Shown piece by piece: positions 1 to 60,653 of a stretch of DNA of 60,653 bases. The notes below the pieces were generated by a model, which saw nothing but the letters and a program-made list of their open reading frames with translations, was not told the origin of the DNA and did no database searches. This stretch comes from Rugosibacter sp. (lineage in GTDB: Bacteria; Pseudomonadota; Gammaproteobacteria; Burkholderiales; Rhodocyclaceae). Numbering within the stretch: position 1 is the stretch's first letter; each line of letters begins with the position of its first letter. The translations under genes were made by a program, and so were the position numbers. The stretch is taken from NCBI GenBank assembly GCA_036569545.1, contig DATCQI010000003.1, positions 1 through 60,653 of the forward strand, in the 5' to 3' direction.

Positions 1-223
1 TGCGATCAAGTTCTTCCAACACGGTCCAGAGCGTTTTAATTGCACGGCGCAAAACCGAGGTAAAGGCCAGATCAAACGCATACCCTTCTTGACGCAACAG
101 CTGGCCAGCGGCTTGCGCCTCTGCCATGCCTTTGGCTGTCAGCCCGATATCATGCCAGCCGGTAAAGCGGTTTTCCTGATTCCAGACAGACTCGCCGTGG
201 CGAAGAAGAACAATTTTGTACAT
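1..223 (-). CDS. gpmA: 2,3-bisphosphoglycerate-dependent phosphoglycerate mutase (5' part; runs off window start)
   Basis: Reverse-strand translation from ATG at 223 gives [29 protein letters not shown], with the RHGES histidine-phosphatase motif; divergent from the rhodanese-grxC-secB operon. Confidence 0.93.
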
Positions 224-389
224 GAAGCGTTCCATTCATTAAAAAGGTCATTTTAGCGTGTGACGCAACACCAAAGGCAGAAGCGATTACCTCGGGCAGG
301 TTACAATGTATGGCTTATGGATTTAAGTCATTTTGCGTTGAATAACGAATGATTCAAAATCACACCTACAATGAAGGAATAGATCACTC

Positions 390-797
390 ATGGAATTTTT
401 GCAACATAACTGGATGTGGATTGCCCTTGCCATCACCTCAGGCGGCATGTTGCTGTGGCCCATGTTAAAAAACGGTGGCAGCCAGGCGCTCACACCCAGT
501 CAGGCCACACTGCTGATGAATCGTGAAAACGCAGTAGTGATTGACGTCCGCGAAAGCGGCGAATGGAACACCGGGCATATTGCGGGTGCCCGCCATATTC
601 CCATGCCGCTGTTGCAAGAAAAAATGTCTGATCTGGAAAAATTCAAGAAACGTCCGCTGATTATTTGCTGTGCCTCGGGTAACCGCTCTTCAGCCGCCTG
701 CAATACTTTGCGTAAAGCAGGCTTTGAAAAAGTCTTCAACCTGGCCGGTGGCATGACCAACTGGCGCGAAGCAAAACTTCCTCTCACCACGAAATAA
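390..797 (+). CDS. Membrane-anchored rhodanese-like protein (YibN family)
   Basis: N-terminal TM helix, IDVRE...GHI and CASGNRS rhodanese motifs; conserved position before grxC-secB. Confidence 0.88.
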   Translation: MEFLQHNWMWIALAITSGGMLLWPMLKNGGSQALTPSQATLLMNRENAVVIDVRESGEWNTGHIAGARHIPMPLLQEKMSDLEKFKKRPLIICCASGNRSSAACNTLRKAGFEKVFNLAGGMTNWREAKLPLTTK

Positions 798-828
798 ATT
801 TGTAGCCAACTTACAAGGTAATCGCGTC

Positions 829-1086
829 ATGGCTAAAGTACTCATGTATTCAACTGCAATGTGTCCGTATTGCGTACGCGCCGAGCAACTATTGTTGCGC
901 AAAGGTATTAAGGATATCGAGAAAGTGCGGGTTGACCTTAATCCACAGCTACGCGAAGAAATGATGCAAAAAACCGGCCGCCGCAGCGTGCCGCAAATTT
1001 ATATTGGCACTACCCACGTAGGTGGGTTTGATGAGCTTTTTTCCCTTGATCAGCAAGGCAGTCTTGACGCTTTGCTGGCTTCTTGA
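829..1086 (+). CDS. grxC: Glutaredoxin 3
   Basis: CPYC active site, SVPQI and GGFD motifs, 85 aa. Confidence 0.95.
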   Translation: MAKVLMYSTAMCPYCVRAEQLLLRKGIKDIEKVRVDLNPQLREEMMQKTGRRSVPQIYIGTTHVGGFDELFSLDQQGSLDALLAS

Positions 1087-1120
1087 GTTTCCATTTTTTT
1101 AAACATTCACCGACCCTTCC

Positions 1121-1582
1121 ATGAGCGATCAACAAGCTGTTTTTACCATCGAAAAAATTTATGTACGCGACTTTTCTGTCGAGGTACCCCATGCGCCGCA
1201 GATTTATCTGGAGCGTGAAGCGCCCGCGATTTCTGTGCAGATTCAAACCACAGCGACCGATATTAGCGATGGCGTATTTGAAGTCGTGGTGACGGTTACC
1301 GTGACAGCCAAAAAAGAAGACAAAGTTTTCTTTTTGGTTGAAGTCGCCCAAGCAGGCATTTTCCAAATTAAAAATGTGCCGCAAGAAGAGATGGAGCCTG
1401 TGCTAGCTATCGGTTGTCCCAATATCTTGTTCCCCTATGTGCGCGAAACCATTTCGGATGCCGTCAATCGCGCAGGATTTCCGCCCGTAATTCTTGCCCC
1501 CGTGAATTTTGAAGCGATGCATCAGCAACGCGCTGCTGAACAAGCCGCTACCACCAATGATGCACCCACTTCCCTGCAATAG
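1121..1582 (+). CDS. secB: Protein-export chaperone SecB
   Basis: IEKIYVRDFSVE, CPNILFPY and GFPPV..APVNF motifs. Confidence 0.96.
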   Translation: MSDQQAVFTIEKIYVRDFSVEVPHAPQIYLEREAPAISVQIQTTATDISDGVFEVVVTVTVTAKKEDKVFFLVEVAQAGIFQIKNVPQEEMEPVLAIGCPNILFPYVRETISDAVNRAGFPPVILAPVNFEAMHQQRAAEQAATTNDAPTSLQ

Positions 1583-1600
1583 TCGGCGATGGTGATACGG
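1578..1600 (+). repeat. Dispersed 23-bp motif, copy 1 (21/23)
   Basis: AATAGTCGGCGATGGTGATACGG; spans the secB stop codon and the next ORF's ATG. Confidence 0.85.
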
Positions 1601-2056
1601 CGCAAAGCGCTCTGGCGCAAAGTGGTAACGATAGTCGCCACCCTGTTTGGCGTCCTCACCGTGACACCGGCATTTGCACTGGATTTTCTTTCCATCGCGG
1701 CACCGGCTGTTTTATTTGATGCGCCATCAAGTAAAGCCAAGCCCTTGTTTGTCATCAATCCCGGCACACCGGTAGAGCGCGTCATCAGCCTGGAAGGCTG
1801 GGTCAAGGTGCGCGACAATAAAGGCGATCTTGCCTGGATAGAAAAAAAATATCTCAGCGAAACTCGCCAAGTCATAGTAGTAGTAGACCGTGCACAAATT
1901 CGTGCTGCCACGGACGATAAAGCGGCAATCCTATTTGAAGCCGAGCGCGATGTCGTCCTTACCCTGCTTGAAACCTTGCCTGATGGATGGGCCAAGGTAA
2001 AGCATCGCGATGGTCAAGAAGGTTTTATCAAGTCAACACAGGTATGGGGCTTGTGA
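1589..2056 (+). CDS. Exported protein with tandem bacterial SH3 domains
   Basis: Signal peptide ending PAFA; two GWVKV/GWAKV...G.I SH3-like repeats. Start codon uncertain. Confidence 0.8.
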   Translation: MVIRRKALWRKVVTIVATLFGVLTVTPAFALDFLSIAAPAVLFDAPSSKAKPLFVINPGTPVERVISLEGWVKVRDNKGDLAWIEKKYLSETRQVIVVVDRAQIRAATDDKAAILFEAERDVVLTLLETLPDGWAKVKHRDGQEGFIKSTQVWGL

Positions 2057-2107
2057 TGGAATGTGTCATCGAGCCAGTCCATCAAGCAAGGTATTAGAGC
2101 GCACTGC

Positions 2108-3124
2108 ATGAAAATAGCGATTTTAGGTGCTGGCGCATGGGGTACCGCGTTAGCCATTGCCCTCGCGCCACGCCATCTTGTTTGCCTGTGGGCGCGTGAC
2201 TCAGCACAAGCCGCGTCGATGAACGCGCATCGTGAAAACCTGCGCTACCTGGCCGATTGTCCGTTCCCTGAAGCATTGCAAGTGACAAGTGACTTTAACA
2301 CGACTGTTGCCTCTGCCGAATTACTGATTCTCGCTGCGCCACTCGCTGCTTTGCGGCCCTTGCTTGAACAACTGAACGCTTCACCCTTGCTTGCCCCAAG
2401 CCGTTTTCTGTGGCTCTGCAAAGGGCTGGAAACCATGACGGGCAAGCTGCCGCATCAAGTGGTAACGGACGTACTGAACCACGCAGCAGCCGCAACCGAT
2501 ACAACATCGGCGTCTGCCTGGGGTGCACTCACAGGCCCCAGCTTTGCCTTTGAAGTTGCCCGCGGTCTACCCACGGCGTTGACCTTGGCCGCGACCAATA
2601 TGGCTTTTGCCACCGACATCGCGCATGCGCTGCATGGCGGCAATCTGCGAATTTATGCTAATGACGACCTCATTGGCGCTGAAGTCGGCGGAGCAGTTAA
2701 AAATGTTATGGCCATTGCCGCTGGCGTGAGCGATGGCCTGGGTTTGGGACACAATGCGCGCGCAGCGCTGCTAACGCGCGGCTTGGTGGAAATGACCCGT
2801 TTTGGGGTGGCGCTCGGCGCCCGACGCGAAACTTTCACCGGACTCACCGGCCTGGGCGATCTGATTCTTACCAGCACGGGCGATTTATCGCGTAATCGGC
2901 GCGTGGGTTTATTGCTCGCCGAAGGCCAGAGTCTTGCCGCCATACAAAATACATTGGGCCACGTGGCTGAAGGTGTTTTCACTGCTCGCGAAGTCGAGCA
3001 ACGTGCCACGGCCATGGGCATCGACATGCCCATCACCGCTGCAGTAGCAGGGCTACTCGATGGTCGCATGAGTCCCCGCGAGACTGTGCATCAGCTCATG
3101 GCGCGTGACGCGCGCACCGAGTAA
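2108..3124 (+). CDS. gpsA: NAD(P)H-dependent glycerol-3-phosphate dehydrogenase
   Basis: MKIAILGAGAWGTALA Rossmann motif; GPSFA, KNVMAIA, GLGDLILT and SRNRR motifs. Confidence 0.96.
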   Translation: MKIAILGAGAWGTALAIALAPRHLVCLWARDSAQAASMNAHRENLRYLADCPFPEALQVTSDFNTTVASAELLILAAPLAALRPLLEQLNASPLLAPSRFLWLCKGLETMTGKLPHQVVTDVLNHAAAATDTTSASAWGALTGPSFAFEVARGLPTALTLAATNMAFATDIAHALHGGNLRIYANDDLIGAEVGGAVKNVMAIAAGVSDGLGLGHNARAALLTRGLVEMTRFGVALGARRETFTGLTGLGDLILTSTGDLSRNRRVGLLLAEGQSLAAIQNTLGHVAEGVFTAREVEQRATAMGIDMPITAAVAGLLDGRMSPRETVHQLMARDARTE

Positions 3125-3177
3125 CGCATTCCAGCCAGCGCTGAATGGCCAGGTTAAGCAGTTCAGTAACAGTTCAA

Positions 3178-3663
3178 CTACGACCCGCCCGCAAACCCGT
3201 TTTGGCGCCAGGCCTCATATACCACAATCGCCACGGTATTCGATAAATTCAAACAGCGGTTGCTGGGCATCATTGGCAACCGCAGTCGATTTTCCGGAGC
3301 GATATCCGCCAGCACATGGCCAGGTAATCCGCTGGACTCTGAGCCAAAGACAAATGCATCACCCGGCGAAAAGTCGGGGCTGGCGCCATAGCCAGCATAA
3401 GGACGCATTCCTTTGATGGTTAAAGCAAATAGCTGCGCTACACCCTCCGCCTTGAGCAGCGCGCGGCAAGCGGCCCAGTCAGCATGCACAGTAACAATGG
3501 CCAGATCAACATAATCCATGCCGGCGCGGCGCAACTGCGCTGCCGAAAGACCAAATCCAAGGGGTTCCACCAGATGCAAACGCGCCCCGGCATTAGCGCA
3601 CAGGCGGATGACATTGCCCGTGTTGGGCGGAATTTCAGGAGCTATCAAAACGACATGGAACAC
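3178..3663 (-). CDS. trmL: tRNA (cytidine/uridine(34)-2'-O)-methyltransferase
   Basis: PEIPPNTGN, RRAGMDY, FGSES.GLP and LNLSN SPOUT motifs; probable GTG start at 3663. Confidence 0.93.
   Translation of the reverse strand: MFHVVLIAPEIPPNTGNVIRLCANAGARLHLVEPLGFGLSAAQLRRAGMDYVDLAIVTVHADWAACRALLKAEGVAQLFALTIKGMRPYAGYGASPDFSPGDAFVFGSESSGLPGHVLADIAPENRLRLPMMPSNRCLNLSNTVAIVVYEAWRQNGFAGGS
3369..3391 (+). repeat. Dispersed 23-bp motif, weak copy (17/23)
   Basis: AAAAGTCGGGGCTGGCGCCATAG inside trmL (peptide YGASPDF); left half conserved. Confidence 0.45.
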
Positions 3664-3762
3664 ATTCGTATCCTCAAATGCAAGGTATTTTCCCAAATAA
3701 TCAGAAGATTGGCGAAAAAACTTCGTGTAATATCAAAAACCAAACCCCTTGGAGACCATGTA

Positions 3763-5469
3763 ATGGCCCGCCCAGAAAAGATTCGGTTAGGTGATCTGCT
3801 TGTGCAGCAGGGTCTTATCACCGCCGAACAATTAAAGCATGCGCTCGACGAGCAAAAACGTACCGGACGCAAATTAGGGCGTGTTTTGGTAGAGAGCAGC
3901 TACGCCACCGAAGAAGGCATTTCCAAAGCGTTGGCGCGTCAATTGGGTGCGGATTTTATTGATTTGCGTCAATTCAATCCCAAGCCAGAACACACCAGCC
4001 TGCTACCGGAAAGCCAAGCACGGCGCTTGCGTGCGCTGGTATTGAGCGAGCGTGCCGGCATGTTGCTGGTGGGCATGGCAGATCCTACGGATCTGGCGGC
4101 CTTTGATGAAATCGCCCGGCTACTCAAGCGCGAGATTGACTTAGCGGTGGTCACCGAAAGCCAGTTAATGGGCACCATTGACCGGGCCTATACGCGCACT
4201 GAAGAAATTTCCGGCCTGGCTAAAGAACTCACGGCAGATTTGTCCGATATGCCAGCCGAGTTTGGCAACCTGCTTGGTCTCACCGCCGGCGCTGAAGACG
4301 CGCCTGTTGTCAAGCTACTGAATACCGTGTTTGAAGAGGCGTTGAAACTGCACGCCTCGGATATTCATATCGAACCGCAAGAATCCTCGCTGGTTATCAG
4401 GTTCCGCATCGATGGGGTCCTGCGCATCCAGACAGAAGCTGACGCGAAAATTTCTACCGCGCTCGTGCTGCGGCTCAAACTGATGTCCGGCTTGGATATT
4501 TCCGAAAAACGCCTGCCGCAAGATGGCCGGTTCAATATCAAGCTGCGCAATGAAGCGATTGATATCCGCATTTCAACCATGCCCACCCAGCATGGCGAAT
4601 CGGTTGTGATGCGTTTGCTCGCGCAGAACACGGGTTTGTTGCATTTAGATCGCCTGCATATGCCGCCACATATTCTGGAGCGCTTCCGCCATGCGATCGG
4701 CCGACCTTCCGGCATTGTGCTGGTGACCGGCCCGACGGGTTCAGGCAAAACCACCACGCTGTATGCCGCGCTGAATTCACTAAACACACCGGAAAAGAAA
4801 ATCATCACAGTGGAAGACCCGGTTGAATATCGGCTGCCGGGCATCAACCAGGTGCAAGTGCATGAAAAAATCGACCTGACATTTAGCCGTGTGTTGCGTT
4901 CAGCCTTGCGCCAGGATCCGGATATTGTCCTGATCGGCGAAATGCGCGACCAGGACACGGCAGAAATCGGCATGCGCGCTTCCATGACAGGCCATTTGGT
5001 GCTCTCGACCTTGCACACCAATGATGCCTTATCGACGCCTATCCGCCTGCTGGACATGGGTGTGCCGCGTTACATGGTGGCGCTCTCCGTGCAAATCGTG
5101 CTCGCGCAACGTCTGGTGCGGCTGATCTGTACGAACTGTGCAGTGCCTTACAACCTGCTGCCACATGAACATTTATGGATTAAAAGCGAATTGGAGAACC
5201 ACGTGGATGAGCACCACTATATGCATGGCCAAGGATGCAGCCACTGCAACAACACCGGCTATCAAGGGCGTCAGGCGGTCTACGAGATGCTGGAAATGAC
5301 CAACACGATAGTAGAAGCGGTTAATCGCGGCGACCCTAACGAGTTCATGGCCTTGGGGCGTCAGCAAATGGCAGGGAAAACCTTGCGCCATGATGCGGTG
5401 CGCCTGGTACGGGATGGCAAAACCACGGTGGATGAAGCCATGCGAATCAGCACTCAGCTGGATGACTAG
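3763..5469 (+). CDS. mshE: MSHA pilus extension ATPase (GspE/PilB family) with MshEN c-di-GMP-binding domain
   Basis: RLGDLLVQQGLI...LDEQ MshEN motif, Walker A GPTGSGKT, LRQDPD, CxxC...CxxC; GGAG RBS before ATG 3763. Confidence 0.9.
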   Translation: MARPEKIRLGDLLVQQGLITAEQLKHALDEQKRTGRKLGRVLVESSYATEEGISKALARQLGADFIDLRQFNPKPEHTSLLPESQARRLRALVLSERAGMLLVGMADPTDLAAFDEIARLLKREIDLAVVTESQLMGTIDRAYTRTEEISGLAKELTADLSDMPAEFGNLLGLTAGAEDAPVVKLLNTVFEEALKLHASDIHIEPQESSLVIRFRIDGVLRIQTEADAKISTALVLRLKLMSGLDISEKRLPQDGRFNIKLRNEAIDIRISTMPTQHGESVVMRLLAQNTGLLHLDRLHMPPHILERFRHAIGRPSGIVLVTGPTGSGKTTTLYAALNSLNTPEKKIITVEDPVEYRLPGINQVQVHEKIDLTFSRVLRSALRQDPDIVLIGEMRDQDTAEIGMRASMTGHLVLSTLHTNDALSTPIRLLDMGVPRYMVALSVQIVLAQRLVRLICTNCAVPYNLLPHEHLWIKSELENHVDEHHYMHGQGCSHCNNTGYQGRQAVYEMLEMTNTIVEAVNRGDPNEFMALGRQQMAGKTLRHDAVRLVRDGKTTVDEAMRISTQLDD

Positions 5470-5477
5470 GGGCTCCC

Positions 5478-6722
5478 ATGCCTGATTTCAGTTGGCGCGG
5501 CCGTAATAGTGCAGGAGAACTCGTCAAGGGCGTGATGGAAGGCGCAGCCGCCAATGCAGTCGCCGACAGTTTGCTGGGTATGCGCATCACACCGATCGAG
5601 ATCCAGCCTCAAGGCGCCTCATCATCCGCCGACGGACCAGGCGGCGTCTCTGCAACGCCGAGTTTTCAGCTCTTCAAGAGAAAAGTCGGTCCCACTGATG
5701 TACTGCTCTTTTCGCGCCAGCTACACACGCTGCTGCGCGCCGGGGTGCCAATCATGCGGGCCCTGGCCGGATTACAGGAATCACACGACAATCCAGCAAT
5801 GAAAACCGTACTCGGCGATGTGCGCGAAGGCCTGGATTCGGGACGCGACCTGTCACTCTCGCTGGCACGGCATCCGGAGGTGTTTTCGCGGTTTTACATC
5901 TCCATGGTGCGTGTAGGCGAGATGACCGGACGGCTGGAAGAAGTCTTCATCCGCCTGTTTGAGCATCTTGATTTTGAACGTTTCATGAAAGAGCAGGTGA
6001 AATCCGCCCTGCGTTATCCCTCGTTTGTACTCGCTGCAATGGCGGTTGCCATGCTGGTGATCAACATTTTTGTCATTCCGGCCTTTGCCAAAACCTTTAA
6101 AGGCTTGAACGCCGAGTTACCGCTGATGACGCGTGCGTTGATCGGATTTTCGGAATTCATGGTGAATTCCTGGCCGTTCTTGATTGCTGGCGCAATTTTA
6201 GCAGCGCTTGCCTTTAATGCCTGGCGTAAAACCGAGCAAGGCTGCTACGACTGGGACAGGCTCAAGATGAAAATCCCGGTTGCGGGAAAGATTATCCAAA
6301 AGGGTACGCTTGCCCGCTTCGCCCGCGCCTTTGCCTTATCGTCACGCAGTGGCGTGCCCATCATCCAGGCACTGAGCAATGTGGCAGAAACTGTCGATAA
6401 CGCTTTTATTGCTGCCAAAATCAAAAAGATGCGAGAAGGCATTGAGCGTGGCGAAAGCGTGCTGCGCACAACTATTTCTGCTGGTGTATTTACTCCCGTG
6501 GTGATTCAAATGGTTGCCGTTGGCGAAGAATCCGGCGCGCTGGACGATATGATGCAGGAAGTCGCCGACATGTACCAAAGCGAAGTGGAGTACGAACTCA
6601 AAACGCTTTCGCAACAAATCGAGCCTATCCTGATCGTCGCGCTCGGCGCGATGGTGCTGGTACTTGCCTTGGGTATTTTCCTGCCGATTTGGGATTTAGG
6701 CAGCACGATGATCAAGCACTGA
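5478..6722 (+). CDS. mshG: MSHA inner-membrane platform protein (GspF/PilC family)
   Basis: Two T2SSF repeats (GEMTG.LE, GEESG.LD), ALRYP, C-terminal IFLPIWD. Confidence 0.9.
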   Translation: MPDFSWRGRNSAGELVKGVMEGAAANAVADSLLGMRITPIEIQPQGASSSADGPGGVSATPSFQLFKRKVGPTDVLLFSRQLHTLLRAGVPIMRALAGLQESHDNPAMKTVLGDVREGLDSGRDLSLSLARHPEVFSRFYISMVRVGEMTGRLEEVFIRLFEHLDFERFMKEQVKSALRYPSFVLAAMAVAMLVINIFVIPAFAKTFKGLNAELPLMTRALIGFSEFMVNSWPFLIAGAILAALAFNAWRKTEQGCYDWDRLKMKIPVAGKIIQKGTLARFARAFALSSRSGVPIIQALSNVAETVDNAFIAAKIKKMREGIERGESVLRTTISAGVFTPVVIQMVAVGEESGALDDMMQEVADMYQSEVEYELKTLSQQIEPILIVALGAMVLVLALGIFLPIWDLGSTMIKH

Positions 6723-6726
6723 CCGC

Positions 6727-7290
6727 ATGCGCCAATTGTCCAGCTATCACCGCTTGCGACCGTATCCGGTCAAGCCGGCCCGTTTATGCGGATTCACTTC
6801 GTTGGAATTTGCCGTCGTTTTGGTGATTATCAGCGTAGCGGCCTATTTTCTTCTTCAGGGGTTGCTATCTACCCAGGCAGAAGCCGAACGACAGGGATTT
6901 GAAGATAACGTTGCGGCTCTTGAGCGCGCCCTCAGCTATGAGCTCATGAGCCGGGGAACCCGTGGAGAGACCACGGATAACACACTGCTACAACATGAAA
7001 ATCCCTTTCAATGGTTATCTCCCAAGCCGCTGGGTTATGCGGGTGCTTACCCCGCTCAAGGGACGCTGACGCCAGGCGGATGGTATTGGGATAGCCACCA
7101 CACAGAAGTTGTTTATCTGCCTAAAATGGCTAATCGCATTCAGTTAAGCTCTTTAGGCCATAATGGACTTGCCGACACAAACACAAGCACGCCGAAAAAA
7201 ATTCCGGAAATTCGCCTGCGGATAATGTTAACAGGCAATGGTCACGTACACTTGGAACCCGGTCACTCGTTTCAATGGCAAACCCACTGA
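6727..7290 (+). CDS. Pilin-like protein, MshF-like by position
   Basis: Prepilin-like G|FTSLEF followed by a hydrophobic helix; NPF and G.WYWD motifs; lies between mshG and mshA. Confidence 0.6.
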   Translation: MRQLSSYHRLRPYPVKPARLCGFTSLEFAVVLVIISVAAYFLLQGLLSTQAEAERQGFEDNVAALERALSYELMSRGTRGETTDNTLLQHENPFQWLSPKPLGYAGAYPAQGTLTPGGWYWDSHHTEVVYLPKMANRIQLSSLGHNGLADTNTSTPKKIPEIRLRIMLTGNGHVHLEPGHSFQWQTH

Positions 7291-7317
7291 CCATGACAGG
7301 CTTGTTGAACGCTATTT

Positions 7318-7334
7318 GTGGCTTGCTGATTGCG
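7318..7334 (+). promoter_or_regulatory. Candidate sigma54 (-24/-12) promoter of mshA
   Basis: TGGCTTGCTGATTGCG with GG-N10-GC spacing, about 150 bp upstream of the pilin gene. Confidence 0.45.
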
Positions 7335-7484
7335 TGGCTTTGCTTGAGCATTAAAGAAAAAGGCTTTTTTTGCCGTTCTCTACAGACGAAGCAAGGTTAT
7401 TCTTTTCCACATTTTGCAGTTGTTGTAATGAGCATTCGCAAACGATCAATAAACTGTTGTGCTTGAAACTGAGGAGCAATGATA

Positions 7485-8057
7485 ATGCGTAAAAATCAAA
7501 CGGGCTTTACCTTAATCGAACTGGTAGTGGTCATCACTATCCTGGGCATCCTGGCCGCCGTGGCTCTGCCGCGTTTCACCAATCTGCAGCGCGATGCGCG
7601 CATCGCCAAGCTCAATGCGGCGCGCGGTGCAGTGGGCGCAGCAGCAGCCTTGGTGCATGGTACGGCTTTGGCGCGAGGTGGTGTGGCTGATGCGGTGGCT
7701 TGTCCGGTCGCCCTCGGGTTCGGCCCGGCGATTGCGGATAACGTAACTAACCTATGTACCGAATCGGGGCTCGTGCAAATTCTGAATCTTTATCCTACCG
7801 CCAACTTGGCAGGTATCGTTGATTCAGCAGGTTTAAGCTCCACATTCCCGGCTACCGTCGCCACACTTGCTGCAGAGCAAATGTCGACCACAGGTGGCGG
7901 GGTTGGCGCAGGAGCAGTACTCACTATCCGTGTGAATGGCGGCACCAACCCGGCGACATGTTTCTTTACCTACACCGCGCCAACCGTTGCAGGTGGAGCT
8001 GCCATCATTGGCGCAACATCACCGTCCTCGGCAAACGGGGATACAACGGGCTGTTAA
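7485..8057 (+). CDS. mshA: MSHA major pilin (type IVa)
   Basis: MRKNQTG|FTLIELVVVITILGILAAVALPRF class III signal, ARIA.L motif, four Cys; GAGGAG RBS. Confidence 0.9.
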   Translation: MRKNQTGFTLIELVVVITILGILAAVALPRFTNLQRDARIAKLNAARGAVGAAAALVHGTALARGGVADAVACPVALGFGPAIADNVTNLCTESGLVQILNLYPTANLAGIVDSAGLSSTFPATVATLAAEQMSTTGGGVGAGAVLTIRVNGGTNPATCFFTYTAPTVAGGAAIIGATSPSSANGDTTGC

Positions 8058-8094
8058 ATCACGAGTTAATCATCATTGCTGTATTTTCCTGAAG

Positions 8095-8129
8095 CAGGGC
8101 CAGGCATATTTCTCCTGACCCTGTTTTTT
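8095..8129 (+). terminator. Intrinsic terminator after mshA
   Basis: CAGGGCCAGG-N9-CCTGACCCTG stem (one mismatch) followed by T6. Confidence 0.7.
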
Positions 8130-8170
8130 GGTTTTTGGTGAATGCCTGCTTTGCCATCCGCTCTGTTTTA

Positions 8171-8193
8171 CCGTATCACCAGCGCCGACTTTT
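8171..8193 (-). repeat. Dispersed 23-bp motif, copy 2 (23/23)
   Basis: CCGTATCACCAGCGCCGACTTTT on the top strand, in the mshA-mshI intergenic region. Confidence 0.9.
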
Positions 8194-8317
8194 TTTATTC
8201 GCTTTCCGCCCGCTGCACTATTTCAATCTACCCAATTGGGCAGGCTTTAAAGTTGATTTTCCCCGCTGAATCACCGAGTAACGCAGTATAGTCGCGGAAA
8301 TTGGTCTTATTAGTCTT

Positions 8318-9247
8318 ATGCTCCCATTTTTCAAAATACCCCGCGAACCCGGTTGGCTGGCGATTGGACAAAGTCCGCACCGGTTTGACTTCGTGCGTGT
8401 GCAACGCACACAGGGTCGCTTGCCTCAAGTGTTGTTGGCGGAATCCATCGAGCGCGGCGCAGACGATGCGGCAACTTTGGCTGCCCTCAAAAAACCCCTG
8501 CAGCTGAATCGCTCTCATCTCACAGCCTTGCTTCCCGCTGGCCAGTATCAAGTGGTTTTGACAGATGTCGTCGACGGCCCGCTTATTGAAGCACGCGAGA
8601 TCATTCGCTGGAAACTCAAGGATCAAGTCGGCTTCCCCGTGGACACGGCCGCGATTGATCTCTTGCCGATTCCTCCACTAGGCCATGCACCGCAAGTCTA
8701 TGCGCTACTGGCATCCGAGAAGGTCATGACGCCGCTGGTGCAATCCTTCCAATCAGCCAAACTCGACCTGGCCGTCGTTGACGTGCCCGAGCTTGCCCAG
8801 CGCAACCTTTCCGCTTTGCTCGAAGAAGACGACCGCGGCTTGGCCATGCTCATTTTTGATGAGTCAGAAGGACTGCTGACCTTCACCTTTGGCAGAGAGC
8901 TACTCGTGGCGCGTCATATTGAAATTTCCGCAGAACAGTTGCTATTGGCAAATGCAGAGCGGCGAGAGCAACTCTTTGAACGCATCGCGCTGGATATCCA
9001 GCGTTCGCTGGATAATTTTGACCGCAGCTACAGCATGGTGCCACTCTCCGGCCTTGTCGTCAGTGCCATTCCCGGCGTAACTGGGTATATGGATTACCTG
9101 CGCAATAACCTGTCTCTCCCTGTCGTGGCGTTGAACCTGGCCGACATCATCGATTTCAACGCCGCACCGGCATTGCTTGATCCGCAGCGCCAACTCCAGT
9201 GCCTGCGTGCCCTGGGTGCCGCCTTGCGCGAGGAACCCGCATCTTGA
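8318..9247 (+). CDS. mshI: MSHA biogenesis protein MshI (PilM-like)
   Basis: IRWKLKD, DVPELAQRN and LDIQRSLDNF motifs; first gene of the mshI-N block. Confidence 0.8.
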   Translation: MLPFFKIPREPGWLAIGQSPHRFDFVRVQRTQGRLPQVLLAESIERGADDAATLAALKKPLQLNRSHLTALLPAGQYQVVLTDVVDGPLIEAREIIRWKLKDQVGFPVDTAAIDLLPIPPLGHAPQVYALLASEKVMTPLVQSFQSAKLDLAVVDVPELAQRNLSALLEEDDRGLAMLIFDESEGLLTFTFGRELLVARHIEISAEQLLLANAERREQLFERIALDIQRSLDNFDRSYSMVPLSGLVVSAIPGVTGYMDYLRNNLSLPVVALNLADIIDFNAAPALLDPQRQLQCLRALGAALREEPAS

Positions 9248-9969
9248 GCGCGCAAATCAATCTTTACCACGCGCGGTTTTTGAAGGTTCACGATTGGCTG
9301 AACCTGAATAACCTGGCGGTGGCGGCAGTCGCCTTGTTCAGCGTCCTGGGCGTGGTTTCGCTCATCGCCCACCGTGATCTTTCGCGGCAGCAAAACGCAG
9401 CAATCGCCACCAGCAGCGAATTGAAAGCCGTCAAGCTTGCGCTGGACCAAGCCAACCAACTGGTCAGCCGGCCAGCCAATCCACAATTCGTAGCTGAGGT
9501 TAGTCATGCGCAAGCGGCACTCATCCGTCGCGAAGAAATCGCCCGCTTGCTGGAAAGCGGTACCATCGGTAACAGCGGCGGGTTTTCCGTCTATCTGCTG
9601 GGGTTTGCGCACCAGGTGCCAGCCGGTTTATGGCTCACCGGCTTTACGCTGGGCGCGGGCGGCAGCGATATGGAGATTCGCGGCAGCACATTCGACGAAA
9701 AAATTGTGCCTGATTACATCCGCCGCCTGGGAAGTGAGAAAATTTTCCAGGGTCGGCAATTTTCAGCGCTCAGCCTGCAACGTGATGCTACCGCCGATGC
9801 CGGGTCAATTAATAATACAATCAGCACCACCCAAACGGCCGCAGCCACCGTCTCACCAGCGCCGACTTTTGGTGGGGAGGCCGCGCAACCCAAGCGCGTC
9901 AATGCACCCCGGCGGCCGATTCATTTTGTGCTCACGCCAACCCCCGTATCGCAGGGAGCCAAGCCATGA
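9244..9969 (+). CDS. MSHA biogenesis protein MshI2 (PilN-like)
   Basis: TTG start overlapping the mshI stop; QINLY N-terminus, one TM helix, GLWLTGF motif. Confidence 0.78.
   Translation: MSAQINLYHARFLKVHDWLNLNNLAVAAVALFSVLGVVSLIAHRDLSRQQNAAIATSSELKAVKLALDQANQLVSRPANPQFVAEVSHAQAALIRREEIARLLESGTIGNSGGFSVYLLGFAHQVPAGLWLTGFTLGAGGSDMEIRGSTFDEKIVPDYIRRLGSEKIFQGRQFSALSLQRDATADAGSINNTISTTQTAAATVSPAPTFGGEAAQPKRVNAPRRPIHFVLTPTPVSQGAKP
9848..9870 (-). repeat. Dispersed 23-bp motif, copy 3 (22/23)
   Basis: CCGTCTCACCAGCGCCGACTTTT inside mshI2 (peptide TVSPAPTF). Confidence 0.88.
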
Positions 9970-10673
9970 ATTCGCTGCGCATGCGCTGGCAAAGCTGGTA
10001 TGCGCAGTTTCTGGCGCGCCCGCGCCGGGAACGGGCGATTCTCGCCTTCGCCCTGCTCTTTGGAGGAGGTTTCTTGCTGTTTAATTTCGGCATCGATAGC
10101 GTCTGGCAAAAAACTCGCACAGCACAAGCTGAAACCCTGGCCGCGCGGACCGAACTGTTGCAGCAAAAAGCACAGCTTGCTGCAGTCCAGGCGGTGGCAG
10201 ACCCCGATACGGCGAACCGGCAACGCCTGGTGCAACTTAAAAACGCCATGAATGCTGTCAATACACGACTAACACGCTTTGAACAGGGCATGGTCTCACC
10301 TGCACGCATGCGCGGCTTTCTGGAAGACCTGCTCGCGCGCAATCGCGGTATTGAACTCCTTGAATTAAAAACCCTGCCGCCTGAACCCGTAGGAAACCCC
10401 CTGAAAAATACGCCCGGCGCGAATCATCAAGCTGCAGCCAGTAGTGCAGAGAACACAACCACGCAGCCTACGGATGGCATTTGGCAACACGGCATCGAGC
10501 TACGTCTGGCAGGCAGTTATCTTGATTTGCTGAATTACCTGACCAGCCTGGAAGCCCTGCCGCAACGCCTGATGTGGAATCGGCTTGAACTCAAAACCAC
10601 GGTCTACCCGCGAAACGAGATGATGTTGCGCGTGTACACTTTGAGCTTGGACAAAGATTGGTTGGTCATGTGA
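9966..10673 (+). CDS. mshJ: MSHA biogenesis protein MshJ (PilO/GspM-like)
   Basis: RER followed by a TM helix; HGIEL.L.GSY..LL.YL..LE and YTLSLDK.WL motifs. Confidence 0.85.
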   Translation: MNSLRMRWQSWYAQFLARPRRERAILAFALLFGGGFLLFNFGIDSVWQKTRTAQAETLAARTELLQQKAQLAAVQAVADPDTANRQRLVQLKNAMNAVNTRLTRFEQGMVSPARMRGFLEDLLARNRGIELLELKTLPPEPVGNPLKNTPGANHQAAASSAENTTTQPTDGIWQHGIELRLAGSYLDLLNYLTSLEALPQRLMWNRLELKTTVYPRNEMMLRVYTLSLDKDWLVM

Positions 10674-11059
10674 TGCGGCGCGCAATAGCCATTGCCCTTT
10701 CTCTTTTATCACTATCAGCAGTCGCCCAGGTGCCAGACCCCATGCGGCCAGCAGATACGCCGATAGCTGACGGCTCATCTTTAAGTACCAATAACAGCTC
10801 GGGCCTGCAAGCCATTATTGTGCGGCCAGGCAAAAGGCGATCCACAGCATTGATTGCCGGGCAGACGGTGCGTCTAGGCAGCAAAGTGGGTGAAAAACGC
10901 GTCGTTAAAATTATCGAAAATGAAGTGACATTGCAGGGTGATGATGGCCGGGAAGTGTTACGGCTGACCCCATCCATCCAAAAAATCCCGGTGGCTAAAA
11001 AACCGCGTGCCGCCACCCACCACGTGAAGCAACTTCCGACGGGAATCTCTAAAAAATGA
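10673..11059 (+). CDS. mshK: MSHA biogenesis protein MshK
   Basis: Signal peptide, DPMRP motif, LQAII and ALI.G; TGATG coupling to mshJ. Confidence 0.8.
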   Translation: MRRAIAIALSLLSLSAVAQVPDPMRPADTPIADGSSLSTNNSSGLQAIIVRPGKRRSTALIAGQTVRLGSKVGEKRVVKIIENEVTLQGDDGREVLRLTPSIQKIPVAKKPRAATHHVKQLPTGISKK

Positions 11060-12810
11060 CAAACCTTATCCGCTGGCTTACTGTGCTCTGCGTATTCCCT
11101 GCGCTGATGGCGTGCTCTGCCCCACAGCGCAAAAACAATGAGGTGCTCAACCAGATCAACGATGTGCTGCTGCAATCAGCCGCAGACCGCAAGGCCCGCC
11201 CGGCCGCGCCTGACACAGCCCTTATGCCGAGCCTCGCACGGCCGGCTATCGCTCCGCCCAGTGAGCCGCGGTTTGATCTTTCGGTTGTCGATGCACCTGC
11301 AACGCAAGTATTCATGGCGCTGGTCTCAGGCACACCCTACAGCATGCTGTTACCACCGGATGTCAGCGGCAATATCACCGTCAACCTCAAAAACGTCACG
11401 GTTCTGGAGGCTCTGGATACGATACGAGAGTTATTCGGTTATGAATATCGCATTCAAAATAAGCGAATTTTCATTGAATCTAACACGATAAAAACACGCA
11501 TCTTCCAGATCAATTATCTGGCAAGCCATCGCCAAGGTTCAAGCGACTTGCGTGTGACAGGTAATTCAATCACCACTGGTGGTGGAGGTAACACAGGTAG
11601 TTCTGCCACTCAGTCCACACAAGCCACCGCAGGCGGTGGTGCCGCCTCCGGCGGCTCGCGCAGCAACGATACCAGCCGCGTGAGCATGAGCACCGATAGC
11701 GACTTTTGGGGCGACCTGAAAACTGCGCTAACAGCGATTCTTGGTACAGCGGATGGACGCAGTGTCGTCATCAACTCCGCCTCGGGCGTGGTGGTAGTGC
11801 GTGCCATGCCTGGCGAACTGGCGAATGTAGACAAGTACCTCAAGGCAACACAGCTAATCGCCGACAGGCAGGTGATGATAGAAGCCAAGATTGTCGATGT
11901 CGCCCTCTCCGAGGGGTATCAATCCGGCATTAACTGGTCAACATTCAATGGTAAAAATAATCGCTTTTCTACGGGTGTCGTTCAGCCGGGCACAATTTTG
12001 CGCACTCAGCCTGGCCAGCCTATAACCGGCATCCCGAACGATGCAGTGGATGCAACCGGTCAATCGAGTACGATATTTTCGGGCAATGGCACCGTGCTGC
12101 CAGGCGCAGGCGGGCTGATTGCGGCAACAGCGCTTGGACAAGGTTTTCTGGGTCTTGCCTTTCAATCCGCAAACTTTGCCGCGCTGCTTAATTTTCTGGA
12201 AACACAAGGCAGTGTCACCGTACTTTCCAGCCCGCGCATTGCAACCGTCAACAATCAAAAAGCCGTGCTTAAAGTCGGTACGGATGAACTCTTTATTACC
12301 AACCTGACCACCTCGACAACAACCACAACGACGGGCACCGTAGTTACCCCGAGCTTGACACTGGAACCCTACTTCTCGGGCATTTCATTGGATGTCACGC
12401 CGCAGATCGACGGTGATGGGAATATCATCTTGCACGTGCATCCCATGGTCAGTGTGGTCACCGAAAAAAACAAAACGGTAAATCTGGGTACCTTGGGTGC
12501 GTTCAGCCTGCCTTTGGCGACCAGCAACATTAATGAAACAGACAGCATCGTCCGCGTGCAGGATGGCAACATCGTCGCCATCGGCGGCTTGATGCGCCAG
12601 GAGCAATCATCTGACCGATCCCAACTTCCCGGCGCTACCGGCATTGCGGCCAACTTGCTAGGGCAGCGCAACAGCGGGCTCACCAAACGTGAATTGGTGA
12701 TCTTGATTAAAACAACCGTTATCCGTAACGATCAAGCATGGACTCAGGACATCAGTGCCGTGCAAGAGCGGCTGAAGTCCTACCAACCGCCAGCGGAAGC
12801 AAAACGGTAA
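11056..12810 (+). CDS. mshL: MSHA outer-membrane secretin (lipoprotein)
   Basis: Lipobox LMAC; QVMIEAKI, LSSPRI..NNQKAVLKVG and GISLDVTPQI secretin motifs. Confidence 0.92.
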   Translation: MTNLIRWLTVLCVFPALMACSAPQRKNNEVLNQINDVLLQSAADRKARPAAPDTALMPSLARPAIAPPSEPRFDLSVVDAPATQVFMALVSGTPYSMLLPPDVSGNITVNLKNVTVLEALDTIRELFGYEYRIQNKRIFIESNTIKTRIFQINYLASHRQGSSDLRVTGNSITTGGGGNTGSSATQSTQATAGGGAASGGSRSNDTSRVSMSTDSDFWGDLKTALTAILGTADGRSVVINSASGVVVVRAMPGELANVDKYLKATQLIADRQVMIEAKIVDVALSEGYQSGINWSTFNGKNNRFSTGVVQPGTILRTQPGQPITGIPNDAVDATGQSSTIFSGNGTVLPGAGGLIAATALGQGFLGLAFQSANFAALLNFLETQGSVTVLSSPRIATVNNQKAVLKVGTDELFITNLTTSTTTTTTGTVVTPSLTLEPYFSGISLDVTPQIDGDGNIILHVHPMVSVVTEKNKTVNLGTLGAFSLPLATSNINETDSIVRVQDGNIVAIGGLMRQEQSSDRSQLPGATGIAANLLGQRNSGLTKRELVILIKTTVIRNDQAWTQDISAVQERLKSYQPPAEAKR

Positions 12811-12822
12811 CTGGCAAAGGCC

Positions 12823-13665
12823 ATGTATCTCAACCACTTCGGCCTCTCTGAGCTTCCTTTCGGCATTACACCCGATACCAGCTTTATTTTTTCCAACGAT
12901 GCGCATCAAGAAGCGCTGAACACGCTGCTCATTGGCATCTTATCCGGTGAAGGGTTCATCAAGATCACCGGAGAAGTCGGCACGGGCAAGACGCTGCTGT
13001 GCCGCCGCTTATTATCCACACTGGGTGAAGACCATGTCGTCGCTTATTTGCCCAACCCCATGCTGGATCCGCGAGCATTGCTCGGTGCCATTGCCGAGGA
13101 GTTGGGCCTGACGCTGGCAGATCCATTACATCACCCAAGCTTTCATCTGATTAAAATCATCAATCGCCATTTGCTAGAGCAAGCGACCATCGGAAAAAAA
13201 GTGATTGTTGCGTTGGACGAAGCGCAGTGCATGCCACTGGAAAGCCTGGAAACCCTGCGCTTGCTGTCAAATCTGGAAACGGAAAAACAAAAACTGGTGC
13301 AAGTCATTATGTTTGGCCAACCCGAGCTCGACGAAAAACTCGCCAACCCGGCAGTCCGTCAATTGCGGCAACGCATTGTGCTGCACTATCGCATGCCGGG
13401 TTTACGCCGTGAAGAAGTGGCTCACTATCTGGGCCATCGCCTGCGCGTCGCGGGCTATCGAGGCAATGATCTATTCACGGGAAATACAGCTACCTTATTG
13501 TGGCACTTATCCTGCGGCACACCGCGGTTAGTGAATATCCTGGCGCACAAAGCACTTTTGCTCGCCTTTGGTGAAGGCAAGCCGACCGTCATCAAAAATC
13601 ATGTGGTGCAAGCGGGGCGCGATACGGAAGGCGTACGAAAAATTTCGTGGTGGAGAACTTGGTGA
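12823..13665 (+). CDS. mshM: ExeA-family AAA ATPase MshM
   Basis: MYLNHFGL...PF.ITPD, Walker A GEVGTGKT, DEAQ, GQPEL. Confidence 0.88.
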   Translation: MYLNHFGLSELPFGITPDTSFIFSNDAHQEALNTLLIGILSGEGFIKITGEVGTGKTLLCRRLLSTLGEDHVVAYLPNPMLDPRALLGAIAEELGLTLADPLHHPSFHLIKIINRHLLEQATIGKKVIVALDEAQCMPLESLETLRLLSNLETEKQKLVQVIMFGQPELDEKLANPAVRQLRQRIVLHYRMPGLRREEVAHYLGHRLRVAGYRGNDLFTGNTATLLWHLSCGTPRLVNILAHKALLLAFGEGKPTVIKNHVVQAGRDTEGVRKISWWRTW

Positions 13666-13672
13666 GGTTGCT

Positions 13673-14785
13673 ATGAGCCTGGTAAATAAAATGCTGCGCG
13701 ATCTGGATGCACGTCGCGCCAGCGAAGCGGAACGGGGTGCTCTGCCTGCTGCGATCACGCCACTTTCTGCGCGCCGTGAAACAGCCGCGCCCTGGCCGAA
13801 GCGGATAGCCATTCTGCTGTTTTTGATAGCGGGTGCAATCCTGGCCGCATGGCAATGGCGAAAACAACCGCAACCTCCTGTTGCTACACCCTTGCTGCAC
13901 GCTGAATCAGCGCCGATCATCACGGCGCCTGCGCCTGATCATTCTCTCATGCCCCCGCCAGCCGCGTCAGTTTTAGCTGAAACGAGCGCAACAAAAAATA
14001 CTCAACCTGCCGCAAGCAAGGTCGACGTGCCTGCGCAAAAACATTCTGCGCCCGCCACTACCGCCCCCAGCAAAACATCGCCAACTCCACCGACGGACGG
14101 GATAGTTAAAGCTTCACCAAATGCGACACCCTCGCCCAGCTTGATCTCGCCTCCACCTCCAAACACCGGCAATCCCAAAACCATCAGCACACCGCATATT
14201 GAAAAACAGGAGCATCTACCCAGCCCGATGGAACGGGCGGAGGCTATCTATCAATCAGGACGGGAGGCGCAACGCGCTGGCCGGCTGGAGGATGCCCTGG
14301 CACAATATCAAGCGGCCCTGGTCCTGGCCCCTGAGCATGCCGCACCGCGTCAGGCATTAGTGGGTTTGCTCATCGATGTCCAGCGCTGGGACGCCGCTGA
14401 AAAAGTATTGCGTGACGGTATTGATCTGCCCGCTACGCGCCTAGCCTCGACGCTCACTTTGGCCAGATTGTTCGTGGAACGTAACAAGATACCCGCCGCG
14501 CTGGACTTGATGCAGCAACAAGCGGCAAGTGGTGAAAAAAGCGCCGAATACCAGGGATTTCTCGCCGTGCTGCTCAACCGCGCCGGACGTGCCCATGAAT
14601 CTGCCGAAAAATATCAGGCAGCGATCCGGCTTGCCCCCAATGAAGCGCGCTGGTGGGCGGGTCTAGGCATCGCACTTGAGTCCGACGGGCAAAACGCCGC
14701 CGCGCAGAATGCTTACCTGAAAGCACGCAGCATGCCCGGGCTACCACCTGAGCTCTCGGCGTATGTCGAACAAAAACTGCGCTAA
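13673..14785 (+). CDS. mshN: TPR protein MshN
   Basis: MSLVNKMLRDLDAR N-terminus, TM helix, Pro/Thr-rich linker, C-terminal TPRs (WWAGLGIALE). Confidence 0.85.
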   Translation: MSLVNKMLRDLDARRASEAERGALPAAITPLSARRETAAPWPKRIAILLFLIAGAILAAWQWRKQPQPPVATPLLHAESAPIITAPAPDHSLMPPPAASVLAETSATKNTQPAASKVDVPAQKHSAPATTAPSKTSPTPPTDGIVKASPNATPSPSLISPPPPNTGNPKTISTPHIEKQEHLPSPMERAEAIYQSGREAQRAGRLEDALAQYQAALVLAPEHAAPRQALVGLLIDVQRWDAAEKVLRDGIDLPATRLASTLTLARLFVERNKIPAALDLMQQQAASGEKSAEYQGFLAVLLNRAGRAHESAEKYQAAIRLAPNEARWWAGLGIALESDGQNAAAQNAYLKARSMPGLPPELSAYVEQKLR

Positions 14786-14811
14786 GTTCACCGGCTAACG
14801 ACTAGTCAAAA

Positions 14812-15201
14812 TCAATCCGGCAATTGCTGTTCAACCAAAGCCAGCTGCGTCTGCGCCCAGACGCGCAAATGCGCAAATGCACCGGTGAGATTGCTCCACG
14901 AATCGAGCAAGTTGCGTCGCCATTTTTCACGCAAATAGGGTTCCACCCGGGCGTAATTCTGCAACTGCATGCGGATCAATCCCCGCGCCCGATCTTCGCT
15001 GCGCAGAGCGAGATGGTGCAATGCATCCCGCGCCGCAGGCTCATCACTCAGCGGATAAGACAAATGGATCACGCCCGCCAGGCGCACAACCTCGCGCAAA
15101 CTATCGGCTCGTTCGATACTGGCAATCTGCCCTTCACATCGGGAAGCAAATCGACGTGCTTCCATGCGCAACAGATTTTTATCGACAGGATCCTGTGGCA
15201 T
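14812..15201 (-). CDS. Hypothetical protein (129 aa)
   Basis: ATG-started ORF filling the gap between mshN and ychF; no family recognised. Confidence 0.6.
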   Translation of the reverse strand: MPQDPVDKNLLRMEARRFASRCEGQIASIERADSLREVVRLAGVIHLSYPLSDEPAARDALHHLALRSEDRARGLIRMQLQNYARVEPYLREKWRRNLLDSWSNLTGAFAHLRVWAQTQLALVEQQLPD

Positions 15202-15236
15202 AGCGTTTTATTTTTATGGCCGCGGGAGCACCAACA

Positions 15237-15259
15237 CCGTATCACCCGCGCCGACTTTT
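15237..15259 (-). repeat. Dispersed 23-bp motif, copy 4 (22/23)
   Basis: CCGTATCACCCGCGCCGACTTTT; shares the last base of the ychF stop codon. Confidence 0.88.
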
Positions 15260-16350
15260 TACACGTTAAATAAAAAATTCATGACATCGCCATCTTTGAC
15301 GATGTACTCCTTGCCTTCGGCGCGCATCTTGCCTGCTTCTTTAGCGCCGGCTTCGCCCTTGTAGGTGATGAAATCATCAAAACCTATGGTCTGTGCGCGA
15401 ATGAAGCCTTTCTCAAAATCGGTATGGATCACACCGGCAGCCTGCGGCGCGGTGTCACCGGCATGGATGGTCCATGCGCGGACTTCTTTGACGCCTGCAG
15501 TGAAATAGGTTTGCAAGCCGAGCAGCTTGTAAGCCGCGCGGATCAGCCGGTTCAAGCCCGGTTCAGCGAGACCGAGGTCGGCGAGGAACATCTGTTTTTC
15601 GTCATCCTCCAGCTCGGCGATTTCGGCTTCGATGGCAGCACAGATGGCGACCACTTCGGCTTTCTCGCTAGCGGCATGCGCGCGCACGGCGTCCAGGTAA
15701 GGATTGTTTTCGAAGCCGCCTTCCTTGACGTTGGCCACATACAGCACCGGCTTGGCGGTGATGAGGTAGTAGGGCTTGAGCAAGGCCGCTTCTTCCGCCG
15801 ACAAATCCAGCGCACGCACGGCCTTGGCCTGGTCAAGCTGGGCCAGGCATTTTTCCAGCACGACGCACAACAGCTTGGCGTCCTTGTCGCCGGAATTGGA
15901 CAGCTTCTTGTTGCGCATCAGTGCCTTGTCGACCACGCTCATGTCGGCCAATGCAAGTTCCGTATCAATCACTTCAATATCGGACAAGGGATCGACCTTG
16001 CCTGCGACATGTATCACGTTGTCATCGGAAAAACAGCGCACGACATGCACGATGGCATCCGTCTCGCGGATATTGGCAAGAAACTGGTTGCCCAGCCCCT
16101 CGCCCTTGCTGGCGCCGGCGACCAACCCGGCGATATCGACGAATTCGACAATCGCCGGCTGGATTTTCTGCGGCTTGACGATAGCCGACAAGGCCGCCAG
16201 ACGCGGATCAGGCACTTCGACGATGCCGACATTCGGCTCGATGGTGCAAAAGGGATAGTTTTCTGCCGCGATGCCGGATTTGGTCAAAGCATTGAACAGG
16301 GTGGACTTGCCTACATTGGGTAAGCCGACGATGCCACATTTGAGGCTCAT
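15259..16350 (-). CDS. ychF: Redox-regulated ribosome-binding ATPase YchF
   Basis: [33 protein letters not shown]; TGS domain at the C-terminus. Confidence 0.97.
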
Positions 16351-16958
16351 GAATTTCCTTTGTTGATCACTACAGGTTTAGAGTTAATGCGCTGCGTGGC
16401 GGCTTCATACTCACCCTTCGCGAGCAGTGGCCAAGCCAATAGCGCAGTATTCAATGCGTCATCAATCTCGGTTTTCTCTTCTTTGCGCGGAGGCTTCAAT
16501 ACATAGTTAACGACTTCGTTTTTATCTCCCGGATGGCCAATGCCGATGCGCAACCGCCAGTAGTCCTGCGTACCCAACTGTGCGGTGATGTCTTTCAAGC
16601 CGTTATGCCCACCCAAACCGCCACCGAACTTCAGGCGCATTTGGCCAGGGGGTATATCAAGTTCATCATGCACCACAAGCATTTCTGCGGGTTCGATACG
16701 ATAAAACTGCAACAGCGCACGCACGGCTTGTCCGGAGCGATTCATGAAGGTTTGTGGAAGCAGCACGTGAACGCCGGTAGCGCGCGAAGCCCCGACCAAA
16801 CCATGAAAACGCGCTTCATGCTTCAATGACGCATCCAACTCGCGGGACAGCTGCTCACAAAACCAAAACCCGGCGTTATGCCGGGTTTTGGCATAGTCGG
16901 CTCCGGGGTTGCCGAGACCGACTATCAGACGTAACTGCGAGCGCACCTGGGAAGGCAT
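16347..16958 (-). CDS. pth: Peptidyl-tRNA hydrolase
   Basis: GLGNPG..Y..TRHNAG, HDELD, GGHNGLK. Confidence 0.97.
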
Positions 16959-16988
16959 TAGTGGTGCCGTGCCAGATGCGTCGTCACA

Positions 16989-17642
16989 TCACTTCTTGGC
17001 AACAGGTGCAGGGGCTGCGGCATCTGCCACAGCCGGCGTAGCTGAATCGGTTGCCGGAGCTTCATCTTCATCCTTGCCGCGCACGGTGAGAATGGTTGCA
17101 ACCACAGGGTCTTCACCCTTATGCACCATCACTTCAACGCCGGCAGGCAAGCTCAGTTGCGACACATGCACGGAATGACCGACGACCAGATCCTTCAGAT
17201 CCACCTCGATAAATGCAGGCAAATCCTTGGGCAAGCAACGCACTTCGATGTCCGTCAGCACGTGCTGTACGATGCCGCCGCCCAGCTTGACGCCGGGAGC
17301 AATATCCGCATTGATAAAGTGCAGCGGAATCTTCTGATGCAGCTTATGCGTGGCATCCACACGCTGAAAGTCGGCATGCAAAATAACCTGGCGATAGGGG
17401 TGACGCTGTACGTCGCGCAGCAGGCAGGTCTCTTTGACGCCGTCAATATTCGCGGACAACACAGAGGAGTAAAACGCCTCTTTGCGCAACAGCTGAAACA
17501 GCTCGTTGTGGTCGATATCAATGGATTGCGGCTGTTCTGTATTGCCATAAATAATGGCGGGAACACGACCCGTGCGACGCAGGCGGCGGCTCGCTCCGGT
17601 GCCCTGACCATCACGTTTTTTTGCGTTAAATTCAAGTTGCAT
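16989..17642 (-). CDS. rplY: 50S ribosomal protein L25/Ctc (long form)
   Basis: GASRRLRR.G.VPAIIYG, QRHP, HADF and a TL5-type C-terminal domain. Confidence 0.96.
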   Translation of the reverse strand: MQLEFNAKKRDGQGTGASRRLRRTGRVPAIIYGNTEQPQSIDIDHNELFQLLRKEAFYSSVLSANIDGVKETCLLRDVQRHPYRQVILHADFQRVDATHKLHQKIPLHFINADIAPGVKLGGGIVQHVLTDIEVRCLPKDLPAFIEVDLKDLVVGHSVHVSQLSLPAGVEVMVHKGEDPVVATILTVRGKDEDEAPATDSATPAVADAAAPAPVAKK

Positions 17643-17656
17643 GACTTACTCCTAGT

Positions 17657-17698
17657 GGTATTGCACGACAATATCCCCGCCCGCGACCAGGCGAGGGG
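17657..17698 (-). promoter_or_regulatory. Structured rplY leader (candidate L25 autoregulatory site)
   Basis: On the minus strand: CCCCTCGCC-TGGTCGCG-GGCGGGG hairpin, then a TATTG-TCGTG-CAATA hairpin ahead of the AGGAG RBS. Confidence 0.5.
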
Positions 17699-17705
17699 TT
17701 AAAAA

Positions 17706-18656
17706 TCAGTCCATAAACAAGGATGATACCGAGGCTTCATTGCTGATGCGCAACATGGTCTCGGCCATCAGCTCGGCAATCGAAATCTGGCGAATCCGCG
17801 GGCAGGCAGCGGCTTCGGGCGACAAGGGGATGGTGTCGGTCACCACCAGTTCATCAATCTCGGATTCAGCAATACGCGCCACCGCGCTGCCAGACAACAC
17901 CGCGTGGGTGCAGTAAGCAAAGACTTTCAAAGCGCCTTGCTCTTTTAATGCCTGCGACGCCTTGCACAGCGTTCCGGCGGTATCCACCATGTCATCCATA
18001 ATCACGCAGGTGCGGCCTGCCACATCGCCGATAATATTCATTACTTCCGACACATTGGCCTTTGGCCGCCGTTTGTCGATGATGGCTAAATCAGAATCCA
18101 GGCGTTTGGCCAGGGCGCGGGCGCGCACCACGCCACCCACGTCAGGAGATACAACAAGGAGATTTTCATGCTGTTGCTTCCAGATGTCGCCCAACAAAAT
18201 GGGCGCGGCGTAAATATTATCCACCGGAATATCGAAAAAACCCTGAATCTGATCTGCATGCAAATCAACGGTTAACAAACGCTGCACGCCCACGGCCTGC
18301 AACATGTTGGCGACCACTTTGGCGGTAATGGCAACGCGCGCCGAGCGCGTCCGGCGATCTTGCCGAGCATAGCCAAAATAGGGAATCGCCGCGGTGATAC
18401 GGCCAGCTGAAGCGCGCTTTAACGCGTCGACCATGACCATCAATTCCATCAGGTTATCATTCGTTGGCTGACAGGTCGACTGCAGAATGAATACATCCTG
18501 ACCACGCACATGCTCGAGAATCTCGACATTGACTTCGCCGTCGGAAAAGCGTCCTACATTGGCCCGGCCTAGCGAAATATGCAGGCGTTTGACCACATCG
18601 GCCGCCAACTTGGGGTTGGCATTGCCGGTAAAAACCATCAGGCTGTCGTAGGACAT
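17706..18656 (-). CDS. prs: Ribose-phosphate pyrophosphokinase
   Basis: [34 protein letters not shown]. Confidence 0.97.
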
Positions 18657-18710
18657 ATCCATCTGCTTAAAGGCTGCGGCAGGAAAGCGCCTGCCAGTCG
18701 TGGGACGGGG

Positions 18711-18784
18711 CTGGGGAGGAAGGATTCGAACCTTCGCATGCTGGAATCAAAATCCAGTGCCTTAACCAACTTGGCGACTCCCCA
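18711..18784 (-). tRNA. tRNA-Gln (anticodon TTG); CCA not encoded
   Basis: TGGGGAG/CTCCCCA acceptor stem, CTGGA-TT-TTG-AT-TCCAG anticodon arm, GGTTCGAATCC T-arm; usual ispE-tRNA-Gln-prs position. Confidence 0.96.
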
Positions 18785-18894
18785 ATCTTGTGGATCACCC
18801 AACCATTTAACCCATTCACAATGGCCGAGAGGTCAAAACAGGAAACAGGCAGGTGCCGAAAGGACGCGCATTGTCGTGGTTTTTTCGCCATCTG

Positions 18895-19758
18895 TCAAAT
18901 AAAAGCCAGCGGATGTTGATCCATACCTCGGGCAACAAAGCCCTGCATCGATGACGGCAAGGCGGTATGCGCCGCATCAGCAGCCGCTGCCGTATCAAAG
19001 GCGACAAAACAACATGCGCCGGATCCACTCATGCGCGCGTCGCCCCATGTACGCAGCCAGTCCAGATGCCGCGCCACTTCCGGATGAAGCGCAGTAACAA
19101 CGGCTTCCAGATCATTGTGGCCCGCGCCCGGATACCAGCTACTAACCCCCATTGCCGGAGTGTCACGGCGCAGGTCCGACGCCGCAAAAATCTGTGCTGT
19201 AGGCACGGCAACCGGCGGCACCAACACCAAATACCAGGCGGGCGGAGGTGTGACATCAGTGAAGCACTCGCCCACGCCTTCGGCAAACGCGGTATGCCCA
19301 TGAATAAATATTGGTACATCAGCACCCAGCCTCAAACCAATGCGTTGTAACTGCTCACGATCAAGCCCTGTGCGCCATAAATAATTCAGCACAATCAATG
19401 TCGTTGCCGCATCGGAACTGCCCCCGCCCAACCCGCCACCCAGCGGCAGACGCTTATCGACGTGCAAGGTAACCCCACGCTGGGCGTCCCGCGCCGCCGA
19501 TGCAGAAGCTGCGAGGAGTGCTGCTGCGCGCACCGCCAAATGGTTTTCATCTGCTACCCCAGGCAGCGGCGTCGCCAGTACGATACGGCCATCCTGGCGA
19601 GGCTCGTAGCGTAGGGTGTCACCCACATCCAAAAACCGGAATACGGTTTGCAGCAAGTGGTACCCATCCGCGCGACGGCCAATGACATGCAAAAACAAGT
19701 TGATCTTGGCGGGTGCAAACCATTCATGCGACCAGTCAAGAGGCCATTCATTCGCCAT
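18895..19758 (-). CDS. ispE: 4-(cytidine 5'-diphospho)-2-C-methyl-D-erythritol kinase
   Basis: APAKINLFL, GYH.LQT, P.GGGLGGGSSDAA, LGADVP, MSGSG. Confidence 0.96.
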   Translation of the reverse strand: MANEWPLDWSHEWFAPAKINLFLHVIGRRADGYHLLQTVFRFLDVGDTLRYEPRQDGRIVLATPLPGVADENHLAVRAAALLAASASAARDAQRGVTLHVDKRLPLGGGLGGGSSDAATTLIVLNYLWRTGLDREQLQRIGLRLGADVPIFIHGHTAFAEGVGECFTDVTPPPAWYLVLVPPVAVPTAQIFAASDLRRDTPAMGVSSWYPGAGHNDLEAVVTALHPEVARHLDWLRTWGDARMSGSGACCFVAFDTAAAADAAHTALPSSMQGFVARGMDQHPLAFI

Positions 19759-19762
19759 CGCG

Positions 19763-20350
19763 TCATTCACCCGGGAATTCCCAGGAGTCCACAATGAGCT
19801 TCAATGTCACGTCCTCGCGCGTGACAATCATTGTGCGCAAAAGTCGGCGCTGGTGAGACGGCGCTGAGAAAGCCCCCGCAGGATATAGCGTGGTATCGGT
19901 CACCGAGACGCGCCAGCCATCAACCTCGCCTTGCAATTCAGGCCGCGCGCCGCGCAGCCAGTCGGTCAGGCTATCCAGTGGTAGCGCAGTGCCAAATAGT
20001 CGCAGAGTGAGTTCCGGCAGACTATTCGCCTCCACTAGCGGCTGATTCGGTTGCGTCAGTCGCGCAGTCGTCGCATCTCGCCGGATTTCAGCCAGCCCTT
20101 GACCGAGCGGCGAGATAAAGAGCACCACGTCTTCTGCTGCTGTGTGCTGCCAACGAAAGCCCACATGATCCTGGCGCTTATCCTGTTGCAAAGAGAGCCT
20201 GCCTTCGGCTACAAAGCTGTCTAATGGGGGCCCTAACAACAGCGCGGATGCGTTTGCAGTCACCCCTGCACCAGATGCGGCCGGAAATTGCGCACAAGCT
20301 GCCACGCCAAGCAAAAGGCAGGCAACAAGAAAAATATGCCGCAATCGCAT
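19763..20350 (-). CDS. lolB: Outer-membrane lipoprotein insertase LolB
   Basis: Lipobox VAAC, SPLGQ and LP...L..WL.G motifs; upstream of ispE. Confidence 0.85.
   Translation of the reverse strand: MRLRHIFLVACLLLGVAACAQFPAASGAGVTANASALLLGPPLDSFVAEGRLSLQQDKRQDHVGFRWQHTAAEDVVLFISPLGQGLAEIRRDATTARLTQPNQPLVEANSLPELTLRLFGTALPLDSLTDWLRGARPELQGEVDGWRVSVTDTTLYPAGAFSAPSHQRRLLRTMIVTREDVTLKLIVDSWEFPGE
19839..19861 (+). repeat. Dispersed 23-bp motif, copy 5 (22/23)
   Basis: AAAAGTCGGCGCTGGTGAGACGG inside lolB (peptide PSHQRRL). Confidence 0.88.
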
Positions 20351-22107
20351 CAAGGAACAAATCGCTTGATGGTTATTGCCAACGCCTCATTTTTCGGATT
20401 CGCCAGCGTCGCATCGCGCCAGAGTTTGATGGCTTCGTCGTGACGCCCCAACGACCATAGTACTTCGCCCGCATGTGCGGCGATTTCGGCATCGGGCTTG
20501 AGCGCATAGGCTTTTTGCAAAGTCGCCAAAGCTTCAGTCGCCTGACCCTGCCTAAACAACGCCCAGCCTTTGCTATCCAGGATAAAGGGATCACCGGGTT
20601 TGAGCGCAAGCGCTTTATCGATCAGTTGCGTAGCTTCAGCAAGGCTCACTTTACGGTCGGCCAGCGAATAACCCAGCGCGTTATATGCCATGGCGTCATC
20701 TGGTTTTAATTTGATCAAATGCCGCAAATGCCGTTCCATCGTCGTCACGTCATTCAGTTTTTCTGCCGCGAGCGCCGTCTCGTAGAGTAAATCTGGATCC
20801 TCCGGTTGGGCTTCCAGCGCAGCACTGAGCATGGCATACATCTCGGCAAAATGCCCACCCTCACGCAACAATTGCGCCTCGGCAATAATCAGGCGGCTGT
20901 CGGTGGGTGCGCTGGCACGTGCAATTGCAATCTGTTCGCGCGCCTCATCGAGCTTGCTCTGCTGCACCAGCAACTGCGCTGCGCGTACGTGCGCCGGGAC
21001 TTTTTGTTCGCCTGCCGCAACCGCACGATACCAATCGAGCGCCTCATCATTTCGCCCCTCATGCTCCGCAATCTGGCCGAGGTAAAACCGCGCCGAATCT
21101 TGATCTCCTCGTCCCAGCATCATGAAATGCTTGAGCGTCTTTTCGGCTGTAGCAACATCATTTAGCTGCAACGAGAGTATGCCAACGGCAAACAATACAT
21201 CCGGGTTTTCCGGGTTCAACTGTAGCAGTGTTTCAAATTCCTTTCGTGCGTCGTCATAGCGCTTTCCCTCTACCAGGGTACGGGCATAGCCCAAGCGCAC
21301 ATCATGGGCTGACGGGTTAGCCGCAAGAAAGCGTTTCAGGTAATGGAGTTGCGGTTCGCCCGATTCAAGCAAGCCGGCTTTCAACAATACGGCAGACTCC
21401 CATGTGGGGCGCAACGCTAGCGCTTGATCCACTTCGCTCATGGCACCGGCTTTGTCATTCACTGCCAGTGCCGTTTGCGCACGTACCCAATGCGCCTCGG
21501 GCAATGCGGTATAGGGCCGGGTGAGTTGATCGAGCAAGCGCTTGACTGCCGCCTTGTCGGGATAACTTGCGAAAATACGTTGTTGCTGAAGAAGCAGCTC
21601 ACCTGTGCGCGGGCCGGCATTTTCAAGCTCATGTGCCAGATTAGCGGCCAACTCATCCAGCTTGCCACTGGCCAGCAACAAGGTTGATAGCATCCGCTGC
21701 GCTTCTTTCGCTTGCGGATCAACTGCTACCCACATGCGTGCGGCCTCCAGCGCGGTGGGATACTGCCGTGCATATAACGCTATTTCTGCGGCACGACGCA
21801 CAATGCGCGGGTCGCGCGTATTTTTCGCCAGATCAAAATACACCTCGGCGGCAGTTGCCATCTGGCCACGTTGACCGGCGATTTCAGCCAGCAAAAATTC
21901 ATAGAGAATTTTTCCCGTCAAGATCATTTTTGGCAAGCGGCCATCCTCTTTAGCAGCCATTACCGCCTCAGATGTTTGCTCTACGGCTGACGTTGGCGAA
22001 TCTTGTGCTTGCACAGAGCCACCGTAAAAAAACAAAGCCAGCACCATGGGACGCAATATTGGCCGCAACGTCAACTGCAGAACGTGTCGCAAGACACCGG
22101 ATGTCAT
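20350..22107 (-). CDS. Exported TPR-repeat protein
   Basis: Many TPRs, NALGYSLAD, DS.GW and EIAAH.GEVLW motifs; conserved upstream of lolB. Start uncertain (22047-22128). Confidence 0.85.
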   Translation of the reverse strand: MTSGVLRHVLQLTLRPILRPMVLALFFYGGSVQAQDSPTSAVEQTSEAVMAAKEDGRLPKMILTGKILYEFLLAEIAGQRGQMATAAEVYFDLAKNTRDPRIVRRAAEIALYARQYPTALEAARMWVAVDPQAKEAQRMLSTLLLASGKLDELAANLAHELENAGPRTGELLLQQQRIFASYPDKAAVKRLLDQLTRPYTALPEAHWVRAQTALAVNDKAGAMSEVDQALALRPTWESAVLLKAGLLESGEPQLHYLKRFLAANPSAHDVRLGYARTLVEGKRYDDARKEFETLLQLNPENPDVLFAVGILSLQLNDVATAEKTLKHFMMLGRGDQDSARFYLGQIAEHEGRNDEALDWYRAVAAGEQKVPAHVRAAQLLVQQSKLDEAREQIAIARASAPTDSRLIIAEAQLLREGGHFAEMYAMLSAALEAQPEDPDLLYETALAAEKLNDVTTMERHLRHLIKLKPDDAMAYNALGYSLADRKVSLAEATQLIDKALALKPGDPFILDSKGWALFRQGQATEALATLQKAYALKPDAEIAAHAGEVLWSLGRHDEAIKLWRDATLANPKNEALAITIKRFVP

Positions 22108-22196
22108 CGGATAATCAATAGAATTCATAAGCAAGGTACCCAGTAAAACTGTCGCATACAATGCGGGGATGTTATCAGTTTCGTATGACTTTCCGT

Positions 22197-23027
22197 ATGC
22201 CCGAGCTGCCCGAAGTTGAAGTTACTTGCCGTGGTATTGCCCCTGCGCTGGTTGGTCGGCGTCTCACCGGCGCCGACTTTCGCGCCCCTGCGCTACGCTA
22301 TCCGCTACCTCATGCACAGCGGGCGGCTTTTGTTGGCCAGCGGCTGATCTCGCTCACCCGGCGCGCAAAATATCTGTTGTTGAATTTTGGCACGGGTCAC
22401 TTGTTAATCCATTTGGGCATGTCGGGCAGCCTGCGATTATTGCCAACCCGCACCGCTGCGCCAGCGCAAAAGCATGACCATGTTGATTTGGTCTTTGATG
22501 AAACCATGCTGCGCATGCGCGACCCGCGACGCTTTGGTGCCATGCTTTGGTTGGCTGGCGACGGGCTTAACGATATTCATACGCATCCCTTGCTGGCCAA
22601 GCTCGGCATCGAACCGCTCGATGAGGCATTCGACGCCCACTGGTTAAAGACAGAACTCGCGGGCCTTAAATCAGCCATCAAACCCGTGCTGATGGATAGC
22701 CAGCGCATCGTCGGCATCGGCAATATTTACGCCACGGAAAGCCTCTTTCGTGCAGGCATTAATCCGCGCACAGCAGCCGGGAGAATCTCCCTGACGCGCC
22801 TGCAACGCCTGGTGCCCATCATAAAAACCACCCTGCACGCAGCGATTGAAGCCGGCGGCAGCAGTCTGCGCGATTTCATTCATTCAGACGGCAGCTCAGG
22901 CTATTTTCAACAGCATTATTTTGCTTATGGCCGCACGGGCCAGCCCTGCCGAATTTGCGGCCAGGCGATCCGTGAAATAAAGCAGGCGCAACGCACAACG
23001 TTTTACTGTACGCATTGCCAGCGGTAA
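22197..23027 (+). CDS. mutM: Formamidopyrimidine-DNA glycosylase
   Basis: MPELPEVE, HLGMSG, DPRRFG, GIGNIY; C-terminal zinc finger. Confidence 0.97.
   Translation: MPELPEVEVTCRGIAPALVGRRLTGADFRAPALRYPLPHAQRAAFVGQRLISLTRRAKYLLLNFGTGHLLIHLGMSGSLRLLPTRTAAPAQKHDHVDLVFDETMLRMRDPRRFGAMLWLAGDGLNDIHTHPLLAKLGIEPLDEAFDAHWLKTELAGLKSAIKPVLMDSQRIVGIGNIYATESLFRAGINPRTAAGRISLTRLQRLVPIIKTTLHAAIEAGGSSLRDFIHSDGSSGYFQQHYFAYGRTGQPCRICGQAIREIKQAQRTTFYCTHCQR
22259..22281 (-). repeat. Dispersed 23-bp motif, copy 6 (19/23)
   Basis: GCGTCTCACCGGCGCCGACTTTC inside mutM (peptide RLTGADF). Confidence 0.7.
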
Positions 23028-23033
23028 CTGTTT

Positions 23034-23312
<279 letters not shown>

Positions 23313-23333
23313 TTAAGCTGTACCGGCACAAAT

Positions 23334-24363
<1,030 letters not shown>

Positions 24364-24378
24364 GCGTTGCAAATAGGC

Positions 24379-25689
24379 TTAATCAGCCGCCACAATAACT
24401 GTCACCAAGTGATCCCGTAGAACATGGCGCGCAAACGCATCATGCACCTGGGTGACTGTCACTGCATTGACCCGTGCCGGAAAATCATCCAGATACGTGA
24501 GTGGCAAACCATAAAACCCAATGGTCGATAAATAGCCAAGCAACTTGGCGTTGCTATCCAGACGCAGGGCCAAGCCATCAACAAGATTTTTTTTCGCTTC
24601 GATCAACTCTTTCGCTGTCGGGCCTTGCGCCATGAAAGTGCTTAACACGTCATTAACAACTTTAATTGCGTCATTGACCTGCGAACGCTTGGTTTGCAAG
24701 CTGATTTCAAAAGGCCCAAGCAAGCGTTGCGGATAAAAATAAGAACTCACGCTATAGGCATAGCCTCGTTTTTCGCGCACTTCTTTCATCAATCGTGAGG
24801 CAAAACCACCACCGCCCAAGCTGTAATTACCTACCAGCAGGGCAAAATAATCCGCATCGCCACGCCGCACAGCAGGCAGCCCAATATATACATGGCTTTG
24901 TGCGGCAGGATGCGGGACTTTAATCGTCTGACTTTTTGGCAGCGTTACAGGCGGCAAGACAACGGGCACACCGCCAGCAGGCAAGGCCTGCGATAACTGA
25001 TTAGCGATAGCTTCCGCTTCGGTGCGCGAAATATCGCCAATGAGAGAGATCGTCGCATTTTTAGCCGCATAGTGTTGTTGATAAAAATCGATGAGATCTT
25101 GCCGCGTGATGGCGGCCACACTCTCTGCAGTTGCGCTGACACCATAAGGATGATCTGGATAAATCGCTGCGGCGAATCGCTTGGCGGCGATCGCACCCGG
25201 CTGCGTATCCGCTTCACGGATGGCGGCGATGCTGCGCTCTTTTTCACGCGCGAGTATGGCTTCAGGAAAAGTCGGCGCTGACAATACGGTACGCATGAGC
25301 GCTAATGCGGCCTCACGTTCCGGTTTTGCAGAAAGCGTGCGCAACACCACGCTGGCGCGGTCGTTATCAACTCCACCGCCCAGTTGAGCGCCGGTATCCG
25401 TCAGGCGTTCAGCCAACTTTTCTTCATCCAGATCACCCGCGCCAGCTTCCAGCAAACTACGTGTGAGACCAGGCAACCCGGCTTTGCCTGGCACCAAATA
25501 CACATTACCCGCAGCAAAATCGAACTCCACATCCAGGATGGGCAAGCCACGGGCTTCAACGAAATACACGCGCGCGCCGGCGGCCGTAGTCCAGTGTTCT
25601 ATTTTTACGCCTGCAGTGGCCCCTGCGGAAACGCACGCAAGGATAAGAAAAGAAAAAAAGGCTTTCACCGAATGCATTTTCATGGTCAT
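24379..25689 (-). CDS. M16-family peptidase-like subunit lacking HxxEH
   Basis: Signal peptide, LGGGGFASRL..EVREKRG.AY motif; no HxxEH. Confidence 0.85.
   Translation of the reverse strand: MTMKMHSVKAFFSFLILACVSAGATAGVKIEHWTTAAGARVYFVEARGLPILDVEFDFAAGNVYLVPGKAGLPGLTRSLLEAGAGDLDEEKLAERLTDTGAQLGGGVDNDRASVVLRTLSAKPEREAALALMRTVLSAPTFPEAILAREKERSIAAIREADTQPGAIAAKRFAAAIYPDHPYGVSATAESVAAITRQDLIDFYQQHYAAKNATISLIGDISRTEAEAIANQLSQALPAGGVPVVLPPVTLPKSQTIKVPHPAAQSHVYIGLPAVRRGDADYFALLVGNYSLGGGGFASRLMKEVREKRGYAYSVSSYFYPQRLLGPFEISLQTKRSQVNDAIKVVNDVLSTFMAQGPTAKELIEAKKNLVDGLALRLDSNAKLLGYLSTIGFYGLPLTYLDDFPARVNAVTVTQVHDAFARHVLRDHLVTVIVAAD
25267..25289 (+). repeat. Dispersed 23-bp motif, copy 7 (20/23)
   Basis: AAAAGTCGGCGCTGACAATACGG inside the second M16 gene (peptide VLSAPTF). 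Confidence 0.75.
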
Positions 25690-25742
25690 AAACTTTCTGC
25701 AGCTAAGGGTTATCAAATGAATCGGATTGTTATTTGCACCCA

Positions 25743-27128
25743 CTAATGCAGCGCCTTGACTGCAGGTCCTGCGGAAGACTTGGTATCAGTGGCATTCATC
25801 GGCTGCGGGTCAAGTATGGCGATAGTCAACGTGTCATCCTTGAAATATTTTTTAGCTACGGCCTGAACCTCTGCTGCGGTGACGTCTTTGAGTTGATCAA
25901 CCAGCAGATCAACATCTCGCCACGACAAGCCAACGGCCTCCACGCCGCCAATTTCCATCGCCTGCGCCATGAGCGAATCCCGCTTATAGGTTTGCCCGGC
26001 AATGAGCTGGATTTTCACACGGGCGAGTTCCTCTGGCGTAATACCAGCCTCTTGTATGCGAGTAATTTCTGCGCGCAAGGCAGTCTCTAGCTCAGCCACA
26101 CTGCGCCCCTCTGCCGGCTGGCCATCCAGGGTGAACGTCGCTTCGCCACGCACCATGCCGTCATAACTCGCACCGGCCGATTGCGCAACGCGCGTGCCCC
26201 GCACCAGGTTTTTTGCCAGGCGCGAAGCATCATTTCCATCGAGAATCCCCGCTAGAACTTCCAATGCATAGGGGTCGCGATCTTTATGCGCATCGTGCAG
26301 GCGCGGCACTTTCCAGAGCATGGTAATGTAGGGCAACTTGGCCGGGGCCTTGACGCTCGCCCGCCGCCAACCCTTTTGTTCCGGTTCGTTCTGCGGCTTA
26401 CGCTCAGGCAGTGCGTGGGCCTTGATCACCCCATAATATTTTTTTGCCAGTCGAAATACTTCCGTGTGATCGACATCGCCCACTACCACGACATAGGCAT
26501 TGCTCGGCGTATACCACTGGGTATACCAATGATGCGCGTCTTGCCAGGTTAAATGCTCCAGATCGTCCATCCAGCCGATGATCGGGCGACGATAGGGGTG
26601 CGCCAAAAATGCCATGCTCCGGGCTACCTCAAACACCTGCGCCTGCGGATTGTCATCCGTGCGCAAGCGGCGCTCTTCCATCACGACTTTGATTTCCGAA
26701 GCAAAGTCCGCCGGGGTAAAGGCCAGATTGGCCATTCGGTCCGCTTCAAGCTGCATCATTTCAGGCAACGCGACCTTGGGCACAATCTGAAAATAAGCAG
26801 TGTAGTCATAGGAAGTAAAGGCGTTGTCCTGTCCGCCTGCATCAGCCACGCGCTGGCTAAATTCACCCGAGGGCCGTCGCTTCGTGCCTTTGAACATTAA
26901 ATGCTCCAGCGCATGCGCTACACCAGACGTACCGTCTTTTTCGTCCATGCTGCCGGCGCGGTACCAAACCATATGCACTACGATGGGCGCTCGATGATCT
27001 TCTTTAACAATAACGCGCAATCCATTGGGCAAAGTGGTTTCAAATGTATTGAGCGCGGAATTAGCAAAAGTCGGCGCTGGCAAGACGGCGAAAAACAACA
27101 AGGTCGCAACAAAAATAGGTAGTTTCAT
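25743..27128 (-). CDS. M16-family zinc metallopeptidase (catalytic subunit)
   Basis: HALEHLMFKGT (HxxEH), NAFTS.D.T.Y, V.EER; signal peptide. Confidence 0.92.
   Translation of the reverse strand: MKLPIFVATLLFFAVLPAPTFANSALNTFETTLPNGLRVIVKEDHRAPIVVHMVWYRAGSMDEKDGTSGVAHALEHLMFKGTKRRPSGEFSQRVADAGGQDNAFTSYDYTAYFQIVPKVALPEMMQLEADRMANLAFTPADFASEIKVVMEERRLRTDDNPQAQVFEVARSMAFLAHPYRRPIIGWMDDLEHLTWQDAHHWYTQWYTPSNAYVVVVGDVDHTEVFRLAKKYYGVIKAHALPERKPQNEPEQKGWRRASVKAPAKLPYITMLWKVPRLHDAHKDRDPYALEVLAGILDGNDASRLAKNLVRGTRVAQSAGASYDGMVRGEATFTLDGQPAEGRSVAELETALRAEITRIQEAGITPEELARVKIQLIAGQTYKRDSLMAQAMEIGGVEAVGLSWRDVDLLVDQLKDVTAAEVQAVAKKYFKDDTLTIAILDPQPMNATDTKSSAGPAVKALH
27066..27088 (+). repeat. Dispersed 23-bp motif, copy 8 (20/23)
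   Basis: AAAAGTCGGCGCTGGCAAGACGG within the signal-peptide codons of the M16 peptidase (VLPAPTF). Confidence 0.78.
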
Positions 27129-27235
27129 GTTTGGATTGGTAGGTATTCACTGAAAGGTCGATGCGAGAGAGGGCGCTCTGTTAAAATTAGCTCTGCGCGA
27201 CATCTTATCGCTTCCGCCTCTGACATCTCACCCCT

Positions 27236-28300
27236 ATGTTTAGTTTCCTCAAAAAAAAAGATAAGCCATCCACGTCGCACATGCCAGATGCATCGGTCAC
27301 GACAACAAGTGCTCACAAGGAGGCCACAACTGTGGCGTCCGAGCCGCAGACAGCGCAGACAACAACTCCACCCACCTCATGGCGCGACCGACTGAAAACT
27401 GGCCTCTCGCGCACACGCGCAGCACTCACCACGCCACTGGGCGAGCTGTTCAGCCGCAGTCGAATTGATGAAGCGCTGCTGGAGGATCTTGAAACCACCT
27501 TGCTCACCGCCGATTGCGGCGTCGATGCCACGCTGTGGTTGCTGGATGAACTCAAATCAGCCATCAAGAAAAACAAACTTGAAAATCCCTCGCAACTACG
27601 CCAAGTGCTGGCCAACCGGCTGACAACGCTGCTCGCGCCGCTGGAACAGCCGCTGGATGTGACCACCCACAAACCCTTTATCGTGATGATTGCCGGTGTG
27701 AATGGCGCAGGCAAAACCACTTCTATCGGCAAACTGGCGAAACATTTTCAGAGCCAAGGCAAGAGTGTGTTGCTCGCCGCAGGCGACACCTTCCGCGCAG
27801 CGGCGCGTGAGCAACTCAAAGCATGGGGCGAGCGCAACGGCGTTGCCGTCATCGCGCAAGAGTCAGGCGATCCGGCTGCTGTGGTGTTCGACGCGATCAG
27901 CGCCGCGCGCGCGCGAAATATCGATGTCGTCCTTGCCGATACCGCAGGCCGTCTGCCCACGCAATTGCATTTGATGGAAGAAATTGCCAAGGTGCGCCGC
28001 GTCATTCAAAAAATCGACCCTACCGGCCCGCATGAAGTCTTACTGGTGCTGGATGCCAACATTGGCCAGAACGCCGTGCAGCAAGTCAAAGCGTTCGATC
28101 AGTCCATCCACGTGACAGGTCTCGTACTGACCAAACTGGATGGCACCGCCAAAGGCGGCGTGCTGGCCGCCATCGCCCGCCAATGCCCCAAGCCCGTACG
28201 TTTCATTGGCGTGGGCGAAGGCATTGATGATTTGCAACCGTTCCGTGTCAATGAATTTGTCGAAGCATTACTGACAGAACCGGAAAATACCGCCGTTTAA
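27236..28300 (+). CDS. ftsY: Signal recognition particle receptor FtsY
   Basis: GVNGAGKTTSIGKLA, DTFRAAA, DTAGR, TKLDGTAKGG. Confidence 0.97.
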   Translation: MFSFLKKKDKPSTSHMPDASVTTTSAHKEATTVASEPQTAQTTTPPTSWRDRLKTGLSRTRAALTTPLGELFSRSRIDEALLEDLETTLLTADCGVDATLWLLDELKSAIKKNKLENPSQLRQVLANRLTTLLAPLEQPLDVTTHKPFIVMIAGVNGAGKTTSIGKLAKHFQSQGKSVLLAAGDTFRAAAREQLKAWGERNGVAVIAQESGDPAAVVFDAISAARARNIDVVLADTAGRLPTQLHLMEEIAKVRRVIQKIDPTGPHEVLLVLDANIGQNAVQQVKAFDQSIHVTGLVLTKLDGTAKGGVLAAIARQCPKPVRFIGVGEGIDDLQPFRVNEFVEALLTEPENTAV

Positions 28301-28370
28301 GCAAGAAACAGGAGCCTAGGCAGGGCCTCTCAAGCGCATCGCTTATCGGCAGCAAGCTTTTCTCAGCAAG

Positions 28371-28718
28371 TCAGCGCAGACCTTCCAGAAAAGACGCGGG
28401 ACCGAATACGGCGAGCAACGTCAAATCTTCCTCAATATTGAAGAAGGAATGATCGGTTGTTGCACTAACAAAAAGCACCATGCCGGGCCGCACTTCACGT
28501 TCATCATTACCCATACGCAGCCGGGCAAGCCCCTCAAGAACAATGTAAATTTCATCTTCCAAATGTGGTGCCTGCATATCTCGTGCGCCAGCAGGCAGTC
28601 GATACATTGCACAGGACATTTGCGAAGCCCGCAAAAACTCCACGAAACGCGGTTCTGTACCTTCGACTTGTTTTCTCAGATCAGCGAGATCAAACACTTG
28701 CCAATCATGTGCGGACAT
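28371..28718 (-). CDS. Cupin-domain protein
   Basis: PH.EDEIYIVLEG and PG.VLFV.A...HSF cupin motifs; GAAAGG RBS before ATG 28718. Confidence 0.85.
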   Translation of the reverse strand: MSAHDWQVFDLADLRKQVEGTEPRFVEFLRASQMSCAMYRLPAGARDMQAPHLEDEIYIVLEGLARLRMGNDEREVRPGMVLFVSATTDHSFFNIEEDLTLLAVFGPASFLEGLR

Positions 28719-29010
28719 AAGATACCTTTCTTTGCGCCTTGCGCTATAAGTAAACTCGGCGTCCCGGATTGCCCCCACCCACAGCCAAAGTGGCATTGCA
28801 AATAACCGGTTGGCACAAGACCAAAACAATGACTGCTTTCAGTTTATAGACACAACCCCTCATCGGCAACTTGTCTGTTAAATATCCGTTACTGCGCCAG
28901 CCAATAGTAGCCATCGGATAACTGTAAGAATGGACCGCTTCTAGTTTTAACTTCTCTCGCTTTGGCACATAAGCCAAATTGGCGCACCAGGATAGTGCCC
29001 CGATATGCGA

Positions 29011-29673
29011 TCAAAACTCGACTTCAAGTTCCTCGATATCGATCGGCTCAAGTCTTGCCGCAGCAATCCACTCATGCATTTCGGGCATCACCATCACTGT
29101 TTGGCAATAAGCGGCGCAAACAGGATCGAGCGCTACACTGTATGTTAGAAACCGCGTTACCACCGGTGCATACATTGCGTCAGCCATGCCGCGCTGCTTG
29201 CCAAACAGCCAAGGTCCGCCGTAGCGGGTAAAACAATCGCGCCAGATTTCAGTAATCCGCTCGATATCGCCTTTGGCACGCGACCAAATTGAAAAGTTTT
29301 TTACTGTAGTACTAAGATTCATCGGCAGTGCCGAGCGCAGAGCAGAAAATCCAGAGTGCATTTCACCGCAGATAGAGCGGCAGTGCGCCCGCGCAGCCTG
29401 ATCAGCAGGTAACAAGTCAGCCTTCGGCTTGATCTCGTTAAGATATTCAGCGATGGCCAGGGTATCCCAGACAGAAATGCCATCGTGTTCCAGCCGGGGC
29501 ACGAGAACAGAAGGCGAAAGTAGCAGCAACTCGGCCCTGGCTGACGCATCATCAGCAGCAACCAACTGTTCGGCAAATGGCAGCCCGGCAAAACGAACCA
29601 GCAGCCAGCCGCGCAAAGACCATGAAGAATAATTTTTACTGCTCAGGGTGAGGCTTGCTTTGGCCTTGGTCAT
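29011..29673 (-). CDS. Glutathione S-transferase family protein
   Basis: KNYSSWSLR.WL, VP.L, DTLAIAEYL, EMHSGF, ADAMYAPV. Confidence 0.9.
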   Translation of the reverse strand: MTKAKASLTLSSKNYSSWSLRGWLLVRFAGLPFAEQLVAADDASARAELLLLSPSVLVPRLEHDGISVWDTLAIAEYLNEIKPKADLLPADQAARAHCRSICGEMHSGFSALRSALPMNLSTTVKNFSIWSRAKGDIERITEIWRDCFTRYGGPWLFGKQRGMADAMYAPVVTRFLTYSVALDPVCAAYCQTVMVMPEMHEWIAAARLEPIDIEELEVEF

Positions 29674-29774
29674 GGGAAACTCCAGTATCCGGAAAGAATG
29701 AAGGCCCCAGTCAAGCTGGAGCTTGTTAAAGGGATAGTATCCCTTCTACGTGGTATCGTTACAAAATAAGTTAA

Positions 29775-29790
29775 AGCAAAGTGCGTACCA
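29775..29790 (-). promoter_or_regulatory. Candidate sigma54 promoter of the GST gene
   Basis: Minus strand TGGTACGCACTTTGCT, close to TGGCACG-N4-TTGCW, about 100 bp upstream of the GST start. Confidence 0.6.
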
Positions 29791-29910
29791 TGAGAGTCGA
29801 TCCCAATCTTCGATTTAACTTTCCGGGAAATGACTCCCTGGAAAAATAAAACCCATGCACGTATCTTGCTTAGTACTGCGGTAGCACCCCTAATCTGGAA
29901 AGGATTCTTG

Positions 29911-31149
29911 ATGATTGCTGCAACTGCACCCCACTATCAGATGTATCAGGCTTTTTTTGACGCTAGTTATCCTGCACGCAGCACTGCCCGTGCGCTGGCT
30001 CCCTGGTTGCGCCAAACCATGTTCTGGCTGCCGGATAACACCGCCGTGCGCAAGCTGACCGCCATGTGCGAGGCAGTTGCCTTGGCGGGGCTGACGCACG
30101 AACGACCAAGCTTTGGGATTGATTCTATTGAAATGGACGGAGAAAAAATCGCTGTCCATGAAGAAGCAGCCCATGTCACACCCTTCGCCACCTTGCTGCA
30201 TTTTCGTAAAGACACACCCACCCCCGGCCCAAAGGTGCTGCTGATCGCACCGATCTCGGGCCACTTTGCCACGCTGCTTGCCAGTACCGCACGCACACTG
30301 CTCCAGCATCATGACGTCTATATCACCGACTGGCATAACATCCGCGATGTACCACTGAGTGCCGGTACCTTCGACATGAATGTCTTCATTGGTCATTTGA
30401 TCGAATTTATTGACTGGCTGGGGCCGGAAACTCACTTGGTTTCCGTTTGCCAGCCAACGGTCGGTACGCTCGCAGCAGTTGCCATCATGGCCGCAGAGCA
30501 AAGCCCCAACCAGCCGCGCAGCATGACGTTAATGGCCGGGCCGATTGACTGCCGCATTAACCCTAGCGTCGTCAACAAGCTGGCAACAGAGAAACCGATT
30601 GAGTGGTTTGAAGAGAACCTGATCGGCCTTGTGCCCTTGCGCTACAAAGGTGCTTTGCGCCGTGTGTATCCGGGCTATTTGCAGATCTCCGCTTTTTTGA
30701 GCATGAACGCCGAACGACATATGGATTCTTTCCGCAACATGTACGCTAGCCGGGTGGAGGGCGATCATGCCAAAGCCGAAAGCATCAAGGACTTTTACTC
30801 GGAATATCTGGCCATGATGGATATGCCCGCTGAGTTTTACCTTGAAACCGTGCGCCTCGTTTTTCAGGAACATGCATTGCCCCTGGGGAAACTCGAATAC
30901 CGTGGCAAGCGGGTAGATCCTTCGGCAATTCGTCGTACCGCGTTGTTTACGGTAGAAGGAGAGAAGGATGACATTTGTTCCATCGGCCAAACGCTGTCGG
31001 CGCATGATCTGTGCAGCAAGCTTGCGCCTTATCGCAAGCAGCATCATCTTCAGCCCGGCGCTGGCCATTATGGTGTATTCAATGGCAAACGTTGGGATAA
31101 GCAAATCTACCCGCGCGTGCGGACCTTTATTCAGGATTTTAATGATTAG
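29911..31149 (+). CDS. phaZ: Intracellular polyhydroxyalkanoate depolymerase
   Basis: AP.SGHFATLL, DVYITDW, VCQP (catalytic Cys), RRVYPG, EGEKDDI, GHYGVF. Confidence 0.92.
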   Translation: MIAATAPHYQMYQAFFDASYPARSTARALAPWLRQTMFWLPDNTAVRKLTAMCEAVALAGLTHERPSFGIDSIEMDGEKIAVHEEAAHVTPFATLLHFRKDTPTPGPKVLLIAPISGHFATLLASTARTLLQHHDVYITDWHNIRDVPLSAGTFDMNVFIGHLIEFIDWLGPETHLVSVCQPTVGTLAAVAIMAAEQSPNQPRSMTLMAGPIDCRINPSVVNKLATEKPIEWFEENLIGLVPLRYKGALRRVYPGYLQISAFLSMNAERHMDSFRNMYASRVEGDHAKAESIKDFYSEYLAMMDMPAEFYLETVRLVFQEHALPLGKLEYRGKRVDPSAIRRTALFTVEGEKDDICSIGQTLSAHDLCSKLAPYRKQHHLQPGAGHYGVFNGKRWDKQIYPRVRTFIQDFND

Positions 31150-31171
31150 CTAATTATCGATTACATAAAGT

Positions 31172-31221
31172 AAAAGTCGGCACCCCAAGAGTACTTCCTG
31201 CAGGGGGCGCTGGTGATACGG
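31172..31221 (+). repeat. 23-bp motif copy 9 (perfect once rejoined), split by a 27-bp hairpin-like insert
   Basis: AAAAGTCGGC [ACCCCAAGAGTACTTCCTGCAGGGGGC] GCTGGTGATACGG. Confidence 0.82.
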
Positions 31222-31315
31222 CGCGAAAGGTGTCGCAATAGACGGTAAACTCTGTCCTGAACTTCATGGTCAATCTCGACCCTTGTTACAACATCCCTGC
31301 AAATCCTTTCGGCCC

Positions 31316-31963
31316 ATGATTCGTTTTGACTGCGTTGCCAAACGTTACCCCCCGGGAATTGATGCCTTGTCTGCGTTGAGCTTTGAAATGTCTGCCGGCG
31401 ACATGTTGATTGTCAGCGGCCACTCGGGGGCAGGCAAATCGACGTTAATCAAACTTATTGCCGCAATCGAGAAACCAACATCCGGTGCGGTGCTGGTTGG
31501 CGGGCAAAATGTCGGCGAGCTTAACCGCTCAGCACTGCCTTTTTTGCGCCGGCGCCTGGGACTTGTCTTGCAGGATAAAAAACTACTGTTTGATCGCTCG
31601 GTTTTCGAAAATGTCATGCTGCCACTATCCATTACCGGCTTTCCGCCCAAAGAAGCCACGCAGCGTGTCAGGGCTGCACTGGATAAAGTCGGCTTGTCTG
31701 CGCGCGAAAAAGCGCTGCCCATTGCGCTGTCTGGCGGAGAGCAGCAGCGACTGGCTATTGCCCGCGCCGTCGTTAGCCGCCCTGCGCTACTTCTCGCTGA
31801 TGAACCTACCGCTCACCTCGATGCTGAAACAGCAGCCGATGTCGCACGCATTTTTTACGAGTTTCACCGCGCTGGTGTCACCGTGTTAATTGCAACCTAT
31901 GACGGCCACTTGTTTCCTGATGCGCAAACACTCCATCTAGATCACGGACACTTGGTATCGTGA
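31316..31963 (+). CDS. ftsE: Cell division ATP-binding protein FtsE
   Basis: GHSGAGKST, LSGGEQQR, LLADEPT; upstream of ftsX-rpoH. H-loop reads ATYD. Confidence 0.92.
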   Translation: MIRFDCVAKRYPPGIDALSALSFEMSAGDMLIVSGHSGAGKSTLIKLIAAIEKPTSGAVLVGGQNVGELNRSALPFLRRRLGLVLQDKKLLFDRSVFENVMLPLSITGFPPKEATQRVRAALDKVGLSAREKALPIALSGGEQQRLAIARAVVSRPALLLADEPTAHLDAETAADVARIFYEFHRAGVTVLIATYDGHLFPDAQTLHLDHGHLVS

Positions 31964-31982
31964 TAAGCGGCATGAACCCCCA

Positions 31983-32882
31983 ATGAACATCTGGCTCATT
32001 CACCACGGCCTTGCCCTGCGTATGGCTTTACATCGACTAACGGCAGCCCCGCTGACCACGCTATTGTCTCTGTTGGCCATTGGCATTGCGCTAGCACTTC
32101 CCGCAGGCGGCCAGATGCTGTTAAACAATGTTCAGCAGATGGTAAATAGCACGTCCGCTACACCACAGATTTCCATATTCATGGAAACTGATGCGGGACG
32201 CGAGGCAGCCAACGAGCTGGGTGCCCGCTTAAAAAAACATCCAGCCATAAAACAGCAACGATTCCTCTCTCGCGAAGACACCTTGCACCGTATGAAAGCC
32301 AATGCAGGGTTGCGTGAGGTGATTGATGTCTTGTCCGACAACCCCTTTCCTGATGCGTTTATTGTCACCGCCCGTGACGATCAGCCTGCAATCCTTGATT
32401 CACTCGTTGAAGAATTTCGTCAATGGCCTAAAGTCGCGCATGTTCAACTCGATTCCGCATGGGCTAGACAGCTGGAAGCGTTGCTTCGTCTGGGCCGAAA
32501 TGCTGTCATTCTAATGGGAGGGTTACTGGCTACCGGATTAATCGCCATCACCTTCAATATTATTCGCATGCAAGTTTTAACTCATCGCGCTGAAATTGAG
32601 GTGTCCCAATTGCTGGGGGCGACCAATGGATTTATTCGTCGACCTTTTCTGTATTTTGGCGCTTTGCTGGGTTTAGGTGGCGGCGTCACGGCGTGGCTGC
32701 TGATGGTCGCTGCTGCCTGGTGGCTGCGCACCCCGCTGGGTGACTTATTGCATTTATATGATTTCAACTTTACCCTGCATTTTTTGGGCCTGGCCGACTC
32801 TGCCGTGCTGCTAGGTATGGCAGCTGGACTAGGCTGGTTAGGTGCATTGTTATCGCTCGGGCAACATTTACGCCACTCCTGA
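31983..32882 (+). CDS. ftsX: Cell division permease FtsX
   Basis: AIGIALALP, NP.PD, EIEV..LLGAT..FIRRPFLY.G. Confidence 0.93.
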   Translation: MNIWLIHHGLALRMALHRLTAAPLTTLLSLLAIGIALALPAGGQMLLNNVQQMVNSTSATPQISIFMETDAGREAANELGARLKKHPAIKQQRFLSREDTLHRMKANAGLREVIDVLSDNPFPDAFIVTARDDQPAILDSLVEEFRQWPKVAHVQLDSAWARQLEALLRLGRNAVILMGGLLATGLIAITFNIIRMQVLTHRAEIEVSQLLGATNGFIRRPFLYFGALLGLGGGVTAWLLMVAAAWWLRTPLGDLLHLYDFNFTLHFLGLADSAVLLGMAAGLGWLGALLSLGQHLRHS

Positions 32883-32915
32883 AGCATTCTCTTGCCTGTT
32901 AGAAATCAAAAAAAG

Positions 32916-32943
32916 GGAACTTACATAGCTATTGGCACTCTCA
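32916..32943 (+). promoter_or_regulatory. SigmaE-type promoter of rpoH
   Basis: GGAACTT-N16-TCTCA, matching the GAACTT-N16-TCTGA form of E. coli rpoH P3. Confidence 0.65.
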
Positions 32944-32958
32944 CCCGCAGAGTGCTAA
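32932..32958. promoter_or_regulatory. CIRCE element (HrcA operator)
   Basis: TTGGCACTC-N9-GAGTGCTAA, one mismatch from TTAGCACTC-N9-GAGTGCTAA; 23 bp before the rpoH ATG. Confidence 0.9.
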
Positions 32959-32981
32959 TATAGTTTCCTAGGAGGCAAAAT

Positions 32982-33896
32982 ATGGCTTACGCATTATCTC
33001 ACCAGCAGTTTCCAACCATTTCTGGCAGCGGAAGTATCGAGGCTTATATTTCAGCCGCAAATCGTATGCCTATGCTTAGTGAAGCCGAAGAGCTTGCCTT
33101 TGCGCACCGCTTCGCTAACGAAGGAGACATTGAGGCTGCCCGCGCTTTAGTGACATCCCATCTGCGGTTAGTCATTGCAATTGCCCGTGGCTATCTCGGC
33201 TATGGCTTACCTCACGCTGATTTAATTCAGGAAGGCAATGTGGGTTTAATGAAAGCAGTCAAGCGGTTTGATCCAAATCGGGGTGTACGGCTGGTTTCTT
33301 TTGCTATGCACTGGATCAAGGCCGAGATTCATGAATACATTATCAAAAACTGGCGACTCGTTAAAATCGCCACGACCAAATCACAGCGAAAACTGTTTTT
33401 CAACTTGCGCAGCATCAAGGCATCACTAGCACAGCAAGATGAATCACTGCCAGGTTCACAACGAGATTTTGGTACGCTTGATGTCGCTGGTGTAAAACTG
33501 ATCGCCCAGCGGTTGGGTGTGAAACCAGAAGAAGTCATCGAGATGGAAACCCGCTTCACGGGTGCCGACGTATCGCTAGAGCCGACATCTGACGATGATG
33601 AAGATCATTTCGCCCCGATTGCCTACCTCACCGCGGATAGCTGTGACGAGCCCGTAGCGATTCTTGAGCGCAAGGAATTTGACCACTTGCAAGAGGAAGG
33701 GCTAAAAGGTGCGTTGGCCAGTCTTGATGAACGTAGCCGTGAGATTATTCAGCGTCGCTGGCTGGTGCGCGAGGAAGAGTCCTCTGCAACGCTGCATGAG
33801 CTTGCCGAAGAGTATGGTGTCTCAGCCGAACGTATCCGCCAAATTGAGGCTAAGGCACTTCAAAAAATGAAAGGCGCACTACTCGCCGCCGCTTGA
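32982..33896 (+). CDS. rpoH: RNA polymerase heat-shock sigma factor sigma32
   Basis: DLIQEGNVGLMKAV, RpoH box QRKLFFNLR, VSAERIRQIE. Confidence 0.97.
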   Translation: MAYALSHQQFPTISGSGSIEAYISAANRMPMLSEAEELAFAHRFANEGDIEAARALVTSHLRLVIAIARGYLGYGLPHADLIQEGNVGLMKAVKRFDPNRGVRLVSFAMHWIKAEIHEYIIKNWRLVKIATTKSQRKLFFNLRSIKASLAQQDESLPGSQRDFGTLDVAGVKLIAQRLGVKPEEVIEMETRFTGADVSLEPTSDDDEDHFAPIAYLTADSCDEPVAILERKEFDHLQEEGLKGALASLDERSREIIQRRWLVREEESSATLHELAEEYGVSAERIRQIEAKALQKMKGALLAAA

Positions 33897-33921
33897 GATG
33901 AGGTTAAAGTCACGGCGATTC

Positions 33922-33959
33922 AATAAAAAAGACAGCTATGTTACGCTGCCTTTTTTATT
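33922..33959. terminator. Bidirectional intrinsic terminator between rpoH and the cox cluster
   Basis: AATAAAAAAGACAGC-N8-GCTGCCTTTTTTATT between convergent genes. Confidence 0.7.
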
Positions 33960-34530
33960 TTCCTGCCAGCAATGTTCTAACGTCTGCGGCAATGCGTTGA
34001 GGTGTTTCTCCGTATTTTAAATACAAGCGCAATCGACCGGACGGGTCGTATACATAGCTACCCGTCGAATGATCGATAGAGTAATTCCCCGGCATTGCTC
34101 CTTCTTGTTTTTTGTAGAAGACCTTAAAAGCCTTCGCAATTGCCTCAGTTTCAGCAGCACTGCCTCTCAAACCCAAAAATGATGGGTGAAAAGAAGGCAC
34201 ATACTGGGCCAAAAGCGCCGCCGTATCACGTTCAGGATCGAGTGTTATAAAAAGGACCTGTACACGGTCTGCATCTTTCCCCAGGAGTTTCAGGGTTTCT
34301 TGCAAAGAACTAAGCGTCGTTGGACAAACATCCGGACATTGGGTATACCCAAAAAAAACGATGGCAACCTTACCTTTGAAATCTGACAGCCGACGTTGTT
34401 TACCGCTTTGATCTTTTAACGCAAAGTCCATTCCAATTGAGCTACCGGTCAAATCTGTTGCATTAAAATGGTCTGGTGTGCTGCATCCCACGCTGAAAAA
34501 AGTAGCCAGTAGAAGAAGAAAGTATCGCAT
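33955..34530 (-). CDS. SCO1/SenC copper chaperone (lipoprotein)
   Basis: FGYTQCPDVCP (CxxxC), DPERD, DHS; lipobox SVGC. Confidence 0.93.
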   Translation of the reverse strand: MRYFLLLLATFFSVGCSTPDHFNATDLTGSSIGMDFALKDQSGKQRRLSDFKGKVAIVFFGYTQCPDVCPTTLSSLQETLKLLGKDADRVQVLFITLDPERDTAALLAQYVPSFHPSFLGLRGSAAETEAIAKAFKVFYKKQEGAMPGNYSIDHSTGSYVYDPSGRLRLYLKYGETPQRIAADVRTLLAGK

Positions 34531-35447
34531 TAACGGGTGTAATGGTCTATGAGGAGCGCTGCAAATAGCGCTGATAAATAAATGATAGAAAAACGAAACG
34601 TTTTTTTAGCCAAAAGATCACTGTAATTACGCCAGATTTTCCAAGAGTAAACCAGAAATATACCATCCAGCAGAAGAGCACTCACCAGGTAAAATAATCC
34701 GCTCATGCGGATAATAAAAGGCATGAGCGATACTGCTGTCAGCAAGATAGTGTATAGAAAAACATGCAGTCGAGTGAATTCAGGGCCATGCGTCACTGGC
34801 AGCATAGGTACACCAGCCGCTGCATATTCTTCGGTGCGATAAAGCGCTAGCGACCAAAAATGGGGTGGCGTCCAAACAAAAATAATGAGTACCAGCACCC
34901 ATGCTTCTGCCGGCACAGAGTTAGTGATTGCTGCCCAGCCTAAAGCAGGCGGCATGGCGCCTGACAAACCACCAATCACAATATTTTGTGGCGTGCGTGG
35001 TTTAAGGAATAAGGTGTAGATAATGGCGTAGCCAACAAAAGTGGCAAGCGTCAATACCGCCGTTAGCACGTTCACCCAGACCAATAAAATGACCATTCCC
35101 AGCGCGCCTAAAATGGAAGACCACCCAAGTGCAGCACGAACACTAATAGCGCCACGTGCTGTTGGGCGACTGCGCGTACGCGCCATGTGCTGATCAATTT
35201 TCAGCTCAACTAGACAATTAAAAGCGGCGGCGGCGGCAGAAACCAGACCAATCCCAATAGTCGCCGTAAAAACTCGCCAAAAAGTCAAGTTCTCGCTTGG
35301 TGCCAATAACATCCCGATCAAGGCACAAAAAACAATGAGCGATATCACTCGCGGCTTAGTCAGCGTGAGATAGTCACTCACCATCGACCCAAAACTGGGA
35401 TCAGGCGATACGGCAAGAAGCGGAGTATCCGAAGTATCAGTGGTCAT
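34530..35447 (-). CDS. cyoE: Protoheme IX farnesyltransferase (heme O synthase)
   Basis: [34 protein letters not shown]. Confidence 0.95.
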
Positions 35448-35464
35448 AATATAATTTTTGAAAT

Positions 35465-36031
35465 CTAGCCTATTCCGGAAAACCGCAGTAAACGGCTGAT
35501 ATCTTTAAGGATATCCTTCGGCTCAGACTTATCATCGTACCGCATGACGAGATTGCCTAGCGGATCAATCAAAAAAATGTATGCCCCAGAATCTGTACTT
35601 AACGGCAGTTGCGCAAGACTAGCTAGAGTAGGGGCTCGCGCCAAAAGAAGACCGGGGTGAATTTTCAACAATTGAGGATCAGGCTGCCCGTCACCTAAGA
35701 TAACCCATACGCGCTCGAGACGGTCCATATTTTCACCTTGAGCGATACGAATTTGGCGCATTAAATACAATTTTTTCTGGCATCGAGCATCACAATTGGC
35801 AACTTGCACTGTGAGGAAAACCCATTTTTTTTTCACACTTTCAGACAACATTTTGACGGGGATTACACCCTCAAGCGCCAATAGTTGCAGTCCCGCAGAA
35901 CGCGTTTCGAGCAGCTCGCCTTTATTTACTTGCGCCACAGGCTTCCACCATGCATAAAACACATAGGGGCCTATCACTAGGAATAAACCACTCAGGATAA
36001 AAAATACCATGATTCGTTGTGCTTTAGACAT
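35465..36031 (-). CDS. Cox-cluster thioredoxin-like membrane-anchored protein
   Basis: N-terminal TM helix, [22 protein letters not shown]; usual gene downstream of SURF1. Confidence 0.75.
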
Positions 36032-36764
36032 TTTTTGATGTGGGAGGCTTCGCTCCCAGATTTCTACGGATAAAGTAATAGCCCCAGAAAATCAGTGTCA
36101 TTGCGGCAAGAGAAAACCATTGCACCGCATAACCACGATTTCGATCTGCTCCACTACCTGGATGGGGCCAATCACGCACAAGACCATCTTGCGCCGTGTT
36201 GGTTTGGTACAAAATCAACGGCTGAATGTGTAAATTTGCCCAAGCTGAATATGCATTTGGTTCTACTTGGCTCCATATCACACCATTTTTAGCATCTTTC
36301 CCGACCGAGCCGACTCGAGGCGTCCGTTCATGAATTATCCCTTCAACCGTTTGAACTCCCGCAGGGGTAAGGATTTTTGGCAATTGACTACGATCGCTCA
36401 GACCATGAATCCATCCCCGATTTACCAAGACCGATAAATCGCTTCCCATAATTCGCAAGGGCATCAGCACCTGAAAACCAACTTGCCCTTGATAAATCTG
36501 GTTATCAAGAAACAGCATTTTCTCTTTTACCCACTCTCCCTGCACTTTCGCCGGATACGCAACGAAGCGTTTAGCATTTAGTAACGTAGCCCCCAAAACG
36601 ATAGGAGGTAGGTTTTTGACCTCAAGCATGCGTTCTTCTAACGCATCACGCTGATGCGCCCTATCCAATTGCCAGAACCCTAACCGGGACGTGACAATGA
36701 TAACCAGCAATGCGGCAAGGGTAGGAATACTTTTCTTCAAATGGTGCATTTGTAAATACTGCAT
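36024..36764 (-). CDS. SURF1 family cytochrome oxidase assembly protein
   Basis: LGFWQL.RA, LDN, VNRGW, YAVQWF.LA. Confidence 0.9.
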   Translation of the reverse strand: MQYLQMHHLKKSIPTLAALLVIIVTSRLGFWQLDRAHQRDALEERMLEVKNLPPIVLGATLLNAKRFVAYPAKVQGEWVKEKMLFLDNQIYQGQVGFQVLMPLRIMGSDLSVLVNRGWIHGLSDRSQLPKILTPAGVQTVEGIIHERTPRVGSVGKDAKNGVIWSQVEPNAYSAWANLHIQPLILYQTNTAQDGLVRDWPHPGSGADRNRGYAVQWFSLAAMTLIFWGYYFIRRNLGAKPPTSKNV

Positions 36765-36867
36765 AAAGTAATGAATATCAAACCTAAAAATTATCTGGGA
36801 ATCTCTTGGAGAACTTCCATTAAACTAGCCTGTGCTATTCAACAAAACTATTCTTCGGAGTTCACAA

Positions 36868-37056
36868 ATGAAAATCATCGTGGTCTTAATGCTAGTTGCT
36901 ATTTTCGCCAGCTTGTTTTCAGCGCTCTTTTTCCTCTTTCAGGACCAAGCTGGCTCTACCAGAACCGTTAAAGCCTTAACACTGCGCATATCACTATCCA
37001 TAGCCCTATTTATAGGACTGATGGTAGCGCACTACTTCGGAATAATTGGCAATTAG
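36868..37056 (+). CDS. Twin transmembrane helix small protein (DUF2909/HIG1-like)
   Basis: I..SL.SALFFL..D and AL..RI.LS motifs; inverted orientation between coxC and SURF1. Confidence 0.85.
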   Translation: MKIIVVLMLVAIFASLFSALFFLFQDQAGSTRTVKALTLRISLSIALFIGLMVAHYFGIIGN

Positions 37057-37093
37057 TCTTGGTAAAAATGCTTTAGATTCGCTTGCCTCACCA

Positions 37094-37127
37094 AAAAACT
37101 GGCGCTCCTAAAGGAGCGCCAGTTTTT
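37094..37127. terminator. Bidirectional intrinsic terminator
   Basis: Perfect 16-bp inverted repeat AAAAACTGGCGCTCCT-AA-AGGAGCGCCAGTTTTT between convergent genes. Confidence 0.88.
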
Positions 37128-37151
37128 AAATATCGATGGCGGCAGTCGCTG

Positions 37152-38003
37152 TTAGAGCCAATACACTACAACAAAAAGAAATAGCCAAACCACATCGACA
37201 AAGTGCCAATACCAAGCAACCGCCTCGAATGCAAAATGATGCTCTGGTGTGAAATGGCCTTTTAACGAACGAAACAAAATAACTGCCAGCATAATGGCAC
37301 CAAGGGTCACATGGAAACCGTGAAACCCGGTTAACAAATAGAACGTGCTGCCGTAACCTCCAGTAGATAGCTTCAAGTTCATCTCATGGTACGCATGAGA
37401 ATATTCATGAACCTGGAAGTACAGAAAAATTGCGCCAAGCAAGACCGTTAAAAACAACCCAACGTTTAATTGTGTCCGTTTATTTTTCATGAGACCCCAA
37501 TGAGCCCATGTCAAGGTAGCTCCTGAGGTTAAAAGTAAAAGCGTATTGATGGCAGGAATACCCCACGGCATCATCGCTTCCCACTTATCTTTAAAACCCG
37601 GCCCGGCAGATGGCCAGACATTTTTAAAGCCAGGCCAAATTAATGCATTATCTACACTGGATAAGTCAGGTACTGAAATAACACGGATGTAAAAAAGTGC
37701 ACCAAAAAATGCAGCGAAAAACATTACTTCCGAAAAAATAAACCAGCCCATTCCCCAGCGGAACGAGCCGTCAACGCGCTTGTTGTATGCTCCTGCACGC
37801 GACTCGGCAATAACCTTGCCAAACCAGCCGTACATCATGTATAGCAACACAGCCAGCCCAGCCAGCAATATCGGCGTGCCCATCCCCACTTTATTCATGA
37901 GCATAACGGCACCTGACGCCATCAATAACAGGGCAAATGACCCAACCAGTGGCCAAGCTGACGGCCCGGGAACATAGTAATAACTCTCTTCATGCGTCGA
38001 CAT
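37152..38003 (-). CDS. coxC: Cytochrome c oxidase subunit III
   Basis: FIFSEVMFF, NT.LLLTS, TGFHGFHV, WYWHFVDVVW. Confidence 0.96.
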   Translation of the reverse strand: MSTHEESYYYVPGPSAWPLVGSFALLLMASGAVMLMNKVGMGTPILLAGLAVLLYMMYGWFGKVIAESRAGAYNKRVDGSFRWGMGWFIFSEVMFFAAFFGALFYIRVISVPDLSSVDNALIWPGFKNVWPSAGPGFKDKWEAMMPWGIPAINTLLLLTSGATLTWAHWGLMKNKRTQLNVGLFLTVLLGAIFLYFQVHEYSHAYHEMNLKLSTGGYGSTFYLLTGFHGFHVTLGAIMLAVILFRSLKGHFTPEHHFAFEAVAWYWHFVDVVWLFLFVVVYWL

Positions 38004-38027
38004 CAATAATCTCCCTTCAAAAATTTT

Positions 38028-38261
38028 TCAAGCAGCCGTTCCAATGTTAGCCATAATTACGTGAACCAGCGTTACTACCCCACCCACAAAAATAATGCAG
38101 CCAATAATTCCGGCAATTACAACCTGCTTTAATGAAATACTTGCAGCATCCGACTCATAATCCTGGCGACGACGGATACCAAGAAACGACCAAAAAACTG
38201 CACCAGCCACTGTAAAAAATCCCGCTTTAGGCTTTGTTTCCGTTTGCGTTTTCAGACTCAT
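38028..38261 (-). CDS. DUF2970-like small membrane protein
   Basis: AVFWSFLGIR....E.D motif and a second TM helix. Confidence 0.82.
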   Translation of the reverse strand: MSLKTQTETKPKAGFFTVAGAVFWSFLGIRRRQDYESDAASISLKQVVIAGIIGCIIFVGGVVTLVHVIMANIGTAA

Positions 38262-38842
38262 ACGCCGTTTTTCGTTTTACCAATAGTCTCTGAACTGCTT
38301 TCTGCACGCCGGTTACCTTCAACTTCAAAAAACGTATATGAAAGTGTAATGGTTGCGATCTCTTTAGGTAATGCTGAATCAACAACAAAAACAACGGGCA
38401 TTTGCCTATGCTCACCAGGGGCAAGGGTCTGTTTGTTAAAACAAAAACATTCGAGTTTATGGAAGTGCGCCGCAGCAAGCGGCGGACCATAACTGGGGAT
38501 AGCTTGTCCGGTAACCGGCACACCACTCATGTTAGTAACATCAAACATGGCCTGAGTAAGCTCCCCAGGGTGGACAGAAAGATGTCCCACCAGTGGCTTG
38601 AACTTCCATGCCATGTTATGTACGTTGGTATCAAACTCAACAGTCACAACCCGTGAAGTATCCACTTGTGTATTAATAATGGGCCGGTCGTCCACACCAG
38701 TTTGGTTAATACCTAAAGCCACACAAACGACTGGATAAAGTGGTATCAAAATATAACCAAATCCAAACATGACCACTGAGAATATCGCTAATTTAAGCAA
38801 AGTGCGTAGATTGCGGCTGGCAAGTGAAAGGCTTTTTTTCAA
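38258..38842 (-). CDS. ctaG: Cytochrome c oxidase assembly protein CtaG/Cox11
   Basis: MFGFGY..PLY, GQAIPS, KLECFCF (CFC), ITLSYTFF. Confidence 0.94.
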   Translation of the reverse strand: MKKSLSLASRNLRTLLKLAIFSVVMFGFGYILIPLYPVVCVALGINQTGVDDRPIINTQVDTSRVVTVEFDTNVHNMAWKFKPLVGHLSVHPGELTQAMFDVTNMSGVPVTGQAIPSYGPPLAAAHFHKLECFCFNKQTLAPGEHRQMPVVFVVDSALPKEIATITLSYTFFEVEGNRRAESSSETIGKTKNGV

Positions 38843-38952
38843 TGGTTTAGATACCAGCTTTGTACAATAAATCCAAAAAAAACAGTAGCCGCAAGCACAG
38901 CAAGAATGATCCCTGTGAGCAGATTTCTGGTTTTTACCGTAAGTGAAGACAT
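38839..38952 (-). CDS. Small single-TM cytochrome oxidase-associated protein (37 aa)
   Basis: Hand translation MSSLTVKTRNLLTGIILAVLAATVFFGFIVQSWYLNH; stop overlaps the ctaG TTG start. Confidence 0.75.
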   Translation of the reverse strand: MSSLTVKTRNLLTGIILAVLAATVFFGFIVQSWYLNH

Positions 38953-38983
38953 TATGCTTACCCTATGCTAAACGATCGTCTGC

Positions 38984-40576
38984 TTACTTGACGATCGGCT
39001 GCACTTCCCATGTGTGATACGGTGCTGGAGACGGCACATCCCACTCCAGCCCTTCTGCACCTTCCCACGGCTTGGCCGGCGCTTTTGGGCCACCCTTGAT
39101 ACACGTAATGACGTTGTATAAGAAGAGTAATTGCGATAAACCAAAGCCAAAAGCACCTATCGTTGCAATTTGGTTGAAATCAGTAAATTGCAGCGCATAG
39201 TCAGGAATACGGCGTGGCATACCCGCAATACCAAGGAAATGCATAACGAAGAAAGTCATGTTAAAGAAGATAAAGGAAAGCCAAAAATGCACTTGGCCCA
39301 ATTTTTCGTTATACATATGCCCCGTCCATTTTGGCATCCAATAGTAAGCACCCGCAAAAGCAGAGAATAACGCGCCAGCAACCATCGTATAGTGAAAATG
39401 TGCCACGACATAATATGTATCTTGCATTTGCACATCAACAGCGGCCATGGCTAGAATCAGCCCCGAAAAACCACCCACAGTAAAAAGAAAGATAAAACCA
39501 ATAGCGAACAACATGGGTGTCTCAAAACTCAACGAGCCACGCCACATAGTTGCGGTCCAGTTAAATATTTTTACGCCTGTGGGTACCGCAATGAACATAG
39601 TGGCGTACATGAAGTACAACTGGGCAGTTACGGGCATACCTGTTGTGTACATATGATGCGCCCATACGGTAAATGACAAAATCCCAATTGCAGCCACAGC
39701 ATAAACCATTGATGCATAGCCAAACAACGGCTTGCGAGAAAATGTCGAGATCACGTGTGAAACAATGCCAAAACCTGGGATGATGACGATGTAGACTTCC
39801 GGATGACCAAAGAACCAGAAGATGTGCTGGAACAAAACAGGATCACCACCACCTGCGGCACTAAAAAAACTTGTGCCAAAGTGACGATCCGTCAACGTCA
39901 TGGTAACCGCACCAGCAAACACGGGCATCACGGCGATAATCAAAAATGCAGTCACCAGCCATGTCCAGCAAAACAACGGCATTTTCATTAGTGTCATGCC
40001 GGGAGCTCGCAGATTAAAAATCGTGGTAATGATGTTGATCGAACCCATGATCGACGAGAGGCCGAGAATATGAATGGCAAAAATCGCCATATCCATCCCC
40101 ATCCCCTGCTGTATGGTCAACGGGGGATAGAGGGTCCATCCAGTCCCAGCAGCCCCGCCCGGCACAAACATCGAAGTCGTCAGCAATAGAGCTGCCGGCG
40201 GCAACAACCAGAAACTCAGGTTATTCATACGCCCAAAAGCCATATCTGATGCGCCGATCTGTAACGGCAACATCCAGTTAGCGAAACCCACGAATGTCGG
40301 CATAAGTGCACCAAACACCATGATGAGGCCATGCAAGGTTACCAGCTGGTTAAAGAACTCGGGCTTGACAATTTGCAGGCCCGGCTGAAAAAGCTCAGAG
40401 CGGATAGTAAGCGCCATGCAACCACCCACCAAAAACATGGCAAAGCTGAACCACAAATACATCGTGCCAATATCTTTATGGTTAGTAGTGGTTATCCAGC
40501 GCATCATTCCCGTTGGGTGGTGCTCATGGGCATCATGACCTGCGCTGTGTCCATTTGCTGTTGTTGCTGTATTCAT
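38984..40576 (-). CDS. ctaD: Cytochrome c oxidase subunit I (type A1)
   Basis: NHKDIG, GWTLYPPL, WFFGHPEVY, WAHH, AHFH, GMPRR. Confidence 0.97.
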   Translation of the reverse strand: MNTATTANGHSAGHDAHEHHPTGMMRWITTTNHKDIGTMYLWFSFAMFLVGGCMALTIRSELFQPGLQIVKPEFFNQLVTLHGLIMVFGALMPTFVGFANWMLPLQIGASDMAFGRMNNLSFWLLPPAALLLTTSMFVPGGAAGTGWTLYPPLTIQQGMGMDMAIFAIHILGLSSIMGSINIITTIFNLRAPGMTLMKMPLFCWTWLVTAFLIIAVMPVFAGAVTMTLTDRHFGTSFFSAAGGGDPVLFQHIFWFFGHPEVYIVIIPGFGIVSHVISTFSRKPLFGYASMVYAVAAIGILSFTVWAHHMYTTGMPVTAQLYFMYATMFIAVPTGVKIFNWTATMWRGSLSFETPMLFAIGFIFLFTVGGFSGLILAMAAVDVQMQDTYYVVAHFHYTMVAGALFSAFAGAYYWMPKWTGHMYNEKLGQVHFWLSFIFFNMTFFVMHFLGIAGMPRRIPDYALQFTDFNQIATIGAFGFGLSQLLFLYNVITCIKGGPKAPAKPWEGAEGLEWDVPSPAPYHTWEVQPIVK

Positions 40577-40646
40577 GTAGCTCTCCTGATATTTCTGATT
40601 AAGCATGGGTTTTCATGAGCAATGAGTGAGACGGGTGCCTGACGGA

Positions 40647-41789
40647 TCATTTGCGCAAGGCCTTGACTTCGGATGGCTGAACCATATCACCCATCTTATT
40701 ACCCCAGGAATTTCGTTCATACGTCACAACAGCTGCAATTTCCGTATCTGAAAGCTGCTTGCCAAACGCTGCCATCGCCGTACCAGCCTTACCATTGAAA
40801 ACACGGTTCAAATGCCCATCCTTAGGCCCGGTGGCAATTTTCGACCCATCCAGCGCCGGGAATGCAGGTGGTAAACCTTTACCCGTTGGCTGATGGCAAG
40901 CCGCACAGTTCTGCGAATACACCGATTCGCCGCGGGTCTTTAATTCATCCATGGTCCAAACTTTTGAGGGATCATCGGCTACCGTAGCCATTTTCGCTTT
41001 TTGCTCAGCTACCCAGGCACTATATTTTTCAGCCGAAACAACATCCACCACGATGGGCATAAAACCATGGTCTTTACCACACAGCTCAGCACACTGACCA
41101 CGAAAGGTGCCTTCACGTTCAGCAAGGAATGAAGTATCACGAATAAACCCGGGTATAGCATCCTGCTTTACCGCAAACGCAGGCACAAACCACGAATGAA
41201 TCACATCTTCCGCCGTCGTCAAGATTCGCACCTTTTTCCCGACGGGAACGACAAGATGGTTATCCACTTCAAGCAGGTAATTCTCTCCTTTGGGTGCCTT
41301 GCCCTCAATTTGCTCACGTGGCGTTGAAAGCACACTCTTGAACTTGATGCCCTCACCTTCACCTTTGATGTAGTCGTAACCCCATTTCCACTGATAGCCA
41401 GTTGCCTTGATCGTGATATCAGCACCTGTTGTATCACGCATGGAAATCAAAGTTTTAGTTACCGGCCACACAATAAAAAGTAAAATAATCGTTGGAATAA
41501 CGGTCCAGAGAATTTCCACGGTTGTATTTTCATGAAATGTTGCAGCGACCCGCCCTGGCGCCTTGCGATGCTTCACGATAGTGTAAAACATCACACCAAA
41601 CACGCCCACAAAAATAACACCACAGATGTACATCATCGTCATGTGCAGGTCATACACTTGCTGAGCGATTTTGGTTGCAGGCTCCTGAAAGTTAACTCGG
41701 TAAGCTGCATTTGCAGCTTGTATCAGCATAGTTAAAGCCATCCCCACGGCCAGACGTGACAAACCCACCCTTTGCGCTGCTCTGATCAT
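40647..41789 (-). CDS. coxB: Cytochrome c oxidase subunit II with C-terminal cytochrome c domain
   Basis: DVIHS and CAELCG..H..M CuA motifs, plus a CAACH heme-c site. Confidence 0.96.
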   Translation of the reverse strand: MIRAAQRVGLSRLAVGMALTMLIQAANAAYRVNFQEPATKIAQQVYDLHMTMMYICGVIFVGVFGVMFYTIVKHRKAPGRVAATFHENTTVEILWTVIPTIILLFIVWPVTKTLISMRDTTGADITIKATGYQWKWGYDYIKGEGEGIKFKSVLSTPREQIEGKAPKGENYLLEVDNHLVVPVGKKVRILTTAEDVIHSWFVPAFAVKQDAIPGFIRDTSFLAEREGTFRGQCAELCGKDHGFMPIVVDVVSAEKYSAWVAEQKAKMATVADDPSKVWTMDELKTRGESVYSQNCAACHQPTGKGLPPAFPALDGSKIATGPKDGHLNRVFNGKAGTAMAAFGKQLSDTEIAAVVTYERNSWGNKMGDMVQPSEVKALRK

Positions 41790-41985
41790 CTCTAAACCTC
41801 TTATATCAAGAACAAAACTTTTAAAAACAAAAATTTAAAATACTTATTAACCTTTGACTACGCTTATTTTCTGCGCCAATCAATTCCGAAAAATTGGCGC
41901 GCAGTTTATCATGGCTTTTTATCTTGTTCGGCGCCCCAAGTAAATCATTACGCGGCAGAATACCCCGACCAAGATGGTGATATCT

Positions 41986-43371
41986 CTATAACCCGGGGTA
42001 CAGTTTTCCTGCATACGGATTGCCAAGCGCCTGTAGCAGACGCTCATGCACACCAGCAAAGCCGCCGTTGCTCATGACTAAAATATGATCACCTTCGCAC
42101 GCATTAGCAACAACAGACGAAACAAGTTGCTCAATATCGTCAAAACATTGCGCTTTACTCCCCAACGGTGCCAGTGCCTCACCTACATCCCAGCCCAGCT
42201 TATCGCCATAGCAGAAAATCTGGTCCGCCCCCTCAAGACTACCTGACAATTGCGCCGACATCGTGCCCAGCTTCATGGTATTTGAGCGAGGTTCGAGCAC
42301 AGCGAAAATGCGCGCCGTGCCTACACGCTGCCGCAAACCCTCCAAAGTGGCACGAATTGCCGTGGGATGGTGCGCAAAATCATCAATAACCGTGACACCA
42401 CGAACAAGCCCACGAATCTCCAACCGTCGCTTGATCCCCTGAAATGTTGCCAAGGCCTGCAACCCCAAATCAACAGGAACGCCCGCATGACGCGCGCCGG
42501 CAAGAGCTGCCAGGGCGTTGGCGCGATTGTGCTTTCCCGGCAAGGTGAACGCAGAAACATGCCCTTGCAGTTTGTCCGCGAGAAATACATCAAAACCGCT
42601 GCTGGAATCAGCTTCACTCGCACGCCATCCATCGCCCTTTGCATCATTAAACCATTCCACAGGTGTCCAGCATCCACGGGAGAGCACACGTGCCAACGCA
42701 GCTTCATCGCGGTTTGCCACAATCAGACCGTTCCCCGGCACCGTGCGTACCAAATGATGAAACTGGGTCTCGATTGCTGCAAGATCAGAAAAAATATCCG
42801 CGTGATCAAATTCAAGATTATTCAAAACCACCGTGCGGGGACGGTAGTGCACAAATTTGGAGCGCTTGTCGCAAAATGCCGTATCGTACTCATCTGCCTC
42901 AATGACGAAAAATGGAGAATCGGTCAGCCGTGCCGACACACCAAAGTCAGCCGGAACACCGCCCACAAGAAATGAAGGATTGAGTCCCGCCACTTCCAGA
43001 ATCCAGGCGAGCATTGCAGTAGTTGTTGTTTTGCCGTGTGTGCCTGCGACACCAATCACCCAGCGGTCACGCAAAATATTATCGGCCAACCATTGGGGGC
43101 CTGACACATAGGGCAAATTGCGCTCCAGCACAGCCTCGAGTAACGGGTTGCCGCGCGATATTGCATTGCCAATGACATAAAGATCAGGATTTAACCCTAA
43201 TTGATCTGCACCAAACCCTTCTGTTAGCCTGATGCCTTGATCGACTAATTGCGTACTCATCGGGGGATAAACATTCGCGTCACAACCTGTCACACGATGC
43301 CCTGCTGCCCTGGCCAACAAAGCCATGCCACCCATAAAAGTGCCACAGATGCCAAGAATATGAATATGCAT
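41986..43371 (-). CDS. mpl: Murein tripeptide ligase
   Basis: HILGICGTFMG, GTHGKTTT, EADEYDTAF.DKRSKF, DDFAHHPTA. Confidence 0.96.
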   Translation of the reverse strand: MHIHILGICGTFMGGMALLARAAGHRVTGCDANVYPPMSTQLVDQGIRLTEGFGADQLGLNPDLYVIGNAISRGNPLLEAVLERNLPYVSGPQWLADNILRDRWVIGVAGTHGKTTTTAMLAWILEVAGLNPSFLVGGVPADFGVSARLTDSPFFVIEADEYDTAFCDKRSKFVHYRPRTVVLNNLEFDHADIFSDLAAIETQFHHLVRTVPGNGLIVANRDEAALARVLSRGCWTPVEWFNDAKGDGWRASEADSSSGFDVFLADKLQGHVSAFTLPGKHNRANALAALAGARHAGVPVDLGLQALATFQGIKRRLEIRGLVRGVTVIDDFAHHPTAIRATLEGLRQRVGTARIFAVLEPRSNTMKLGTMSAQLSGSLEGADQIFCYGDKLGWDVGEALAPLGSKAQCFDDIEQLVSSVVANACEGDHILVMSNGGFAGVHERLLQALGNPYAGKLYPGL

Positions 43372-43421
43372 ACAGTCATTCCGTGAAATAATATCTGCGG
43401 ATTCTAACCCTTGGCCCTCTT

Positions 43422-44063
43422 ATGCCGCGTCGTAGACCCGCACCTGCCGACTCTCGCCATTTGCGTCGTGCTATCGCCATTGTCGCCGCACGCTTGATGG
43501 CCGAGGATGGATTAACCGATTACGCTGCCGCGAAACGCAAAGCCGCGCGCAGCCTTGGCGCAGAACATGGCGAAGGTCTGCCCACCAATGAAGAAGTACA
43601 AGTCGAACTTCGCCTTTACCAATCGATTTACCACGAGGATGAGCAAAATGATCGCTTGCAAGCACTACGCCAAACAGCCCTGAATGCCATGCAGCTACTG
43701 AATGAATTTCAACCCCGCCTGAGGGGTGCAGTACTGGACGGCACCGCAGTTCGCTATTCGCCTATTCACCTGCAATTAGTCGCCGATAGCAGTAAAGATG
43801 TAGAAATCTGGCTACTAACCAATCAGATCGCCTTTGATACAGAATCCCTGCCGTATCAAAATTCCAAGAGTCCGGAAGATCGGTTTGTTTTAAATGTCGA
43901 CGACACAACTGTTTTGGTGGATGTTTTCGCTACTCAAAGAAGGCATAGCGGAGTACCTAGCGCAGCCATGTCAGAAGTAAAAACACTACTAACCAATTCG
44001 ACAGCCGCTACACCTCTGTCTGAATCACAATTCACAACACCTTCTGATTACAAGATTGTCTAA
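43422..44063 (+). CDS. Conserved hypothetical protein with degenerate nucleotidyltransferase-like fold
   Basis: AARLMAEDG..DY..AKRKAA N-terminus; GAVLDGTA...SPI.L segment. Confidence 0.7.
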   Translation: MPRRRPAPADSRHLRRAIAIVAARLMAEDGLTDYAAAKRKAARSLGAEHGEGLPTNEEVQVELRLYQSIYHEDEQNDRLQALRQTALNAMQLLNEFQPRLRGAVLDGTAVRYSPIHLQLVADSSKDVEIWLLTNQIAFDTESLPYQNSKSPEDRFVLNVDDTTVLVDVFATQRRHSGVPSAAMSEVKTLLTNSTAATPLSESQFTTPSDYKIV

Positions 44064-44065
44064 TT

Positions 44066-44626
44066 ATGCAAAATCGACTGGTCCGCTTTTTGTTACTCGC
44101 AATAATCGCCATTAGTGCAGGTGGCTCCGGCTATTTGATCAGCCGCGAACGGCTTGCGCTTGACAGCACTTCATCATCCGCAACAGCATCAACGCAACCT
44201 GCGGTGGAAAAATTACTGCGTACCTCCTTTGCCACCACAGAAGGGCAATGGCAAACCCTGGCCGCCTGGCGCGGCAAGGTGTTGATAGTCAATTTCTGGG
44301 CGACATGGTGTCCCCCCTGCCGTGAAGAAATGCCTATGTTCTCCGGCTTGCAAAAGAAATACAAAGACAAAGGCTTGCAATTTGTCGGTATCAGCATTGA
44401 TAGCATCGATAAAGTACGCGAATATCAGTCCATTGAAAAGCTGGCCTATCCACTTTTAATGGGTTCGCCAGATGCCATGAGCTTGAGCGGAGCACTAGGA
44501 AACTTTTCGCAAGCGCTGCCGTTTACCGTCCTCATTACCCGTCAAGGAAAACTTGATTCTGTCAAAATAGGACGCTTCACTGAAGACGAACTTGAAATGC
44601 GCCTACAAGCACTACTTAAACAATAG
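44066..44626 (+). CDS. TlpA-family thiol:disulfide oxidoreductase
   Basis: NFWATWCPPCREEMP; N-terminal membrane anchor. Confidence 0.9.
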   Translation: MQNRLVRFLLLAIIAISAGGSGYLISRERLALDSTSSSATASTQPAVEKLLRTSFATTEGQWQTLAAWRGKVLIVNFWATWCPPCREEMPMFSGLQKKYKDKGLQFVGISIDSIDKVREYQSIEKLAYPLLMGSPDAMSLSGALGNFSQALPFTVLITRQGKLDSVKIGRFTEDELEMRLQALLKQ

Positions 44627-44665
44627 ACTAGACAAACGGTAGCCATTTGCGGCAAACTCGCGCCC

Positions 44666-45157
44666 ATGACGACGCAAAAACACAGTAAAAGTACACCTAG
44701 CAAAAAACAAAATTCAGTGGTTCTCGTACTTCACGGGCCCAATTTGAATCTACTGGGCACGCGTGAGCCAGCAATCTATGGCCACACAACGCTTGCCAAT
44801 ATCCATACTGCGATGGAAACTCGGGCACGTGCAGATGGCGTTCGTCTGGAAAGCTTTCAAAGCAATCACGAAGGGGAATTAATCGACCGCGTGCAATCCG
44901 CCCGTGAGCAAGGCGTCGCTTTCATTATTATCAATCCCGCAGCCTACACCCATACCAGCATTGCCTTACGGGATGCCCTGGCTGCAGTTGCCATCCCCTT
45001 TATTGAGGTCCACCTCTCGAACATTCATTCACGCGAATCGTTTCGTCGGCAATCGTATTTCTCGGACATCGCAACCGGGGTCATTGCGGGCCTTGGCGCT
45101 CAGGGCTACACCTTGGCGCTGGAAGCTGCATTAATGCGGCTAAACGAAACTGCCTAA
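44666..45157 (+). CDS. aroQ: Type II 3-dehydroquinate dehydratase
   Basis: [29 protein letters not shown]. Confidence 0.96.
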
Positions 45158-45243
45158 ACCCCACACAAGCATTGCACCACCAATGGAAACACGGGCGGCG
45201 CTCCTCTTCTTTATTTATCATCCCCTGAAAGGAACCCTTTTCT

Positions 45244-45720
45244 ATGGACCTGAGAAAACTCAAGACCTTAATTGATCTTGTACAGAACTCCGGCATTTCC
45301 GAGCTTGAAATTAGCGAAGGCGAAGAAAAGATTCGCATCGCCAAACACTTGCCCACACAGCAAACCACCATGATCGGCCTGCCCATGGCCCATACCGCAG
45401 GATATGGCAACCCCATGCCCGGTGATCACGCCTCTGTCGCCGCGTCACCAGCGCCGACTTCTGCTGCCGCAGAACCGGTGGATACAGGCCATAAGCTCAA
45501 AGCGCCCATGGTAGGCACTTTTTATCGCGCCAGCGGCCCGGATGCGCCTTCGTTTGTTGAAGTGGGACAAGCAGTAAAAGCCGGACAAACGCTCTGCATT
45601 ATCGAAGCCATGAAATTAATGAATGAAATCGAATCCGACGTCTCAGGCACTGTCACCGCCATCCTGGCCGAAAATGGCCAAGCCGTGGAATACGGTCAAC
45701 CGTTGTTCGTGATCAGCTGA
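45244..45720 (+). CDS. accB: Acetyl-CoA carboxylase biotin carboxyl carrier protein
   Basis: PMVGTFY and the EAMKLMNEI biotinylation motif. Confidence 0.97.
45440..45462 (-). repeat. Dispersed 23-bp motif, copy 10 (20/23)
   Basis: CCGCGTCACCAGCGCCGACTTCT in the accB Ala/Pro linker (ASPAPTS). Confidence 0.72.
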
Positions 45721-45725
45721 CCGCC

Positions 45726-47090
45726 ATGTTCGGTAAAGTTCTCATCGCCAATCGCGGGGAAATTGCCCTGCGTATCCTGCGTGCCTGTCGCGAACTGGGC
45801 GTACGCACCGTCGCTGTACATTCCGAAGCCGACACCGAGGCAAAGTATGTCAAGCTGGCTGACGAATCCGTCTGCATTGGCCCTGCGGCTTCTTCGCTTA
45901 GCTACCTGAACGTTCCGGCAATAATTTCTGCCGCCGAAGTCACTGACGCCGAAGCGATTCACCCCGGCTATGGCTTTCTGTCAGAAAACGCTGACTTTGC
46001 CGAGCGCGTAGAAAAGTCCGGCTTCGCCTTCATTGGCCCGCGCCCGGAAACCATACGCCTCATGGGCGATAAGGTCAGCGCAAAAATTACCATGAAAAAA
46101 GCCGGCGTACCCTGCGTTCCCGGTTCTGACGGCGCGCTTCCTGACGACCCGAAAGAGATCACCAAAATTGCGCGTGCCGTAGGCTACCCGGTGATTATCA
46201 AAGCGGCGGGTGGTGGTGGCGGACGGGGTATGCGTGTGGTTCACACCGAAGCAGCGCTACTCAACGCAGTCACGATGACGCGTAGCGAAGCCGGAGCTGC
46301 ATTCAACAACTCCACGGTGTACATGGAAAAGTTCCTGGAAAACCCGCGCCACATAGAAATTCAGGTGCTGGCGGACTCCTATGACAATGCAATTTATCTG
46401 GGCGAGCGTGATTGCTCCATGCAACGCCGACACCAAAAAGTGATCGAAGAAGCACCAGCACCTGGTATCACCCGGAAGCTGATTGCCACACTGGGCGAGC
46501 GATGCGCCGAAGCCTGTCGGCATATCCATTATCGCGGTGCAGGCACTTTTGAGTTTCTTTACGAAAATGGCAAATTCTTTTTCATTGAAATGAATACGCG
46601 CGTTCAAGTAGAGCATCCAGTGACGGAACAAATCACCGGTATCGATATTGTTCAAGCACAATTACAAATTGCCGCAGGCGAAAAGCTGCGCTTTAAGCAA
46701 AGCGATGTTGAAATTCGTGGTCACGCTATCGAATGTCGCATTAACGCCGAAGATCCTTTCAAATTCACCCCCTCCCCCGGCCTGATCAATACGTGGCATC
46801 CACCCGGCGGGCCCGGCATCCGCGTTGATTCGCATGCCTATTCAGGCTATATCGTGCCACCCCACTATGACTCCATGATCGGCAAAGTCATCAGCACCGG
46901 CCATACCCGCGAACAGGCCATTGCGCGCATGAGCATCGCGCTCTCTGAAATGATGGTGAATGGCATCAAGACCAATATTCCGCTGCATCAGGAGCTCATG
47001 CTCGACGAACGCTTTCGGCAAGGCGGCACAAGCATTCATTATCTTGAAGAAAAACTCGCCAACAAAAGCGCCGCCATCAAGGAGCGATAG
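45726..47090 (+). CDS. accC: Biotin carboxylase
   Basis: [38 protein letters not shown]. Confidence 0.97.
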
Positions 47091-47095
47091 CCTGA

Positions 47096-47995
47096 ATGTG
47101 GCTCAGCCTCTCGGTAAAAACTGACGCAATTCATGCGGATGCGCTGTCAGATGCACTAATGGGTGCAGGCGCAATTTCTGTCAGCGTAGAAGATGCGCTG
47201 GCGGGAACGGATCTCGAAACTCCGCAGTTTGGCGAACCGGATGGTCTGATTACCGCCCCTGCCACACCCTTGTGGACTGAAAACCGTGTCACTGCCTTGT
47301 TCGAGTCAGCAACTGATCTTGTCGGGCGCGTTACGCGTGCTGCCCTGGAAATCGGCATCACCGACTTGCCGGCTATCGACATTGCTGAAGTGGCAGAGCA
47401 AGACTGGGTAAGGTTAACGCAATCACAGTTTGAGCCCATTCACATTACCGACCGCTTGTGGATCGTACCCTCATGGCATACTGCTCCCGACACCGAAGCA
47501 ATTAACTTGGTACTTGACCCCGGTTTGGCGTTTGGTACGGGCTCGCACCCCACCACGTTTCTGTGCTTGCAATGGCTGGCTGAACAAGTCAAAGACCAGG
47601 AGACCGTTCTCGACTACGGTTGCGGCTCAGGCATTCTCGCCATCGCTGCTGCAAAACTCGGCGCTGGACCAGTTCTGGGCGTGGATATTGATGATAACGC
47701 CCTGACTTCCGCCCGTGATAATGCATTAGTCAACGACGTGTCGCTAGAGTTGCGCCACTCGCGGACTCCTCTTAATGATCGCTTTGATCTCGTGGTCGCC
47801 AATATTCTCACCAATCCCCTGTGTGTTTTAGCACCACTGCTCGCAGGCTGCGTCGCACCAGGCGGCAAGCTCGCCTTATCCGGCGTCTTGGCGCCGCAGG
47901 CACAACAAGTCATCTCAGCTTATGCGCCCTTTATTGACCTCCACGTGGGCGCAACACATGAAGGCTGGGTGCGACTGGAGGGCCACGCATGCTGA
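47096..47995 (+). CDS. prmA: Ribosomal protein L11 methyltransferase
   Basis: DPGLAFGTGSHPTT, LDYGCGSGIL, VANIL. Confidence 0.96.
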   Translation: MWLSLSVKTDAIHADALSDALMGAGAISVSVEDALAGTDLETPQFGEPDGLITAPATPLWTENRVTALFESATDLVGRVTRAALEIGITDLPAIDIAEVAEQDWVRLTQSQFEPIHITDRLWIVPSWHTAPDTEAINLVLDPGLAFGTGSHPTTFLCLQWLAEQVKDQETVLDYGCGSGILAIAAAKLGAGPVLGVDIDDNALTSARDNALVNDVSLELRHSRTPLNDRFDLVVANILTNPLCVLAPLLAGCVAPGGKLALSGVLAPQAQQVISAYAPFIDLHVGATHEGWVRLEGHAC

Positions 47996-48996
47996 CTCAA
48001 TGCCCTGCATGCGACACCACGTTCCGCATCACTGCTGAACAAATCAGGGCCAAAAGCGGCCGCGTGCGTTGCGGCCAGTGTCAGCATGCATTTAATGCAC
48101 TAGACAGGCTTATCGATGTATTGCCAGACAGCACCCAGCCACCTGCCCCTGAAAAAACACTGGATCACCCTTCCCCACCCCAAAATTCATCAGATAAAAC
48201 AGCAACGGATGCAGCCAGTTCATTCACCGAGGAGAACAACTGGACGGCCTCTACTGAAATCGAGGAGTTTCCAGCAGATATTCTCGATTTCGAAACAAGT
48301 GCTGAAGAAACCCGCAAAAACTTTTCCGATCATCCTTTCCACGCAGACATTCCGATGGAAGCTTCTGCGTTGACTGACTCGTTGTCCGACTCACCAGAAT
48401 ATACCGAAGAAGAAAAATCGCTGGAAATCTCGATAGTTGATCCGCCCGCGTATAGCCCGACAGAGCAAACAGACATCCTGCTGGATGACCCTTTTGCCGA
48501 ACTGCCCAGCCCGGCCACAATCCGCCGGTGGCCTTGGGTTTTAGGCAGCGTACTATTGCTCATCGTACTAGGTGCGCAAGCTGTGCTTGCCTTGCGTACC
48601 CCGCTGGCAAAATCGCTTCCGGCAACGCAGCCCGCTATTGCCGCACTGTGCCGCATCGCACACTGCACAATCCGCCTCCCCTCCCAAGCGGACCTGCTCA
48701 GCATTGAAAGCTCCGATTTACATCCCGATCCGACTAAAGCAGGCCGTCTGGTGGTGTCAGCCACACTAAAAAATCGTGCAACATTCAGTCAGAAATTCCC
48801 ACATCTTGAGCTGACCTTGACTGACATTGCCGACAAGGCAATTCTCCGCAAAGTATTACCTCCCACTGCCTATCTACCGCCGAACACAGCAATAACCAAT
48901 GGCATGCCGCCTGATGCGGATATCGCCGTAAACCTTGTCATCGATATTGCTCCACTGACGGCAAATGGCTATCGACTGTATTTGTTTTATCCTTAA
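47989..48996 (+). CDS. Zinc-ribbon / DUF3426 membrane protein
   Basis: CPAC...VRCGQC zinc ribbon, acidic linker, TM helix, C-terminal GYRLYLFYP. Confidence 0.85.
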   Translation: MLTQCPACDTTFRITAEQIRAKSGRVRCGQCQHAFNALDRLIDVLPDSTQPPAPEKTLDHPSPPQNSSDKTATDAASSFTEENNWTASTEIEEFPADILDFETSAEETRKNFSDHPFHADIPMEASALTDSLSDSPEYTEEEKSLEISIVDPPAYSPTEQTDILLDDPFAELPSPATIRRWPWVLGSVLLLIVLGAQAVLALRTPLAKSLPATQPAIAALCRIAHCTIRLPSQADLLSIESSDLHPDPTKAGRLVVSATLKNRATFSQKFPHLELTLTDIADKAILRKVLPPTAYLPPNTAITNGMPPDADIAVNLVIDIAPLTANGYRLYLFYP

Positions 48997-49023
48997 ATTC
49001 ATTTTCTCCGGACACAAAAAATA

Positions 49024-49956
49024 ATGACTACTCTCATTTGCGGTTCGCTCGCCTACGACACCATCATGGTATTTGGCGACCGTTTCAAAAATCACATCCT
49101 GCCGGAGCAGATTCATATTCTCAATGTCGCCTTTCTCGTCCCCGACATGCGACGCGAGTTTGGCGGCTGCGCCGGCAATATTGCCTACAACTTGAAGCTG
49201 CTCGGCGGCACACCACTCATCATGGCGACGCTGGGCGAAGACAGCGCACCCTATCAGCATCGCTTAAAGCAACTCGACCTCAGCACCCAATACGTGTGCG
49301 AGATTGCTGGTAGTTTTACTGCGCAAGCTTTCATCACCACTGATCTCGATGACAATCAGATCACCGCTTTTCATCCCGGTGCGATGACACATTCGCACCA
49401 GAATAAAGTCAGCGATGCATCAGGCGTGCATCTCGGCATTGTCGCTCCCGACGGGCGTGACGGCATGCTGCAACATGCCCGCGAATTCCACGCTGCACAC
49501 ATTCCGTTTATTTTTGACCCCGGCCAGGGCTTGCCGATGTTTGACAAGGATGATTTGTTGAATTTTATGCAACTTGCCGACTACTGCACAGTCAATGACT
49601 ATGAAGCGAAATTGCTGACGGAGCGGACTGGGCGAACGCTCATGCAATTAGCGGGTGACGTGAAGGCCTTGATCGTGACACTTGGCGCTCAAGGCTCGCA
49701 GATTTACACGGAGGGACGTTGTATCGATATTCCTGCTGCCACACCCGATGCCGTCATTGACCCGACCGGTTGCGGCGATGCTTACCGTGCCGGCCTGTTG
49801 CATGGAATCAACCAAGGTTGGCCATGGGAAAAAACCGGGCGACTGGCCTCTCTAATGGGTGCGATCAAAATTGCCCATCGTGGAGGTCAGAATCACAAAC
49901 CGACCTATGAAGAGATTGCTGCGCGTTACCGAGCAGCCTTTTCAGAATCTCTTTAA
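49024..49956 (+). CDS. PfkB-family carbohydrate/adenosine kinase
   Basis: GSLAYD, FGGCAGNIAY, DPTGCGDAY. Confidence 0.9.
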   Translation: MTTLICGSLAYDTIMVFGDRFKNHILPEQIHILNVAFLVPDMRREFGGCAGNIAYNLKLLGGTPLIMATLGEDSAPYQHRLKQLDLSTQYVCEIAGSFTAQAFITTDLDDNQITAFHPGAMTHSHQNKVSDASGVHLGIVAPDGRDGMLQHAREFHAAHIPFIFDPGQGLPMFDKDDLLNFMQLADYCTVNDYEAKLLTERTGRTLMQLAGDVKALIVTLGAQGSQIYTEGRCIDIPAATPDAVIDPTGCGDAYRAGLLHGINQGWPWEKTGRLASLMGAIKIAHRGGQNHKPTYEEIAARYRAAFSESL

Positions 49957-50006
49957 TATGCGCTTTGGCTGAATTTACTTACTCAACAAAACTTAAGGAA
50001 AGCACC

Positions 50007-50456
50007 ATGAAAAATTATCGCTTGTTACTCGTTACAATCCCCGCCCTGATGCTGGCCGCTTGCGCCAGCCAATCAGGCTCCTCTTACTCGCGCGCGCAAA
50101 CCCGCAGCGAACAAACCGTGCGCCTGGGGGTCGTTGAGTCCGTACGCAACGTGACCATTGAAGGCACACAGTCTGGTGTTGGCGCTGCTGCTGGTGCAGT
50201 AGTCGGCGGTCTTGGCGGCAGCAATGTCGGTGGCGGCAAAGGCTCTTCGGTCGGTGCCGTACTCGGTGCAGTCATCGGTGGTGTGGCGGGCAATGCGATT
50301 GAAGGCAGTACGACAAAAAAAGCGGGGCTTGAAATCACCGTCAAGCTCGACAACGGGCAACTGACCGCCATAACACAAGATGCCGATGAGCAATTTCGTC
50401 CCGGCGAACGCGTACGCATACTCTCAGGTGGCGGCGCAACGCGCGTTACACACTGA
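50007..50456 (+). CDS. Glycine-zipper 2TM outer-membrane lipoprotein (SlyB/Pcp-like)
   Basis: Lipobox LAAC, Gly-zipper repeats, GLEITVKLD. Confidence 0.88.
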   Translation: MKNYRLLLVTIPALMLAACASQSGSSYSRAQTRSEQTVRLGVVESVRNVTIEGTQSGVGAAAGAVVGGLGGSNVGGGKGSSVGAVLGAVIGGVAGNAIEGSTTKKAGLEITVKLDNGQLTAITQDADEQFRPGERVRILSGGGATRVTH

Positions 50457-50504
50457 ACGTCTGAAGATAACAGCAAAATAATGGCGTTGCCATAGCAGTA
50501 ACGG

Positions 50505-51353
50505 ATGGCAACGTCGTTGACACAATCTGCCGGAAATCTGCGTGCGCTATTCCGCTTAAGTCGCACCGCGCTGCATCTGGCAGGCGGCATGCTGACTGTC
50601 GCGCTGATCTATCCATTCATCACACAAGGCACCCGCCTGGCACTCAAGCAACGCTGGTCGCGGCAGCTTCTCACGATGCTTGGCGTGAGTCAAAAAGTCG
50701 GGGCTGGTGATACGCCGCGAAGCAAGTACCCTTGGGGTGCGACAAATAAAGCAATAGCAGCCCACCCGACCGGCCTGTTGGTCGCCAACCACATTTCATT
50801 TCTCGATATTTTTGTCATCAACGCCTGGGCACCAGCCGCTTTTGTGGCCAAGGACGATGTACGCAACTGGCCTTTGCTCGGCTGGCTCAGCCACCACACA
50901 GACACAATCTTCATGCAGCGCGGCTCACGCCGTGCAGCGCACGCTGCGCGCGACCATCTCGTCGGCCAGTTACGTGCGGGGCAACTCATCGCGGTGTTTC
51001 CTGAAGGCACTACCAGCGATGGTCACACCGTGCAGCCGTTTCACGGCGCGTTATTCCAAAGCGCGATTGACGCAGGAGTACCCGTGATGCCAGTCGCCTT
51101 GCGCTATATCGACGCGCAAACCCAGCAGTCCAGCCATGCCGCCGATTTTGTCGGTGACATGACACTAGTCAGTTGCCTGTGGTCAATTGCCGCCAGCACG
51201 GGACTTATCGCGCAGATCGAACCCTTGCCAGCGCTCGCCCCCGATAGCCTTGATCGTCGCCACCTTGCAGCACGAGCGCATCACGCTGTCACGCACCGAC
51301 TGAAGCAAATGACATCAGAGCGGGAAACTGTAAAGCGGTCAATTCCGGCCTGA
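50505..51353 (+). CDS. Lysophospholipid acyltransferase (PlsC family)
   Basis: NHISFLD, FVAK..V..WP, FPEGT; carries a repeat-derived peptide. Confidence 0.88.
   Translation: MATSLTQSAGNLRALFRLSRTALHLAGGMLTVALIYPFITQGTRLALKQRWSRQLLTMLGVSQKVGAGDTPRSKYPWGATNKAIAAHPTGLLVANHISFLDIFVINAWAPAAFVAKDDVRNWPLLGWLSHHTDTIFMQRGSRRAAHAARDHLVGQLRAGQLIAVFPEGTTSDGHTVQPFHGALFQSAIDAGVPVMPVALRYIDAQTQQSSHAADFVGDMTLVSCLWSIAASTGLIAQIEPLPALAPDSLDRRHLAARAHHAVTHRLKQMTSERETVKRSIPA
50693..50740 (+). repeat. 23-bp motif copy 11 (21/23) followed by the hairpin-like element in reverse orientation
   Basis: AAAAGTCGGGGCTGGTGATACGC, then AGCAAGTACCCTTGGGGTGC (18/20 to the reverse complement of 31180-31199). Confidence 0.82.
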
Positions 51354-52175
51354 AGGCTTCACCTGCTGCGGACACGGCAGACAAAACACGCGCCGGTCGT
51401 CCAGCCGCACTGCTGTCAACGCGCCGCCCCACAGGCAGCCGGTGTCAATCGCCAGCAAGTCCGACTGTTCATGATAGCCCAGCGCCGACCAATGCCCGCA
51501 AACAATCAACTGACCGGCGCTCGCCCGCGCAGGCATTGCGAACCACGGCATGCATCCTGCCGGCCCTTCTGCCGGCGGAGATTTCGCGCCGCGAGCGCGC
51601 AACTCTATCGCCCCGTCAAGAGTCACGTAACGCATGCGCGTCATCGCATTCACTACCACGCGCAGCCTGTCCCAGCCGGTGAGATCATCCCGCCAGGCAG
51701 CCGGTTCCAAACCCCACATATGTGCCAGGAAATCGCGGTAGTCCGGCGCAGTCAGCGCAGCAGAAACTTCATCTGACAATGCTTTTGCTCGCACTACCGT
51801 CCACTCTGGCAATAGCCCGGCATGCACCATCGCCCAGGCGCCCTCCACATGAACCAGTGGTTGCGCACGCAACCAATCCAACAACTCATCACGATCCGGC
51901 GCAGCGAGTACCGCAGCGAGCGTATCTTCTTTATTCGTCCGCCCAAACCCTTCCGCCTGCATCACTAAATGCAGATCATGATTGCCCAGCACAACCGCCG
52001 CCGCCGCACCCAGCGACTTCACATAGCGCAGCACTTCCAGCGACTGCGGGCCGCGGTTAACGAGGTCGCCAACAAACCAGAGACGATCTCTGGTCGGGTC
52101 AAAATCAAGGGAGTCGATCAGTTGGCGCAGCGGATCAAAGCAGCCCTGGATATCGCCAATTGCGTAAGTGCCCAT
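51339..52175 (-). CDS. apaH: Symmetrical bis(5'-nucleosyl)-tetraphosphatase
   Basis: GDIQGC, GDLVNRGP, LGNHD, HAG, GHWSALG, DTGC.WG. Confidence 0.96.
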   Translation of the reverse strand: MGTYAIGDIQGCFDPLRQLIDSLDFDPTRDRLWFVGDLVNRGPQSLEVLRYVKSLGAAAAVVLGNHDLHLVMQAEGFGRTNKEDTLAAVLAAPDRDELLDWLRAQPLVHVEGAWAMVHAGLLPEWTVVRAKALSDEVSAALTAPDYRDFLAHMWGLEPAAWRDDLTGWDRLRVVVNAMTRMRYVTLDGAIELRARGAKSPPAEGPAGCMPWFAMPARASAGQLIVCGHWSALGYHEQSDLLAIDTGCLWGGALTAVRLDDRRVFCLPCPQQVKPSGRN

Positions 52176-52232
52176 AAGTCTATTAACGCCGGGATAAAGC
52201 GGCAGGATATCGCAGAAAAATGACAGCTTATC

Positions 52233-53015
52233 TTAAACTGGAGCCGCTGCCCGCAAAGAGATTTCACCAGAAAGAATGCGTTCGAGGTGACCATCAACTT
52301 CCAGCAGCAGCGCGCCATCTTTATCTACACCACGACAAATGCCGTGTCGCGGGGGCGAAAAATCCGATAGCAGCACAACAGGTGAATCCTGAAAGGCGTG
52401 ACGCGCCAGCCAATCCGTGCGCAATGCCGCGAAACCCGCGATCGCAAAATTTTCCAGCACGGTCAACAGCTCGTTCAGCAGTGTCGCCAGCAGTACATTG
52501 ATCTCGATAGGCTTACCCAAAGCAGCAGCTGTCGCCCGCACATCAGCCGGCAATGCCGCAGGCAAACGCCGATTGATACCGATACCAATAACGGCTACAT
52601 GAGGTGTGCCGGGTACGAGTTCTATCAGAATGCCGCCCAGCTTTTTACCCTGATACAGAATGTCATTAGGCCACTTGAGCGCCGTATCACCAACGCCGAC
52701 TTTTTCGAGCGCACATGCTACTGCCACCCCCACGGCCAACGAAAGGCCAATCGGCACACTGCCCGGCGCAAACCGCCAGAGCAGAGAAAAGGTAAGGCTG
52801 TCAGCCGGTGCACCAATCCACACGCGGCCACGCCGCCCACGCCCAGCAGTTTGTAGCGTTGCGGCCACCACGGTACCCGAGGCGGCACCCGCCTCGGCGC
52901 AACTCAGCAACACCGAATTGGTGGAATCGCATTGCGGCAGCAGGTCGACGTCAAAACGGCGCGACGCCGGGCCTAGTGCAGTGGTCAGACGCGTTGCATC
53001 AAGCGCTGAAGTCAT
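52233..53015 (-). CDS. birA: Biotin-[acetyl-CoA carboxylase] ligase (no N-terminal HTH)
   Basis: STN, QTAGRGRRGR.W, KWPND, KLGGIL, GIGIN. Confidence 0.93.
   Translation of the reverse strand: MTSALDATRLTTALGPASRRFDVDLLPQCDSTNSVLLSCAEAGAASGTVVAATLQTAGRGRRGRVWIGAPADSLTFSLLWRFAPGSVPIGLSLAVGVAVACALEKVGVGDTALKWPNDILYQGKKLGGILIELVPGTPHVAVIGIGINRRLPAALPADVRATAAALGKPIEINVLLATLLNELLTVLENFAIAGFAALRTDWLARHAFQDSPVVLLSDFSPPRHGICRGVDKDGALLLEVDGHLERILSGEISLRAAAPV
52682..52704 (-). repeat. Dispersed 23-bp motif, copy 12 (22/23)
   Basis: CCGTATCACCAACGCCGACTTTT inside birA (peptide KVGVGDT just before LKWPND). Confidence 0.88.
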
Positions 53016-53051
53016 TGCGAAAAAAGCCACTAAAAAACGAATGTGTCACGA

Positions 53052-54482
53052 CTACCCCTTTACCGGCACATCGTCCAGGCCCAGCTCCTGAATCTTGCGC
53101 GTGATGGTGTTGCGACCCAGGCCGAGCAACTGGGCGGCCTCGATACGACGGCCATTGGTTGCCACTAGCGCACGGCGAATCAAGGTTGATTCGAATTGGC
53201 GCGTGAGCTGTTCGGCCACTTGTCCCGGCACACTAGCCAATAACTGGTCAGCCTCACGCGCCAAGGCAGACAACCAGTCGACGCTGGCGACACGGCGCGC
53301 GGGGTCTTTGGCGGCATCACGCCCCGCATCACGTAACTCCGCTGGCAAATCCGCCACATCAATGCTTTGCCCAGGTGCCATAACCGTCAGCCAATGACAA
53401 AGATTCTCCAGTTGTCGCACATTGCCGGGAAATTCGAGCCCTTGCAAATACTTTTGTGCAGCATCGGAAAGTCGTTTTGGCTCCCCGCCAAGCTCTTGTG
53501 CACTCTTTTGCAGAAAATGGCGCGCCAGAATCGGAATATCGTCACTGCGCTCGCGCAAAGGCGGCAGCCGCAAGCGAATCACATTCAAACGATGAAACAG
53601 GTCTTCGCGAAACAAGCCATCTCTCACACGCGCCTCTAAATCCTGATGTGTTGCTGCGATCACGCGTACATTCGCCTTCACAGGCTGATGACCACCAACG
53701 CGATAAAAACTGCCATCCGAGAGAACGCGCAATAATCGGGTTTGTAATTCAGCCGGCATATCGCCAATTTCATCCAGAAACAGGGTGCCATTCTCGGCTT
53801 GCTCAAACCGCCCGCGACGCTGTGTCGTAGCTCCCGTAAAAGCCCCCTTTTCGTGGCCGAAGAGTTCGGATTCCAGCAAGTCCTTTGGAATCGCTGCTGT
53901 ATTGATAGCAATAAACGGTGCATTTTTGCGCGGACTATGGCGGTGAAGCGCTTGCGCCACGAGTTCTTTTCCCGTGCCTGATTCACCATTGATCAATACG
54001 GTCGCGAGTGACTGTGAAAGCCTGCCAATCGCGCGAAAGACTTCCTGCATGGCCGCGCCTTGCCCCAGAATTTCGGGCATGACCCCTGTGTCTTCGGTCG
54101 CTCCACCGTGCTGTACTGATTCGGCCAGCGCTCGCCGCACCAAGGCCACTGCCTGATCGACATCAAAAGGTTTGGGCAGATACTCGAAGGCGCCACCCTG
54201 AAATGCAGCTACAGCAGAATCAAGATCAGAATAGGCTGTCATGATGATGACCGGCAAATTGGGATAATGAATTTTTACCTGGCGCAGCAAATCCAGTCCA
54301 TCTGTACCTGGCATGCGAATATCGGAAATCAAAGCGGCAGGTGGTTGCGCATCAGCCAGGGCACGCAGCGCTTCATCAGCTGCTGCAAAACTTTTAACTG
54401 GAATATTTTCGCGGCCGAGCGCCTTTTCCAGTACCCAGCGGATTGAGCGATCGTCATCAATAATCCAGACGGGGTTGGTCAT
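53052..54482 (-). CDS. ntrC: Nitrogen regulation protein NR(I)
   Basis: Receiver domain (DDD, D.RMPG), GESGTGKE, GAFTGA, C-terminal HTH LG.GRNTITRK. Confidence 0.97.
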   Translation of the reverse strand: MTNPVWIIDDDRSIRWVLEKALGRENIPVKSFAAADEALRALADAQPPAALISDIRMPGTDGLDLLRQVKIHYPNLPVIIMTAYSDLDSAVAAFQGGAFEYLPKPFDVDQAVALVRRALAESVQHGGATEDTGVMPEILGQGAAMQEVFRAIGRLSQSLATVLINGESGTGKELVAQALHRHSPRKNAPFIAINTAAIPKDLLESELFGHEKGAFTGATTQRRGRFEQAENGTLFLDEIGDMPAELQTRLLRVLSDGSFYRVGGHQPVKANVRVIAATHQDLEARVRDGLFREDLFHRLNVIRLRLPPLRERSDDIPILARHFLQKSAQELGGEPKRLSDAAQKYLQGLEFPGNVRQLENLCHWLTVMAPGQSIDVADLPAELRDAGRDAAKDPARRVASVDWLSALAREADQLLASVPGQVAEQLTRQFESTLIRRALVATNGRRIEAAQLLGLGRNTITRKIQELGLDDVPVKG

Positions 54483-55564
54483 GATATTTTTTCCTTGATA
54501 TGGTCTTGTATCGTGGGCCGCAAAGATAACGGCAGCATCAGCGTGAAGCAGGTATGCCCAGGCCGAGATGTGACCTCAATCGTTCCACCGTGCTGCTGAA
54601 CAAAGCTTTGAGCAATCGTCAGGCCTAACCCGCTACCATTCTCCCGGCCTGAAACCAGCGGATAAAAAATCCTGTCCTGCAACTGGGTTGGGATACCAGG
54701 GCCATTATCAATAACCCGCACTTCCAGCGCCAGTTGATAATGCTTTTTTGCCAAAATAACCTGGCGTGCGGCGCGCGTAGAAAAGATGATTTCGCCCTTA
54801 TCATGCATCGCCTGTGCTGCATTACGCGCAATATTAAGTACCGCCTGGATCAACTGCTCACGATCTCCGGTGAGGTCAGGTAGCGAGGTATCGTAATCAC
54901 GCTGGACATGCACGTCAGGATATTCGGCATGGATTAGTCGCCGCACACGCTCGAGAATCTCATGGACGTTCACCAGTGTGGGCTGCATCACACGGTGCGA
55001 AGACAACAAGCGCTGCATCAAATCCTGCAGCCGATCAACTTCTTCAATAATCACCTGCGTATATTCTTTTAGCTGATCATTGCCCAACTCACGCTCAAGC
55101 AATTGTGCTGAACCACGAATACCGCCCAATGGGTTTTTAATCTCATGCGCGAGATTCCTCACCAGCTCACGATTTGCCTGTTGCTGCTGGGCCAGCTGCT
55201 CTTCGCGCGTAGCTTTCAGTTGTTGATCAATCGGCCGTACCTCGAGCAGCAATTGCACACCATCCATCATGACAGGCGTCACCGTGCAATCAACATGCAA
55301 GGTTTCAGATGACAAGGTAATCGGAATGTTATGACTGGTGTAGCTCCACTGATTAGTCAGAGCGCTACTCAATGCAGCGACAAGCCCTGCAGGCTCACCC
55401 AAAAACTTTTTCAGGGGTTGGCCCACCAGTAATCGCGCACTCACGGCAAACAGATTTTCTGCCGATGGGTTGGCATAGCGAATCACCTGGTTTTCATCAA
55501 CTAACACGACAGCTGAAGACAGCAAATCGAGACCGCCAACGGCAATGGGGAAAAGCAAATCCAT
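54479..55564 (-). CDS. ntrB: Nitrogen regulation histidine kinase NR(II)
   Basis: PAS domain, LAHEIKNPLGGIRG.AQLL, DNGPGI, GSGLGL. Confidence 0.96.
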   Translation of the reverse strand: MDLLFPIAVGGLDLLSSAVVLVDENQVIRYANPSAENLFAVSARLLVGQPLKKFLGEPAGLVAALSSALTNQWSYTSHNIPITLSSETLHVDCTVTPVMMDGVQLLLEVRPIDQQLKATREEQLAQQQQANRELVRNLAHEIKNPLGGIRGSAQLLERELGNDQLKEYTQVIIEEVDRLQDLMQRLLSSHRVMQPTLVNVHEILERVRRLIHAEYPDVHVQRDYDTSLPDLTGDREQLIQAVLNIARNAAQAMHDKGEIIFSTRAARQVILAKKHYQLALEVRVIDNGPGIPTQLQDRIFYPLVSGRENGSGLGLTIAQSFVQQHGGTIEVTSRPGHTCFTLMLPLSLRPTIQDHIKEKIS

Positions 55565-55628
55565 CGTTTTTAAAAGAGTAATACAGTGTCGGCTTTTAGT
55601 TGCAAGAATTAATACTCAAGCAAAGGTG

Positions 55629-55645
55629 AGCAAGAAATGCACCAG
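55629..55645 (-). promoter_or_regulatory. Candidate sigma54 promoter and NtrC half-site upstream of ntrB
   Basis: Minus strand CTGGTGCATTTCTTGCT: GG-N10-GC spacing; contains TGGTGCA. Confidence 0.55.
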
Positions 55646-55683
55646 ACCGCTACTCCAGAAAAAATAAGTAGTAATCAAGCAGA

Positions 55684-56223
55684 TTAGCGCAAGTTAGCAA
55701 TTTCTTTTTGAAGCGCTTTGATATTACGTTCATGTAATGCAGCCATATCACGCTGCGCCTGGGCATTTGGTGAAACGCCTGTAGCAGCAACAAGTTTCTG
55801 CGCTTTAGCTAAATTCTCAAGCTCACTGTTCAACTCTTTTTCCAGAATAGTGCGTCGATCATCATCACGCGCGCGCTGCTCATTCCCCGAGACACGCGGG
55901 AAATCCCCTGGTGTAGGCGTAGCGGAGGCGCGGAGGCTACGGTCATGGCCGCCTCGTGAAGACGCAGAACTGGGTGGCTCACGTTGCTCAGAGAGCACTA
56001 CACAAGTAGTCTTGCCGCCTTGTTGCCGTGTGTTCGTAAACAGAATCTTGCCAGAAGCATCTGTACATTTATAAAACGTGCCTGCATGCACTGCCAATGG
56101 GGCCAGAACTACAGACAGAACAGCGCCACCGAGAAAAAAATACAGCGGGCGGCTTAATAAAAAAGCCGGGGTAGTCTGGCTAAATAATCCGGCAACTGCG
56201 CGGGATAAATAGATTTTCTTCAT
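55684..56223 (-). CDS. DUF4124-domain exported protein
   Basis: YKC.D.SG...FTN, FPRV...Q..RD..RR.ILE.EL; start uncertain. Confidence 0.8.
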   Translation of the reverse strand: MKKIYLSRAVAGLFSQTTPAFLLSRPLYFFLGGAVLSVVLAPLAVHAGTFYKCTDASGKILFTNTRQQGGKTTCVVLSEQREPPSSASSRGGHDRSLRASATPTPGDFPRVSGNEQRARDDDRRTILEKELNSELENLAKAQKLVAATGVSPNAQAQRDMAALHERNIKALQKEIANLR

Positions 56224-56253
56224 AGGCTTAAGTGTATGCGATGTTTGGCGATA

Positions 56254-56283
56254 AAAAAAGGACGGGCATGCCCGTCCTTTTTT
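56254..56283 (-). terminator. Intrinsic terminator of glnA
   Basis: Perfect 30-bp palindrome AAAAAAGGACGGGCATGCCCGTCCTTTTTT. Confidence 0.9.
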
Positions 56284-56306
56284 CTACACACCCAGCAAAG
56301 AACCCA

Positions 56307-57716
56307 TCAAATCGAGTAGTACATGTCGAATTCGATTGGATGCGTGGTCATGCGGAAGCGTTGCACTTCTTCCATTTTCAAGGCAATGTAGGCATCGATC
56401 ATCTCGTTGCTAAATACACCACCACGGGTCAGGAACTCGCGATCCTTATCCAGATATTCCAATGCCTGCTCAAGACTCGAGCAAACGGTCGGGATCTTTG
56501 CATCTTCTTCTGGTGGCAAGTCATACAGATTCTTGTCAGCCGGGTCACCCGGATGAATCTTGTTCTGCACGCCATCCAAACCCGCCATCATCAGCGCAGT
56601 AAAGCACAGGTAGGGATTTGCACCCGGATCAGGAAAGCGGGTTTCGATACGGCGGGCTTTATCAGACTGCACATAAGGAATACGGATCGAGGCAGAGCGG
56701 TTGCGCGAAGAATAAGCCAGTTTCACCGGGGCTTCGTAGCCCGGCACCAAACGCTTATAGGAATTAGTCAGCGGGTTGGTAATCGCGTTCAATGCACGAG
56801 CATGCTTGATGATGCCGCCGATGTAGTACAGCGCAAAGTCAGACAAACCAGCATAGCCGTTGCCTGCGAACAGGTTCTTGCCATCTTTCCAGATCGATTG
56901 ATGCACGTGCATGCCAGAACCGTTATCGCCAACGATAGGCTTGGGCATGAAGGTTGCTGTCTTGCCATAGCTGTGCGCAACGTTATGCACGATGTATTTC
57001 AAAATCTGCGTTTGATCTGCACGCTTGACCAAGGTGTTGAATACCGTGCCGATTTCGCACTGGCCGGCAGTAGCCACCTCGTGATGATGAACTTCTACCG
57101 GCACGCCGCAGGCTTCCAGCGCGATACACATTTGCGCACGGATGTCGTTCAGGCTATCGACTGGCGGCACAGGGAAATAACCACCCTTCACAGCAGGACG
57201 ATGGCCGGTGTTGCCACCTTCAAATTTCTCGGAGGTAGCCCAGGCAGCCTCTTCGGAAAATATCTTGCAGTAGGAGCCAGACATGTCCACTTTCCACTCA
57301 ACCGAGTCGAAAATGAAAAATTCGGGTTCAGGACCAAAGTAGGCGGTATCGCCAATGCCGGAGGATTTCAGATAAGCCTCGCCACGCTTGGCGATGGAGC
57401 GCGGATCGCGATCGTAACCCTTGCCATCGGCGGGCTCAACCACGTCACAGGTCAGTACCAGCGTGGTTTCGTCCATAAAAGGGTCGATATAGGCCGAGCC
57501 GGCATCTGGCATCAAGATCATGTCAGAAGCCTGAATACCCTTCCAGCCCGCAACGGACGAACCATCAAACGCATGACCATCTTCAAACTTGTCCATGCCA
57601 AAGGCTGAAACAGGCACGCCGACGTGCTGCTCTTTGCCGCGCGTATCGGTGAAACGAAAATCGACAAAACGAACTTCTTTTTCTTCAACTAGCTTAAGTA
57701 CGTCCTTGGGGCTCAT
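56307..57716 (-). CDS. glnA: Glutamine synthetase type I
   Basis: [30 protein letters not shown] adenylylation site; GGAG RBS. Confidence 0.98.
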
Positions 57717-57789
57717 GACTTGCTCTCCTAAAAATGACACAAAAAAATTACAAAAAAATTAAAACCATGCGTACGGGTATAGGCCCTAG

Positions 57790-57806
57790 AGCAGTAATTA
57801 TGCCAA
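57790..57806 (-). promoter_or_regulatory. Sigma54 promoter of glnA
   Basis: Minus strand TTGGCATAATTACTGCT with GG-N10-GC spacing. Confidence 0.78.
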
Positions 57807-57876
57807 CCCCGAAAATACTGGAATGAATTGTGCCATAAGTCCGCACCAAGACTCCAGCGAAAATCCTGCCTATCGC

Positions 57877-57925
57877 CGCACACTATTTGTGCATGATGCA
57901 CACCATAACGAACCATTATGGTGCA
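57877..57925. promoter_or_regulatory. Tandem NtrC enhancer sites
   Basis: CGCACACTATTTGTGCA (57877-57893) and CGAACCATTATGGTGCA (57909-57925); centres 32 bp apart. Confidence 0.75.
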
Positions 57926-59097
57926 ACTCGTTGATTGACTCGTACTTTGGAAAACAACGGATCTTCTGGTAATGCGTTTGCCAATCGACGCTTTATGTCA
58001 TCCAGTTCTACGCCTGCATCGCTCAAATAACTGGCTGAGAGTACAACTTCGGCTTCAGCCCGGTTCCCCAGATAATGTAATACGGTTCGATTAAAGTGGG
58101 GTGGCTCGCATCCGAGCAAATCACGTAGATGCGCCAACAGCATCGGCCGCGCGGGAAGCTTCAGTGAAGCATTGCCGGACATATCATTCTCCGCATCGAC
58201 ATGCACTAGCACATCCAGTACTTCGGCATGCTTTTCAAGCACTCTGTTACGGGCTGTCTCAGCAATCCAGTGGCCTTCTGACACACTGATATGCGGATCA
58301 ACCTGCACGTGGGCATCCACCAGCACTTGGTGTGCCATGTGTCGCGTGCGCAATTCGTGTAAACCAAGCACGCCGGGGGTGGACACAACCGTTTGCCGAA
58401 TGGCGGCGACCTCTTCGGCTGATAGCCCCGTATCAATAAGCTCGCTTAAGGCTTCCCATGCAAAACGAAATCCGGCGCGCACAATCATGGCACCAACAAC
58501 AATCGCTGCTGCGCCATCCGCAAAATTAAAGCCCAGCAATGCGCCCCCAATACCGGCTGCCACCACTAACGAAGAAAGCGCATCGGCGCGTGCATGCCAG
58601 GCATTGGCGACCAGCATGGGTGAACGTAAGCGCTCGGCTGTACCCAACATATAGCGGAAAAGACCTTCTTTGGCCACCAGCGTAAACAGCGCCGCCCACA
58701 TGGCCGCCACGCCCACTGGAGGCAAGTGGCCCAAATTCGACAAGCGCCCGGCCGCTGAAATCAGAATACCGACACCCGTACCCACCAATAGCAATCCCAG
58801 CACTAAAGAAGCTGCGGTTTCATAACGGCCATGGCCATAAGGGTGCGCATCATCAGCGGCTTCTGCACCTTTGCGATTCGCATACAGAACAAATCCATCT
58901 GAAATAATGTCTGCAAATGTATGCATTGCATCCGCCATTAAACTTTGCGAATGGGCGAAAAATCCGACAATCATCTGCATCACAGTGAGCACTAAATTCA
59001 CGCCGACACTTACCCAGGTAATGCGCTGTCCCTCAGCAAAACGCTGGCTGGCGTCTGGGGCGTGGCGGTGCAAGGGGTCGTGGGTTCCGCGTAACAT
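57916..59097 (-). CDS. Cation diffusion facilitator family transporter
   Basis: ADAMHTFAD, HPYGHGRYE, NAWHARAD; cytoplasmic dimerisation domain plus a C-terminal extension. Confidence 0.92.
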   Translation of the reverse strand: MLRGTHDPLHRHAPDASQRFAEGQRITWVSVGVNLVLTVMQMIVGFFAHSQSLMADAMHTFADIISDGFVLYANRKGAEAADDAHPYGHGRYETAASLVLGLLLVGTGVGILISAAGRLSNLGHLPPVGVAAMWAALFTLVAKEGLFRYMLGTAERLRSPMLVANAWHARADALSSLVVAAGIGGALLGFNFADGAAAIVVGAMIVRAGFRFAWEALSELIDTGLSAEEVAAIRQTVVSTPGVLGLHELRTRHMAHQVLVDAHVQVDPHISVSEGHWIAETARNRVLEKHAEVLDVLVHVDAENDMSGNASLKLPARPMLLAHLRDLLGCEPPHFNRTVLHYLGNRAEAEVVLSASYLSDAGVELDDIKRRLANALPEDPLFSKVRVNQRVAP

Positions 59098-59198
59098 GGT
59101 CGAAAGTGTATGAAGGCTGCCTGTGGAAGGTGTGTGAAAAGTGTGATGAGTGGAAAGCTATACTATTAATATCTCTATTCTAACTGGGGCTTCTTATC

Positions 59199-59651
59199 AT
59201 GGGACGTCTGAATGAAATTCTCACTTTAGCGCAGGCACGGGCCGCTGATCTTCAGTTGCCCTACGCCGGGGCGCTAACACCGCAGGAGGCAAACGAAGTT
59301 CGCCAACTTGCGCCCAATGCGGCCATTGTTGATGTGCGCACCCGTGCTGAACGCGATTGGGTGGGGCGTGTGCCGGATGCCATCGAAATCGAATGGTTAA
59401 CCTATCCTGACATGCAACCCAACCCACATTTTATGCAAACGCTAAAACACGCCGTCACGGCTGAGTCTTTGCTGTTATTTTTGTGCCGTTCGGGCGCACG
59501 TTCCAGCGCGGCGGCCAAAGCGGCTTCTGCCGCAGGCTATCCCTCTTGCTACAACATACTCGAAGGTTTTGAAGGCGATAAAGACGCCAACGGCCAGCGC
59601 AACCAAACCGACGGTTGGCGCCACGCGGGCTTGCCCTGGATTCAAAGCTGA
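59199..59651 (+). CDS. Rhodanese-like protein
   Basis: VDVRT.AE..WVG, LCRSGARS, GFEG, GWR.AGLPW. Confidence 0.9.
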   Translation: MGRLNEILTLAQARAADLQLPYAGALTPQEANEVRQLAPNAAIVDVRTRAERDWVGRVPDAIEIEWLTYPDMQPNPHFMQTLKHAVTAESLLLFLCRSGARSSAAAKAASAAGYPSCYNILEGFEGDKDANGQRNQTDGWRHAGLPWIQS

Positions 59652-59661
59652 GTTCATTGCC

Positions 59662-60653
59662 ATGCAAACTGCCACCATACAATTTGATCACTTCAACGCA
59701 CTGGCCGATAAAGAAGCGGGCGAGCGTATCCGCTCTGCCAAGGCCACGCTCGGCAAAAAAGCCGTGCTGCTGTGCCACCATTATCAGCGCGCCGATGTGT
59801 ATGAACACGCTGACCTTACAGGCGACTCGCTCAAGCTCTCGCGCCTGGCGGGAGACGCCGAAGCAGAAAATATTATTTTTTGCGGCGTGCACTTCATGGC
59901 TGAAGTCGCCGATATTCTCTCGCGGCCGGAACAGATTTCGATTCTGCCTGACCTTGCCGCAGGCTGCTCCATGGCTGACATGGCAAGCCTGGCCAAGGTA
60001 GAACGCTGCTGGCGCGAGCTGTCAGCCTTGATGAATCCTGACGAAAAAATAACGCCGGTTACCTACATCAATTCTGCCGCCGATCTCAAGGCTTTTTGCG
60101 GCACGCATGGCGGCATTGTGTGCACCTCGTCCAATGCGCCCAGGATTCTTGAATGGTCGTTCAACCAGCGCGAAAAAGTGCTGTTCTTTCCCGATCAGCA
60201 TCTGGGCCGCTGGAGCGGCTACAAGATGAACATTCCACTGGATGAAATGGTGATCTGGAATCCTGACCTTGAACAAGGCGGCCTCACGCGTGAGCAAATC
60301 AGCAAGGCGAAAATCATCCTCTGGCACGGCTTCTGTTCCGTACATCAAATGTTCCAGCCGCGCGACATCATCAAGTTTCGCAACCAGTACCCAGATGGCA
60401 TTGTCATCTCGCATCCCGAATGCGGCTTTGAAGTATGCAAGCAGTCCGACCATATTGGCAGCACGGAATACATTCTCAAGACCGTCAAGGCCGGGCCGCC
60501 CAATACGCGCTGGCTGGTTGGCACCGAGCTGAATCTGGTCGAGCGCCTGGCGCGCGAAGTCAAAAGTGAGGGCAAGATCGTGCAGTTCATGGCCAGCACC
60601 GTGTGCATGTGTTCCACCATGCAGCGCATTGACCCGCAGCATCTGGCCTGGAC
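59662..60653 (+). CDS. nadA: Quinolinate synthase A (runs off window end)
   Basis: Hand translation from ATG 59662: HHYQR, GDSLKLS, FCGVHFMAE, PDLAAGCSMADMA, TYINS, FPDQHLG, HPEC, GST. Absent from the ORF track because it has no stop in the window. Confidence 0.94.
   Translation, partial: MQTATIQFDHFNALADKEAGERIRSAKATLGKKAVLLCHHYQRADVYEHADLTGDSLKLSRLAGDAEAENIIFCGVHFMAEVADILSRPEQISILPDLAAGCSMADMASLAKVERCWRELSALMNPDEKITPVTYINSAADLKAFCGTHGGIVCTSSNAPRILEWSFNQREKVLFFPDQHLGRWSGYKMNIPLDEMVIWNPDLEQGGLTREQISKAKIILWHGFCSVHQMFQPRDIIKFRNQYPDGIVISHPECGFEVCKQSDHIGSTEYILKTVKAGPPNTRWLVGTELNLVERLAREVKSEGKIVQFMASTVCMCSTMQRIDPQHLAW

What the first reader, a model, noticed from the sequence alone, without database searches (positions are those of the whole stretch)
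1578..52704. Dispersed non-palindromic 23-bp motif (AAAAGTCGGCGCTGGTGATACGG) distributed like a DNA uptake sequence
Seen: 12 copies at 19/23 or better, starting at 1578(+), 8171(-), 9848(-), 15237(-), 19839(+), 22259(-), 25267(+), 27066(+), 31172(+, split), 45440(-), 50693(+) and 52682(-), plus a 17/23 copy at 3369(+). That is about 1 per 5 kb, with no strand bias, no palindromy and no regular spacing. A rough hand estimate (uniform bases, fixed consensus) expects about 0.001 chance matches at 19/23 or better in this window, although the consensus was derived post hoc. Established: Neisseriaceae DUS (GCCGTCTGAA) and Pasteurellaceae USS (AAGTGCGGT) are asymmetric, strand-unbiased and accumulate in permissive parts of core genes. 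Inference: this may be an undescribed self-DNA uptake signal or a genome-wide protein-binding tag in another betaproteobacterial lineage. One end (GCCGTCTCAC in the lolB copy) is 8/10 to the Neisseria DUS and the other (AAAGTCGG) loosely resembles the USS core. Both resemblances may be coincidental.
Basis: partly seen in the sequence, partly recalled or inferred. Interest (0 to 1): 0.92.

Follow-up and report, generated by a model that had tools for sequence, protein, structure and literature searches.

The report
Long uptake-like DNA tag in Rugosibacter
A 25-letter DNA word with a 60-base helically phased A/T tail on one side is written about 400 times, evenly and on both strands, through this likely Rugosibacter genome, and in genus-specific spellings through 12 genera of its family; it is likely a self-tag that favours uptake of kin DNA, a trick so far shown in only two bacterial families, but no reader protein was found and uptake is untested.

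Summary
The motif is real and genome-wide. The core is 25 bp (AAAAGTCGGCGCTGGTGATACGGCG, 34.6 bits), with 410 copies in 2.07 Mb against 0 in a Markov null. It ignores strand and gene direction. Copies avoid each other within about 2 kb in either orientation, and silent sites inside them diverge 14% against 38-40% outside. On its 3' side only, the core is followed by about 60 bp of A/T dinucleotides phased at 10.5 bp (z about 13), the layout of the Haemophilus uptake signal but longer. It occurs in 30 of 201 Rhodocyclaceae genomes (12 genera, several dialects) and in none of 389 genomes from other families of the order. One lineage lost it, and one genus carries it apart from the rest. It is neither DUS nor USS by sequence, nor a mobile element. 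Best reading (0.6): an independent, long DNA uptake sequence. Against: ComEA was found in only 4 of 30 carriers, there are no terminator pairs, and no receptor candidate tracked the motif. Main rival: a site wrapped by an intracellular protein. The scan noted this motif before in three other genomes; my paper searches did not find it described.

The parts
1578..1602 (+). Core copy across the secB stop and the start of the SH3-domain gene; tail region 1603-1665
   Evidence: 35.8 bits; genes
5642..5666 (-).
   Evidence: 23.5 bits
8169..8193 (-). Core copy in the spacer after the major pilin-like gene; tail region 8106-8168
   Evidence: 40.2 bits; exact 23-mer
9846..9870 (-). Core copy inside the PilN-like gene
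   Evidence: 41.1 bits
12972..12996 (+).
   Evidence: 20.9 bits
15235..15259 (-). Core copy directly after the ychF stop
   Evidence: 36.5 bits
19839..19863 (+). Core copy inside lolB (antisense); tail region 19864-19926
   Evidence: 43.0 bits
22257..22281 (-). Core copy near the 5' end of mutM/fpg
   Evidence: 31.1 bits
25267..25291 (+). Core copy inside the first M16-type peptidase gene
   Evidence: 35.5 bits
27066..27090 (+). Core copy near the 5' end of the second M16-type peptidase gene
   Evidence: 40.5 bits
31199..31223 (+).
   Evidence: 18/23 and 11/23
33566..33590 (-). Degenerate copy in rpoH, below the threshold; a closely similar site scores 23.4 bits in G010
   Evidence: 15.1 bits
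45438..45462 (-). Core copy in the accB linker (reads [AV]SPAPT in AccB); the same site is kept in several genera and survives as a relic in motif-free G083
   Evidence: 33.9 bits
50693..50717 (+). Core copy inside an acyltransferase gene
   Evidence: 33.5 bits
52680..52704 (-). Core copy inside birA
   Evidence: 41.1 bits
53273..53297 (+).
   Evidence: 19.3 bits

Best explanation
This is a dispersed DNA signal of about 85 bp (a 25-bp sequence-specific core plus a one-sided, helically phased A/T tail) that likely works as a DNA uptake sequence. Shown: the core, the tail, about 410 copies per 2 Mb, no link to strand or gene direction, mutual avoidance over about 2 kb, conservation at silent sites, absence from three sampled islands, genus-level dialects, and ComEC, PilQ, DprA and ComM in this genome. 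Inferred: a clade-specific protein of the uptake path grips the core in double-stranded DNA while the tail lets the adjoining 60 bp bend or wrap. Fragments that carry a site would enter and recombine more often, so sites accumulate by drive wherever proteins tolerate them. One site per incoming fragment would suffice, so a second site within about 2 kb gains little.
For: 410 copies against 0 in the null; 209 +/201 -; 156 sense/135 antisense. Neighbour pairs within 1 kb: 9 same-strand and 9 opposite-strand against 34.7 and 30.7 expected; never two copies in one spacer (95 copies in 95 spacers); 1.41/kb in convergent against 0.43/kb in divergent spacers. Fourfold sites differ from G010 at 36 of 254 inside copies against 370 of 976 in flanks (p = 5e-14); amino-acid divergence is 0.157 in flanks against 0.098 elsewhere; 0 copies in 60 kb sampled from G010's largest gaps, which shares no DNA with G000. 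These match the DUS features in PMC2397512. Tail: AA/TT period 10.5 bp over the 63 bp downstream, z = 13.3 (n = 388), separately in sense, antisense and other copies (z 7.0, 8.3, 6.8), in G010 (z 7.6) and in other genera (z 7.2); upstream z about 2 at most. The USS has helically phased T tracts on one side of its core (PMC3458573). Dialects by genus, as for DUS (PMC3630211). ComEC in 60 of 60 genomes; PilQ, DprA and ComM in 5 of 5; ComEA in G000.
Against: No uptake or transformation data exist here. Short ComEA-like hits (E < 1e-16) appeared in only 4 of 30 carriers against 10 of 30 non-carriers, and a second model found none above cut-off in 5 closed carriers (three weak hits were RuvA-like). 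ComEC, PilQ, DprA and ComM are also in non-carriers, so they do not discriminate. No pilin tested tracks the motif. Unlike DUS and USS there are no inverted terminator pairs: only 2 pairs lie closer than 300 bp. The density (0.2/kb) is about five times lower than for DUS or USS. In the ordinary G010 stretch, DNA unshared with G000 held as many copies as shared DNA (0.20 against 0.18/kb; G000 is 84% complete), and the three island samples were picked because they lacked strict matches. G010 shows a mild leading-strand excess (114 against 69, permutation p = 0.006). In the g97-type dialect AA/TT alone showed no period (z 0.5); only the broader measures did (WW z 4.2, W z 3.4, same phase).
Confidence: 0.6

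Rival explanations
1. The element is a binding site for an intracellular protein that wraps about 60 bp on one side of a specific core (a nucleoid organiser, or a loader for gyrase or a condensin), placed every few kb to manage chromosome shape or supercoiling.
For: A 60-bp phased arm is far longer than the two USS tracts and close to the 47-bp periodic arms of the gyrase motif (PMC6379681). Copies are densest between convergent genes. ComEA was not found in most carriers.
Against: The gyrase motif is symmetric and degenerate, whereas this one is one-sided with a 34.6-bit core. GyrA shows no column or insertion that separates carriers from non-carriers among 28 full-length sequences. Stretches of 80-150 kb in closed G010 lack strict matches. 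The word has been lost (G083) and is patchy on the tree, which is awkward for a basic chromosome function.
Confidence: 0.2
2. The word is a self-tag read after DNA entry, for example stopping a nuclease or loading recombination proteins in the manner of Chi, so that tagged DNA survives and recombines.
For: It would give the same drive, even spacing and dialects without needing ComEA. Viral contigs and islands in non-carriers bear near-perfect copies.
Against: Chi-type words are short and strongly polar (recalled). Here polarity is 51% in G000, 58% in G126 (p = 0.63), 66% in G113 (p = 0.26, n = 50) and 62% in G010. Viral loci hold only 0.074 extra copies/kb against 0.198 in the host.
Confidence: 0.11
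3. The element is a packaging-start (pac-like) signal for a gene-transfer agent or resident phage, spread by transduction bias.
For: pac sites are asymmetric, about 20 bp, and some have bent flanks (recalled). About 180 viral stretches hold the strict word.
Against: Only 12 G000 proteins matched 1.1 Mb of motif-bearing viral DNA, and by their N-termini they look like integrases and housekeeping proteins, not head or terminase genes (the genome is 84% complete). Avoidance is equal for both orientations, whereas packaging is directional. In phages the recurrent sites are in methyltransferase tails and the tail is weak (z 2.3 after dereplication).
Confidence: 0.05
4. The copies are ends or remnants of a mobile repeat (MITE, REP, IS), or operators of a transcription factor.
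For: 25% of copies are intergenic against 8% expected; some islands hold longer repeats that include the word.
Against: 291 of 410 copies lie within genes, mostly in three frames. There is no target-site duplication; only 6 and 18 of 402 copies share an upstream or downstream flank; the copies fold about like random DNA. Copies are sparsest in divergent spacers and have no fixed distance to starts. No Rfam match.
Confidence: 0.04

Closest known systems
Uptake signal sequence (USS) of Pasteurellaceae (PMC3458573, PMC7811141, PMC2397512: passages; PMC12616744: abstract and outline)
   Same: An asymmetric core that begins with an A run and has helically phased A/T tracts on one side; hundreds of copies on both strands; tolerated in genes; thinner in non-shared DNA. 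The left end AAAGTCGG is the USS core with one base missing.
   Different: The core is 25 bp and 34.6 bits instead of 9 bp. It lacks the GCGG inner core that uptake needs. The tail runs about six turns instead of two and is statistical rather than a fixed tract. There are no terminator pairs, the density is about 0.2/kb instead of about 1/kb, and the hosts are environmental Betaproteobacteria.
DNA uptake sequence (DUS) of Neisseriaceae and its dialects (PMC3630211, PMC2397512: passages)
   Same: Genus-level dialects around an invariant frame; conserved copies in permissive parts of core genes; absence from recently acquired DNA.
   Different: DUS is 10-12 bp, needs a CTG core that the 8/10 look-alike lacks, often pairs in terminators, and is read by ComP. 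No pilin tested here tracks the motif.
DNA gyrase binding motif of E. coli (PMC6379681: passages)
   Same: An arm of about 50-60 bp with a 10.5-10.75-bp period, which suggests wrapping on a protein.
   Different: The gyrase motif is two-armed, symmetric and degenerate; this element is one-armed with a sharp core, and GyrA of carriers is unremarkable.
Chi, KOPS, matS, SlmA and Noc sites (recalled)
   Same: Chromosome-wide words read by a protein.
   Different: Those are short and polar, or palindromic and tied to ori or ter; this one is long, non-palindromic, at most weakly polar and spread round the whole chromosome.

Membership tests
DNA uptake sequences (class) | Hundreds of copies, far above chance, on both strands | tested here: met
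   410 against 0; 209/201
DNA uptake sequences (class) | Copies conserved as DNA, in permissive parts of genes | tested here: met
   Fourfold divergence 0.142 against 0.379; flank amino-acid divergence 0.157 against 0.098; accB linker
DNA uptake sequences (class) | Scarce in recently acquired DNA | tested here: inconclusive
   0 in 60 kb of G010 islands, but these were chosen from gaps; unshared DNA in the ordinary stretch held 0.20/kb; least typical genes 0.115/kb against about 0.18 in the middle bins
DNA uptake sequences (class) | Dialects that follow lineages | tested here: met
   12 genera
DNA uptake sequences (class) | Full competence machinery in carriers | tested here: inconclusive
   ComEC 30 of 30 carriers; PilQ, DprA, ComM in 4 of 4 carriers tried; ComEA 4 of 30
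DNA uptake sequences (class) | The motif raises DNA uptake and transformation | not testable with these tools
   Needs a bench assay
Pasteurellaceae USS | Core AAGTGCGGT with inner GCGG | tested here: not met
   11 copies against 13.1 expected; the motif reads TCGG
Pasteurellaceae USS | Helically phased A/T tracts on one side of the core | tested here: met
   z = 13.3 downstream, about 2 upstream
Neisseriaceae DUS | GCCGTCTGAA or a dialect with the CTG core | tested here: not met
   5 copies against 4.2 expected; the look-alike has CTC or ATC
Neisseriaceae DUS | ComP-type receptor that co-varies with the word | tested here: inconclusive
   PF16732 hits 27 of 30 carriers and 28 of 30 non-carriers; the operon is swapped between subtypes within one genus
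DUS and USS | Frequent inverted pairs in terminators | tested here: not met
   2 pairs closer than 300 bp, none closer than 100 bp, among 249 gaps
Chi / KOPS | Strong replichore polarity | tested here: not met
   51%, 58%, 62%, 66% in four genomes; only G010 significant
matS / SlmA / Noc / parS sites | Palindromic and confined to, or excluded from, ori or ter | tested here: not met
   Non-palindromic; 10-24 strict copies in each twelfth of closed G010
MITE / REP / IS end | Shared flanks, target duplication or hairpin | tested here: not met
Gyrase motif | Two symmetric periodic arms round a degenerate centre | tested here: not met
   One arm and a sharp core; GyrA unremarkable

The most novel reading that the evidence does not exclude
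A third, independently evolved self-DNA uptake code in environmental Rhodocyclaceae. It is read by an unknown, transferable receptor that recognises 25 bp and wraps the next 60 bp, works without ComEA in most carriers, has split into genus-level dialects that could act as barriers to gene flow, was gained separately or transferred in genus g13, and was lost in G083.
Probability: 0.45. Interest if true: 0.9.

Novelty: new variant of a known kind. Interest (0 to 1): 0.78.

Why it matters
Sequence-specific DNA uptake is described for two host-associated families only (abstract of 10.1101/2025.10.24.684340). A third case in free-living water and soil bacteria, with a signal more than twice as long, at least six spellings, one loss and one separate gain, would show that the trait evolves repeatedly. 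If the site is read inside the cell instead, it would be a new kind of chromosome-wide wrapped site. Either way the word marks phage and island DNA that has passed through this clade.

Tried and rejected
Reader candidates that did not track the motif. (1) PilE/ComP-like pilin: 27 of 30 carriers, 28 of 30 non-carriers; the pilE-fimT-pilV-pilW operon differs in subtype even between G000 and G006/G010. (2) MshO-like pilin: 23 of 30 against 15 of 30, not found in g52. (3) The pilin beside a 1096-aa protein: 27 of 30 against 22 of 30; the large protein has no Pfam family and only unnamed look-alikes. (4) ComEA. (5) ComEC: present everywhere; three columns differ between groups but may be plain ancestry. 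(6) GyrA: no separating column. (7) PilQ: two subtypes among carriers. RNA role: no link to gene direction, folding near random, no Rfam hit. A de novo search of 7-71 kb from each of 9 non-carriers found no comparable word; it recovered 2 of 3 positive controls, so it is weak. Plasmid and cultured-phage collections gave chance-level matches only. The tail test on g97, g13 and g52 copies from genome loci had too few sites (27, 12, 12) and was inconclusive. An integron reading of the G104 cluster was rejected: it is a duplicated locus with RTX-like repeats. A whole-proteome presence/absence comparison could not be run.
Full report
Observation. The 'split' copy is two partial matches, 11/23 and 18/23. 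In the genome (G000, 2.07 Mb, 53% GC, 84% complete) 336 sites lie within 4 mismatches. An iterated matrix gives a 25-bp core of 34.6 bits with 410 copies at 16 bits or more, against 0 in an order-5 Markov genome and 0 in the reversed genome. Fourteen of them lie in the window. Genes for the context tests came from my own simple caller (2051 genes, 90% coding); the window's genes were named with NCBIfam and Pfam. The organism is likely Rugosibacter: 6 of 7 loci from records named Rugosibacter had best hits to G000 proteins at 89-97% identity, against at most 88% for loci under other names.

Distribution in the genome. Strands are even (209/201). 291 copies lie in genes (156 sense, 135 antisense), mostly in three frames that read like [14 protein letters not shown] and RRxxSADF. 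102 are intergenic, 25% against 8% expected. Spacers between convergent genes hold 1.41/kb, tandem 0.58/kb and divergent 0.43/kb; tandem copies show no orientation (26/30); no spacer holds two. Copies avoid each other whatever their orientation: pairs within 500 bp are 1 and 2 against 18.0 and 15.4 expected, within 2 kb 39 and 34 against 66 and 58. There are no inverted terminator pairs, no target duplications and few shared flanks. Replichore bias is 132 against 125 in G000, oriented by contig skew on 75 contigs. It is not significant in closed G126 (100 of 101 sites listed) or G113 (50 sites). In closed G010 it is 114 against 69 at the best split (permutation p = 0.006). My rough estimate, from no call, is that base skew alone would give about 57% for this G-rich word. 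All twelfths of G010 hold copies.

Selection on the DNA. Against G010 (339 kb aligned), fourfold sites differ at 36 of 254 inside copies, 370 of 976 in flanks and 18,628 of 47,052 elsewhere, while amino-acid divergence is raised in the flanks (0.157 against 0.098). Of 63 aligned sites, 43 were kept cleanly; several of the other 20 are alignment gaps over intact copies. One site in the AccB linker is kept across genera. Three 20-kb samples from the largest gaps of G010 had no copy, no DNA shared with G000, and 57-65% GC. They were chosen from gaps, and unshared DNA in the ordinary stretch was not depleted.

The tail. Downstream of the core, AA/TT frequency oscillates with a 10.5-bp period for about 60 bp (n = 388, z = 13.3 against codon-preserving shifts). 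It does so in sense, antisense and other copies separately, in G010 (n = 92) and in other genera (n = 193). Upstream the signal is z about 2 at most. In viral copies it was absent before dereplication (n = 158) and weak after (n = 96, z = 2.3, same phase). In 123 dereplicated copies of the g97-type dialect from metagenomes (66% GC) I tried three measures: AA/TT gave nothing (z 0.5), while WW (z 4.2) and W (z 3.4) gave period 10.5 in the same phase, downstream only. The H. influenzae USS has two helically phased T tracts on one side of its core, and their shape aids uptake (PMC3458573, PMC7811141; passages). That a phased tail means bending or wrapping is inference.

Range and dialects. A strict scan of 2 of 64 parts of the GTDB collection gave 125 loci, named mostly Rhodocyclaceae, Sulfuritalea, Rugosibacter and Sulfurisoma; a few carry other labels. 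A loose pattern found 60-794 matches in 30 of 201 family genomes (12 of 83 genera) and 0-27 in the other 171, with controls of 0-31. All 12 same-genus genomes carry it. None of 389 genomes from other families of the order rose above background. Spellings differ by genus: g3 changes the 3' end, g2 and g91 the 5' end, g97 and g13 read AGTCAG, g52 reads CAGTTGG. Trees place motif-free G083 inside the carriers, with a relic in accB. Holding all carriers plus G083 in one clade is rejected (p-AU 0.0008), but not once g13 is left out (p-AU 0.40; 30 genomes, four markers, groups chosen after seeing earlier trees). Non-carriers hold a few perfect copies in islands: all 5 strict copies of G130 lie in a metal-resistance island beside guaA. 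About 180 viral stretches hold the strict word; 78 loci gave 0.074 extra copies/kb.

Machinery. G000 has ComEC, ComEA, PilQ, DprA and ComM. ComEC is in all 60 genomes tried, carriers or not. Short ComEA-like hits appeared in 4 of 30 carriers and 10 of 30 non-carriers. The strong hits in frames of about 800 aa are Tex by their N-termini (the Tex assignment is from my own knowledge). No pilin tested, nor GyrA, tracked the motif.

Verdict. The element works most likely like an uptake sequence (0.6): it shares the population-level signatures listed for DUS (PMC2397512) and the layout of the USS, but it is a member of neither family. A wrapped intracellular site (0.2) and a post-entry self-tag (0.11) remain open.

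Literature. Ten searches showed no paper describing this motif or competence in these genera. For the two letter searches I saw 20 of 121 and 20 of 38 listings, all unrelated by title. Subscription papers are not covered. I read passages of PMC2397512, PMC3630211, PMC3458573, PMC7811141 and PMC6379681, and the abstract and outline of PMC12616744 and 10.1101/2025.10.24.684340. I read no supplements; genome-wide motif tables there could list it. The scan's own notes record what appears to be the same motif in three other genomes. The visible lines of those notes do not mention the tail, but they are cut short.

Noticed in passing
L173:2800-4600 (viral contig): Five tandem units of about 316 bp, each with a motif copy and an attC-like end, lie near an integrase gene: an integron-like array of apparently non-coding cassettes that carry the word.
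   Followed up: partly
L143, L148, L156, L162, L172, L187, L196, L197, L208, L210 (viral contigs): Small phage DNA methyltransferase-like genes carry the motif in their 3' tail (reads FEDAKVGAG[DE]TAVQ), often just upstream of a second methyltransferase-like gene.
   Followed up: partly
L269-L271 (G130:C1:1455001-1515000): An island beside guaA with integrase, AlpA-like, metal-resistance, transposase and folP-like genes holds all strict copies of this non-carrier, all on one strand; G000 has a related integrase beside guaA on C169.
   Followed up: partly
L273:8000-9900 (G110): A cluster of canonical-spelling copies inside longer repeats round small genes, in a genome whose own dialect differs: likely DNA from another carrier genus.
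   Followed up: partly
window 3484-14785: An MSHA-like pilus operon (ATPase, platform protein, pilins, secretin) with four motif copies.
   Followed up: partly
window 31224-45437: A 14-kb stretch without a copy at 16 bits, covering ftsEX, rpoH and the AT-richer cytochrome c oxidase operon; the putative ribosomal-protein cluster on C165 is also free of copies.
   Followed up: no
L264 and L443 against G000 C109/C139: The pilE-fimT-pilV-pilW operon is of different subtypes within one genus, and a motif copy sits just upstream of it in G006, G010 and G022.
   Followed up: partly
L268:3766-7056 (G000 C39:218-3478): A 1096-aa protein of no Pfam family beside a pilin, in what looks like a third pilus-like locus.
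   Followed up: partly
G000 C178:3524-4513: An integron-integrase-like gene (61% to a viral-contig copy) in the genome.
   Followed up: no
L266:9094-9750 (G010): A very short pilin frame followed by a 153-aa secreted-looking protein and an ABC transporter, possibly a two-chain pilin (the comparison is recalled).
   Followed up: no
window 18711-18784: A tRNA gene between prs and ispE.
   Followed up: no
motif positions 7-11, 13-17, 21-25: The core contains three YGGYG-like units at 6-8 bp spacing, which may reflect a repeated binding module.
   Followed up: no
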